DNA from: Catajapyx aquilonaris
Taxonomy: Eukaryota
Direction of reading: 5' to 3'
Assembly (NCBI GenBank): GCA_000934665.2
Contig: JYFJ02001648.1
Span: 1 to 64,000 of the forward strand
DNA length: 64,000 nucleotides
Under the pieces are notes generated by a model that saw nothing but the letters and a program-made list of their open reading frames with translations, was not told where the DNA came from and made no database searches. Positions 1-64,000 of this stretch are shown one piece after another. Made by a program: the position numbers and the translations under genes. Every line of letters starts with the position of its first letter. The first letter of the stretch is position 1.

Positions 1-1188
1 TTGGGGCGCAGCCCCAAGGGGGGGTGTGGGGGGGCGGAGCCCCCCCGCCTCGCAAAGCGAGTCTAATATATATAAAGCCCCAATCCGACGAGGAGGATGA
101 AAAAAATTTCGTACTTCCCGATGTCGTAGAGACCTCGGACTTGCACCGTTGCCTTTCTAGCCTCCGGTATACCGATTCCAAAAATCCTCATAATCGCAAA
201 ATTCCCAGCCGTTTCGGAGATCGCCAAATTAAATGTAGACGCAAACCCGAGATCGCGAAATTAATGTATCCGCAAACTGCCTCGGATCGACTTGCGACCT
301 TGCGCGCAGATGGTCGTAAAGAAGAAGAACAATGGCCTACCCCCTCCCCTCCACCCCCTGGGATCTTTACGCTACTCAAACCGGGAGTCGTGGGAATTAT
401 ACGTCACAGATGGTACCACCTGTCATCCCAAGCGCTGTTTTGAACAATACGTCAGAGAGGGCACGTTCGGAAACTCCTCATCGCTACCGGTGACGTCACT
501 GATTTTAGTAACCGGATGGATTAGGCGGAATACGGGTACCGCGGCGAAGGCGCGCAGGTGGGGCGCAGCCCCACGGGGGGGTCCGGGGGGGCGGAGCCCC
601 ACCGGCTCGCAAAGCGAGTCTAATATATATAAAGCCCCACGCCGAGGAGGAGGAGGAGGATATAGGATGGAAAAGATCTCCCACTTCCCGAGGTCGTACA
701 GACCTCGGACTTACACCGTTGGATTCCTTGCACCCGATTTCCTATTTTCAAAAATTTTCAAAACCGCGAATTTCCCAGCCGTTTTCGAGATGGCCAAATT
801 AAATGTAGACGCAAACCCGAGATCGCGAAATTAATGTATACCGCCAACTCCCCCGGTTCCCCGAGCGGCTTGCCCGCAGATGGTCGTAACGAAGGAGAAC
901 AATGGCCCACCCCCTCCCATACACCCCCTGGGATTTGCTTACACTACTCAAACCTGGCGTGGGAATTATACGTCACAGACGGTCCCACCTGTCATCCCAA
1001 GCGCTGTTTTGAACGATACGTCAGAGAGGGCACGTTCGGAAACTCCTCATCGCTACCGGTGACGTCACTGATTTCTGTAACCGGATGGATTAGGCGGAAC
1101 ACGGGCATAGCGCCGAAGGCGCGCCAATTGGGGCGCAGCCCCAAGGGGGGGTGTGGGGGGGCTCGGCCCCCCCACCTCGCAAAGCGAG
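1..1188 (+). mobile_element. Head-to-tail tandem array of a ~560-bp non-autonomous Helitron-like element (3' end of one unit at 1-61; full units 62-618 and 619-1188)
   Basis: Units start TCTAATATATATAAAGCCCC (5'-TC) and end with a GC-rich hairpin (GGGGGCGGAGCCCCC) followed by CTCGCAAAGCGAG. The last unit is followed by TATACGTATAAT; the paralogous empty site near 4362-4380 reads GATATAA|TATACGTATAAT, i.e. an A|T insertion site. Confidence 0.65.
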
Positions 1189-1363
1189 TATACGTATAAT
1201 ATACCAAGAGAGAGCACTCGGGGTGAAATGTGAGGCAGGAAACCATAATACCTGAGTAAAGATGTAATATATTGTCGTCCCAGTGTTGTCATTATTGGTT
1301 GTTGTCCCAGTTGCTAGACAACTGTCAGAACAAAAATATTACCTGAGTAAAGTTGGTGCCTAC

Positions 1364-1449
<86 letters not shown>
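1364..1449. repeat. (GAT)n microsatellite, continuing at 1740-1763 after a MITE insertion
   Basis: Direct reading; explains the poly-D/M/I ORFs. Confidence 0.95.
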
Positions 1450-1739
1450 CAAAGAGTTCTGCTATATTATATATACACCTAGAGGAGGCACTCGGGCTGA
1501 AATGTGAGGCAGGCAACAATGCAGGCAACAATATACCTCCAACAAGATGGCGGATGCCTGACATTATTGAACTAATTGTCGCCCAGTTGTCATTATTGGT
1601 TGTTGTCCCAGTTGCTAGACAACTGTTGTAACAACAATATTACCTCCCAACAAGATGGCGGCTTCGTCAGCCTGTCTAATGGACAAGGATAGGGAGTACC
1701 TCCTCTAGGTATTATATTATATAATAGCAGAACTCTTTG
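1450..1739. mobile_element. ~290-bp MITE with CA...TG termini (hAT-like) inserted into the (GAT)n tract
   Basis: TIRs CAAAGAGTTCTGCTAT...CCTAGAGGAGGCACTC and GAGTACCTCCTCTAGG...ATAGCAGAACTCTTTG. GATGATGA flanks both sides and the repeat phase implies a TSD length of 2 mod 3. Absent from the paralogous locus at ~4553-4580. Confidence 0.65.
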
Positions 1740-1791
1740 GATGATGATGATGATGATGATGATAATAATAATAATGTGCTCAATTTTGCAG

Positions 1792-2067
1792 TATCGTCCC
1801 GGATTGATGAAACCCTGCATGTTTTTTTCACTTGGAACCTTGGGCCTAATCTGCGTCGCTGTCTTGATCGGTGTAGTTGCCATGATGATCGCTGGCTCTG
1901 TAGGAGGAGCAATTATCACTTTCATCATCGTAGGGTCTCTCCTCGCCCTCTCCGCTTACTTCCTCGTGGTCGTCTACTCTCACTACCGGGAGTTGCTAGA
2001 TGGAGGAGGAACAGCTGGAACAGGATACGGAACAGGCGGGACAGCAGTTGCCCCGTCTAACAGCTAA
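1792..2067 (+). CDS. Terminal coding exon (TM3-TM4 plus tail) of 4TM-family paralog A; upstream exons not in the window
   Basis: Acceptor ttttgcag|TAT at 1791/1792; YRPGLMKP...YFLVVVYSHYRELL...PSNS* matches exon 4 of the intact paralogs. Confidence 0.75.
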   Translation, partial: YRPGLMKPCMFFSLGTLGLICVAVLIGVVAMMIAGSVGGAIITFIIVGSLLALSAYFLVVVYSHYRELLDGGGTAGTGYGTGGTAVAPSNS

Positions 2068-3110
2068 AGATTCTGAACATGGCTTATCCGTCACGATCCG
2101 TGCCACGCTGCGCTGTCTATTTGAGATGTCACTGTACTGTATGAAACTCCATACTGTGCGCCGATTGTGCGTGGCAACCGCCGGCCAGGACCAATATTTT
2201 GTGCAAATTATATTCTGTCAAGTATTCCCATCCACACCCGGCCGGTGCACAATGATGGTCGTACTTGCAAAAAATATCCTTCCCATATGACGAGCAGAAA
2301 AATTATTGTATGGTATGCTTCAAATAAAATTAACCAGTGTTGGAATTCATATAGATTGACGTACGCATACTGTTTATCAGTCAACTGCATTCCCACATGA
2401 GCAGGACCACGCAGGCCAACTGGCCAAGAGTAAATGACAATGTATAAGGTGAGACTAGAAGAAGAGTGTTATGATGATAATGATTACAATAGTGTAAAAA
2501 AATGTTCCTAGATTTTACTGTTGGAAGAATTGACAGGTAATCATTTGCATATTAGTGATTTTCAGCCGCATGCCAGTCCAAAAGTGACATTAAAGTGACT
2601 TGTTTGCATATCTTGAAAATAGTTTACAGTTGCATTCATTCATAACATCACGGCATAATCCCAGAAATGGGGTAGCCAGCGACGACTATAGTTTGTGCCT
2701 ATTAGCCGTCTCGTACGACCATTACAACGACTCTTCTGGTGACTGGTCAGGCCACGCTGAAGATATAATGAGTTTGGTGATGATGAAATCGGTGATATGA
2801 ACACATACATACAAATACATAAACATACACTGTAAAATGTTAACAGTATAAACAAAAATATAGAGCAGCTGGAGACTAGGCCGCCCACTGCATCCCCTCA
2901 GCGACGGTGTGTTTGGAACCAGGAGCATTCTTATTGCTTCTCGATATTATTTTCTGGTTGTGTGTTTGCGTCAGTGTGGCATTTCCCGATAATATATTCT
3001 GAACATGTCAGCAGCTTGCAACACCTTTGCTGCCTTGCAGATGTGTGGTGGAGGGGGGGGGGGGGGAGAAGGACGGTTGCTGTGAAGGTGAAGTTAAGNA
3101 GGTGAAGTTA

Positions 3111-3272
3111 AGGTCTATTCTCATATCTGCGAATAGTCGAAAAATCGCGGCGAATTTGGCTTTTCACGCGCGTGCGAATCGCAAGGGGTATTGTTGGCAA
3201 CAATAAATGAAAACACCCATTGCGATTCGCACGCGCGATTTTTCGACAATTCGCAGATATGAGAATGGACCT
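3111..3272. mobile_element. Tourist/PIF-Harbinger-like MITE
   Basis: TIR AGGTCTATTCTCATATCTGCGAATAGTCGAAAAATCGCG versus CGCGATTTTTCGACAATTCGCAGATATGAGAATGGACCT; TTA on both flanks (3108-3110 and 3273-3275). Confidence 0.75.
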
Positions 3273-4104
3273 TTACGCTTCGCAATTATTATTATTTTCC
3301 AATCCAATTTTATTTTTCAATCGGAAACTGTCAAGAGATTTAAGGTGACTAGCCTAGACAGGCCCTGTACCCATCACCATGCTTTATTTCAATAAATATT
3401 CAAATTAATAATATTCAAATTCACATTATGCACACTCAAAATTATTCACGCGTCTTGTTCATCTCTGGATTAGATCTGGTCTACCCCGTGTAGCCTACTC
3501 TTCTTCTTTGGGTTGGCATCAGACGGCACGCAGCTCCCGTCGCTTACTCCAGCCTCTTCCTGCATTGAGCTGTGACAACTTTCGGTCCGCTGCCAGACAG
3601 AAACGGTTGAACTCAGGCAGCAAATCTTCCACCAGAGCCTTCCTCGAACAGGACCATCCCAGTCTTCTAAAAACAAATGTTCGGCCAAGCTCTCCCCTGG
3701 CAGCTGCTATTTCTGGGATATTGCAGCTCCAGATGATAATTATGAGCTGCAGTCTGAACTCCGTCTCCACACTGGCACCGCGCACCATCAGAATCATCCT
3801 GGTTATCATCTATTATGTGATCCCCACCATCTCCGTTGTCCTCTGCATCCCCCACATGATCTCCTCCCAAGTGGAAGCGATGTAGGTAGCTCCGATAAAA
3901 GGCTCATGCCCGGATATAAGCCTGGCCAGGTGCCCGTGGACATGGCGATTCGTCGACACCGCCGGAAAGAACCGCCGGAAACACCAAAATTTCCTCCACA
4001 TCTCCCAACCCTGCTGCCAGGCCTCGCTCCATCTGAGAATCAAAGGCTCGTCTTCTAATGTGGTGAGACGACACAGGCAGGAAGTTAGTGTCGACCCACC
4101 GTAA

Positions 4105-4287
4105 AGGCCCATTCACACAGGCCGTCGACGGTTTTGGTTTTTGGTCGCGTTGACCCTGCGGACCAATCATGACCCATGTAAACAAGCTCTAAACAATTGG
4201 TTGTGCTTGTTTACATGAGTCATGATTGGTCTGCGGTGTCAACGCAACCAAAAACCAAAACCGTCGATGGCCTGTGTGAATGGGCCT
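4105..4287. mobile_element. Fold-back MITE (Harbinger-like TIR AGGCCCATTCACACAG)
   Basis: ~80-bp near-perfect inverted arms around a ~17-bp spacer; flanks TAA / TTA. Confidence 0.75.
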
Positions 4288-4606
4288 TTATTTGTCGCAT
4301 GAGGGCATCTCCATGGCAAATTGGAAAAGTGATAGGTTACAAGGGATGTGCAAGGAGTTCTGATATAATATACGTATAATAGCCTATACCAAGAGAGAGC
4401 ACTCGGGGTGAAATGTGAGGCAGGAAACCATAATACCTGAGTAAAGATGTAATAAATTGTTGTCCCAGTGTTGTCATTATTGGTTGTTGTCCCAGTTGCT
4501 AGACAACTGTTAGAACAAGAATATTACCTGAGTAAAGTTGGTGCCTACTGTAATGATGATGATGATGATGATGATGATAATACTAATAATGTGCTCAATT
4601 TTGCAG

Positions 4607-5107
4607 TATCGTCCCGGATTGATGAAACCCTGCATGTTTTTTTCCCTTGGAACCTTGAGCCTAATCTGCGTCGCTGTCTTGGTCATTGTAGTTGGCACAA
4701 TGATCGCTGGCTTTGTAGGAGTAGCAATTATCACTTTCATCATCGCAGGGTTTCACGTCGCCCTCTTCGCTTACTTCCTCGTGGTCGTCTACTCTCACTA
4801 CCGGGAGTTGCTAGATGGAGGAGGAACAGCTAGGACAGGATACGTAATGGGGTACGTAAGGCCTGGATACGGAACTGGACCAGGATACGGGCCCGGACCA
4901 GGATACGGAACTGGACCAGGATACGGAACTGGACCAGGATACGGGCCCGGACCAGGATACGGAACTGGACCAGGATACGGAACTGGACCAGGATACGGGC
5001 CCGGACCAGGATACGGGCCTGTACCAGGATACCTAACTGGACCAGGAAACGTAACTGGACCAGGATACGGAACAGACGGGACAGCAGTTGTCCCGTCTAT
5101 GAACTAA
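4607..5107 (+). CDS. Terminal coding exon of 4TM-family paralog B with a (GYG[T/P]GP)n tail; no upstream exons found
   Basis: Acceptor ttttgcag|TAT at 4606/4607; near-identical to exon A; 18-nt tandem repeat at ~4865-5075 in frame; open to TAA at 5107. Confidence 0.7.
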   Translation, partial: YRPGLMKPCMFFSLGTLSLICVAVLVIVVGTMIAGFVGVAIITFIIAGFHVALFAYFLVVVYSHYRELLDGGGTARTGYVMGYVRPGYGTGPGYGPGPGYGTGPGYGTGPGYGPGPGYGTGPGYGTGPGYGPGPGYGPVPGYLTGPGNVTGPGYGTDGTAVVPSMN

Positions 5108-5754
5108 AAGTTCTGAACGTGCCTTATCCGTCATGATCCTTGCCACGCTGCGCTGTCTATTCTAGATGTCACTGTACTGTACGAAACTCTATATACTGTG
5201 CGCAGATTGTGGCAACCGGTCAGGACCAAGATTTTGTGCAAATTATCTGTCAAGTCTTCCCATCCACACCCGTCCTGTGCACAATGCATGTGTTGGTAGT
5301 ACTTGAAAAATATATCCTTCCCATTATTTGACAAGAGCAGAAAAATTATTGTATGGTGTGCTTCAAATAAAATTAACCCGTGTTGGAATTCCATATCCAG
5401 ATGTATAGATTGACGTACTTACTGTTTATCAGTCAGCTGCATTTCCACATGGGCAGGGCCACGCAGGACAACAGTCAATGACAATGTAATGTCGTAGAAG
5501 ATTGTAATGATGATAATGATTAGTGTAAATGTATATAGATGTTACTACTGAAGGTATATTGACAGGGAATGGTTTGAATTTGTGATTTTTCAGCTTCATA
5601 CGAGTCCAGAAGTATATTAGTTTGCATATCTTGAAAATATAGTTTACAGTTACATGGCCAATTGGTGCAGTAACAGAGAAGCTAACCAGATGACGTCACT
5701 CTGACACTGACTTTGGCTGACTTATTGCAGTATATGGCGCATTCAAGACAGTGT

Positions 5755-6206
5755 CAGGGAGCATATACTACATAAGAGGCGCAAACTTCCGTCGGCGCCT
5801 TTGTTGTTCGCGTCTCTCTGTTTATAGGGCGTTGCCAAGGCCGGCGGCCATCTTGACGTGTGTGGTATGCCAACGAGGTATAAATAGGGTACAGGCAAAA
5901 ATAAGGTCCGCCATCTTTGATGGTTTTGGCTGCCATGGCAATACACGGCAATAACACGCGCGAATTTGAATTCGATATTGGAAAATGGGTAAGTAAATAA
6001 ATTGTTATTGCCGTGTATTGCCATGGCAGCCCAAACCATCAAAGATGGCGGACCCCGCGGACCTTGACGGCCTGCCTGTATACCCTATTTATACCTCGTT
6101 GACATACCACACACTTCAAGATGGCCGCCAGCCTTGGCAACGCCCTATAAACAGAGAGACGAAAAAAATCGAAAGTTTGCGCCTCTTATGTAGTGTATGC
6201 TCCCTG
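5755..6206. mobile_element. Fold-back MITE with CAGGGAG termini and 7-bp TSD (possibly P-element superfamily)
   Basis: CAGGGAGCATATACTACATAAGAGGCGCAAAC ... GTTTGCGCCTCTTATGTAGTGTATGCTCCCTG; TSD ACAGTGT at 5748-5754 and 6207-6213; second copy at 17511-17874. Confidence 0.85.
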
Positions 6207-7686
6207 ACAGTGTAGTCTCTATACCATATTGCATCAATATTTGTCTGTCTAAAATAGAGCTTGCGAGTACATGAAGAGCAGATGCAGTGGACAAGAGAAC
6301 AAACACCAGTATGATTGTGGCGGAGTATGGGAATATTATTTTATTACCTGCTGATCACTGATCCGATCAGTGCAAAGAAGAGGAAGGCGAGTTTTCTCTA
6401 GTGCAGGTGACACAATCACATCGAAGGGTGATGAGTTAATAGGATTTAATATAACTGCGCGGTGAAATACTTTATGTGCTGAGCTACGCCATTTTTGTTA
6501 TACACTGCCCTCTCCACTGTGTCAGAATAATATTGTCGAATATTGTTCGATTTTAACTCTGCCGCGCACTGTTATTATTAAAATGGATCTGAAGGTAGCC
6601 TAATTTACAAAACACTCAGGAAGAAACTAACAACGGCTGACAAAAAATCATTGAGTCTATCCCTCGTTCCTCTGGAAAATATCGAATAACAAGGAGAAAC
6701 GCGCTGTTATTATTTTAATATCTATATATGGCTTTTAATCCAACAAAACCATACTTAGGCCACCATTGTTTCATACTATATTAAGAGAAACCGGAGGTTT
6801 GGAAAGTTCTTGAAGGGATTCTTCTCACTGACTAACCCCTAAGTAAGCTTTGTCCTAATAATTTAACATGGACTTTGCAAGGAAGTGTTGCAGCCAATCA
6901 AGGTTGCAGCAGAATAACATTTTGTAACTTATTTTTTTGTGTACATATGTAAATGATTTTTTGCAGTGTCTTGGAGAAAGATTGACCATTCCAAAGCAGT
7001 TCTTTCAGTATTGATAAATTTCATTTCTATGTATATTATCGGTAATTTATAGTGAAAGTTGTTCCTAATAATATTAGTGGAACCTCTGAAGTAGGCCATG
7101 TCCCTATATCTGTTGGACATTATTTTTGGAACCGTCAAAAAGCTTATCCCCTGTAAAGTTGCTAAGTTGGATACCTGTCTATCTTGGAAGTTGGACGCTT
7201 TTTTCCCTCTTAATTATTGCAGTACCATTTTCACATTATTATACTCCGAGTGTATTCTCGTTTTTGGTTTCTAAACCGTGAGCCATGCTGAGCTCTGCAT
7301 GCATTTGTGAAGCATGCCTCATGTCTTCAAGTGACATTGTCAACCGTATGACAGCAGCATCCTGACAACGGAGGATGAATATGGTGGCAGTGCAGATGAG
7401 GTGCTGAATCAGGTGTACCAGGATACACGAAGTAAATCATGAGAAGTGAAGGCGCTGTAAAACCTGTTGCCTTCTCACTGGGATGCCCTGGAGTGCATTC
7501 TTATGAAATGTGAACCTCATGGTTTGGCATGCCAACCCACTCTTATATTGACGACGTTTTTTGCTGCCCTCAAAAAATCGCGTTGTAAAAACATGAAACT
7601 GCTGCTCGCAAATCTGCAATTTTTTGACCTGACAGGGCTAATAACCTTATAGAATAAATCTCAACATTAAATTTGCTGGAACCCTA

Positions 7687-7880
7687 GGGGGTGGTCTAGT
7701 GGTTATCGTCACAGCTTTCCACCTCCGAGGTCCCGAGTTAGATCCCGGGTTCGGACAGAGGATAGGCCTACCTATATGGAAAGAGTTTCGATGGGTTCTC
7801 TCCGTGTCTGCATGGGTTTTCTCGGGGTTCTCCCGTTTCCTCCCACAATCAAAACCCCATGTATTGTTCACTAAAACCTT
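7687..7880 (+). mobile_element. tRNA-derived SINE with a V-SINE-like central domain
   Basis: A-box-like TGGTCTAGTGG and B-box-like GAGTTAGATCC, then GTTCTCTCCGTGTCTGCATGGGTTTTCTCGGGGTTCTCCCGTTTCCTCCCACAATCAAAA, resembling the V-domain consensus as I recall it. The 3' end is not defined. Confidence 0.65.
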
Positions 7881-9631
7881 CAACCGCAATGAAATTCTTC
7901 TCCGTTGTAACACTCCATTTAAAGCATCGTCACACAATGCCCAATATGAGTTCTGTTGAGTATCATCTATCATTTCCGCAAAATAAATATTTAAAAACCC
8001 TGAAAGGTTCCTAGCATTTTCGGGGGTCATTTCAACTACAGTATTAAAAGTCAATTAAAAGTGGCAAATTCGCTTCGTGAATGTCACATTTTTTTCACAC
8101 GTTATTTTCATTATTATTGCATCTTGCTATACCTGATCAACTGTGTGCGTGAGCATGGCATTTACCGAAAATATTTGAGCATAATAGGCCTATTGGCAGC
8201 CTGCAAGATTTTTACTGCCTTGCAGAAAACGTGTGCAAGGGAAGAGAAGGACGGTTGCTGGCATGGTGAGGTTTCGTTTCGCAATTATTTACTCCAAAAT
8301 TATTATTTTTTGGAAGGGGAAAAATTTTCCTGGTAGGAATAAATTATACCGTACGTGCAAGTTGATTTTTCCCTGTTCCGATTTCACCCACAGGTCAGAC
8401 TCGAAAGGTCAAATACCATGTTCCTGACCTCCTAGCTTATGTGAGCAGTTTTCTCTACTAAAATCTAAAAGTGTTTGGTAGATTTTGTACACATAATGTT
8501 GCGAATACAATGTCATATTGATCATACTCCTATGTAAGCCAAAATGTTGTTTTTGTACAATGTGCCTTTTTAATTAATATTTTTCCTTCTGACCTATTGA
8601 CCACTGCTATACGTACAATGTTGGACATTAATCGAGGCATTCCAGGCACTGGTGGCTTGCGACATTTTCCGAATAGGCAGAAGAAGAAATCGAAGATAAG
8701 GATACTGAAAGCCGAGCGAGCAAGATTTCTTCCTCTGCCGCTTCGGAAAATGTCGCTAGCAGTGTGCCTCGATTTATGTGCAACATCACTGTACATATAT
8801 GTTCACATATCAGTACATAGGAATAATAATTATGTAGAGCTGTAAATTATTTCTACGTACTATTGATGCTGGTCTAAACACACGTGCCAAATAATGTATT
8901 TAAAAAAATGTAATAATTATGTACAGGGTGACATCTACAGGTGGTGGAGTGGTTAGCGCCGCAGTCTTCCACCTCAGTCGTGCTATGTCATAGTGCTATT
9001 ACATAGCACGATTTTGGCTGACTTTTCGCCCGGTCAAGTACTACACTTCTACTTGTATTTTTAGTGTAAATGCTAATATGGAAGAGTGTTGTAGATTGTG
9101 GTACAGTACCGATAATAAGTCACAACCCGTGTGCTGTGGACCATTATTGTTTCAATCTGAAGGTCATCTAATTTTTAAAACAATTAAGTGGGAAATGATA
9201 GTGACTGACAAAATATCAAGTGCTACATGACGTGGTGCGCACTGCGCAATGTTGACAACAATTATGAATAACGAGAAGCAACGCGCCCCTTTTTTGATAG
9301 AGTGATTTTTACGCCAACAGAATCATTGTTAGGTCCCCATGGCTTCATAAAATTTTCATAGACGTTTGATACTTGTGAGTTCTTGAAGGGCTTATTCTTA
9401 CAGACCGACCATCTCCTCAAGGAAACCTTCATCCAAAACACTTAGCAGAGAATTTTCAGGTTAGTTCTTCAGAAGCATAACTTTTGTCACTTTTTGGGGC
9501 TAAATTATTCTTGCAGTATCTTGGGGAAATGCTCTATCATGTCGCATCCTCTCTACTAACGTTAAGTTACAATATTTATCTGAGCTCTACGACATTCGCA
9601 ATTTTAGGTTCGGCAAAGGCAAGGCAACAAA

Positions 9632-10421
9632 ATGGCAATTTTTAATAAGTGTTTCACCATATGCAGTACCCGCACCTGTACCCTTATTCTAGGGATGGAG
9701 GTCTTGGTAAGCTTCACAGTCACGGATGTAAAAAAATAAAGACACATTTAAGTAGTATAGAACGGTATTTTTTTCCATTTTACAGATTGCCTTCCTGATC
9801 CTGGATCTGATAATCATTTACTATCTGGCTTATTGGGAGGATTCAACCCAGAATTGGAGGAAGATGATAGAATCAGAAGGGAGAGACTCATGCGAAATTA
9901 TGAATTGTACGTGTCTTCTGCTATAGGCGCACATCATCTGAAACATTACAAGCGTACCGTACAGTGAAATAATACATAATATTTATTATTATCACCTTCT
10001 AGCCCTGCACACTGGTTTCATAGCTTTTCTGATAGTTTTTCCGGTTATCATCGTGGCAGTATGCATGCTCATCCAGGGAGTACGAAAGGTCGGTCATTTT
10101 ACGAAATAATGAAAGTGTCACAAACCGAATGTTGTGAAAATTTGATCAATAATTTATTGATCCTTGGTTTAATTTCTGCAGTCGCGGCCAGGACTGATGG
10201 TGCCTTTCATATTGCTGCATGCTCTAGTCAACGTCTTGGCTCCGATCGGGTTTCTGGTGCACGTGTTTTCCGGGGAACTTTCGGTCCACACCTTTCTACT
10301 TTTCCTGCTGGGTGTCTCCGGAAGCTTCTACTCATTCCTGGTAGTATACTCTCACTACCAGGAGTTGACTTATGGAGATGGGGCAGCGGAGGCCTGCGTA
10401 CAGGCCAAAAAAGAGTCCTGA
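9632..10421 (+). CDS. 4TM LAPTM/DUF4728-like paralog C
   Basis: Exons 9632-9706, 9786-9906, 10003-10088, 10182-10421; GT-AG, phases 0/1/0, open frame MAIFNKCFTICSTRTCTLILG...LIQGVRK|SRPGLMVP...VVYSHYQEL. Confidence 0.85.
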
Positions 10422-10872
10422 GTTTATACGTTACTGTGAGTCGTTGTTATCCAGATTCTCAAATTTTCTGACATTCTTTCCCAACAATGAATGTGTGCGC
10501 AGCTATTGAGTCGTAAATTAGTGCAAAATTAGCAGTCAGTTGTTTACTCTGCTTGATTCCAAGCGACTCGTGTGGCTCAAAAAAAACTCTTGTATACTGC
10601 ACACTGTAGGAATTCATTACACATAATAGAAGTTGGCAAAATTGTTGACACGTTCGAGACAATCACGAAAATGTATATTGAATTGTAATGGAGTGAAACA
10701 TGCGTGTAACAGAATAGGTCTCAGCTGATATTATTTAGTATTATATTATTATTATATTATTATATTATAATTATTATGGTAATTTCTGCGAAGATTAATT
10801 TGTCCTGAAAGCGTTGCATAATTTTTTTTCTAGAATTTCTGTGTCTTGGTAGGCCTAACTGTTCATCCTAAA

Positions 10873-11809
10873 ATGTGTTCGTTTTGCATGCCACTCCGTG
10901 ACGCTGTTTTTATTATTGGGATCGGGCAATTGGTAAGCTCTGCCAAGTTGAAGATTGGTATGAAGATTTTTTTTTTTTATTGTACCCCGTTGGGAGTTGA
11001 TTTCCATTAGGGGGGTGGAATTACCACCATTTGGGTGGAACTGGTGTACTGTGTGATAGTACTTAGTGTGTTCCAAGGGTAGGTAGGAGGGGATGTGCAA
11101 AGTGCGTGTGCACAGACGTTGTATTTGCCGTTTTGTGAACTCCCCCGGGTGGCTTATGTGCAAGGATCGCCACCCGAAACGAAGCCAGAGACGGTCTCAC
11201 TCTGCACGAAAGAAGGTGGGAACCCCGGGTGGGGATTGAACCCGGGACCTTAACTTCCGTGGGCGCACGCGTTACCACGGCGCCACTCCGTCTCCCTGAT
11301 TGGTATGAAGATTGACGGTGTTTTATTTTTACAGGGTTACTCCTGATTTTCACTAGTGGCAGGAGTTGTGCTGTTGGTCTTGCTCTATGAAATTGCGGGA
11401 AACACATCTTCTATTACAGGTATTATTGCCCCATAGTTCGATATAGGGCCTACTGTATACCTTAAGAGAAATGCCCTGATGTTTATGAAGTCCAAATACG
11501 TATAGAAATGCTGAGATGCCAATAAGAATGTGTACCGGTATTATTATGCTGGAGGAAGTGACAAAATTAATTATTATGCTTACACCTCAGTGATAAAAAA
11601 TAATGGAAGGAATGTGACAATAATTTAATTCGCTGATTGTCAATCGAAACACATTCTCAGCACCAGCAAGGATAAATTAGCACTTAGCACTAGCATAATA
11701 ATTTCTTTGTCACTTTCAGGTGAACTTACTTTCTTAGGTTTAGGCATCAACATGTATTTGTCTAGCACCTTGATTGGCAGCCGTCTTTCTCATCTGCGCA
11801 TACACACAG
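10873..11809 (+). pseudogene. 4TM-family pseudogene (closest to paralog D)
   Basis: Exon 1 10873-10932; exon 2 11335-11419 has in-frame TGA at 11344 where D has GGA; exon 3 11720-11809 is 90 nt versus 86 (frameshift); no exon 4 found. Confidence 0.7.
10969..11297 (-). mobile_element. Full-length tRNA-derived SINE with poly(A) tail and 16-bp TSD
   Basis: Minus strand: GTGGCGCCGTGG (A box), GGTTCAATCCC (B box), ending AATAAAAAAAAAAA; TSD GATTGGTATGAAGATT at 10953-10968 and 11298-11313. Confidence 0.9.
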
Positions 11810-12505
11810 GTCAGCCAGTTTGAATAATATTACAATGAATGTATTATTACTTTGAACAACTACTATCCCCTCCCCTCTCAACCTAATCGTACCGTAATAT
11901 TAGTGCCAGATGAAGTTGAATTACGTACATAATGGAATTTATCTCACTCAGTATTACAAACTGAGGTGTCTCATTGTAAAATCTTCTCATATCAACTGCA
12001 ATCCCATTATCATTACATACTGTAGGAAAATTACAATATGTTGATTGTTACAACTTGTTTTTACGGTTTTTTTATTTGCCCTAACACAAGACGTGCCACT
12101 AAAGATAGAGCTTCGAAAATAATTTTGAACACAGATCCCCATGGTCATGAAGTGCATTCCTACTATTTATAACTTTAACGGATTCCTCTTCAGTACTTCG
12201 TAAGATGTTAAAAACTATTACAAATTGCGATTTTATTTTATTTTCTCAATAACTATTCGGAATTAGGCTTCTTCGTCAAAGGGCCGAATGTACAACAGGA
12301 CGGTGTGGATCAATGTTCAAAATCACACTGTTCCACCTGCTACGGGATAAAAGATATGATTTCCCCCCTGAGTTGTGTATGGACTAGCATAACCAACTCA
12401 CTGTTGAATTTTTTAAAATAATTTTCGTACTTCATCTTCATTCACCGCAAGAGCCTTAAAGTTTCGCAATTTTGCGAGAACAACAGATATTACACTATGT
12501 AAATC

Positions 12506-13301
12506 CAGTTTGTATACCTGGGTAGTGTCCTTGAGAGTAATGGTAGAATTGATGGGGAAATAGACAGGAGAGTTAGTTCTGGGTTGAAAGTAATATGTGC
12601 CACAAGTAAGTTTTCTAGAAATAAGGACTTATCTTCTGCCTGTAGGTTGTCTGTCTATTCTCACGTTATTGTTCCTTCACTTATGTATGGTAGTGAAGCG
12701 TGGGTTTGGTCAGATAGGCATAAGAGTAGGGTGTTGGCTACAGAGATGCGTTATCTCCGGGCTGTTTGTGGGGTTACCAAGTTCGATAGGATTAGGAATG
12801 AGGAGATTTTGGAGAGGTGTAATGTTAAGGAGACTGTTAAAGATAAGGTGTGTAGGTCTACTCTAAGGTGGTTTGGCCATGTGGAGAGGATGAAGGAGGA
12901 GGAGATTGTGAAGAAGGTTTATTTGGGTGGAGTAGTTGGTAAGAGGGGCAAGGGTAGGCCTAGGGAGACATGGTTGGACCAGGTGGGTCAGTGTCTTAAG
13001 GGTGTTGCTAGTGTTAAGCCGAGACGTTCTTGTGTCAATAGGACCATGGACGTGGCTGAGGCTAGGGTTGTTTGTTTGAATAGGTGTAAATGGCGTAGGT
13101 TAATTAATGGGTAAATAGGTAAATATGTCTGAGGATAAGGTGATGTCTGAGGTGGGCAGGGGTGGGGGGTGGGTCAGGTTGTTTTTAGGTTTATTCTCAT
13201 GAGTTTTATTAGTTCATATGTTGGGTTAGCTTGCGTCTCCCTTCATCGCTGACTACCCCTCATAGGGAAATGTCGTGATGTTGTTGTTGTTGTTGTTGTT
13301 G
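12506..13301 (+). mobile_element. 5'-truncated RTE-clade non-LTR retrotransposon (RT C-terminal region)
   Basis: Uninterrupted frame 12506-13114: QFVYLGS...YGSEAW...EMRYLR...DRIRNEEI...LRWFGHVERM...KRGKGRPRETW; (GTT)n tail; TSD TGTAAATC at 12498-12505 and 13302-13309. Confidence 0.9.
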
Positions 13302-14289
13302 TGTAAATCTATTTTTGCCCGGACAGAAATTCATCGCTGTTTCCATGTTCCTAAGAGTTAGTTCACTGGTAACTATCATGGAGCATTCATTTTGCTTGGG
13401 ATTTGTTTTTGACCTTGGGGCAGTTGCAGTAAAAAAAATCCACTAACCAAAAAAATTCTCCAAAAGGGCCCCATTTTCAGTATTTTCCTAAATTTCGCGA
13501 TTTTTTTCCCTCCGAACGGTATTGCGTAATTTGGCTGAAACTTGATGTTATGACGTGTTATGGTATGTTATGTGCAGCTCTGTGATATTTTTCAGCAAAC
13601 ATTTATACTTTTCAAGTATAAGATTCAGCTTCTATTCATTGAATCTGCTGACTTTTCAAGCGTATTATTTTCAGTGCTGTTATTGTCTTCAATAAGCTGT
13701 GGGGACGTAAACAGGTGTTTTACTGTAGCTTGGGTGACTTTGCACTGCGGGTACAGGGAGATCCAAAGAATTTTTAAAAACAAAAATTTATATTTCCAAA
13801 AATTATTTCCGTTTCGAACCCTTTCAAGGCGTAAATTTCCTGTACTGAATACAACTGATCATATAATATAGATGACACGCTACCGGATTTGTTACCCGAA
13901 TGACCACGTCTAATAATTCGTCTTAGGATACGGTATTATTATTCCCCTAACATTATTAGGTTACCATGGTTTTCTAATAAATAAATATTTGTAATACAAT
14001 TATAAATTTAGACGCCTTTGAGGTGTTTGGAAGGAGCTGTTCTAAGTAGCAATCCTCACTAATTCACAATACCTCTGGCAAGAGGAAGCGAAATATATAG
14101 TATGTTGAAGATAAAATTTACAGGTTAGCACCGCGTAAGTATATCATCCACCGTGATAAACATGGCTCCATTTGTCCCTAGTAATATTGGTGATACCTTT
14201 GAATATTTAATTATTTTTATATATTTTATTTTCACGCCCCCTGATAGGGCGGAGCCCTTTTAGGGGGGAAATACCTTAGGAGAGGTTTA

Positions 14290-14452
<163 letters not shown>

Positions 14453-14494
14453 TAGTTTCAGGTCCGCCTACAGCAGTAGGCTACTCCAAACACA

Positions 14495-15857
14495 ATGCGA
14501 CTTCCACTTTGCGCACCCAACCTAAGTGCCGCTGTTCTCGATGTTGCGCTCGTGCAATTGGTAAGCTGGCAAGTTGGAGGTATGATATATTATATATACG
14601 ACATATCCAAGTCGACGCTGTTTTATTTTTGCAGATATACTCCGGAGCTGTACTACTGGTGTATTACTTTATAATGCCCATGCTCACTAATGACTATTTG
14701 GGACCAGGAAAAACACCTGGGTGGAGTCCAGGTATTTATTTATTTTGCTCATTTTGCATTTATGTGCGATATACTAACAATGACGAAAAATGGCCTGTTG
14801 TTTCTTAAGTATAACCAAAAGTGCTGAGGCTTGTTATAATGTGCATGCCGAAGGAAGCAACAGGATTCTTACACGTCAGCGAGCCAAAAATAATAATAAT
14901 AAAGGAAGGAGTGTGACAATAATATTATTCTTTATCTGATTGCTAATCGAAACAACTTTTGGTCACCAGCAAGAAATAAATTGGCACTTATAACCACTAA
15001 CATTTTATCTACTTCCAGGTGAATTTATTCTGCACCTTTTTTTTGTTGGCATGTATTTGTGGAACATGGTGGCTGCAACCATTCTCATGTGTGCTCGCTC
15101 AGAGGTCAGTCCATTTCGATAATAAGTAGCCTACTATAAAGAATATTAAAGCAACATCCGACTATACGCCCTCTTTCTGTCAAGCCAATCAGAATAATAA
15201 TAATATATGCGATGAATTCCATAATTAAAATTAAAACCACTCACACAGTCAGTGTTCAGAACTGAGGTGCTGCTTCTAATTTATCACCAGCCATCCCTAT
15301 AAAATAACTACAGTATGTTATTGTCTATTTAGTGTAAGCCTTACTTTCCCTGACCACCATGTAGGTGATCTTCATTCTTCATCTCCGAAAAATGTCTTTT
15401 ATGCAGTATAGGGCAATATGGTGAAGATGAACCACAGTATACTATCAGTAGTTAAAAGTTCAGGGATTCACGCCGCTTTACATTTTTTGCCTTGTCTTTC
15501 TGATCGATAATAATTATTGTTCTTCTTCACTTTCTTCAGAGGCTTCGCCGTCTCCCTCTCGGACAGAACCTGCTGATGACTCATATGGTCATGACAGCGG
15601 CATACATGGTCCTGTGCGTCGTCCTGTTCGTTTGTGAACTCGCCTTTGCCCGACACAAGTTGACATTTAGATTACTCGGCTTGAAAGTTCCCTATTTGGG
15701 AATCGTGGGCAACATCACTAACTTCACTGTCCACTGTTACTGCCTTCTAGTCGTCATCGCCTACTACAAGGAGCAGTGGGTTGCTGTGTCGGACCTAGAT
15801 TCTCAGTCAAACACACAGCAGCAAATCCAACCTGCCATGCAGGGCATTGTTGCTTGA
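14495..15857 (+). CDS. Divergent 4TM paralog D (lacks the N-terminal Cys cluster)
   Basis: Exons 14495-14560, 14635-14731, 15019-15104, 15540-15857; phases 0/1/0; 86-nt exon 3; YCLLVVIAYYKE after TM4. Confidence 0.75.
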
Positions 15858-16099
15858 CGCAGTTTCGTCAGTAATAATTGTGTCTGCCTCCGGTTGAAAT
15901 TGCGTGTGATGGCCCCATTTTCTTACTATGTTTCACTATCCCATATCAAAATTACATTCATCCTGCTTACGTGGACCCCATAAAAAATACCTTGTCACTG
16001 CCTTGCCCAATTAATGAATGTCTAAATAAACAAAATTATCTGGTGAAATCCTTGGAATTGTGCTATTGGGTGGGTTCAAGACAATAATATAATACACTA

Positions 16100-16590
16100 T
16101 CGATGGCATTAGCATTACCACAATGCAATGGTGTGAACATCTTGGCAGAAGTCATTCTCGTCTGCACATACGCACAGGTCAGTCCTTTTCTATAATATTG
16201 TATTGAGTATAAAATTACTTCGAACTAAACACCATCTCTCAAACCAATCAGACGAAGAATAATATAATATTCCATAAACGACATTGCATTTCTGAAAGAC
16301 AATTATTGCGATCCTTATCTTCCTTCAGAGACGTCTCAGACTGAATCTGCTGATGGTCATGGCAGCGGCATCCGTCATCCTGTGCATGGCAGGGTTCATT
16401 TCTGAATGATTACAGGCTTTCACCTTTAAGGACTATCCATGATCAAGTTCATAACCTTCTCCATCTACGGTTACTGCCTTCTATAGTCATCATCTCCTAC
16501 TATACCAGGAGCTGCAGGATGCTGTGGTCGGAGACGACAAACTCAAGGGACCAAATCTAACCCACCCTGAAGTGACTTTGTTGGTTGATG
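16100..16590 (+). pseudogene. Degenerate exon 3 plus exon 4 relic of a D-like paralog
   Basis: Exon-3-like end ...ACATACGCACAG|gtcagt at 16177; exon-4-like from 16329 with stops and frameshifts, retaining TACCAGGAGCTG (YQEL). Confidence 0.65.
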
Positions 16591-17000
16591 CCGTTGCAAA
16601 AGTGGTGGTCTCTGGTTGAAATTGCCAAGTGCATTACCATGGAAGTGTAAAACTCAACAGAGAAGCAACAGACCTGTTTTGTGCATATTACGCAACATTT
16701 TTGTCGCTAGTCATCTATAGCATCGGTTTATCTATAGACGCCCACTGCGAACTCATGCGATTCACTTGATCGCATTTCTTGCCAACGCGGAAATTACTGC
16801 GTACAGGTACAGTGCGTTCATTATATCAGTGGAGTACAGTCCGAATAGGGATGACAAGTTGTAGTAAATTAGTCATGCGTCTATATGGAGGGTTCTAGTC
16901 CAGCTTTATGTGTTTCTTTAATTCTCATGCTGCAATAGGCCAATAAATATAATTTATATGAATTGCTCAATTTTAGGCCCATTTAAAGCATACCACCAAA

Positions 17001-18388
17001 ATGCCGCCACTTCTAAAGTCGTCACTTTGTGGATGTACCAACCTCCGCGCCGGTTCCTTCCTTTTCGGTGTGGCGCACTTGGTAAGCCACAAAAAATAGG
17101 ATAAGATGTTTAAATATAAATATATACGTACATATTCGTATGAAATAGTGATACTCCTTTGTTTTTACAGACTTACTCCATGGTGTCAGCAGTGGTGTTT
17201 GTTATAGTTCCGTTAATATGGACCAGCCTGACCGTGGCTGAGATTGATCCAGGTATTTATTTTGCTCATTATCCGACATACTGTAGTAGGCCCATAAAAA
17301 TTAATGGGATGTTGTGAACAGTGAAATCTGAAATCCAATGTCTCCGGAGATGGAGAACACCTTGCAAAATACGATGTAAGAATCGTATACAAGAATGTGC
17401 CCTCTCATTTGGTTATCGCACTTCCGAAATTGTATAATTAAAATCTAATTATTATCATGTTGTGTTGCTATAAGACAGACACTGATTTTTCATTGTATTG
17501 TTACTACGATCAGGGAGCATATACTACATAAGAGGCGCAAACATTAGATTTCCGCGTCTCTCTATTTGGCGCGTTTCCAAGGCTGGCGGCCATTTTGAAG
17601 TGTGGGCAACGCCAACGAGGTATAGGGTACAGGCAAAAATAGGGTCCGCCATATTTGATTCGCGCGTGTTCTTGACGTGTAGTTGCCATGGCCGCCAAAA
17701 CCATCAAAGATGGCGGACCCTATTTTTGCCTGTACCCTATTTATACCTCGTTGGCGTTGCCCACACTTCAAAATGGCCGCCAGCCTTGGCAAGGGCCCCA
17801 AACAGAGAGACGCGGACATCAACGGCGCCGACTGAAGTTTGTGCCTCTTATGTAGTATAATATTATTCTCCCTGCTACGATATACAAGCGACCAGTGATA
17901 CGTAAATAGACACTCTGCATTTACTTCCAGAACCACTTGGAGTGATTATCCTTGAGGTGATCCTATATCCGACTCACGGTGCGCTAGCAATCCTCCTGTT
18001 ATATGCAATAAGTAAGGTCAGTTATTTTTCGTATCACACCTTTGCCATTAAAGGCCGCGCGTGTCTAGAGGCAGAGAAGCGCTCACATTATTGTATAACA
18101 TTCTTTTCGTTTGCTTAATTTTGGCAGAAGCGTCGTCGCCGACTGATCGTGCCTTACATCGCCCTGACCATAGTAGCACTGATCGTGTCTGTCTTCCTGG
18201 ACTTGACTGATCTGCCACACAATCATTTTGACGACCCTCTTGACAAAATGCTCACCCTGCACCGAGTGCTGAACCTATTATTTGGGATCTCGAGCAGCTA
18301 CTTCTTGCTAATTGTCTACTCGTACTACCAGAAGCTGGTCGAAGGAGACAGCCAGCACGTACAGCTACAAGCAGAAGCCTGCGACTGA
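17001..18388 (+). CDS. 4TM paralog E
   Basis: Exons 17001-17081, 17171-17252, 17931-18016, 18128-18388; MPPLLKSSLCGCTNLRAG...YFLLIVYSYYQKL; MITE in intron 2. Confidence 0.85.
17511..17874. mobile_element. Second copy of the CAGGGAG MITE, inside intron 2 of paralog E
   Basis: Same TIRs as 5755-6206; TSD CTACGAT at 17504-17510 and 17875-17881. Confidence 0.85.
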
Positions 18389-19848
18389 CTCTTGATGTAT
18401 CCCAATGCTGTTTGCTTCAGGTTTGATGACTATGGGATGCCAATTTATGTGGAGTGTCGCTTTATTGCTTCCATATAATAATGACGTGAAATACACCTCT
18501 AACGGAATCATATTGTAAGTTACTGTAAATTTTATTTTCCTATATTTTAACTTCACGTGTTTCTGTGATGAATGGGTCAATCTACTTGAAATATATTCAG
18601 TAAAAAAAACCAAATTGATCTGACTTTATATTCAGCTGAATTTACGAGCGTACAATGAACATTCTACTGGAGACGGACCAATTTCCTCAATATTACTGCT
18701 GTCAAATCGACCATGTTTGTACCGTATTGTATTTCACTGAACATGGCTCCTGGAGAGAGCCCCTTTGAAGACAACTTTTATCACTTTAATAGCTTAAAAT
18801 TTGCGGATATAGTGTAGAAAATAGGATATAGTGAGAAAACTCACCTGGTTGAATCCAATGGAAACGTGAAGAGTTGCATGGCTGCACAGATTCACATGAA
18901 GAGGACTTGTCGAATAACAAGATTATGTGGAGCAATTTGTCCAGCTGGTGAGGGTCAAGAGGGCCGAATTTTTGAACAGTGGTCTCTCCGATCTGGACCT
19001 CGGGTCTGCGTTTTTCTCCGGCTAAATTTGGAGGTCAGGCAACAAACTATTATCAGGCACAGGCGCAATAGAATGGTGGAAAAATGCTGCTTGACTCCGC
19101 TTGGCACACAAGCATCTACTAATGGTAAAATTGCGCCATGTTGACCTGTCCATTTCAGTCCAATTTCTCGCCTCTTGTGGACTCAGTCAGCCAATCCTGC
19201 AACAATTTCAGTACACACTACTTATGGTTAATTAAATGGCTGCTAATAATATTAAGTCGGGTGTATTAATCGGCTATATATTTTGTCCCTCCTCAGATTT
19301 TAAGTCAGCTGCGATTTCTTGCCCTCTTTTGTGTAAACAATAAAAATGTAATGCCAGGTTTTATTGGTAACCATGGAAGTCATTTAAACGTCCGTTTATT
19401 GTTGTTTGTGTCAGGAACCTGGTCTGGTCGTTCTCAACACGCTCTGGACCAACACATTCAGTTCCTGGCTTTGTTTTTATAATTCAATTAATATTACTCA
19501 GTACAAGACGTTGCTGGAGTGACGGGTGAGTACTATACGTGCAGCAATTATTGTCTTTGCAATGATGCTGGTGTGTGACAAAACTGTTTTAGGCTGTAAA
19601 ATCATAATAATAAGCTGCTGGCACCTCAACATTACTGCCCCGCAAAAATCTTGCAGGTTTCTGTAGCCTATATACTCGATGAGCTGAGTCGAATGACACT
19701 ATTCCTAGAGTGTGGAAATGCTTGGTTCAAGAGTAATATTGAATTTTGAAATAGCAAGTAATGAATTAAATGAACGTAAACAAGTGTTCCTTTGTTGAAA
19801 CAGTTTACTCCCACTGAGACAACTCCCGACTGAGACACATCAATCAAA

Positions 19849-20890
19849 ATGATTGGTGTTCCTGAAACGTGTTGCTGTGGTTGCTGGACTACTCGCACTG
19901 GCGTCTTCATCATCGCTGTATTGGAGTTGGTGAGATCCAAAAGCAGTACAAATTGTTTAGAAAGTCTATAAGTAGTTTTTGCTTTTCAGATTGCTGACTT
20001 GATCCTGCTCTTGTGCACTATACTCATGGAGGACCTGGACATTATTCGTAAGTAATTTAATTCGTTTAAAAATAATATTACTGGAAACTTTCAGGCGTGC
20101 TGTGCAATAAAATCTTCTGACATTGCTAAGATTTTAGCTGCTATATATTACATAAATACTGTAAAATAATTGAAACATCCTTACAACCTTACCTCAGAAC
20201 ATCGTAAAAACACCATAACAATAATTATTTACTTTCAGAATTTATTCTTCAAATAGTAGTTCCTTCGGTGAGCTTCGTGGCCATAGTCGTGCTTATCACT
20301 GGAACCATAATGGTCAGTACATTTCGCTTACATAAACCTGATCGAACCTCCCCAAGCATAAACATATTAATTTTGAAGACTTGAAAATGCAAAGCATGGA
20401 ATTTTCTCGACATTGAGTTAGTGTTAGCAAGAGCTGGTGTTAGTCATTGCTTAATGCAGTTCATTACACGTACCATCTGGCCAATTATCAGAATAGGCTT
20501 CCATTTTTCTATCAGTGAGATATTGACTTGATCGAAATTCACTGCAGTGTCTCTGCTAATAATATTAATTCGTTAAAAAAATATGTACATCTTTTGCAGA
20601 GAATACCTTGGCTGTTGCTTCCCCACCTGGTTATTGCGCTTGTCAACTGCGGGTTTCGTGGTTACTCTCTCCTGTCCCACCAGTTCCTCCCTCAAAGCAT
20701 CTTGTTCAAGGTTCTGTCCTGCACGTTCGGGTCTGTAATCACCCTGTACTTATGGCTGGTCGTCTTTTCTCATTTCCTGGATCTGCGCGATGAAAAAAGA
20801 GGCGTCATTGCTCGAAGGCATCGCAGGATGACCCTACTCAGGTCTTCAGTTGTTGTCGACATGTTCAATTCTCCTTTTAAGAAGGTTTGA
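19849..20890 (+). CDS. 4TM paralog F
   Basis: Exons 19849-19929, 19990-20047, 20239-20312, 20600-20890; MIGVPETCCCGCWTTRTGVFII...YLWLVVFSHFLDL. Confidence 0.85.
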
Positions 20891-21306
20891 AAAAATGAGA
20901 TTGTTTCATGCTAAATTATTGTGCCATGTTGAACGCTGAAATAAAGTTGGTGGTTGTTTTACAGTATTAATCTTTAGGCATACCGTATGTTACTGACCAA
21001 TAAATATGATTGTGGACATTCATTGTCCTGTCACGTTACGATGGTTCTTCAACAAACATTCCGGCAGACTACAATGGACTCCTTGAGGGCACGTAGGAAT
21101 TTTATAACTGGCCAGTGACGTCTACCTTTCGATCCGCTCAAGAGAGAAAACTGAGCAAAAATCTAAAGTAAATTTATAAGGTTATGTTCCCTCGTCAATC
21201 AACCTCAGCATAATTATATCCAGTCATTTCTTGGACATTAAGAACATTGCTAACAATCCTATAGTTAATTTTCTGGTTTTAGGTTCGATTGAAATATACC
21301 AACAAA

Positions 21307-22419
21307 ATGCCAATTCTAAAATCGTGTTGCTGTGAATGGTTGAAACTTCGGAATGGCTGCCTCGTCATCGGGGGATTTGATTTGGTACGTTCCATAGTTC
21401 AGAATAATTATTTTAAAAATCCCAGCAGTAATAAAGGGTGGTTGACTCATTCACTTTGAAAAAGACATTCAGTAGATATGATTAAATTGTCATATATTTT
21501 GTTTTACAGCTTATTACCCTCACAGATCTAGTCACCTCTGTAGTGATGCTGAAATTGTCTGCACTAGGTAAGTAGTTAAAAATATTCTATTAGCACGTGA
21601 AGAAGGATCAGAAAAATCGAGCCAAATTTTCACTACTAGGAATACTCATTTAAGAGCATGTTGTACCAGCCCCACGTAAACTACAGTATTTCTTGAGTTT
21701 ACAATGTTGTATAATACGAGAAACCATAATAATTTCTTCCAGGAATTAGTTTCACAGCAATAAAATTTCTGAACGTCGTGGCGATAGTCGTGCTCATCTT
21801 CGGGATCATACAGGTTAGTCCATTTCTCTTAACTCTTTCATGCTAAGGTTACACGCAATATTATTGGAAGTGTTTCCTAGGTCAGTGTTTGTGGGGATAA
21901 AACACGCGAAAGTTGGAACGGAAGACATTTTAGCAGCAGGTAATATGTTTTGAGTGGGCGTCGATCCTAGTGTGACTTGATTGACGTAGGGAAGGCAGAA
22001 AAAAAATATGAAGGTCATCCTGACATACGGTCTAGTTATTTATGATGGCACAGATGAACGTGAATAATTCCAGCCACTACCATATTTTTTATGCATTTAA
22101 TGTTTCAAACTCTTACTGTCCTCCATTAAAATTACAGTATAGATGCAAGCTTTATTCTCAATTATCTTTTGGTTGTCGTTAACAGAAACTTCGCGTCCTA
22201 ATATTTGCTTACCTGATGGCGGCGATCCTGATTCTATTCATACGAATTTTCACGCTCCTCAAATACAACATGGCAGAATCAAGCCTCGTGGGAAGAGTGG
22301 TGGTGGTCATCATCATCATTGGCTTTTGGATCTACTTCTGGGTGGTCGTCTTCTCGCACTCCCAGGAGCTGGAAGAAGAAGAGGAAAGAATCGCACGTGA
22401 GAGGGTATACATAATCTGA
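21307..22419 (+). CDS. 4TM paralog G
   Basis: Exons 21307-21384, 21510-21567, 21743-21813, 22186-22419; MPILKSCCCEWLKLRNGCLVIG...YFWVVVFSHSQEL. Confidence 0.85.
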
Positions 22420-22620
22420 CATATTAAGCCCCCCCCCCCCTATTGCTGTCAGGTTAAAACTATGAAAAAACTATGCGAGGAAAGTCTTTTCCATGATGTC
22501 TTCTGGTGTACACAAGAAAATTAATATAATTATTACGATAATAAAGAAATGATCAACAGTGAGAGTGAGAGTGTATGACTTGTTGCGGTTTCTGAAAATT
22601 TTACACTACTGGCTGAGATA

Positions 22621-22791
22621 GACGCAGGCGCAGGTGGGTCGTACATGAGGCGGGGATCGTTGAACACGAGGGTGACTGCAGACGATTCAATCAAGGAATA
22701 TATGGCTGTGGAGGAGGATTGTGAAGAACTGTTCTTGACTTCATAATCTGTCAAACTTGCCAGTTGGATCACAAGAAGACTAAAACTTTGG
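22621..22791 (+). promoter_or_regulatory. Conserved upstream module (putative promoter / non-coding leader exon) of paralog H, repeated before I, J, K, L and N
   Basis: ACGCAGGCGCA..GGTCGAACACGAGGCGGGGATTCGACACG..GCAGACGATTCA...; ends in a GT donor (22792, 26067, 29013, 31699, 38119). Other copies start near 25881, 28834, 31501, 34325 and 37936. Confidence 0.55.
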
Positions 22792-23332
22792 GTGAGTGTT
22801 TGCTGCCAGCACAATATTATTATAAGTCAAATTCAAGATAATAATGTACTTTATCTGCATAAAGGATTGCCGACTAACCAACTGTGATAGTGATATGTTA
22901 CATATTGCTAACCCAAAATGCTAAGCAACAGCTGGTGTAGCCTTTAATTTAGAGCCTATATTATACTCTAATGACTAGTATAGTTCTTGCATGCATGTGC
23001 CAAGGACGTGCCAAGTGACGCAATAGGTAATAAATGGTATAAACGTCACCTTTAGGTCGTACAGTACAAAATAACGATCCAGACACTAAGGAGGCAAAAG
23101 TAAAGGCAACTCTGGAAACTCCTGCGAAATGTAACTCATGAATGAACAGTCTAAACAGAGTTTGAAGTCACTTTTTTCACAACCAAACTGCGTCGGATCG
23201 TGTCCCTTCATCATTAACATTAAAACTAACTTTTACATATGAAGCACTAATACATATAATAATTTAAGGTAGTGCACTCCAAGCTTTAAATATAGCATTA
23301 TTTCAGGTCCAGGGCTAAGACACACCATCAAG

Positions 23333-24243
23333 ATGCCGGTTCTCAACATGTGTTGCTGCTGTCATACTATTCGCACCGGTACTTTAATTATTGGGGCATT
23401 GGATCTGGTAAGCTGAAAATTCTGGGTCATGAAAATATTGTATTATTATTTTAATGAGAGAGATATATTCTTACAGACTGCTGCACTGATAGTAATTATC
23501 ATATCAATTGTGTATCTGGCATCATGGGAGACAATTTCCGAAAAGTTGAGAGAGAAGCAGGCGTCGCTTAAAATGGACGTTGAGGAACTTCAGCATTGTA
23601 CGTGAATATCATAAATAATTATTAAATCATTGAAAACGCAGCCTGGAGCAGGAAAGGACTCGGAAATAACATGGATTAACTGACTGTCACTAATAAATAA
23701 TTTATATAATATAATATATTATGCAAGTCTTGCAATACATGTAACTTATGTTATTTTCAGGCAACTGTCCCAGTTACTAGTATATTCCGTGTCATTGCTT
23801 CCAGATGTGCGAATTGTTCTTATAATTGCGCTGGTGGTGTGCATTGTGCATGTCATCATAGCATCCCTGCTTATCCATGGCGTTAAAAGGGTGAGTGATT
23901 TATTTAAAAGCCATGTAAAATATTGTTGAACCTAAGATCTACGCGGGTCAGCAATATTATAAGATGCGCTTGTACTGATAAGCACTAATATTTGGTTAAT
24001 TTTATGCAGATGCGCCCCGGACTTATGGTGCCTTTCATGTTCGTAAGTGTGATAAGCTTGATCATGTCCGTGGTCATGGACACTGAATTTATGATCAGAG
24101 GCGGAGAACTCCTCCAAGGATTGTCTAGAATTATCATCGGCATCATCGTAGGAGTTTACTTCTTGCTTGTGGTCTACTCGCACTACCAGGAGCTGCGAGA
24201 CAGGGGCAGAATATCCGATGTTCCAATCGACCGAAAGGACTAA
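23333..24243 (+). CDS. 4TM paralog H
   Basis: Exons 23333-23407, 23477-23597, 23805-23890, 24010-24243; MPVLNMCCCCHTIRTGTLIIG...LLIHGVKR|MRPGLMVP...VVYSHYQELRD. Confidence 0.9.
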
Positions 24244-25079
24244 GGTTTGCTTTTTTAACATAACCTGTCCATGTCACTAATAAATTGTCAATGATGATCG
24301 ATAGGATGCAAGAACAGGGGTGAGCAGTGAGTTAATTACCCTATATATTTTGCCTTGCAGATTATGAGCTTCCGTATATATCTATATATATTTACCTCTG
24401 CCCTGTTTCCGGACTTGTATAAGTTATAACTTACAGTAAGCCTTATTTTTGATAAGCAATTAAAAGTATATTATCTGAACAGGTGGTGGGGGATTGCGTG
24501 TCAATTCTTGCATGCGGGTTTTCCATATTTACTCCACTAACAAATTCAAACAGCTCATTGAGATGTTTTACAGCAGAAAACCGGTTCTTGAAAAGCTACA
24601 CAAATATCAGAAATTATGCTTAAAACGACCAAAATGATCATATGCAAAAAATAATGGACTCAATTCGCTGACTGCAGAAGTAGGCTAAACAAGCGCTGTT
24701 TTTGTGGAGGTGTTTCAGGGAATCTTCTTTGCCAAAATCTTTCTGCGATAGTGATACTTCCGTTGAAGTATACCCACTTGTAGTCCTACTATTTCCTTAC
24801 ATTATAGTGATGTAATAAAAAGCACGACAAATTTTAATTCCAGGAACCGCTTTTGCAATAATCACACCTCTGCTGTCCCGCTGACCTCATAGGCGCAAAG
24901 ACACGCGATCCTACTATATGGTCATCAATTTCTTTAACATAACCATTTGCATGCAAACCAGTCACCCTTCCATTCAGTTAAATCGGACATGTGTCACCCG
25001 CACCTTTGATGGTGGGGCACGAAGAGCCCTTGACTTAGCTTAAATCAACAATCGACAGTTTTTTTCGAGAGTGAGAAAG

Positions 25080-25560
25080 TGTGAATATTATAGTATGATT
25101 ATGTTGTGATATAAGAATAAGAATATAAGCCCTATATATTATACTCTAATGACAAGTTTTGTATTAGTTCTTGATTGCATATCCTGGTTCGTACCAATTG
25201 ACGCTACAGGTAATTGCATTTTCTAAAGGTCACCTTTATGGCGTTCAGTGCAAAATAATACAGTCTCTAACGAGGCAAAATTTAAGACGATTCTGAAAAC
25301 TCCTGCGAAATGACATTCATGAATGAGTAGTCTAAACAAAAATTTTCGCCACATTTTCATAATCAAAGTACGTCGGAGCGTGTCAGTCAGAAGCAAGGTC
25401 ACTGCTGATTTGTTCCCGAACATGACTTTTTAAATGACATTTTTGTCTCTTAGAACGGATAATCTTCTCGTATACATTTTGCACGTCGTCATAGCATCCT
25501 TGATGCTTATCAATGGCGCTAAAAAGGTGAGTTAATAATATTTATAATCGGATTTATTGT
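25080..25560 (+). pseudogene. Internally deleted relic of an H-like gene
   Basis: 25080-25380 resembles the intron upstream of H (~22880-23200), joined to the 3' half of an exon 3 with a frameshift (…GCATCCTTGATGCTTATCAATGGCGCTAAAAAG|gtgagt, ~25470-25526). Confidence 0.55.
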
Positions 25561-26468
25561 TGAACACTCTGACCGCCAGCATGCAGTATGCGCAATACTG
25601 TAAAAATTTTGGTTGTTACTCTGCCCATGTTTATGATCTGAAGAGGGGAATACAGGAAATACTTCATTTTTTTTCGAATGGTCAGTCCAGTCCACACTCG
25701 GCTATAGTATATTTATCATTTTTTTCTGTGTTACATGTGGTGCTCATGATGAGACGTATTTATTCCCGCAAAAGGACAACATGCTGTACTATGTTTGAGG
25801 GTCCACACGAACAAAATGTGAGTATATGTTGTGGTTTCTGCAATATTTACAGTATTATAGCTATAGGTAACGCACAGCAAGAAACGCAGGCGCAGTTGGG
25901 TCGAACACGAGGCGGGGATTCGACACGAGGGTGAGGGCAGACGATTCAGAGAATCGAGGGCTACGGAAGCGAAATGACGAGGTGAAACATACATAAGGAT
26001 TCTTCTTCACAGCTTCAGAATCTGTCAACCCTGACATTTGAATCACAACAAGACAAAAATTTAGGGGTGAGTTTTTCTGCCAACACAACCATTGAACACA
26101 GTCCATTGAAAGATATAACATTGTCGACTTAAAACTGAATATTTTGTGTGATATTGATATTATTACGCAATGCTGACCTTAAATACCAAACAATAGGTGG
26201 TGTGGCCTTTTATATTATCTATTGAGTAGTTTCGTGTTAGTTCTTTCAGGCATATGACGAGTGCATGCCAAGTTACGCTATTGGTAATCAATGGCGATTG
26301 CTAAACGTCACCTTGCTGATGAGTCGTCAGTCGTGTTTAATTTGGTATTGGATGATATCAGAGACCCCGTTACGTCGTCCAATACAAAATTATCCACACA
26401 CTAACTAGGCAAAATTCTGGAATATGCTTTAGATATCATTTCAGGTCCAGCTAAAACACACCAGCAAG

Positions 26469-27361
26469 ATGCCGATTCTAAACACTTGTTGCTGCTGCAT
26501 TTCTACTCGCACAGGCACGTTTATTATTGGAATATTGGATTTGGTAAGATAAAAATATTCTGCACTATGAAAATATTGCCGTATTTAATGCAATATCATT
26601 GTTACCTTACAGATTGGTGCACTGATAGTAATTATCACTTCCATTTTGTGTCTGGTATCATGGGAGACAACTTCCGAAGAGATCAGGAAGCAGAAAGCGT
26701 CGCTTAAAGTGGACGTTGAGGACCTTATGAATTGTACGTGAATATTACATTTTAATAGACTTAACAATTACGGGAAATACAGCGTGCAGCAGAAAAGTAC
26801 TCGGAAATAACATAGGTTGTGTACATTTTAATGAATGCCACTAATAATGAACAGTATCATATAATTTATTGCAATACATGTACGGTATTTTTAGGCCAAC
26901 ACTTACTATAGTATCCCATGTCATTGTTTCCAGATGTGCGAATTGTAATTATAGTTGCGCTGGTAGTGTGCATTGTGCATGTCATCATAGCATCCTTGCT
27001 TATTCATGGAGTCAAAAAGGTAAGATATTTAAACAACTGATTTATTGTCGAGCTCTATATGCAAGTATATTCTGAGATTGATTTCGTACTGATGAACACT
27101 AATATTTTGGTTAATTCTGCTGTTCAGATGCGTCCCGGATTGATGCTGCCTTTCCTATTCATGAGTGCTCTAAGCTTGATCCTATCAATCGTCATGGATG
27201 TTGTGTTCTTGGTCAGAGGCGGCGACCTTGTCCAAGGATTGGTCAGCGTTATAGTCGGCAACCTCTTGGGAATCTACTTCTTGATTGTGGTCTTTTCGCA
27301 TTACCAGGAGCTGCGAGACAGGGACAGAATAGATGATGCTCCCTTCGAAGAAAAGTACTAA
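26469..27361 (+). CDS. 4TM paralog I
   Basis: Exons 26469-26543, 26613-26733, 26934-27019, 27128-27361; MPILNTCCCCISTRTGTFIIG...VVFSHYQELRDRDRIDDAPFEEKY. Confidence 0.9.
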
Positions 27362-27559
27362 GGTTGTCATCTCATGTTTTCTGTCAATTATTAACTGTCA
27401 GTAATTTATCATTAAAGGCAATTTATATTTAAAATCCCCTGGGGTCTTAAAAGACCCCAGGTCACCTTGAGTGTTATTATTTTCCAGGTCACTCGTTAAG
27501 TGTTAAAAGGTCTCTGCTGTAATATTAATTGCTTCTTGTACAACTGATAATACATAATT

Positions 27560-27740
27560 CATACATCGATACATGTGGTGACAATCCTTGTGTTATGCTG
27601 TCACATTTAGACGCTCCTTGCATACAACACAGCCTAATCAATCCTCGTAGGCAACATGGAAGCCATGATCATCACTGTCCTCTGGCACTATTTCAGGCTG
27701 GTCGCACTACCAGGAGCAGCAAAAGAATAATATATTGACC
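27560..27740 (+). pseudogene. Decayed exon-4 relic related to paralog G
   Basis: CCTCGTAGGCAA...CATGATCATCACTGTCCTCTGGCACTATTTC...CACTACCAGGAGCAGCAA aligns by eye with G exon 4; second copy at ~30810-30985. Confidence 0.55.
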
Positions 27741-28397
27741 ATGAGAGGACCTTTGGACAGATAAAGCCTCCCGTGTTTCCAGTGTACTCAACTTCCGGTT
27801 ATGACTGGGGAATAACTCTGTGTGGAAAATTTATTCCCATAATTTTTGTGTACACCAAACACATTTGACAAGTGAATAAATCATCAGCATCACTGCGAGA
27901 CAGATCATTATTATGGAAGAGCTGGTGTTCTCTCGGAGAGCAATATTTCTAAGATTGTATTTTTACACATGATCACGTCCACTAATTGTTACCATTGCCA
28001 ATGTTGTCCCCTTCCGGTCATGTTCTTACATGTTCAACACGGCTGAAAATGTTTTAACACGCGAATTTTTAATTATTGGGACAATCGTGCACTCTGATTG
28101 CCTTCTTACAATTATTCCCTCACGGTTTTTACCGTATTCAGTACAACCAGAAAAATGGCCTAATTGTACATGACTACTGGTACCTTAGGTAATCTGTTGC
28201 GTCTGCAAATACTGCAAGCGAGTATATATTGACTATAGGCGCTAACGATTTCCAAAAGCAACTTGTGGAATAAATGCAATTTAACTTACTTTTTGTGAAA
28301 ACATGCATGTATATAGAGCAGATACATCACCGGAATTCTAATAAACTCGTTGCATTTCACGAGGTAACATGTATGCCCGCTAAAGCACACACTCTTG

Positions 28398-28747
28398 TCT
28401 TGACTAAGGCGTGGGGACGGACATTGATCACTTTTCACCGCGAGTGTAAACTGATCTAACCTAACCTAATCTGATCTAACCTAACCTAACCTAACCTAAC
28501 CTACCCTACCCTACCTAACCTACCCTACCCTAAGTAACCTAGGCTGAGAAAAATGGACTTGTGACTTGTGAAACCCTACAAATGAAAATAGTGGGGACAT
28601 GTCCCCACTAATTTACACATGTCCCCACTGTAATGGTACACTTCGCGTGTGTGAGACTGTGGGGACCGAGAAATGTCCCCACAATTGGAACTGGTCCCCA
28701 CAGCTACAGTAAAACCACAGACTTCCGTCCCCAGACCTTAGTCAAGA
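28398..28747. mobile_element. Non-autonomous TIR element with an internal (CTAAC)n microsatellite and GTCCCCAC repeats
   Basis: TCTTGACTAAGGCGTGGGGACGGA ... TCCGTCCCCAGACCTTAGTCAAGA; no clear TSD; outer limits uncertain. Confidence 0.6.
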
Positions 28748-29445
28748 TCTGATCACAACATTGTGTTTTAGTGTCCCCACGAACTAATGTTGCTGTTTCT
28801 GTAAGTCTTACACTATACCAGCTGAGGTGGCAAGACACGCAGGCGTAATTAGGTTGAACACGAAGCTGGGATTCGACTGCAGACGATTCAAGGAAAAGAG
28901 GTGCGGCGGAGGAGGATTGAAGAGGTGAAATATCCGAAGACTCTTGTTCACTTCAAAATCTGTCAAGCTTGCAATAGTTGGATAACAAGTAAGCTTACAC
29001 GAAAATTCTGGGGTAAGTTGCTGCGAACACAACTAGTCCACTATAAGTCCACAATAAGTCCATTAAAAATATAGCATTGTCGTCTCTTAGAAGCTGAATA
29101 TTTTGTGTGACATTGATGTGTTACACGATGCTGACTCTAAATGGCGAACAATAGGTGATGTATAGCCTTTCATAATAATTTATCTATTGATGTAGTTTCG
29201 CGTTAGTTTTATCTTGCGTGTGTCAAGTTCGTGCTAAGTTCCGCTAAGGGTAATCAATGCTACTGCTAACCCTCACCTTGCTGATGAGTGGTGTTTAATA
29301 ATATTTATTCTGGATTATATCACAGACACCCTTATGTCGTACAGTACAAAATGATCCAGACACTATAACGAGGCAAATTTCAATGCGATTATGAAAACCT
29401 TTGCTTTAGATATCATTTCAGGCATAGCTAAAACACACCAGCAAG

Positions 29446-30465
29446 ATGCCACTTCTCAACACATGTTGCTTCTGCATTTCTACTCGCATAGGAACCATCA
29501 TTATTGGGGCATTGGATCTGGTAAGCTGAAAATATTCAACCATATGAAAATATTGAAATATTATATGTGAAATGTGTTCTTGCAGATTGGTGCACTGATA
29601 GGAATTATCACTTCAATTGTGTTTCTGGCAACTTGGGAGACAACTTTCCAAGAGTTTAGGAATCACCAAGGGAATCACAGAGGCGTTGAGGCACTTACGA
29701 TACGTACGTGAATATTACTGTATAATATATTAACAGGCTTATAGTAAATTACATCAAATGTAGTCTGCATAACATAGATTTAAATTAATGTCACGAAAAA
29801 TGAATCACATTATATTTGCAATACATACCCGGTATATCATCAAGCAAATTATCCCAATTACTAGTAGCCCATGTCGTTGTTTCCAGATATGCTAATTGTT
29901 CTTATAATTGTACTGGTGGTGTGCATTGTGCACGTCGTCATAACATCCCTGCTTATCCTTGGCGTTATAAAGGTGAGAGATTTCTAGGACTTATTGTTGA
30001 ACACTCTGACAGCCATACAGTATGAAATTCTGTGATTGATCTCGTATCGATGGGCACTAATATTTCGTTAATTTTGCGCAGATGCGTCCTGGACTCATGC
30101 TGCCTTTCATGTTCATGAGTGCTATAAGCTTGATCTTATCCGTGGGCATCAACAGTGACTTCACAGTCAGAGGCGGAGAACTCATTCAAGGATTGTCTGG
30201 AATAATCGTCAGCATCCTCTTGGGAATCTACTGCTTGCTTGTGGTCTACTCGCACTACCAGGAGCTGCGAGACAGGGACAGAATAGCCGATGCTCCGAGA
30301 GCTGCTCAACTGAAAAGTGTACACTGGAGTACCAAATTCAAGGAGTACCCAGGAGTAATAAAGAGTGAGGTACCTGAGGAGTACCAGGGAGTACCACTCG
30401 CAGGTGTACACCGGAGCACCGAAGTGGTTACCCCCTTGGCTGCTCCCGTCGAACAAAAGTACTAA
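29446..30465 (+). CDS. 4TM paralog J with an extended, internally repeated tail
   Basis: Exons 29446-29520, 29586-29703, 29887-29972, 30082-30465; tail contains EYPGV/EYQGV and VHWST/VHRST. Confidence 0.9.
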
Positions 30466-30809
30466 GGTTGTCTTCTTATAAAATATATGCTTCCTCGCCA
30501 TTAACTCTCACTAATATTGTCAATGATGATTGGATGCAAGAACAGGGCTGCAAATGAACTATTTACAGAGGTTACAATGTTGTAACAGAATCACGATTGA
30601 TTGATTTCAAGAATTGCTCTAGAAAATATCACACCTTTCCTGACTTTCGTGGCGAGTGTCACGCTATTCCACGGCATCCTGAAGGTCACCCTATTTCTTT
30701 AACAAAAACCTGAAAAGTGCATCCTTCCATGCTTAAAAATTGATGATCTTTCTTGTATGATAATTGGGCAGGTTATAATCCAAGTAATACCCTAAAGATG
30801 AATTACATT

Positions 30810-30985
30810 GCATACTATCCCTGTCTTATGCTGTCTTATTTACACACCACTTTCATACAACACATCCTAATCAATCATCGTGGGCAAAGTGGAGGCCATC
30901 ATCATCACTGCCCTCTGGCACTATTACTTCTGGCTGGTTGTCTGATAACACTAACCAAGAGCTGCAAGAGGAATAATCAACCGTG
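30810..30985 (+). pseudogene. Decayed exon-4 relic related to paralog G (second copy)
   Basis: CGTGGGCAAAGTGGAGGCCATCATCATCACT...TACTTCTGGCTGGTTGTCTGATAA; contains stops. Confidence 0.55.
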
Positions 30986-32101
30986 AGAGGACCTATGGAC
31001 AGATGAATCCTCACGTGTTTCCAATGAATTCAACTTTTGATTGTGGAATAACTCGGTATGGAAAATTTATTCCCATTTGGTGTACACCAAACATTATTTT
31101 GACAAGTGAATAAATCACCAGCAAATGAGGAGCTCCCAAGCAAAAGCAGCTAACACCATAATATATTAATAAGAAACTGTACTCAGGAGAGGAGAAAAAC
31201 CTGTCATTGGGAAACGGTTGCAAACTGAAAGTAACTGATAGGTCATGAGATGTCATTTTTGTGCATTTTGAACTATGTACGTTTTGAAAATCGTGGATTG
31301 GTAGTTTAGCCATAAATTTGGAGATCGGTTTGGAATTAGCTCGTTTTGCTTCGAATCCTCTGGAGTTAGCTGGTTTTGCTTAGGACACGCATATTTGGGG
31401 CCATTTTACATCCACGTCCACTACTATTGTTACCGTTGCCAATGTTGTCCCCTTCCGGTCATGTTCAAAGCGGCTTCTGCGATTTAAGCTGAGGTAGCAA
31501 GAAACGCAGGCGCAATTGGGTCGAACACGAGGCGGGGATTCGACACGCGAGGGTGACTGCAGACGATTCAAGGTAAAGAGACTGTGCGACGGAGGGAGGA
31601 TTGAAGTGTGGTGAAACATCCCCAGGACTCTTCTTCACTTTCTAATCTGTCAAAGCTTCCCAGTTGGATCACAAGTAGACTTACACAAAAATTCTGGGGT
31701 GAGTTGCTGCCAACACAACTTATATAAGTACACTGAAAGATATAACATTGTCGACTTAGAAGCTGAATATTTTGTGCGATATTGATACGTTACACGATGC
31801 TGACAATAAAATTAATGCCAAGCATGGTGTAGCCTTTCATATGTATATTGACTAGTTTCGCGTTAGTTTTATCTTGCATGTGACAAGTTCGTGCAAAGTT
31901 CCGTTATTATAGGAAAGCAATGCTATTGCTAAATCTCACCTTGCTGATGAGTGACGAGTCACGTTTAATTTTCTTGGTAATTACGTATGTCACAGAGACC
32001 TTTACGTCGTAGGCAGTACAAAATGAAAAATTCAAAGCGATTCTGGGAATTTCGTTCTGGTTTAGAAATCATTTCTGGTCCAGCTAAAACACACCGGCAC
32101 G

Positions 32102-33087
32102 ATGCCGATTCCTCGGCCGATTCTAAACACATGCTGCTTCTGCATTTCCACTCGCATAGGCACCATCATTATTGGGGTATTAGATCTGGTAAGCTGAAAA
32201 TATGCTGCTCTATAAAATCATTGCAATATTTAATGGGATGTGTATATTCTTACAGATTAGTGCAGTGATAGGAATTATCACTTCAATTTTGTTTCTGGCC
32301 TCACCGGAGACAACTAATGGAGAGTATAGATATAAGCAGATGAGGCTTCAAGTGGAAGCTGAGGGGCTTACGAATTGTACGTGAATATTTTATTTTAAAA
32401 TGCTTCATAAATTACATCAAATGCAGCCTGCAGCTGTGAATGACTCACAAATAGCATAATTATATTTAAATGAATTTCACTAAAAATGAAACGCATTATA
32501 TTTGCAATACATGCCCGCGGTATATTGTCAGGCAAACGGTCCAATTAATTACTAAAATCCTGTGTCATTGCTTCCAGATATGGTAATTTTTCTTATAATT
32601 GTACTTGTGGTGTGCATTTTTCGCGTCGTCACAGCATCCCTGCTCATCTATGGCGTTAAAAATGTGAGTGATTTATTAAAAACTAAGATTTATTGTTGAA
32701 CACTCTGACAGCTATATGCATAGATATACGTACAAAATTATTCTGAGCTTGAGTTTCCATACTAATGAGCACTAAAATGTTTTGGTTAATTTTACGCAGA
32801 TGCGTCCTGGACTGATGCTACCTTTCATATTCGTGCTTGCTATAAGCCTGATCAGGTCCGTGGGCATGGACACTGTCTTCATGGTCAGAGGCAAAGATCT
32901 CATCCAAGGATTGGTCGCAGTTATCGTGGGCAACCTCTTGGGCATCTACTTCTTGCTTGTGGTCTACTCGCACTACCAGGAGCTGCGAGACAGGGGCATA
33001 AGAATAGCCGATGCTCCTAGAGATGCTCCTAGAGATGCTCCGAGCGATGCTCCCGAGGATGCTCCCAGCATCGAACAAAAGTATTAA
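32102..33087 (+). CDS. 4TM paralog K with a (DAPx)5 tail
   Basis: Exons 32102-32188, 32256-32376, 32578-32663, 32800-33087; 12-nt GATGCTCCNNNN repeats in the tail. Confidence 0.9.
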
Positions 33088-33358
33088 GGTTGGCTTCTTA
33101 TGTTTTCTCGACATTAACATTCACTAACATTGTCAATGATAAGATGCAAGAACAGGGCTGAGCAGCCTTGCAGATTTTGTATTTCGTAGATCTATTTACC
33201 TCTGCACTGCTTCTGGACTTGTCTGTCTTAGGTATAAGTAGACCCTAATTAAAAACAGTGTGAGATTGCGTGATAGGCATTCTGAAAATAGCATTCGCCA
33301 TCCACAGCTTCCGCTTTTTCTCATTAACCGTGATATAAATTCAAGCTCCACTGTCTTT

Positions 33359-33385
<27 letters not shown>
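33359..33385. repeat. (GA)n microsatellite
   Basis: Direct reading. Confidence 0.9.
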
Positions 33386-33392
<7 letters not shown>

Positions 33393-35198
33393 ACCATTCA
33401 AAGTATAATAATTAAGCAATGAGAGGTAATATACAGTACAATATTCCCATCACGATGCAATGTAGAGAATGATAATATTATGCTACGTACATAGCCTATA
33501 TACTTACACAAGGAGACACGAAAATACTATTGGTGATTTTCACCATGATTGCTACAAAACGGTTTTTCTGCCTCAGAAAATAATTTTTTAAATAGCAAGA
33601 ATGGTAAATCCAATTATATATCTACCTCAAGAAATAAATATGCACCTTTTTGTGCATCCGTTTAAGTAAATCTGAAGTTCCTAAAGTTTTACTGATAGAA
33701 TAGTGATAGTTAATTTGAAGTGTCATATAAAAGTAACTATTTGCAGAGGTTACAATGTTGCAACAGAATCACGATTGATTGATTCCAGGAATCGTTCTTG
33801 CAATAGCTACACCTTGCTGACCTTCGTGGCGAGTGTCACGCCATTCCACGGTATCATAAAGGTCACCCAATTTCTTTAACAAAAAAATCAGCAACATGTT
33901 TGTACAGTACACCCGCGGTCCTCCCTTCCATGCAAAATATTGATGATCTTTCTTGAATAAGAAATGAACCGGCCATAATCCAAGTAATATCCTTGAGACG
34001 ATTCTATTACATTGTACGATTACGTACGATTTGTACGATTTGCACGCTTACGTACACATCTATGACATTCGTACCTCTGACTCTTTTCTAAGTAAGGCAT
34101 ATCTCCAAAGGCCAATTATTCGGTCACTTTAAAAAAATCCTTTGAATATCCACTCCGACTAAAGCCCATAGAAATAGAATAATCTTACCACTTTCGCCAA
34201 TATTTTTTGCAAGCATTTGCAAGTATTGACCGTAATAGCAACATAAGTTACTGTGGCTCTGTAAAAAAAAAGGTGGGTGTATAAAGTGGCTTCTGCAATT
34301 TTTTTTGCATGACAGGCTCAGGCAGCAGGCGACACCTGGCGTAGTTGGATCGAACACAAGAAAGAGGATTCAACACGAGTGCAGACGATTCAGATAATCG
34401 AGGACTGCGCGAGCGGATGACCGCTCGTGACCCAATGACTCGTGCGCCGCCCTTGTGGCCTCCGTGAGAAGCCTTATTTCGCACAAAACCAGTGACGCTT
34501 TGGGCCACACCTAACCTATATCCACCTGGCTATACATTGGGGAAGGACTGATTCACACGACGCTTCTTCACTGAGCAGATTCAGCACTCAAGCTTCAAGT
34601 AGGATCCGAAGTAGACGGAAATTTTGGGGGGGAAAGTTAGCTGCCAGCACAGTGCACAGTATGTACCCGGATAGCATTAAGAAGTAATGCCGATTCGGAT
34701 TGTACCGGATGGACATCAGTGTTAACGACAATGATCGCTCTTGTTTACATGTAGAGCGAGTGCACAGCGAACCTGTGTGACAAAATAATGTATATACTGT
34801 AGCCTTCCATACTATATAATGTGTTCATAGGCGATAGGCGCCATCAAGGTCATTTACCTTTAGTTGGTGCGTCGTAAGAATACTTCACACCTGCCTGGAG
34901 GCGTTGCGAGCACTGGTATAGTACAGGGTGATTCTCCCGAATGGAAACCCAAACATTCCTCAATAACCTTTCAACTACGGTATGCTTCCCGATGAAAATT
35001 GACATGTACTTACCTTGTATCATGCCAAACAAGGTATGACTAAATAATATACGGTACCAAAAGTGGTCCCCTTTCAGCATCCAAGAATTTTTAAATGCGA
35101 GTCTGCATTACCCGGCCTTCTCATTCGCGGTCTAATAAAGATAATAATGTGGTACAACAATGCTCTCATTTCAGATTCGAATAAGACACACCAGAAAG

Positions 35199-36199
35199 AT
35201 GCCTCTTGTCAATTCTTGTTGCTACTGCTGTACTACCCGCACAGGCTGCTTAATTATCGGGATATTGGACCTGGTTAGGTGCAAATACACTGATTAAAAA
35301 TATACTCCAAATATTAAAGTGATTAATTTTTTGCAGATTGGCTCACTGGTAACAATCGCCGGTACAGCGCAGTCTCTGGCGTCATGGGAGACGATGTCTA
35401 ACCAGTTGAGGAAAACGGAAGTGCCTAATGTGGACATTGAGGGATTTTTATACGGTATGTGTATATTACAATGTTTTACTGGAATTATTATACCGTGACA
35501 ATTTATGACACAGTAGCCGGGAGCTTTCAAACCTGCGCTGAATGAATGCCACTAATAATGTCATTTGTACAGGGTTTTCAGACACACACTGTACCAAATT
35601 TACTGAGATGTAGCCCTGCAGGGCCAAGCTATAGGTCAGCCCCCTTCCAACAGAGCTGAGAATGTACCAAATTTACTAATACTACTCTTGTCATTGCTTC
35701 CAGTACTCCGAGTTGATCTTATAATTATATTGGTGACGTGTTTAATGCACCTCGTGGCAGCATCTATGCTTATCCATGGAGTCAGAAAGGTGAGTATTTT
35801 CAACTCCCTTATGTATTGCTGAGACTTGTTTGAATCTGAAGGTGTCGACATAATAGGCACCCTGTAGTATAGGGTGTGGAAATGTTCAAATATTCGAATA
35901 ATTATGAGAACATTGCTCCAGCAATCATTTGAAATCGAATCCTTCGTTGTAATAATTATTATGTGGACTAACAGCTGGCTGATAAATTTCTGCAGATGAT
36001 CCCAGGATTCCTGATGCCTTTCATCCTGCTGACAATTATAAACATTATCATGCATGCGGTCATGAATGCGGCTATTTTGTACACGCTGAGAGGCGGAGCA
36101 GCCGTCCCAATAATGTCTGCAACCATCACAGGCATAGCCCTCGGAATGTACTTGACGATGGTGGTCTTCTCGCACTTCCAGGAACTGCAAGACAAATAA
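35199..36199 (+). CDS. 4TM paralog L
   Basis: Exons 35199-35273, 35337-35454, 35704-35789, 35996-36199; MPLVNSCCYCCTTRTGCLIIG...VVFSHFQELQDK. Confidence 0.9.
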
Positions 36200-36893
36200 T
36201 ATTTTGAAACAGCAAGTGTTCCCATTGAGAGCAAATTCTAAGTTTCTCTTTTTCACAATGTTCATGATCACGTCCACTAACTGTGGAAAATATACTTCCT
36301 TATATTTTTTATTATATTTTATACATTATTTTGGTGTACGTTACATTAAATGTTATTAAATAAAACAATCGTCAGCATTCCTTTCGAGCAGTTTTATCTG
36401 TACGTACGAGTATATGAATCAGCTGGTTAATTTCTGCAGATTATCCCATAGGACTCCTGTTGCCTGTTGAATGTAATCAATCGCTAAAAATAAAACTGCG
36501 TACATATATTCGCACATTCAGCGTATCATATCCGCTCTTCCTCCGGTAAATTAGATAAATTGTCGTCTGTATAATGGACACTGCGATTGACACCGGGGAG
36601 CTTCGCCAATCCAAAAAAGGTACGTGGTTTTTGATATTAATTTTGCGCAACTGGTTGGGGAAGCAAGAGGCGCACACTTATTCACTTCAGAATAGGTTAT
36701 GCTTGCCAGTCGGATCGGAAGGAGACTTTTTTTCCCGATTAGTTTGCTTCCAACGTAAGTTATCAGTCTACTGTCCTAAAATGACAAAATACAGCTCTGT
36801 GATTAGCTTAAAATTAATATTTGTTTGAGCATAACCTGCGTAAATATCTTCATATACATATGCAACAGGTCAGGCTAAAGACACTCCAGAAAG

Positions 36894-37699
36894 ATGCCAA
36901 TTCTCAACACATGTTGCCGCTGCTTTACTATCCGTACCGGTACTCTAATTATCGTGATATTGCAGTTGGTAATAAGATGCAAACCTGGTGCTTTAATATT
37001 TCAGATATTAATGCGACATATTTCCTGCAGATTGCATCCCTGTTATTAATTGGTGGGTCAGTAGTGCTTCTGGTGGCATGGGACATACTCTTCCAAAAGT
37101 ACAAGACATACCTACCGCTTCATGTGCAGATTCTTATGCAGATTGGTCCACTTATGTACTGTATGTGCCCTATTATCATCATTCATGCAATGTTTTCAGT
37201 CAAACTGTACCAAAAATTTACTAACGCTAGTCATTTGCTTCCAGTTCTCCGAATTGCTCTTATAATTATGACGATTCTGTGTATCGTAAACGTCGTGTTA
37301 ACATCCATGCTTATCCATGGTGTCAGAAAGGTGAGTTCTTTTTTGACATGACACATTTTCTTTGGCAGAAGAAACCATTTTACTTCTTGAACTGTGTACT
37401 TGGGGCAGTGCACAAACCTAGCATTATCCCAAATGATGTTTAGAGAGGATGTGCTGAGCCTCTACTTGGTCGCATTATCTCTAATTATGCACACTATTGC
37501 TTAATTGCTTCAGCTGCGTCCTCGACTGATGCTGCCTTATATGGGGATAACAGTAATAGGCATGATCCTAGCCGTGATCATGAACGTAATGATCGTCAAA
37601 GGCGGAGGAACCGCCGAAGGATTGATCGGAATGACCATGAGCACCGCCTTGGGTGTCTACTGCTTACTCGTGGTCTTCTCGCACTACCAGGAATTGTAG
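36894..37699 (+). CDS. 4TM paralog M (tail truncated right after YQEL)
   Basis: Exons 36894-36968, 37031-37160, 37245-37330, 37514-37699; the N-like tail sequence persists after the TAG. Confidence 0.85.
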
Positions 37700-39112
37700 A
37701 CTACCACACTACCAGAAATGTAGATGGAAGAGCGGGTGTTCCCTCCGACAGCAAGTTTTAATCTTGCCTTTTACTGTGCATGTTAATTTATACTTAATAG
37801 AAAACATTCAGCAACTGTACCCGTGCAAATAATAATCTCAAAATGGTTCAGCTCATCTTTTTTTGATCCGCAACAGTGATATTATATTGGTGAGTGTCTG
37901 CAATTTTTTTTCCACAACTTGTTGAGAGAGGAACTAGAAACGCATGCGCAGTTGGGTTGAACAACAGGCGGAGATTCGACGCGAGGCGACGACTCCAGGC
38001 CCAAGAGAATCGAGGTGCTGGCGTGGGTTACACTGAGCTGGTCAAGCAAGGAATCCTCCTCTTCAATCCAGAATCGGTCTAGCTTGCTGTCGGCTCTGAA
38101 GAAAACGGTTATTTTGAGGTGAGCATAAATTATCACTGAACTGCACGATGTGTTCATATTTTCAATGCAATATTTTAGTGCGACAGCGTTCTACGAAATG
38201 CGAACATACTATATTCCATATTGACTGGTTTTGCCTCAGTTGTCACCTTCAAGGTCAAGGTTTCACCTGCTGTTTGCAGTCAATGGATGTTGCGTCATTA
38301 GCTGTTGAAAAGCTATGGTGGGCATAACTCATCCATGCGTGTATCATGCGACGCTATGTAATCAAGGGCAAGTGCTAAGAGTGTGACCTTACTGACACTT
38401 CTTTTAATTTCTCTTGCGATGATATCACTGCTTTAAATGTAGAGCTGTATGCAAGATCACGATGCTAACGAGGCAAAACTCTCAAGGCTGTTTATGAGAT
38501 CCACTTCAATAATGTCAGTTCATGAGTGAGTAGTCTGAACAGGTTGTTGCGCGACGCTTTTTCACAAACTGCATGCACCGGATAGTGTTCATCAAGAAAC
38601 TTTGGACTTTGCCCAGGCAGAGCATCTTTGAGTCTCATTAAAATGTTCATTACCGAACATCCCGGAAAAAACACGTAATTCATTATATAACTAGACCCAC
38701 CCAGATTTCTGTAGTTACGTGCCATCATATAATAATACTGTATATAGGCTAATATATAATGGCAACTACGTAGCCTGAAATTTTTTATTGCACCTCGAGA
38801 GCTCAATGTGAGTCATGTATGCTTAAAATGTGCCCTCTTTTCTGTTGGCGCAGCTAATGATTCTAGCAGGAAATGAAAGACTAGCTCGTCGAGTTACGAA
38901 TTCTCACCTAACTCCTCCCAGAATCGCAATTAAACCTTTTAAGGTATGTTCATAATCATAACGAGTACTTGTTTTAAATATAACATCTACCCCTGTACAG
39001 ATAATGCGAAATGTGTGTTTCCCTCTCTCTCATGCGGTATAATTAAAATAAATGTATTACGAGCTTGAAATACCGTATATAATTTCAGGTCCAGCTAATA
39101 CACATCAGAAAG

Positions 39113-40033
39113 ATGCCGGTTCTCAACACATGTTGCTGCTGCTTCACTACCCGCACAGGCACCTTCATTATCGGAATATTGCAGCTGGTAAGTTGCAAAT
39201 ATTCTGCTTAAGAAAAGAAGAAGAAAAAAATACTCGAAATATTAATGCGATATTTTCCTGCAGATTGGTTCGCTGTTAATGATCGGCGGTTCAATATTGT
39301 GTCTGGCATCATGGGAGACAATTGCTGAAGAGTTCAGGAAGCAGGCGACGATTCCTCAGGATGAGATGGAGCAATATCTAAATTGTACGTGGATATATAT
39401 TGTAAACTTTTTAATTCGCCACCGGAATTATTACGTGACAGTTCATCCCGGATGTAACAGTACTGCTCCATCCGCTTTTTTAGATTCTTTCAAATTTGCA
39501 GCCGTCAAGGACTTATTACATAAATTTAAATGAATAATATTGTCACTAATTACAAAAGAGTATTTTCAGGCAAACGATACATGCTATGTTAATAACATCT
39601 CACGTTGTTATTCTTTCCAGTTCTCCATGTTATTTTTATAATTATGGTCGTGGTGGGTCTCACAGTCCTCTTCATTGCATCTCTGCTTATCCATGGTGTC
39701 AGAAAGGTAAGAGTTTTACGCTCTACCTATACTCTTGGATTTTTTTTTCTACATGAAGTCAGAATGATTGCAGTGTGGTGTAATCTGTTAATTTTTCAGA
39801 TGATTCCTGGGCTTTTGATGCCTTACATGATCGTAGCAGTGATATGCCTGGTCGTAGGCGTGATCATGGATATTGTGTTTATCGTCAAAGGCGGAGGAAT
39901 CGCTGCAGGATTGATTTCAATGGCCATCAGCACCGCCTTGGGAGTCTACTTCTTGCTCGTGGTCTACTCGCACTACCAGGAATTGAAGGATAGGGATGGA
40001 AGAGCGGGTGTTCCTTCCGACAGCAAGTTCTAA
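39113..40033 (+). CDS. 4TM paralog N
   Basis: Exons 39113-39187, 39264-39384, 39621-39706, 39800-40033; MPVLNTCCCCFTTRTGTFIIG...VVYSHYQELKDRDGRAGVPSDSKF. Confidence 0.9.
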
Positions 40034-43000
40034 TCTTTTCTGACATGTATTGCCCGTTACCTGTCACTCGTTGCCAATGTTGTCCGCTTCCGGTCATGTC
40101 CGTACATGTATGGCCGAAAATTTTCACTTCATGATATTATTATCACAGGAACAAAAAGTGCACTCTACTATATACGTGCCTTCTGATAAATATATTGTAT
40201 TCCTGCCTCACATCAGTGTTGGGATTCAGTACAAAATTATTAGCAAATGGATTTAGATTTGACATAGAATTAATGTGCTAAAATTTATGATTAGGGCTAG
40301 AGAGAAAATGGTGTTTCTTTCATTTTCTCTACCGGAGGAGCTTTGCTGTGATTGAATTAGTTCGCTGGTTTTAAAGCTGAAGGTCAGTCCATACAGGTGG
40401 CCAACTTTATTGGTCGATCAATGATCACCTGAAGTTTAAATGCAAGATCTTTCTATACTTTGGGTAAATCCATTCATTGCCACTGAGATTCATACTCCAT
40501 GTTTGCATGTGCCAGATGTTTTGTAATCATGAGCTACCTGTAAAATGCCTTATACTGTACTGTTAAACAAGATATAACGTACCATTATATATATTGGTAA
40601 CTTGTCCATGTCATACAATGCAAAACTGTGTAATCGAGACTGTAAGGCAGACTTTAAGGATATTGACTTTACTTAGTAATTGATTATTTTGTCAGCCCAA
40701 TAGTGGTCACACTTATAACAGAACATTTTATAAATACATAATCAAGAATAATATATAAACGGATGTTTCGATATTATGTGACGCAGGATCATGCAAATCC
40801 ATATTTGTATGTCAGTTTGAAGATTACTAACAATTATTTTTATGTACTTTGATTTCATGATATTTTGAGTGTATCCTACACAATGCAAAAATGATATTAC
40901 ACAAGTGTTCATGGGGAAAAAAACGGTGTTGTAAGCTGAGAAATAAAATGCGCTTTCGATGTTTCAACCTGAATGTATTTATAACAGATGCCAGGTATTC
41001 ACTATTTAATTACTCTGTCCAGAAATAGACGTTTATTTTTTCTGGCCACAAAAGCCTATAACCACAGTCTGGTCTAATTTGAAGTTGTGAGAAGATCCAC
41101 ACCCTACTTACCCTAATTTACTTAACCCCCTCATACAAATTCTCCCAACATTGGTGGCCTTAATATATGGACAACACTCAGACGATCGATCAGCCTTGTG
41201 TGGCCTCTTGGTGAAAAACATCGATCTCGTATCATTTGGCCATCTCCGATGGACATATTTCTTCTTTTGTTGGTGCATCTTCTGTTAATTACTCTGGATG
41301 ACCTTTTTGTCTTCTTTTTCTTCACCCCTCGTACAATAAATTCCCCTTAGGTGACCTTAATATATGGAAGAACACAACCCTCTGGCGATCGATCCGTCTT
41401 GTGTGGACGCTCATCAACCTTGGGAAAATATCGAGCTCGCGTCATTTTGTCCATCATCCAAGGGACCTCTTTCTCCTTTTATTGGTGTGGTTGTTGCTAA
41501 TGGGATTGCATTGTTGGCGGAGGAAAACTTGGGATTTATTATTCAAAAGACGGATATTGGGTTGGAAATATCTACAAAAAATATTTATGAAATTCTTTTG
41601 CTCGTAATGCGTGGATAGACTCCAACGTAAATAAAGTTTGAAATTTCATATTTACATCTTTGAACATAACATTGTGCCAGTGGGGCCATATTTCATAATA
41701 CAAAGCAAAGCAAATGCGATAAAACACCATGGATCATGTGGCACACACCAGATCTCATTAACCTTTCAGCAAATGTACACAATATTGCATGTGCCAGATC
41801 CTTAATTATTTATTTACCACTCTGACGTCAAGTTCCGTTGCGTCTCACACCCATGTTTAACACCTTTTAGAAGCCTATGAGGCACAGGAATTTGCAGGCT
41901 ATTGACTTGTCTGCTTAGAACATTCCGCTGTTTCATGACCTACAAGTTGGTATGACAACAACAGCCCAAATCCTGTGCATGAGATAAAGAAACACTTTTT
42001 CAGCCCCTTATGGGAGAATGGCTTCATTGCGTGTGGGATCTTCAATTGAGCTGCCTTACACCACTTTGCTTCACTCGAGTCACAAACAGCCCAGTCAGGA
42101 CGAGTTGTCAACAAGATCTGAAAGGAGGCTCCAACTGCGAGTAAGTCTCTCTTTTTTTTGCATCTTAAAGGGTTTTTTGAGATGAAGTGCATATCAAAGT
42201 GTTATCAGCAACAGAAATCAAATTTGATATTTTTTTCATCCCCGTTGAAATAAGGAAACGAGCTTGGTCGAACCCTGCAGTTGATTAACTCCATAAAAAT
42301 TTATGGTATGGTTTAAGATGAATATTTCAAGCATTGCATGTTCATTTTGAAGATAAATGTGCTCTGTAATGGCTAACATCGGATCTTAAATTTTCAAATT
42401 ACTTGAACTGGATTATTCTAAAAATAAATATAATTTTATTTAAAACGTGTACCACACTAATTCATTTCCATTTTTCATACTAAGATTTTTGCTTTACAGC
42501 GATGTATTTTTTGGGCTTTGCTCTAAAATAATTACCAGAGCCGAAGATGCGGGTGGAAGCGTCATTCTAATGTACACAAACACTATTCAAGTACTGGTTG
42601 ACTAAACGTGACTGAGCGATCTGATTGTGCGAGTATTTATAGCCCAACAAGCATTGATTGCATCATGACGCTAATCTCTCTGAAATCATTAATAGACAGG
42701 CGCTATATACGAATGTAACACGCTGACGTCACTTCCCGGAGTGTATATAATGCTTCAATTTAAGCGGGACACAAATGAGTGGAAAAATGACCCCGGCTGC
42801 TTCCATTAATAGACATGACCTTTTAGCTCTGTGTCATCTTCCTTTCAACCCCCTCTCGGTCCCTGCCCTTTTCTACTATATATTGTGTGCTCTCCGGTTG
42901 GGTGTGGCGCCAGAGTGTCCCGCAGATATAGATTTTCCTCTCTCAAGCCCATTCCTCCGGAGAAGACCAGTTTTATAGCAGATTCTGCCAGTATGTTATA

Positions 43001-43048
43001 AATATTCATCCGGTTCAATGTCTTGATTATTTCTCCTTAGACGCGACA

Positions 43049-44024
43049 ATGGCGATGTTGAAGACTTGCTGCTTCTGTTGCTCGACCCGGATCGGATCTC
43101 TGATCTCGGGGATATTCAGCCTGGTGGTCAATTTGGTGGCGAGTATACTGATCATCGCCACGTTGACGTTGTGGCCCAGAATCAAAGACGACATCGAGAA
43201 GAAGGGGGTGGACGCCCTCGACGTTAATGGTATTAGCTCTCCAGAGATTGTTAGGAGAAAATTGGAATATAAAAATGATTCGGGTTTGGGCCAACAGATG
43301 GCAGCAGCATGCAGAAATGTCGTTGCTGCCATCTGGTGATGGAAATGTGCCTGGACGTTACTGAATTTGTACACTGTAATTAATTAGTCAATGACATGTA
43401 CATTAGCGAGATCGGAAAGACAGGCTAGGAACGTTATATAAGTTTAATTATGTTGACCTGTATGTTCTTATTGGCTGGCTCTTTACTGATTATTAATTAT
43501 TAAAAATTCGCAATAAATAAGGCGACAAAATATTACAATGAGTATAATATTAGAACAGGATTTAGATTAATACACAATTATTGACACATCATTTGACACT
43601 AATCCACATAAATTACAATTTCCTTTCCCCCCAGTTCTAATGGTGATTTTGTGCATCTTGCTGGCTGTAGCTGTTATTGGCGTTATCGTGGGCTCGTTTC
43701 TTATTCATGGAATCAGAAAGGTCAGAGTCAGCTTTGCTTCCCAGCTCCTAAGTAGTGACTAAACTGTGTGTATCTCCTTTATGTTTACAGGAGAGGAGAC
43801 TGATGCTGCTGCCTTGGATCGTGTTTCACATAGTTGGAATCACTGCCACACTGATCTGCATCATATTTATTATGATCCAGGAGGTGCTTCCGCTCACTTG
43901 CAGCATCCCTTGGCTGATTACAACGCTGCTTTGCATCTACGTCACTGCGGTTGTCCTATCCCACTATCAGGAACTGCTAGAAGACGGCCGGCTTATGATT
44001 TCATGCCAGCAGATCAAGCAATAA
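43049..44024 (+). CDS. 4TM paralog O (three coding exons; intron 1 absent)
   Basis: Exons 43049-43229, 43635-43720, 43791-44024; MAMLKTCCFCCSTRIG...LIHGIRK|ERRLMLLPW...VVLSHYQEL. Confidence 0.9.
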
Positions 44025-44630
44025 TATATCAATAAAAACGACGTTGATTTCCCTATGCTTTTATGCTTAAATTTTTACATACCGAAATACATTCGTATTA
44101 TGCTGTATGATCCGCCAGCTTGTTATTTTTGTAACTACAATATTAAACCAATTTTACATGATTGCATATTTACGCTCCAAATTTTCATATTGAAATGAAT
44201 TGATGTAACCCTTTCTGTAATGACTTTTTGCGAACAACTGACCGAGTCCCCATCAGTTCACCGGAACCACAATCTGGTGTCCCGAGTCCATAAATCAAAG
44301 GTTAGTGATGTATGTTGCTCCTAAGGTCACATTAGCGATAATTTCAGTCTAGTCTTGGAAGAAAGCTCTAAATAAGCGAAGACGTGAGCAAAGTGTCGTT
44401 TATGCATACATTTCTTACACGTACTGGACAACTCGTCCTACATTACATTCCAGTCTTGTTTCCAACACCTCCCACTAGTTCGGCTGTCACTTTGATCCCA
44501 CATCATTTGCAACTTGGAATTATTGCGACAACCTCTTTCCTGCTGCCGAATAACAAGTGCGTGTATCTACACTCATCATCATACATGTTTTAATCACTTG
44601 TTCAATTATTTTTTTCAGAACAAACAAATA

Positions 44631-45566
44631 ATGCCGACTGTCAAGACCTGCTGTCTGGCTTGTTCCACCAGGACTGGCTCAGTCTGCATTGCCATCGTCA
44701 ATGTGGTACGTTTATTAATAACTTGTCGCATGACTCGATTCATTTGCTTGTGAATAACCGTCGGAAATGATTGGCAGGTGGTGTCTCTGTTCATAGCGGT
44801 TGCCGGAAGCATCTACCTGGCTGTTGTCATCTCTCACAGGGACTTGGAGAGGAAATATTACCACTTCATAGCCTGTGCGTAATAGCCCTTGGTTTAACCC
44901 CAAATATGCATTGTTCAACTTTTAAATCATTTTTGAAATGAGCAAATTGAGCAAATGTTCACGTGTCCTATATACGTAGGACTCTAGGCATATCTGGGTT
45001 TTAATGACTATTTGCGCATAATTTATTTTGGGCGCCTAATAATCAATGTCATGGTGAATCAAATCAGTGAGGATGAGAGCCGAATTGAAGGCCGATAGTT
45101 AAATTATGCACGTGTTTGATCGATTCTTACGCAATACTTTTTCTTCCATTTCGATTCAGCCCTGCTGATAGGCCTGACCATCGTTGTGTCTTCTCTTGTC
45201 TACGTAGCCCTGGCATCGCTTATGATTCATGGAATTCGCAAGGTACGTAAGCTTTCCTGGCACCTGATGACCTTAGACAGCAAAATCAGTAGTGATATGT
45301 CACCATCCAATTTTCAGGAGAGATGTCGCTTGATGCTTCCCTGGCTCGTGGTTCAAATCGCCTTGACCTTGCTGTCACCTTTTTCGTTCACATTGTTATT
45401 TGGACCCGGATTCGAGGTGATACGGCCACTTGGGATCTCCGCTGTTGTCCTTCACGTTTATTTCCTGATTGTCGTGTATTCTTGTTACGAAGAGCTGAGG
45501 ATCAGAAAGAAACTTGTGAAGGGGTCTGTAGCGCCGGCTGATACCCCTTGGGAGGTGATGGCATGA
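44631..45566 (+). CDS. 4TM paralog P
   Basis: Exons 44631-44705, 44778-44874, 45160-45242, 45318-45566; MPTVKTCCLACSTRTG...MIHGIRK|ERCRLMLPW...YFLIVVYSCYEEL. Confidence 0.9.
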
Positions 45567-48502
45567 GTCACAAATAGTTCAGAAGTTTAGGAAATAACGG
45601 GTGTAAATTTTGGCCTTATTTATTATTTGCCTAAATATACCATTTGTAAATAATATCAATTACGTGACCTGAAATAATTCGTTTCCAATTCACAATAAAA
45701 TTCTCTCTATATCCGCATGTAACAGCCTTTTTATGACAATACTAATCCTGTCATGTCTTTAAAGGAACAACAGGAGCAGTTATAAGAGGAAGATAATTTT
45801 TTTGTAAAAAACCTCACGATAATGGAAAGAATATGAAAAAAAACCGAATGCAAATTTTAAAAATGTTATGTCCTAAACACAGTCCAGGGCTCACCACTTC
45901 AATTTAAACCGCTACACCTCTCCTGTGAATTAATTCCAGATGTTGGGTCAACCCATCATCATTACGACAATGTTGCTTTAATTACGATTTTACATGCAAA
46001 TTACTTCCGGCTTAAATTAGGCAGGATAATTTTAGATCACATTATTATGCCAGTTAGAGGCCAATTAGCATGGGATCGTGTGATTCTTCCAACTGCAGAA
46101 TTGCTTCATCATTTTGATATACCGGATGCAATAAAAAGTGGATAGTCTGCTGTAATAGCTATAAAAAATTATTGGTACAGATTATACAACCAATATTTTT
46201 GATATATTTTCTTTTTATTAGCATAAGAGTTGGGTGTCGTGTCAAAAGATATATAAGCATAAAAATGCATAATCCATTAATGAGTTCAGCATAATGGCCT
46301 GTTGCTGTAGTACTCGTACTTCATAAACACAGAACACATGTTCATAAACGGAAAGCCCATCATGCTCATTTGTACAAGAGAACAATGTTGCATAAATTCA
46401 TTGGAAACCTTTGCACTTCCTGACAAGCTACGGCCAGTAACCTACACTCATGACTTTGAGAGTTAATCAGCCCAATGTGTAACATGTGACTAAAAATGTA
46501 TTAAACAAAAAAAATGATTTCAGCAGAATTATTAATTTTTACCTTTAAAGACCTGCTGGCTTTAAAATGTTTAATTACAATTTGAGGAAGGCTAGATCAG
46601 GCAACCATGCATTATTTTCTAAAGCAAGCCCTTTCATCAGAGTAGGTCAAGAGTGTGGTCCATGCACCGCTTTTGAAGTGGTAAAAAGCATCCCCCCCCC
46701 CCTTTACATCCCTCTCGCAAAAAAAATGAGATCTGCTCACTCGCATTTCCATACATAAAATATCGCGGAAGCTTGTTAAGGGTTTGTGTGCCACTAATTA
46801 TAGTCCGAACCAGACTCTTCGTCCCTGAAATGTCAATCAGACATCTTTCACATGCTCCATTGTGAATCCAGCACGTTGCCTTAAATTTAGACTCGTCCAT
46901 ACCCGCAATAACGATAATAAATATTACGTAACTGAGACCTTGTACGCCAAGAAAACCAGACAACCACAGTCTGAAAGCAAACATGTCCGACGCATGTTTC
47001 TTATCCAACCTTTTACGTTTAAGTGTCGGAAAAAAACACATATAGATGCAGGATTTTTGTGCCTTCCAGCTCTCCCTTGGTTGTAGCTCGCTTATTAAGT
47101 TATGCACATTCCCCCGTCGGCTCCGGACGCGACTTTTAATCAACTAACAGCCACTCTGGGCGGGGACATTATCAAAGGGTCATATGCCTGATTTTTTTTT
47201 CATACTCCTCCGCCCATAGTATGCTGCTAGACATCCAACGTTACGGAGGTGAGTTGAAGTGTAAAAAAATTTTTGGGTCGTGTTTGGGTTATAATGACAT
47301 GTCCATATGGTTCTGAGCATGCGGCGTGTGTGTGCACATGTGTGTATAGGATGGGGAAAAAAAGGGGAGTGTGGGTTTATCCAATGGTGTGTCAGATAGA
47401 AAGTTGCGATGAGGCGGAAACCTGCGCGGATTTATATAGTTGAAGACTTGGAAGGAATCAGAGTGCTTATTCGGACGCGCGCGTGGTGTCCTCGTGGTCA
47501 AGGTCACTCACCTACTAAAGGATTTCTGAGAAGGAAAAAAAGTTGAGGTGTTTGTAGTCTGCAACCTGTTGAGGACGAAGGAAGAGTTTGTGCTGTGATT
47601 GTGCGTTGTGCAGTTGGACACAGTGAGTGCCACACAGTGTGAAGGTTAGTCATGTACCAGAAACTAGTTTTAAAGAGAAGCAATGAAACGGGTTGTAGTG
47701 AGTAAACAATTCCACGTATTTAAACCTGAGGCCTTGAGCAGTGCAATTATGAGCATACAAAGCCAGAAATACACAGGTGTAGGTACTCACGATGTATGAC
47801 CTCAATTGCAGTTGGAAATGTTCGTATGTTACACATGCAGCATGATGTGGAATATGTAGACATAAGGTGTTACAGGTTGTAGCTTATTGCTAAGCAATCC
47901 AAAAACAACAACGGTACATTACATTTTAATGCAAAAAAATTATTCTTACACATAGAGCGCGTTTTTAGGAATGCACTGATTTTTAAACACTATTTTTTGT
48001 ACTAAGGAATCGCTTGTAATTACATCAAATAAAGCATAAATAAATAAAGTGTCCATTATTTGCTCACTGCACTTAACTTGTAAAAATTCGGACTCATCTT
48101 TCCGCAAACTCAGTAAGTCACATTATCGCAATTCTGTTTGCACTTTAGAGATAACCCCCACCAATTTACTCGATATCTCCCCATGAAATTGAGCCATATC
48201 AGCTCAATTAGTCACCGTGCTTGTACCGACCTAATAAAAAAAAGTTTGTCTTTTGATCTCTCTGGGGACAGGTGCACATGGCCCACACCTGTCTGATTCG
48301 CATACACATCATCAGAGACCTGCGTGTGTGATCTATCTCACGTCCTGTTCCGACCAATCAAGCGACACAAAAAAAAGAAACCAAAAAGGGGGAAGTGACG
48401 TCATGGACTGGTGAAACTGACGTCACGTGTCAAACTCCCCCAGCTCTCGACCCGGACACGACAAAAAATATATATATATATTCAGTTTTGGCAAAGTAAG
48501 CC

Positions 48503-50048
48503 ATGGAGAAGTGTTGCTGCCGTTGGTCTCTGCGGTTTGGATCCATCATTTGGGGATGGTTGTCTCTGGTGAGTTTGCACAATTACCAACACTGGTTGTC
48601 ATGGGGAAAGCGGAAGAGATTGGCTTACCGACCCTTTCCTGTTGTAGCATCATGCAATGTGGCGGCCCAATCGCATGGAGTGACGCCAACTTTCAAAATT
48701 CTGACCTCATCCTATAAGGGAAGGGGGAAAAGGTTCAAAAATGACATAACTCATTTCTGTTGCAGATGATTGGTGTCCTGGGAGTCATAGTGTGTGCTGT
48801 CACCCTGGCCCAATGGAACGGTCACAGACAGGACATCGTGACCAGATATCCCGATTCGCCAAAAGTACCCGATTGTATGAGAGTTTTTTAACCTCGACTG
48901 TTCAATGTTTTGATGCTTTAAAAAGCTCATTTATTCAGTACTGCATGGTCATTGTAAAGGCAACGAGACGGCATGTTTGCATGCTTCAAATTTTATTGCA
49001 TGCAATCAGCACGTGTGGAAAAATTGTGTTTTTAAAAAAATGACATGTGCAGGCTGGTTGCCAATATGCAAATGCGATGTTGAGAAAGTCTTGGAAGATG
49101 ACTCGTCTTAATGTGCTTAGGCTTATTCCCGCCGCATTTCTTAAAAATGACGAAATTTGACTTCCGTTAAGTCCTTCCCCGTATGCTGTAATCCGGATAA
49201 TCTTTTATTTTTTATTTTTTTGGCAGTCACCCTGGGAGTGGTCATCACTTTCCTGCTATTCCAAGCGGGACGCGCCTTCTTTGCTTCGTTGCTCTTGGTC
49301 GGAATATACAAGGTCGGTATAACAACACAATGGAAATCTAATCTCTCAAACGGATGTGCAGTACAGGGTGTTCCAATTCCTCCAGTTCAATTGTTGTTCA
49401 GCCCAGAAACCCTGCTTGAAAATGGGCAAAGAGTGAACAGTATTTCGTCTTTGTATAATAAAATCATTTTTTTTATTTTATAGCGACGATTTACTTGTAT
49501 ATTCTTATCCTTATCTGCGTAAACTAATCATACAACTGAATCAATAAAATATGACAAAATTGAACTTAATGAAATTGTCTAAATAAATTCCACTCGTAAA
49601 TTCATCCATTAAACTAATTTATAAATTCATAAAATTCATTCGTTAAACTAATTTATTAGTAATTTTAATAACAGGGCTAATCGTCTAATTAATGAGGCTA
49701 TAAATAATTTTTTTGCATTTCTCACGATTTTTGGACAATTTTTTTTTCTTTTATATTTTGCAGGAATTGCCTAGACTGATGTTCCCGTTCCTGATATTCA
49801 CAATATTTAGCGTCCTCCATGTGTTCACGACCTTGTTGTCCACGGTGGACTTGGCTGTGACCTTTCCGGAGGTGGTGGTGATTGACCTGGTGGGTTCAAT
49901 AGCCATGATCAGCGCCGAGATTTACTGCGGATTGGCGGTAAAAGCATTTTACAGGGAACTCCGACGGAAAAAGAGGAAGGAACTTGAAGGATCAAAATTC
50001 GAAGAAATTGAAGACGACGACGACGACGAAGAGGAGGAAGTGGAATAG
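48503..50048 (+). CDS. 4TM paralog Q with a basic-then-acidic tail
   Basis: Exons 48503-48568, 48766-48874, 49227-49312, 49764-50048; MEKCCCRWSLRFG...FYRELRRKKRK...EDDDDDEEEEVE. Confidence 0.85.
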
Positions 50049-50654
50049 GCCAAATATTATTTTATATATATTAAAAAACGGACTAATCCTGTACATACGT
50101 CACTTATAGGCTAAGATCCTCTTATCGGCTTTTTTAGAGATTATTTATTTGCACATAACGTCACATTGCGAGAGCCGTGTGGGGGATGGGAGGGGGGGGG
50201 GGTTTCTAAATGATAGATAAGCAGTGCAGCAGCAGATGACGAACAATCTAGAAATTAATAGCCTCGAGAACAAAACTGTTGGTAGCCATTCGCTGGGTGG
50301 ACTGAGGTCAGCTTGAAGAGGTCATCTCGACGAAAACCGGACCGATATGACGTCGCTTCCAGTTGAAACTGGTCTTTGCCTCCAGGGTGATGTGTGCGCG
50401 CCTTCTACTCTAATAGTGTAGTGTTGTGAGGGCAGTCCTCGTGTGTGGGTCAATCCCGAGTCGACTATACTGTGCTCTATGTGCACTCTATCTTATCGTG
50501 GTGGGTCCCACATGTCCCCAGAGATCGCCGCCAGCTAACGATCGCAAACAGCAGCACGCATATCGGTGGAGGACAATCCTTCAGGTAGGACCTACTGAAG
50601 TCGGATGGAAATCCAGTAAGAGCTGACCAAATTTTTTTTGTTTTCTGAACAGGT

Positions 50655-53028
50655 ATGGTCATCAGGAACAATCCGTTCAGGAGGGTGCACCACTCCGGAT
50701 GCCCTCCGAGGGAAAGTGCGGAAGTGGCTGCCGCTATTTCTCTGGTGAGTAAAGATCAAGTTGGTCACAATTCGGTGGTGATTAGCAAAAAAAGCTGCAT
50801 CTTCAACAAGAAAGTATTGCAAACTGGGCTCTGATTAACGTTAAGTACGCAAAAAAAAATCTCATTTGACTAAATGCGACTAAATGCTTTGATGTGAAAG
50901 GCTGCGTGCTTTCCCAGCACGCTACCAAGTATTAGGACACCCACTTGATTAACTCCATTCGTAATGAAGCGCCTCGTAACTATAGCCAGGTGAATTACTA
51001 ACATAGAAATTCATTCCAACATTTTGGATATGGGTTGGAACATTTTAATCGGCCTTGGTCACAAAAGTGCGCGCGGTTTTGTATACGTATAGAAATCATC
51101 ACAGATTGGTAAAGAGCCTGATTAGGTACATTTTGTGCAAATTATAAATGGGAAAATTCGATTGCAAAATAATCTACATGATGTGCCGCGATCAAAAATA
51201 AGCTTGAAAAATAGTGCTCTAATTGCCTTTAAAATTATACAAATTATTTTGTTATGCTTGGACGTTAATACAAATGAATCCGCAATAGAATTTATGCGAT
51301 TACCAGTTTCCATCATATTTACTGAAATTTAATTAATAATTCCAAATTAATTTTTGTTATTAATAACTAATTTAAAATTTGTGGATTAACTCTGCCCAAA
51401 TATGACGTATAAATTAAATTAAATTTCGTCAGATTCCAGTTATCTCTAGGCAAACGTGTAGTTGGATGGAGAGAAAAAGAACTGCAAAAAATTGAGGAGA
51501 CGATTTGCGTATGTGCACTGGCGCCACCTTAATCTGCGATGTATTTTTTTGCTTGCAGACTTTGTCCATTTTGGGTACATATGGCGCCTTCCAGCAGCTC
51601 TTGGAGTGGGGAAATAAGCAGACCCAGCATCCGGATCAGGAAATGGTGCCAGGTAATTAAAAATGAACCGAGTCATCGTTCAGAGATTATTGGAGTGAAT
51701 AATAAACAGTGTACACACACACATGTACAAATCATATCTTTGCTACTTGTGTGTAGCCACTTATCGTGCCCTTCAACTTATTCGCTACTAACTTGTTCCG
51801 GATTTATATCTCTTATCAGCATGACCCAGATAAGCTAGTTTCTTCCAGTTCAAATGAGAAGTTAATGCAGTAATGTTATTACAGGGGAATTGGAGGGAAG
51901 ATTAACTCTTCTACTCATACCCATCCTCTACTTTTTCACATGCTGCTGTCTCATACACGGAATCAAGAAGGTAAGTCACTCCACGATGACATTATAGTTT
52001 GTCAGTAATAGTTGGTTGCATTTTGGGATGTAGATGATAATGGCCAGTAATTGTTTTCTGACTTTTTGAAAATTAGTAGCAACTACATTATCACAAATCC
52101 ACATGTAAACCTACAAGTACAAGCTTCACTATTTTAACATTAAGCACAATTTGTAACAAAAAAATACCTTTCTGAAGGTACAAAAATGCATCTGTAAAGA
52201 GTCTAATATTTTATGGATGTTACTAATCAATTACATATTTGTATAAGTAGATTTAATGTGGATTATTCCATATTTTTTTAAGCACACGGCTCAAATTTAT
52301 CTCAAAATTATTTACTATATCGCCACATCCACTGACATAATCTGCCCAGCAACAGTGGCACCCATCATCCTGCCTAATGAAGCAAATTTTTAAGCCCCTC
52401 TTTAATTATACGAGCCGCCAGCTGGGATAATCACACTGATACTTTTTACATCATTATGCACGTTCATATCGGCCAACGACAGGAGGGTGAGAAGGTACTG
52501 ATTGTCCACCTCAGCAACCAGTTTAGAGAAAAGCAATTGGGCTCATGATGAAAATGGTTGCTGGCACAGACAATCCATACCGTTTATACCTAATTTGTAA
52601 TTAAATTTTAAACATCTGATTTGTTGTTGTGTTCCTAATTATTTTTATTATTAGTTGTTAATTTTTTTTGGTCATTATTAATATTGTTGTCTCTCTTTTT
52701 TGGGGGTGATCAGGAGGAGAGATGGTACCTGATCCCTTACGTGGTGGCCAACGTGATGGGAGTGGCCACCTTCTTAGGAGCGGTGGTCACCTCGAAGATC
52801 TTCCTGCATTTCCTCATGACCAACGTGACAGTGACCCTCCTACTTCTGGTCACCGTCGGAGTCATCTTCTACCTGACCCTGGTGGTCCTCTCTTACTTTT
52901 TTGAACTCCAAATCAGAGAAAACTCTCCACTCCTTCCGCAGAGGAGGCCTTTGCTGGTCATCGGCTCGGACAATTCGGTATCCAGAGTGGCCAAATCTAT
53001 CGCCGGACTATCAGAGGGCTCAGTGTGA
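50655..53028 (+). CDS. Divergent 4TM paralog R
   Basis: Exons 50655-50744 (least certain), 51559-51652, 51885-51970, 52714-53028; CLIHGIKK|EERWYLIPY...YLTLVVLSYFFEL. Confidence 0.75.
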
Positions 53029-55348
53029 TCAAAGACAAGAATAATATAATTATTCACCCACCCACCCACCCACCCAATCAACTCCGCATGATTTTTTTTT
53101 ACTGTTCATGACCGACATTTTGACCTGTTAGTTGTATTTTTAGTGCACTGCACTGTATAGACGAGCAATATTGCTGTATTGTAAGACGTGATGTTTGTTT
53201 ATAAATAAGTTGAAACACTGTAAGCAAGTGGTACAGATGCTAATTTTTCGCCTATTTCTGTCGCAAACAAGAAGATGGGTGATATACGAAGAGTTTGATC
53301 TTGAAAACGCTATTTTGAGACCAGGGATCTAATCAAAGTGCGTCACTACTCTTGTTGGGCGTATAGTGAGCGATTTTTTGCAGTATTGTTGATTAAATTT
53401 ATTTGCGAATCAGCAGTCTTATATGGAGGGAAACGATAGTAGTCTATGAGTATGTTGAATTTGCACATACAGAGAGTTTCTTGCATAAGAGTGTTTTCAG
53501 AAATGCTTATAGGCTCGTACGTGACTTATCTAACGTCAGTTAAGCAGTGCTTGACCTTTAGTTGCCATTTACATGCAGAATATATGGGAAATCCCGCCAT
53601 CGAAGTGGTCATGGTCACTAGATAACAAATACAGTATATAGTATAACTCAAATTATCACTGCGAACTTGATAGGTTTCAGGCTTTCCCATGCTTCAAGGC
53701 ATTTTCTGCAGTTAAAACTCAACCCTTTTTGTCCAGCACTTCAAATGATTGTAAAATAATTGCATCGTGAAACTGATGTCTAACCTGATGTCAACCTGGA
53801 CCTGGACATGTTCTTCAGTATGGTCTACTTTACTAGTTGGTCGAGATTTTAAAATTTACTCATTTGATTTGTGGAGCCTTGTCCCTAATATGCACATAGC
53901 ACAGGTAGGTGACATAACCTACTAATACTGTACTTTTGGTGTGTGACACTTGCTGCTTGCACATGTGCTTATGAATATATCAATGGCTCTCACTCTTTCT
54001 GCAACTGTAAACCAGCACCCACATCGTTGTGATAAAAATATTTTCTCAATTCTCAAGCAAATTATTTTTAAAGTACCTTGACAGTCAAACATGAAATCGA
54101 AAGAATATTAATAAACGCGTTACAGAGTTAGCTGAAGTGAGAACAATGAGCTAAAACAGAGCTCAAATTGATTCGACACAGTCTCCAGTTGCTGATAAAG
54201 GTTGACTGACTTGACTTGCTCTTTACGAGGAGCGAAGGTCAGCACAGCTCCTGTATGCAGTAATTTATATACTTCACTTTGAAGTTGCAAGGTTCTACTT
54301 GTAAAATCTAGACTATATAGAGTGAAGTAGGGTCGTATCCTGACCCTCCTTCCATCCCCCCTCGCTTAAATTAAAATTAGCACTGCCAGGAGGAATATAT
54401 TTTGCGCTTTTTTTTAAAAAAAACTCATAATATCTGCAAAACTATAATTTTAATAAAGCTTTATTTTAGGGCCAGTTGACTCAACCCAAATTAAGAGAAA
54501 ACCTCTAATTGCGTGGTTCGAATTTCGATGTATTTACAATACATAGGAAGAACTGAAATTCAGAACTATCACGAGACTGATTTTGAGATAATAGTTTGAA
54601 ATATTAAAACTGCGTTATCTATTGTGGAGGAAATTTTGTTTTCTTCAAAAACTTATCAACATGTATATGTGACTAATATTAATCTACTACAGTAGTACAA
54701 TGACCTGACCAGACAGTGGACCTGCCCTTTCGTGACTATATTTTCATATCTTATTTTGATATTATTCGACCAACATTTCAAATCCATATTTTAGGAAGAG
54801 AATGATCATTTGCTACTAAAAAAACCAGCCCTTATGCTACATCGTCAATTTTGATGGATTCGACTCCAACATCCTGTCTTATTGCCTGCTGGTTTAATCC
54901 TCCTTGACATAGTTGACAACTATTAGCATGAGCAGTCACACCCAGCAGAATGTGTGACCACAACCGACACCACTCACGCAATCTGCTGACCTGACCTACT
55001 GGGCAAAAACTGCATCCATGTAATGCGTGCATCTATTTTCATATCCCGCCCTGATATATCCCTGAAAAATCACACGCTCACATTCGTCCCATTCATTATC
55101 TCGCTCTGGCCTCTGCAGCATCTGGGACGCTGAAAAGAATCAGTGGCGTGCAAGAGATACACTCTATGTACACTCAATTGGAGGCTGTCCTTTTCCCCAT
55201 TGGTTCCCTGGAAGTCGGCGTCACAAGGACGAATTAAGTAGCCCCTAGAGGCAAAAGGGGAAGGGGTGGGTGGTTTGCTAGGAAATGATGCTCTTACTTG
55301 CACCATCAACATAGTTACGCCAAGAGCTACTCCAAGCAGCCGGACAGA

Positions 55349-56828
55349 ATGGCAGTCATCCTGGATAATTTCCTCGGATTTTACTCCATTAAAACCGGAG
55401 CCATATTTTCCGGATTCTTCTGGCTGGTATGTGGAACTCTATAGTGATAAATTTGTGGCGTTGCAAGTGACATACTTTTTTTATGTGTCTAACATCAGGT
55501 GTTCGGATGGTTTGCGCTCAATACCACCACCAGCATAAGTATGTGGCATGCCATCTACGCAGTCACTCCAGCACATCAAAATGGTATTTATGACTCGATT
55601 TTCTTATGTGTACAGATTGTGTAATAATTTACCCCGGAAGAAACCGTTATGTCAAGTCTGGAAGGTCGTATAGCTCGACAAAGCTCGTTGACCTACAAAA
55701 ATTGAGCGGAGGAATAAACATGGGATTGTAAATAAATGCGGCGTAATATATAGTTTGTGGTATGCAAACATGGTGCCCAGACCGATGAAGGAAGCGTCTG
55801 TTGTGTTGCGTAAAGTTCTGTAGATGTCAGCAGGCTGACCTCAGTCACATTCATAAAAAAAAAAACAACAGCACGTGCCTTGTACTCAACCACTTCCAAT
55901 GATTCCAATTGCATCTGTGTCTATCATTGATAGCCTGTCATTGTTGCTATAACTAACAATCCTGTCGATAGTTATGGGGCCAAGTCCGTGCGGAATAATT
56001 AAATTAGCGACGGATTACAAAACGGAAAACGTGTTTTAAGGCCAACTTCTGCGAATTTGAACCGGCCTTGGCGTAATACATTTTTTTCTCTCTTCTCATT
56101 ACATAATGAGGAGTGAAGGGGTGGCTTGGTTAGAAGGAAGGGTTATTGAAGCTCCATAGGAAATACATTATTCGAAGCTCTCCTGTCACACACATGCTCG
56201 TTGTTAAAATGTGTAGAAAGTGGTATGACGCATGACAGCTTTCACAAGCATCAATCACACCATAGGCAATGTTGGGTACGTAATATTAATGCGACTTTTT
56301 TTTCTTCTTCCTTACAGCTGATTTTTGGATACATTTTGTGCTGGCCCTGTACTTTGCCGGATTGAGCATCAGTTCGGTTCTAACCCTGATTGGTGTTAAG
56401 AAGGTAAAAAAAATCAGTAAAATATTTTACGCTCAAAGAGGTAGAATTTATTTTTTATTTATTTTGATGTTCACTCTTGAATTGTTAATTGTTAACGAGA
56501 CATGATGTAATTTTTTTTAGAAAATACGATAGCATGCACACAATGCTCTTATACAAATTTCATATCGTAACTGTGATTATTTCAGGACAAGCCTCGCTTT
56601 CTGATAGCATTCCTGGTCTACATGGTGCTCAACTCGTTGCTAATCCTGGTCGGCACAATAGTCGACTTTGCCATAGACAGTTTCCATCCGTTCACTCTGT
56701 GTTTAGAACTGAACGGTATGGCTCTTCACGTGTACACATTTCTGATAGTCTTCGCTCATTACTATCAGCTCCGACGATTCGGAGCATCCGACGGTGTCCA
56801 GATGGTGACAAGAACGCCAGAAGCATAA
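55349..56828 (+). CDS. 4TM paralog S (Cys-less NFLGFY subfamily)
   Basis: Exons 55349-55426, 55499-55583, 56318-56403, 56586-56828; MAVILDNFLGFYSIKTG...LIGVKK|DKPRFLIAF...IVFAHYYQL. Confidence 0.85.
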
Positions 56829-57185
56829 TAATAATACCAAAGTGTGATCAAAGACATTTTTACAAGCCAGATATTTTTTTTTCGTATATTAAAAGGATGG
56901 TAAGATCTATCGACGGTTTAATGAAGAAGCATGTGCTGCGGGAATGCTCTGGATCGAGTGCCAAAATATTGTAAGGGTAGAATTGGCTGTAGAATGATGG
57001 ACAAGGTGGTTGGCCATCTCTGGCGCCAGCAAAATAAACCATTGACGGTTTTAACCCAGTTTTCCCATTGGCTCTTTCACATTTGCGCACACTTTCCAGA
57101 TGTAACTTTGGGCTATATTTAGGACCTACTGCGGAAGGATTCGTTTTTTCTCTTCCCTTATTCCGCTTGAGATCATCGGACAAGG

Positions 57186-58119
57186 ATGGTGCTACAAAAT
57201 TTCTTGGGGTTTTACACCCTGAGAGATGGGACCATAATCAGCGCTCTTATTGTTGGGGTGAGTGTATCGATTACTTCTCAAATCAGTGTACCAAATTGGT
57301 TGAAATCAAAAGTCAAATATTCAAAATACATGCGACATCGCCAAAATAATGAGGGATCCAGTAGATACAATATGTCAAAAAAAAGTTTCTGACAAATCTT
57401 TCCTGGCACGAACATCAGCACTCAACCAAGGTGAAGGTTATGACGATAAAATTATTAAAAATATGCCCCAACAATTTTTGCATTCAACCAATCAATGCTC
57501 TCCCATTGTATATATACAAAACATAGTAACTGATATACTTGCAGATATGTAGCATGTACTACCTGCAATATTTTGTGAGCAAGTCTGTCATATACCTCAC
57601 ATCCGGAGCACCCGTTTACGCCCGTCCAGGTAAATAAACTTGTTACTTAGCCGGTCTAGATGATTTAAAAACCATGTTTTTTTTCAGGTGTGGAGACCAT
57701 ATTCCATGACAACTTTTGGGTTTCCGTCCTGTCATCTCTATACCTAGGAGCCTTGTTCGGAAGCTCACTTGCTGTGCTTTTTGGAATTAAAAAGGTTGGT
57801 TCAACAATGCTCGCAATATTGAGTTCGTGACTTGATACTTTTTTTTCTATAGGAAAGGATGAAGTACCTGGTGGCCTTTATGGTGCTTCTGATCGTCAAC
57901 GACCTTCTGGTCATCATATTCATGGTGCTCCACATCGTCCGATATGGATTCCATCTCCCGGTCTTCTTCCTGTACGCAGACGTCATCTTGGTCAACTCGT
58001 ACTTCTGCTTCGTGGCTTATTCATTCTCTTACGTCACCGGACACCCACACTCTGTCGCTGCTGTTGCTGATGTTGCTGGGCGTAGAAGTAATAAGAATGA
58101 AACTTCTCATCCGGTTTAG
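57186..58119 (+). CDS. 4TM paralog T (Cys-less NFLGFY subfamily)
   Basis: Exons 57186-57257, 57545-57629, 57688-57794, 57853-58119; MVLQNFLGFYTLRDGTII...FGIKK|ERMKYLVAF...YFCFVAYS. Confidence 0.85.
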
Positions 58120-60510
58120 CACACCGGGTGCGCAATTGCAAGAGGACAGAATCTACGTAGCGTGTATCCATTGGAGGTGTCCGTACCTATCTGGAGAATA
58201 TTTTGGCTCTTATTTTAAGCATCAAACAAAATTATTATTAGCTACTAATTCATGCTACGTGGACTTATCATTTTTGACTTTATAGCTTTTATTAAATATT
58301 TTAAGTATGCTGTGCTCATTGGTATTCAGCACCATTCAAACAAATTTAAATAATTTAAATGATGTATTACAAATAATTAAAATTCACTGTAATGAGAGCT
58401 TGAATGATTCAACCTAATATTAGCAGTTAATTCCTTAAGAGAACATGTCATACAAAGCAACTTGCGGCAACAAAATTGCCAAGTTACAAAAATGACTAGT
58501 GGTGCACTTCAACTTCAGTTCAAATACATTAAATTTTACTCCAGTAATTATTGGCTTAGTTGCTGCGATAATAATAAACATTTTGACATTGGAAAGGACA
58601 GTGCACCACTAGGTATATACACACTGATTTAAAATCAGAGTCAAAGTACTCAGTATTTGCAATAGTGTTGTTGTCACGCTTGGCTTAATCATTAACAAGG
58701 TTAATCCTTGGAGTTTTTCCGATTAGCATGCACGTGCGACCTCAATATAGCGATTGAATCTCATTTGCTCTTCATGTACTGTCGAGATTTCCTGTCGCGC
58801 AGCATATTATTCTTTAAAGTTCGACTTTAATGTTTTTAACATTGCAGAAAAAAACGCAGGCTGCATCTTATTGAAGGACGTTTCAAATTGGTTTCTTATA
58901 AAATGGGAAATCTTTTACTCAAGGTTATAACCAGCTGATGACAAACCTCTTGCGCAATTTTGTAATAGTTATATGATCATGGCCAAGAAGCAGTCTAGAT
59001 ATATTTTGAAAATGACCGTAAACGAAACATATTGGCCCTCAAACAACATGATATTGTTGCAGTGTTTGCAACAATTAATTTTGAGCTTGCGTGGAGGCCA
59101 TTGCTATATAAGGGCTCATGACCTTCTGTACTTATGACCAACGTCGCATTCCTAGAGCATTACACAATGTGGGTTACTATATGAATTTGTTAATTAGAAG
59201 AAGTTTACACTAATAAAACCTAATGCAATCATAAGTGTAGATGATGGCTATAATGTGGTCCTTGTGCGACTTGTGCGCGACAGAAACGTTTGTTTATGCG
59301 ACAAAACATTGCTTACATGCTCTGAGAAGATGTGGACATAAAATAGTGCAATGATGTCACTTTTATTTTGTACTAAAGCTGATGTGTGGCGCTTGTAAAA
59401 TAATTATTACAGATGTGATACATTTTGCATTTACTGTGCCTAATGTGCAAGTATTTTTAAATGACAAATTCAGTGCTTCGCCGTAATTTGCAATTTGTGT
59501 CAATATCAATTACGTGTGTAATTTCACTCTGAAAATCCACATTAGTTGGCTTTCTTGTCATACTTTTGTTACTTCTGAAATATATGAAAATGTAACGTTC
59601 ACATTACAGTGATAAAATAATGTCATGATAATGTGCTCCACTGTATAATTTTTGGCTTGGTATTAACTCCCAAACGAAAGTGTAAATGTTAAATTCTAGG
59701 TACCGGTATGATTAATTATCACAGAAATTCATAGGAGCTGGCTAAAAAGTATTTCATGAAAGAATTGCGGAATTATATTTGAGATGCATAAAGCGGCATA
59801 AAGATACTTTCCGTTACTCGTATCTCAAAATGGCATGAAAATATTACATTGCAAAATCACAGAATGACATAATAACGTGGTGCTGCTATTTATGATCTGT
59901 TATGGATCTGCCTTTAGAGTTTAGATTAACGTGCCCTAAAATATGAAGCAATATTTTATTACACTTTTCATTGCAATAGCCTAATTTAATTATGTAGAAG
60001 AATCGGTAGCTCTTGAACGCATCAATAAATGTATACAAACAGTATTCCTCATTTTAAAAATTTTGCTCTGTGATTCTTAGACATTCAATGACCTTCAAGG
60101 ACGTGCACGCGAAGGTGACTCGGCATTGATTAACGAATTAATTAATAATACAGCCATATCAGTAACCCCGCCAGGAATTCCCATATGTTACTTAACTGAA
60201 CAAAAACAACCAACTTACTGTATTACCTGAGAAAAATCATGACGTAGGTACCATGCAAAGGAAGGGCGTGCAGTTCTTGGAAGAAGATCGAAATGAGCAG
60301 CCAGTTCGGCATTATCAAGTCGACTCAATGCCAGGCGATGTGAACACAATGAAACGTTTAATGAACCATAATGTAAAATGGGTATAGGTTTGCATAATCT
60401 TATCTATATATGGTCCTTTATGTGCTATCAAAAATATGACATGAATTTTGTATGTATAGATATTATTTTGTGTTTACGTGCCAATCGCTAGATTTTTTTC
60501 AATGGATGTA

Positions 60511-60630
60511 TATATACGCCAAATTGTTTCATACCCCCGGGGTATGAAACAATTTGTCGTACAGCACTATACCTAGGTATACGACAAATTGTTTCATACC
60601 CCGGGGGTATGAAACAATTTGGCGTATATA
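60511..60630. repeat. 120-bp nested palindrome (probable MITE remnant)
   Basis: Two ~47-bp arms that are reverse complements of each other, each arm itself a hairpin (AAATTGTTTCATACCCC..GGGGTATGAAACAATTT); TA-rich flanks. Confidence 0.85.
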
Positions 60631-61802
60631 GTACTTGTGCAATATCAGGAAGTCTTTTGGCACAAGAGCTTTACTACGTGTAATCCAGTAATTTATAGCA
60701 TTTTCCAACTTATCATAATGTTTATCTTTCTTATAATCCTATCTGACATTATGTAAGCTTTTGGTGCGATAACAACTTTTCCATATAGCGCTTAAATTCC
60801 TAGTCTTAATTTAATTTTCATACTTCGATATTTCCCACTATCTACAAAATTCATCAAGGATATCTAAGAAAATGAGAAAAACCGCATAAAACCTTGAACA
60901 TAACCTTGTGCGTGATTATTTAAAGTTACAATAATATCCGAGGCTTCTCCAAACCCGATATATTCCAAAAGCTGTTTGAAGTGACAAGTTCTGCCTTATA
61001 ATCATGATGACACGCAAGCATGAATAACCCGGCAGTACTGATAAAATTGTACAAAAAAATAAATTGCCTCGTCGGTTTTGAGCGCATCCAACAACTCAAC
61101 CGACACAATGTGCAACCAGTCATAACTTACATCTTCCTCCACCAAGCTCATCAAACTAGTTCTTTTGAAAGTGACATCTCATTAGAAAGCAGCGTTTTGC
61201 AGGAAGCATGTCGCCTGAGCAGGAAACTTATTTGGGAACCGGCACGCAATTTTTTCTCTCAACATTATTAAAGCATAGTTTATAACCGCATTTCATCGAT
61301 TCAACACCGACTCTCTATGATGACCCAATTGCATCAAATATAAAGCGCGTAGTATACTTGTCTTTTAATTGTAAGTTATGCTTATATGAGGCACACAGTC
61401 ATATGGTACTGTACTTCTCATGGGTATTGTTTATGATGTCAGGATCCAGCTGCGAAAAAAACATTCATGATCAGCATGTATTTTTGCTTCTCTATTGCTC
61501 TACATGCTCTAGATTGCATACACCTGAGCTAGGACTCATTACAGGTACATGTATATCACCCTGATCAGCCTTGAATCCCCGATCAAATTCCCACGAGAAA
61601 GAAAATCCTCTTTGAATATTCCGCCACTTTGCTTGCATGCGCATCTGGCAAAAGCCTCTCTCTGATTGGTCGACCCGATTGTTGAGCCATCCTCATCTCC
61701 TCAACCTCTTCTCACAAATCGAGGTCACTAGCAACTTACAAGAGTCTACCCAGAGAATCCGATCCACAGGTTGTGCTGAAGAATCACTCGAAACGACCAA
61801 AC

Positions 61803-62610
61803 ATGGTTCTGAAAACGTGCCTTGGACTGTTCTCCCTTCGAGGGGGAACAATATTCGCTGGATTTATGGCTGCGGTATGTACTAATTCCATTTATTAAAA
61901 AAATGTAAGTGACATTTGGGTGTACACTCTTTGCAGCTGTCAGGCATGTACGTTTTTCAAATGTGTGTCAGCATCATTGCGGCTGTTGCTATGCACCAAG
62001 GATCCAGCTCATCAGGTATTTGTTTTTAATATATTATACCGGCATACCATGCATAATACGAGTGTGTCCTTGACGCCATATTTTTGTTGACCCTGAAAAT
62101 GGCTTGATTGCGCAGAAAATACCGCGCGATTTTTTTCAATACCTTACTATCCCTTTCACTGCTGAAGATACATTCCAATTCGTTTGCTAACCTACTAACC
62201 CCAAAAACAGGACCGTTCTGGTTTTTGCTGTCTGTGACCTTTTACGCCGCTGGACTGTTCCTCAGCTCCGTTTTGGCCCTGGTTGGAGTCCATAAGGTAC
62301 AGTCTGCTACATGTGAAGGAGAAAGCAACTTGTCTATATTGGGTGTGTCCACAATTTTGTGTTTCAGAATCGTCCAAGACGTCTGGTTCCTTTCCTGGTG
62401 TTCCTGGTGCTGAACGTGATCTTGATCGTGGCCTTCTTCATCTTCATAACAGTCCACGCCACATTCGTGTCCATCTACTTCTTCTACACAATTGACGGGG
62501 TGGTGTCCAACGTGTACTTCTTCTTCGTGGTCTACGCCTACGCTTGTCACGTTCGTCGCACAGGAGGAGACGAGGGAGTGGCAATGACCAACAATGCTCA
62601 TCGTGTTTAG
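61803..62610 (+). CDS. 4TM paralog U
   Basis: Exons 61803-61874, 61937-62015, 62211-62296, 62368-62610; MVLKTCLGLFSLRGGTIF...LVGVHK|NRPRRLVPF...YFFFVVYAY. Confidence 0.85.
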
Positions 62611-64000
62611 TAATAATCATTGTTGCCAGAACTGGCAGAATTTGAGCAATGTGCGACCGGTGTTTATGCTTCGCGGAGCATAGATGTTACCCAAGATATA
62701 GGGAAAGGAGTTGGCGACAGAAACATTAGAATGTGATCCTTGTTGAATATTTGCTGTAAACGTACAATCTTGTTGTTGAGAGGCAAACAACATAACATAA
62801 TATTGCAAAAATTATCGAGACTGTGAGATAGAATGAAGGAATTCTAATGGTGCCAACATCAAGACACATTGTAAATTTGTAATCACTTTAAAGCACAATC
62901 AGAAGAACATATATTGGGTTAGTACACTCCGGTACACTCGGACATATCGGGGTCTAAGAGTATATCATAAGTCGGGATATAATTATTATCTTATTCATTG
63001 AATTGTGTCGAGTTTTTAATATGTATTGCGACAGTTTACATGTAAAATCTGTTTAAAATAATTATAGAAGCATGTGTGTAAGATTTTGCTAATCGTATGA
63101 GGTACAGCGCAACGAAATCATTTGGTCCAAATACCGTTCCGTATTTTGTTAAAAAGTTGGAAATTAGACTTTGTTAGTACAAATACCATGCGCTGCTTGA
63201 ACCTCAGCTATGTTAACGACATCAAAGTTAACTTCATTACCATTTACCGGAGGCAGATTTTTAATAAGGCAGATAAGTTGCCACTAATGAACACCTTTCT
63301 AGCCTACAGTTGTAAGCTAAGCCCTCTAATTACTGTTAATTACTTGTGTGAGGTTCATGTGATACAAAATATATAGCCTACCGTATAAGAAGCTATTATT
63401 ATTGTCCTTTTAGGTAATTTGTACTGAATATAACTGAAATGTTGATCTTTGTACGCTAAGGCATATTGTCGCTGATGACAAGTTAACTTAGCTAATGCAT
63501 TTAAACACACAATTTAAAAAATCTGGACAAGTATGTTATTATTATAATTTCTGACGATGCTTCACCAGTCACTGTAAGTCGCCGGAAAAGGTTTCTGGCT
63601 TCCTTCTTGGCACAGGCCATAATGATAATATTATGACGTATGACGTTCATTTTTAGATTGCATGGCCCCAAGTTGAGTTCATCGCATCCTTTTGGTCTGC
63701 GCAGTGGCCCTGAGCTGGGTCACCTGCTCAATATGTAGGTCAACTTTGACAGACCACGTTGGATTAAGTTGTCAGATAGGATTGTACTTGTTCACAGGTG
63801 AATTTGTTGTCACAATGGGTCGTCCTATTGAATGTTTCATTGTCTCAAATCATACCACGCCTTAATTCTCCATTTGCATAGTATGAAATATTCCACCTTA
63901 ATGAACGGCAAAATTAGTGTCCAAAAAAAACTTCAACAATGTAGTGGTATAATATGGACAAGTTATTGTACATTCACAATGTTGCAATATTTATTAGGAG

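What the first reader, a model, noticed from the sequence alone, without database searches (positions are those of the whole stretch)
1792..62610. Large co-oriented tandem array (19 intact genes plus at least 7 fragments) of small, highly divergent four-transmembrane proteins: a candidate receptor or effector repertoire
Seen: every reconstructable gene in 64 kb belongs to one family, all on +, with intron phases 0/1/0 and an 86-nt exon 3 (or equivalent) in 15 of 19 genes. The ORF track shows only scattered exon pieces. Known: the Cys cluster/RxG, LLIHGVxK-RPxLMxP and VVYSxYxEL motifs resemble LAPTM4/Mtp and DUF4728-like proteins; vertebrates have only three LAPTM genes. Inference: an expansion this large, with a conserved scaffold and variable loops, resembles birth-and-death repertoires such as the mammalian MS4A 4TM cluster. 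It may be an undescribed chemosensory, immune or lysosomal-transport repertoire.
Basis: partly seen in the sequence, partly recalled or inferred. Interest (0 to 1): 0.88.

Follow-up and report, generated by a model that had tools for sequence, protein, structure and literature searches.

The report
Tandem array of pasiflora-like tetraspan genes
This stretch of an animal genome is filled with about twenty same-direction copies of a small four-helix membrane protein gene from the little-studied DUF4728 / pasiflora family, so it is a real but fairly ordinary tandem expansion of a known family.

Summary
I found 21 family-type last exons, all on the + strand. From them I rebuilt 16 complete genes of 146-220 aa, with canonical GT..AG introns in phases 0/1/0. 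Five further copies are partial, and there are a few loose fragments.

Spliced contigs of one public run match all three coding introns of one gene and two of three in another.

The family is Pfam DUF4728 (with DUF7027):
- 30 of the 35 best outside relatives pass Pfam's DUF4728 cut-off.
- A profile built only from such relatives scores all 16 models at 49-151 bits, against 5 bits or less for shuffles.

The N-terminal Cys cluster, the P-aromatic start of TM3 and the VxSxYQEL end of TM4 are the published pasiflora-family motifs (PMC4582180). In Drosophila these are septate-junction tetraspans.

LAPTM membership is not met. The receptor or immune reading has no support beyond a fast-evolving first loop.

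The array mixes old paralogs (24-36% identity) with a younger ~3-kb-unit burst (63-70%).

Verdict: a new member of a known kind, of modest interest.

The parts
1792..2067 (+). g1792: family last exon only (TM3-TM4 and tail); partial copy
   Evidence: Exon-4 HMM 73.3 bits. No exons 1-3 found upstream. 93.5% identical at DNA level to 4555-4847.
4607..5107 (+). g4607: family last exon only, with a long Pro-Gly-Tyr-Gly-rich repeat tail; partial copy, twin of g1792
   Evidence: Exon-4 HMM 74.0 bits. No exons 1-3 found. ORF translation.
9632..10421 (+). g10182: complete 4-exon gene, 173 aa (exons 9632-9706, 9786-9906, 10003-10088, 10182-10421)
   Evidence: 83.9 bits against the outside DUF4728 profile.
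10873..10932 (+). Orphan exon-1-like piece, possibly the first exon of g15540 separated by inserted DNA
   Evidence: Exon-1 HMM 31.9 bits. No coherent model links it to 15540.
15540..15857 (+). g15540: divergent last exon; partial or broken copy
   Evidence: Exon-4 HMM 57.0 bits. Best full models score only about 41 bits and lack TM2.
17001..18388 (+). g18131: complete 4-exon gene, 168 aa (17001-17081, 17171-17252, 17931-18016, 18131-18388)
   Evidence: 81.6 bits. The start of exon 3 is near-tied with 17910.
19849..20890 (+). g20600: complete 4-exon gene, 167 aa (19849-19929, 19990-20047, 20239-20312, 20600-20890); exon 3 is 74 nt
   Evidence: 65.9 bits.
21307..22419 (+). g22186: complete 4-exon gene, 146 aa (21307-21384, 21510-21567, 21743-21813, 22186-22419); exon 3 is 71 nt
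   Evidence: 57.5 bits.
23333..24243 (+). g24010: complete gene, 171 aa (23333-23407, 23477-23597, 23805-23890, 24010-24243); young clade
   Evidence: 139 bits. Clade support 99.
26469..27361 (+). g27128: complete gene, 171 aa (26469-26543, 26613-26733, 26934-27019, 27128-27361); young clade
   Evidence: 151.1 bits. An error-free contig of run X1 covers 27157-27417.
29446..30465 (+). g30082: complete gene, 220 aa with a 70-residue tail (29446-29520, 29586-29703, 29887-29972, 30082-30465); young clade
   Evidence: 131.2 bits.
30808..30996 (+). Loose last-exon-like fragment outside any model
   Evidence: tblastn E 9e-5, 37% identity to g22186 residues 80-144.
32102..33087 (+). g32800: complete gene, 193 aa (32102-32188, 32256-32376, 32578-32663, 32800-33087); young clade
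   Evidence: 135.8 bits.
34314..34658 (+). Alternative non-coding 5' exons spliced to 35175, upstream of the g35996 start codon
   Evidence: Joints 34598>35175 and 34658>35175, both GT..AG, in X1 contigs.
35199..36199 (+). g35996: complete gene, 160 aa (35199-35273, 35337-35454, 35704-35789, 35996-36199)
   Evidence: X1 joints 35273>35337 and 35789>35996 match introns 1 and 3. 112 bits.
36894..37699 (+). g37514: complete four-TM gene, 153 aa, ending right after the YQEL motif (36894-36968, 37031-37145, 37245-37330, 37514-37699)
   Evidence: The tail-homologous DNA at 37702-37758 lies past the stop; the ORF table shows it in another frame.
37962..38116 (+). Non-coding 5' exon of g39800, spliced to about 39087
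   Evidence: X1 contig of 1618 nt with 0 mismatches; joint 38116>39087, GT..AG.
39113..40033 (+). g39800: reference gene, 171 aa (39113-39187, 39264-39384, 39621-39706, 39800-40033); 3' UTR runs to about 40953
   Evidence: Read by eye and spliced. All three coding introns are matched by X1 joints. 146.5 bits.
43049..44024 (+). g43791: complete 3-exon gene, 184 aa, with exons 1 and 2 fused (43049-43283, 43635-43720, 43791-44024)
   Evidence: 108.5 bits.
44631..45566 (+). g45318: complete gene, 167 aa (44631-44705, 44778-44874, 45160-45242, 45318-45566); exon 3 is 83 nt
   Evidence: 74.9 bits.
48503..50048 (+). g49764: complete gene, 181 aa with an acidic tail (48503-48568, 48766-48874, 49227-49312, 49764-50048); has a 67%-identical outside relative, P0056
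   Evidence: 97.8 bits.
51559..53028 (+). g52714: exons 2-4 recognisable (51559-51652, 51885-51970, 52714-53028); no family-type exon 1 found; partial
55349..56828 (+). g56586: complete gene, 163 aa, without the Cys cluster (55349-55426, 55499-55583, 56318-56403, 56586-56828)
   Evidence: 49.2 bits.
57186..58119 (+). g57853: exon 1 (from 57186), an exon-3-like piece ending at 57794 and the last exon 57853-58119; no convincing exon 2; partial or doubtful
   Evidence: Best models score only about 40 bits.
61803..62610 (+). g62368: complete gene, 172 aa, without the Cys cluster (61803-61874, 61944-62061, 62211-62296, 62368-62610)
   Evidence: 58.8 bits. Exon 2/3 boundaries are near-tied with an alternative.

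Best explanation
The window holds a head-to-tail array of independently transcribed paralogous genes of the DUF4728 / DUF7027 ('pasiflora / fire exit / Ikebana') family of small tetraspan membrane proteins.

Each gene has its own upstream non-coding exon and, typically, four coding exons. It encodes a compact four-helix membrane bundle of about 170 aa.

Protein layout:
- The N-terminus, the short basic TM2-TM3 loop and the C-tail face the cytosol.
- An N-terminal Cys cluster is probably palmitoylated (inferred).
- A 1-37-residue first loop and a 6-residue second loop face outward.

How the array grew:
- Repeated unequal crossing-over acted over a long time.
- Deep paralogs (24-36% identity) sit beside a younger burst of about 3-kb units (63-70% identity, dS about 0.3-0.5).
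- Several copies are decaying.

Function, by analogy with Drosophila Pasiflora1/2 (core septate-junction components) and tetraspanin-type folds: I take the products to be cis-acting membrane scaffolds. They would pack against partner membrane proteins (junctional, adhesion or trafficked cargo) and set their localisation or mobility. Paralogs would be tuned to different tissues or partners, mainly through the first loop and the tail.

Shown here: gene structure, splicing of two genes, family membership, fold and topology of a close relative, and duplication pattern.

Inferred: palmitoylation, scaffold function and sub-functionalisation.
For: Structure and strand bias: 21 last exons and 16 complete ORFs, all on +.

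Splicing: X1 contigs reproduce introns 39187>39264, 39384>39621 and 39706>39800, plus a 5' exon joint 38116>39087. For the neighbouring gene they reproduce 35273>35337 and 35789>35996. All are GT..AG.

Family:
- Window last-exon pieces reach 26.4 and 25.4 bits on DUF4728 against a cut-off of 26.7.
- A profile of the 21 last exons finds 353 proteins at E<=1e-3 among 1.84 billion.
- 30 of the top 35 pass the DUF4728 cut-off, and 5 of 35 also pass DUF7027.
- A profile built from 27 such outside proteins scores the 16 spliced models at 49-151 bits, against 5.0 or less for 20 shuffles each.
- The language-model look-up of relative P0001 gives DUF4728/DUF7027 clusters at 0.93-0.94.

Motifs: the family consensus has CCCC..L.TG, LLLPWL and YF.LVV.S.Y.EL. 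The paper defining the pasiflora family names a PW motif at the start of TM3 and VxSQYQ at the end of TM4 (PMC4582180, passages). Its supplement shows N-terminal CCC..R.G and C-terminal SQYQEL..GRG in Pasiflora1 orthologues. CG15098/Ikebana is described as carrying Mtp and DUF4728 domains and as belonging to that family (10.1101/2024.04.13.589362, passages).

Fold: the AlphaFold2 model of P0001 (43-47% identical to most core genes) has pLDDT 92.5 and pTM 0.81, with four long helices. The best full-length structural matches are Kei1 (Z 11.2) and tetraspanins Tspan15 (11.2), CD53 (10.3) and CD9 (10.1).

Topology: the TM2-TM3 loop has 47 K+R against 4 D+E over the 16 genes. The N-terminus has 27 against 4. 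Loop 1 is net acidic, 38 against 52.

History: direct repeats with a period of about 2.7-3.1 kb include upstream non-coding DNA. Identities are, the tree, and pN/pS is 0.63 overall.
Against: - No window protein could be scored directly against Pfam as a spliced sequence. The contiguous pieces all fall just below the DUF4728 cut-off.
- The strict pasiflora motifs are only partly kept: PW in 3 of 16 models (P-aromatic in 14 of 16), and VxSxYQ in 9 of 16, with His where Pasiflora1 has Gln (read by eye).
- No sequence named pasiflora was retrieved by any search. Named relatives are all 'uncharacterized' or 'DUF7027 domain-containing' arthropod proteins.
- The structural Z-scores lie in the range that helical bundles reach by arrangement alone (note). 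Foldseek found nothing at E<=1e-3.
- The fold model is of a relative, not of a window protein.
- The kind of run X1 is not on record. I infer that it is RNA from its GT..AG joints.
- Function is by analogy only. Seven of the nine fly family members have no established function, and one (Ikebana) is linked to cell competition rather than junctions.
Confidence: 0.7

Rival explanations
1. A diversifying surface repertoire (chemosensory, immune or self/non-self), analogous to the mammalian MS4A cluster. Paralogs would present different first loops to ligands or pathogens.
For: - Large tandem expansion with gene birth and death.
- Loop 1 has pooled pN/pS 1.21, and exceeds 1 in 5 of 6 pairs of the young clade. 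The N-terminus is at 0.31 and the TM2-TM3 loop at 0.29.
- A weak structural resemblance to the Fc-epsilon-RI beta chain, which I recall is an MS4A protein (TM-score 0.42, E about 1).
Against: - The exposed surface is minute: loop 1 is 1-37 residues (1-2 in two genes) and loop 2 is 6 residues.
- Only 2 of 16 models have any N-x-S/T site.
- The pN/pS estimate rests on about 25 codons, with no significance test. A value near 1 fits relaxed constraint equally well.
- No MS4A/CD20 Pfam hit appears among the 35 relatives or the window pieces.
- The known family members are junction or scaffold proteins (PMC4582180).
- There are no tissue data.
Confidence: 0.12
2. LAPTM-like endolysosomal adaptors. 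The proteins would sit in late endosomes or lysosomes and recruit ubiquitin ligases or transporters, as LAPTM4A/4B/5 do.
For: - Weak Mtp (PF03821) similarity in 4 of 35 relatives (16.1-23.0 bits) and in one window piece (9.7 bits).
- A LAPTM4A cluster appears at 0.88 in the language-model look-up.
- Ikebana is said to resemble LAPTM4A.
- The conserved YQEL-type ending fits the Y-x-x-hydrophobic sorting pattern in 11 of 16 tails as listed. That this pattern is a sorting signal is my recollection.
Against: - Mtp never reaches its cut-off of 25.2 bits.
- 0 of 16 models have an [LP]PxY motif. I recall these motifs as the Nedd4-binding feature of LAPTMs.
- The tyrosine lies only a few residues from the hydrophobic core of TM4.
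- Pasiflora proteins were seen at the plasma membrane.
Confidence: 0.1
3. A largely dead array: most copies are unexpressed pseudogenes or relics, and the open frames persist by chance or recent origin.
For: - 5 of 21 copies are partial, and there are loose fragments.
- g37514 has lost its tail.
- Overall pN/pS of 0.41-0.82 in the young clade is high for a constrained membrane protein.
- Transcript evidence exists for only three genes, within the 20 kb that was laid.
Against: - 16 ORFs of 146-220 aa are intact, with canonical splice sites across copies that are only 24-36% identical. That cannot persist without selection.
- pN/pS is about 0.3 at the N-terminus and the TM2-TM3 loop.
- Spliced transcripts exist for two genes, and contig cover for a third.
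Confidence: 0.05

Closest known systems
Pasiflora family of tetraspan proteins (Drosophila Pasiflora1/CG7713, Pasiflora2/CG8121, Fire exit, CG15098/Ikebana and five others; Deligiannaki et al. 2015, PMC4582180)
   Same: - About 160-200 aa with four TM helices and N and C termini inside.
- N-terminal Cys-rich stretch followed by R/K-x-G.
- Pro-aromatic at the start of TM3.
- V-x-S-x-Y-Q-(E-L) at the end of TM4, followed in many copies by an acidic/basic 'DR(D)GR'-like stretch, as in the non-arthropod Pasiflora1 orthologues printed in the paper's supplement.
   Different: - 21 copies in one 64-kb array, against nine members in the fly. I did not look up where the fly members lie.
- His replaces Gln in the VxSQYQ motif.
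- Strict PW in only 3 of 16 models.
- No functional or localisation data.
- No direct sequence comparison with fly proteins could be run here.
Pfam DUF4728 (PF15860) and DUF7027 (PF22954)
   Same: Outside relatives pass the curated cut-offs: DUF4728 in 30 of 35 and DUF7027 in 5 of 35. All 16 spliced models match a profile of such members at 49-151 bits.
   Different: Window pieces that can be submitted unspliced stay just under the cut-off, at best 26.4 against 26.7.
LAPTM4A/4B/5 (Pfam Mtp, PF03821)
   Same: Small four-TM proteins. There is weak sub-threshold profile similarity. One fly family member is annotated with both Mtp and DUF4728.
   Different: There is no score at or above the Mtp cut-off, no PY motifs (0 of 16) and no evidence for lysosomal residence.
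Tetraspanins (CD9, CD53, CD81, Tspan15, uroplakin 1B)
   Same: The four-helix transmembrane bundle superposes at Z 10.1-11.2 over 136-145 residues. There are weak profile hits to UPK1B (E 7e-4) and CD81.
   Different: There is no large second extracellular domain; the TM3-TM4 loop is 6 residues. The Pfam Tetraspanin score stays below its cut-off, at best 23.3 against 32.1.
Mammalian MS4A gene cluster
   Same: A tandem cluster of small four-TM paralogs with birth-and-death dynamics.
   Different: There is no sequence relationship (no Pfam hit). The loops are much smaller, and no sensory or immune expression is known.

Membership tests
Pfam DUF4728 (PF15860) | Score at or above the curated gathering cut-off (26.7 bits) | tested here: inconclusive
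   Only unspliced window pieces could be submitted. 6 of 10 family pieces hit DUF4728, at best 26.4 and 25.4 bits, all below 26.7. The pieces lack exon 3, which supplies the first part of the profile.
Pfam DUF4728 (PF15860) | Homology to proteins that do pass the cut-off | tested here: met
   30 of the 35 best outside relatives pass. A profile of 27 of them scores the 16 spliced models at 49.2-151.1 bits, against 5.0 or less for 320 shuffles and 1.2 or less for reversed sequences.
Pasiflora family (PMC4582180) | Four TM helices, similar length, N and C termini intracellular | tested here: met
   AlphaFold2 model of relative P0001: four long helices, pLDDT 92.5. Charge distribution over the 16 models: TM2-TM3 loop 47 K+R against 4 D+E, N-terminus 27 against 4. 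Lengths are 146-220 aa. The hydropathy scan was noisy for g56586 and g62368, where TM1 was not called.
Pasiflora family (PMC4582180) | PW motif at the beginning of TM3 | tested here: inconclusive
   Strict PW occurs in 3 of 16 models (g20600, g43791, g45318). Pro followed by F, Y or W occurs in 14 of 16. It is absent in g22186 and g56586 (and reading of the models). The consensus of 85 outside relatives is LLLPWL.
Pasiflora family (PMC4582180) | VxSQYQ motif at the TM4/C-tail boundary (Pasiflora1 type) | tested here: inconclusive
   V-x-S-x-Y-Q occurs in 9 of 16 models, always with H or Y where Pasiflora1 has Q. Weaker variants occur in the rest.
Pasiflora family (PMC4582180) | Septate-junction localisation and requirement for barrier function | not testable with these tools
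   This needs imaging and genetics in the source animal.
LAPTM / Mtp (PF03821) | Score at or above the Mtp cut-off (25.2 bits) | tested here: not met
   Window piece 45120-45566 scores 9.7 bits. Relatives reach at best 23.0 bits, and 4 of 35 have any hit.
LAPTM / Mtp (PF03821) | C-terminal PY ([LP]PxY) motifs that bind Nedd4-type ligases (feature recalled, not from a call) | tested here: not met
   0 of 16 models contain [LP]PxY anywhere.
Tetraspanin (PF00335) | Large second extracellular loop with conserved cysteines (feature recalled) and a Pfam score of 32.1 bits or more | tested here: not met
   The TM3-TM4 loop is 6 residues in all 16 models. The best Tetraspanin score among relatives is 23.3 bits.
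MS4A / CD20-like | Sequence match to the family profile | tested here: not met
   No such family is listed for the 11 window pieces at E<=1 or for the 35 relatives at E<=0.01.

The most novel reading that the evidence does not exclude
The younger sub-cluster (about 23-40 kb, seven genes) is a fast-diversifying set of pasiflora-like tetraspans. Their acidic first loop would be under positive selection to match changing extracellular partners. For example, each could tune a different junction or adhesion complex, or could act as an entry or attachment target that pathogens chase. That would make this junction-scaffold family a variable cell-surface repertoire in this lineage.
Probability: 0.12. 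Interest if true: 0.65.

Novelty: new member of a known kind. Interest (0 to 1): 0.35.

Why it matters
The DUF4728 / pasiflora family is conserved across animals, but it has been studied functionally only in flies: two septate-junction components and one cell-competition modifier. I found no paper on its expansion in any animal.

An array of about 20 paralogs gives several things:
- A natural series of variants. It shows which positions the scaffold cannot change (the Cys cluster, the basic TM2-TM3 loop, the P-aromatic motif and V-x-S-x-Y-Q-E-L) and which are free (the first loop and the tail).
- A sign that the family can undergo birth-and-death evolution.
- Better gene models. The exon pieces are too small for ORF-based callers, and three multi-copy 'proteins' in public collections (P0002, P0012, P0037) look like mis-fused arrays of the same kind in other species.

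Tried and rejected
- Whole-genome access: no genome is held for this window. I could not extend the array past the window edges or count other family members.
- First word-based protein search with a window piece (exon 3, in-frame intron, exon 4): 47 candidates, none significant.
- RNA runs: no RNA holder is listed. One run of unrecorded kind (X1) holds 21% of the sampled words. Bins without cover are not evidence of silence.
- The listing of cluster members did not complete because the database was switched off. The origin of P0001 and P0056 remains unknown beyond 'Logan contig' for P0001.
- Foldseek against PDB: no match at E<=1e-3.
- Upstream exons of g1792, g4607 and g15540, and exon 1 of g52714: exon HMMs run against all + strand ORF pieces found nothing above about 6 bits. 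An exhaustive splice enumeration for g57853 gave only about 40-bit models without a TM1 continuation.
- Other genes in the window: 16 further long ORFs on both strands gave no Pfam family at E<=0.01. ORF 12503-13114 gave no meaningful hit. There were no Rfam matches.
- Earlier findings of this scan: none on this genome, none by sequence, and only unrelated bacterial or archaeal tetraspan arrays by words.
- Third protein search, with the 85-sequence profile: it returned only 8 proteins, all uncharacterised arthropod entries and none named pasiflora.
- Direct alignment with Drosophila pasiflora proteins: not done. The only source was a paper supplement, and such letters are not accepted by the tools. 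I compared short motifs by eye instead.

Full report
WHAT IS THERE

The window is eukaryotic DNA with about 40% G+C. Stop-to-stop ORFs on the + strand repeatedly end in a hydrophobic stretch followed by a VVYSHYQEL-like motif.

I read one copy base by base. It has four coding exons with GT..AG introns:
- 39113-39187
- 39264-39384
- 39621-39706 (86 nt)
- 39800-40033

Spliced, these give a 171-aa protein.

Simple motif searches are strongly strand-specific. Counts on + versus - are 15 vs 1, 8 vs 0, 14 vs 2 and 16 vs 1 for the four motifs.

Iterated exon-specific HMMs were run over all splice-compatible + strand candidates. They found:
- 23 last-exon hits, of which two are exon-3 read-throughs, leaving 21 true last exons
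- 19 first-exon hits, one of them weak
- 13 third-exon hits, one of them weak
- 8 second-exon hits, one of them spurious

GENE MODELS

Eight 'core' genes assemble directly.

For the divergent copies I enumerated every open combination of AG..GT exons between the first and last exon. I did not fix phases. I ranked the combinations by a family HMM plus a crude splice score. This gave eight more complete genes.

In total there are 16 intact ORFs of 146-220 aa.
- All 15 four-exon models have intron phases 0/1/0.
- g43791 has exons 1 and 2 fused.
- Exon 3 is 86 nt in 13 of 16. In g18131 and g62368 I preferred the 86-nt alternative over a slightly higher-scoring near-tie.

Five copies are partial:
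- g1792 and g4607 show only the last exon.
- g15540 has a last exon and perhaps a distant first exon at 10873.
- g52714 lacks a recognisable first exon.
- g57853 lacks a convincing second exon.

tblastn with the 16 models found 227 HSPs, all on +. It found two further pieces: a last-exon fragment at 30808-30996, and the tail of g37514 at 37702-37758 past its stop.

My count is therefore 16 complete plus 5 partial plus about 3 fragments.

TRANSCRIPTS

No run on record as RNA holds the region. One run of unrecorded kind (X1) does.

Laid on 23200-43100, its contigs skip exactly my introns.
- For g39800: 39187>39264, 39384>39621 and 39706>39800. These lie in a 1618-nt contig with no mismatches. 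That contig also joins a non-coding exon (37962-38116) to about 39087 and runs on to 40953.
- For g35996: 35273>35337 and 35789>35996, plus two alternative 5' exons joined to 35175.
- For g27128: an error-free contig covers the last exon.

All joints are GT..AG, so I take X1 to be spliced RNA.

FAMILY

Unspliced window pieces hit Pfam DUF4728 just below its cut-off, at best 26.4 and 25.4 bits against 26.7. DUF7027 and Mtp appear as faint traces.

A profile of the 21 last exons (A1) was searched against 1.84 billion representatives. It found 353 proteins at E<=1e-3 and 5 at E<=1e-10. Most are 150-220 aa and match in their C-terminal half.

Of the 35 best that I scanned:
- 30 pass the DUF4728 cut-off.
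- 5 also pass DUF7027.
- 4 show sub-threshold Mtp.

A profile built only from 27 single-domain proteins that pass the cut-off scores my 16 spliced models at 49-151 bits. Shuffled versions reach 5.0 at most.

Named relatives are uncharacterised proteins of decapod crustaceans and Hemiptera. The language-model look-up also points to DUF4728/DUF7027 clusters, commonest in Arthropoda.

LINK TO THE PASIFLORA FAMILY

The Ikebana preprint (passages read) describes CG15098 as carrying Mtp and DUF4728 domains. It places CG15098 in the 'tetraspanin-pasiflora' family of Deligiannaki et al. 2015.

That paper (passages; supplement passages) defines the family as follows:
- four TM helices
- a PW motif at the start of TM3
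- VxSQYQ at the end of TM4
- nine members in Drosophila
- Pasiflora1 orthologues in molluscs, echinoderms and hemichordates

The orthologue sequences printed in the supplement begin with a Cys cluster followed by R-x-G. They end TM4 with SQYQEL followed by a GRG-type stretch.

The consensus of 85 outside relatives of the window genes has the same three landmarks. So do most window genes:
- Cys cluster plus R-x-G in 13 of 16
- Pro-aromatic at the TM3 start in 14 of 16 (strict PW in 3)
- V-x-S-x-Y-Q in 9 of 16

I could not align fly proteins directly. The link is therefore by domain annotation and motifs.

FOLD AND TOPOLOGY

P0001 is a 172-aa relative, 36-47% identical to the seven core genes. 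Folded with the 85-sequence alignment, it gives a confident model with pLDDT 92.5 and pTM 0.81. The model has four long helices and a short helix in the first loop.

Foldseek found nothing significant.

The exhaustive aligner ranks these first among full-length matches:
- Kei1: Z 11.2, 138 residues, rmsd 2.9
- Tspan15: Z 11.2
- CD53: Z 10.3
- CD9: Z 10.1

These values are suggestive but lie within the range helical bundles can reach by chance.

A PDB sequence-profile search gives only weak tetraspanin hits: UPK1B at E 7e-4 and CD81 at 0.058.

Charges fit an N-in/C-in topology over the 16 models:
- TM2-TM3 loop: 47 K+R against 4 D+E
- N-terminus: 27 against 4
- Loop 1: net acidic, 38 against 52

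Loop 1 is 1-37 residues and loop 2 is 6.

EVOLUTION OF THE ARRAY

Self-comparison gives 51 direct and 2 inverted repeat pairs. The genes at 23.3, 26.4, 29.4 and 32.1 kb share about 1.5-kb blocks at 72-74% DNA identity. These blocks include introns and about 600 bp upstream. The repeat unit is therefore about 2.7-3.1 kb with its own 5' region.

Protein identities:
- 63-70% within that four-gene clade
- about 45-53% to g35996, g37514 and g39800
- 24-36% among the remaining copies

In a quick maximum-likelihood tree of 101 rows the window genes are not one clade. The tree needs 8 label changes, and at least 2 are forced by strongly supported branches. g49764 pairs with P0056 at support 99, and the two are 67% identical. 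The four-gene clade has support 99.

The origins of the outside proteins are unknown, so this shows deep paralogy rather than dated events.

Nei-Gojobori estimates in the young clade:
- dS 0.27-0.50
- pN/pS 0.63 overall
- 1.21 in loop 1 (above 1 in 5 of 6 pairs)
- 0.31 at the N-terminus
- 0.29 in the TM2-TM3 loop

Each region has only about 8-25 codons and no test was applied.

INTERPRETATION

The simplest reading is a birth-and-death tandem expansion of a known tetraspan family. Its characterised members organise membrane complexes in cis.

I commit to a scaffold or organiser role, with paralogs specialised by tissue or partner. I mark this as inference.

The LAPTM reading fails its two testable features: the Mtp cut-off and the PY motifs.

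The receptor-repertoire reading is not excluded. It rests only on copy number and a noisy loop-1 signal, and it sits badly with the tiny exposed surface.

A dead array is unlikely, given 16 intact, canonically spliced ORFs among copies this diverged.

NOVELTY

The family is catalogued in Pfam and described in print.

Full-text searches found no paper on an expansion of it. The terms searched were:
- DUF4728
- pasiflora, septate junction and fire exit
- LAPTM4, pasiflora, tetraspan, tandem and expansion
- the Pfam and InterPro accessions and DUF7027
- pasiflora alone

Supplements of bioRxiv preprints could not be seen.

Public collections hold multi-copy 'proteins' with 5, 4 and 3 family units: P0002, P0012 and P0037. 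This suggests that same-strand arrays exist in other species too.

I rate this as a new member of a known kind, of modest interest.

Noticed in passing
window 4834-5090 (tail of g4607) versus 2020-2067 (tail of g1792): The two nearly identical last exons (93.5% DNA identity) differ in their tails. g4607 carries a long run of Pro-Gly-Tyr-Gly-Thr/Pro-Gly repeats that its twin lacks.
   Followed up: no
window 1347-1640, 1728-1790, 4560-4600, 14280-14480: Long trinucleotide microsatellites read as poly-Asp, poly-Met, poly-Ile or poly-Asn in different frames. Two of them lie immediately upstream of the orphan last exons g1792 and g4607.
   Followed up: no
window 12503-13114 (+): A 203-aa ORF unrelated to the family lies between the orphan first exon at 10873 and the last exon at 15540. 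It has no meaningful Pfam hit. From memory it resembles the C-terminal part of invertebrate LINE-type elements, so it may be an insertion that broke g15540.
   Followed up: partly
window 5754-6197 versus 17510-17859: Dispersed repeat copies at 76-89% identity, in both direct and inverted orientation. These are the only inverted pairs in the self-comparison, and probably a transposable element.
   Followed up: no
window 2-622 versus 559-1192: A tandem duplication of about 560 bp at 84% identity at the left edge of the window. Its ORFs have no Pfam match.
   Followed up: partly
window 37514-37758: g37514 stops right after the YQEL motif, yet DNA homologous to the g39800 tail continues past the stop; the ORF table shows it in another frame. 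This is a tail-less copy or an early step of decay.
   Followed up: partly
window 35636-36325 (-): A 229-aa open frame lies antisense to exons 3-4 of g35996. It was not scanned. It is probably a by-product of the sense strand's codon make-up.
   Followed up: no
proteins P0002 (899 aa), P0012 (895 aa), P0037 (507 aa): These public 'proteins' carry 5, 4 and 3 family units in one chain. They are most likely gene models fused across same-strand tandem arrays in other species.
   Followed up: partly
C-terminal motif of the family (e.g. window 39959-39985): The conserved ending (YQEL, YQKL, YEEL, YREL) fits the Y-x-x-hydrophobic pattern of tyrosine-based sorting signals in 11 of 16 tails as listed. 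The fly and other orthologues printed in PMC4582180's supplement have YQEL, YQIF or YQVF at the same place. Whether it acts as a sorting signal is untested.
   Followed up: partly
window 3099: A single N, the only ambiguous base in the window.
   Followed up: no
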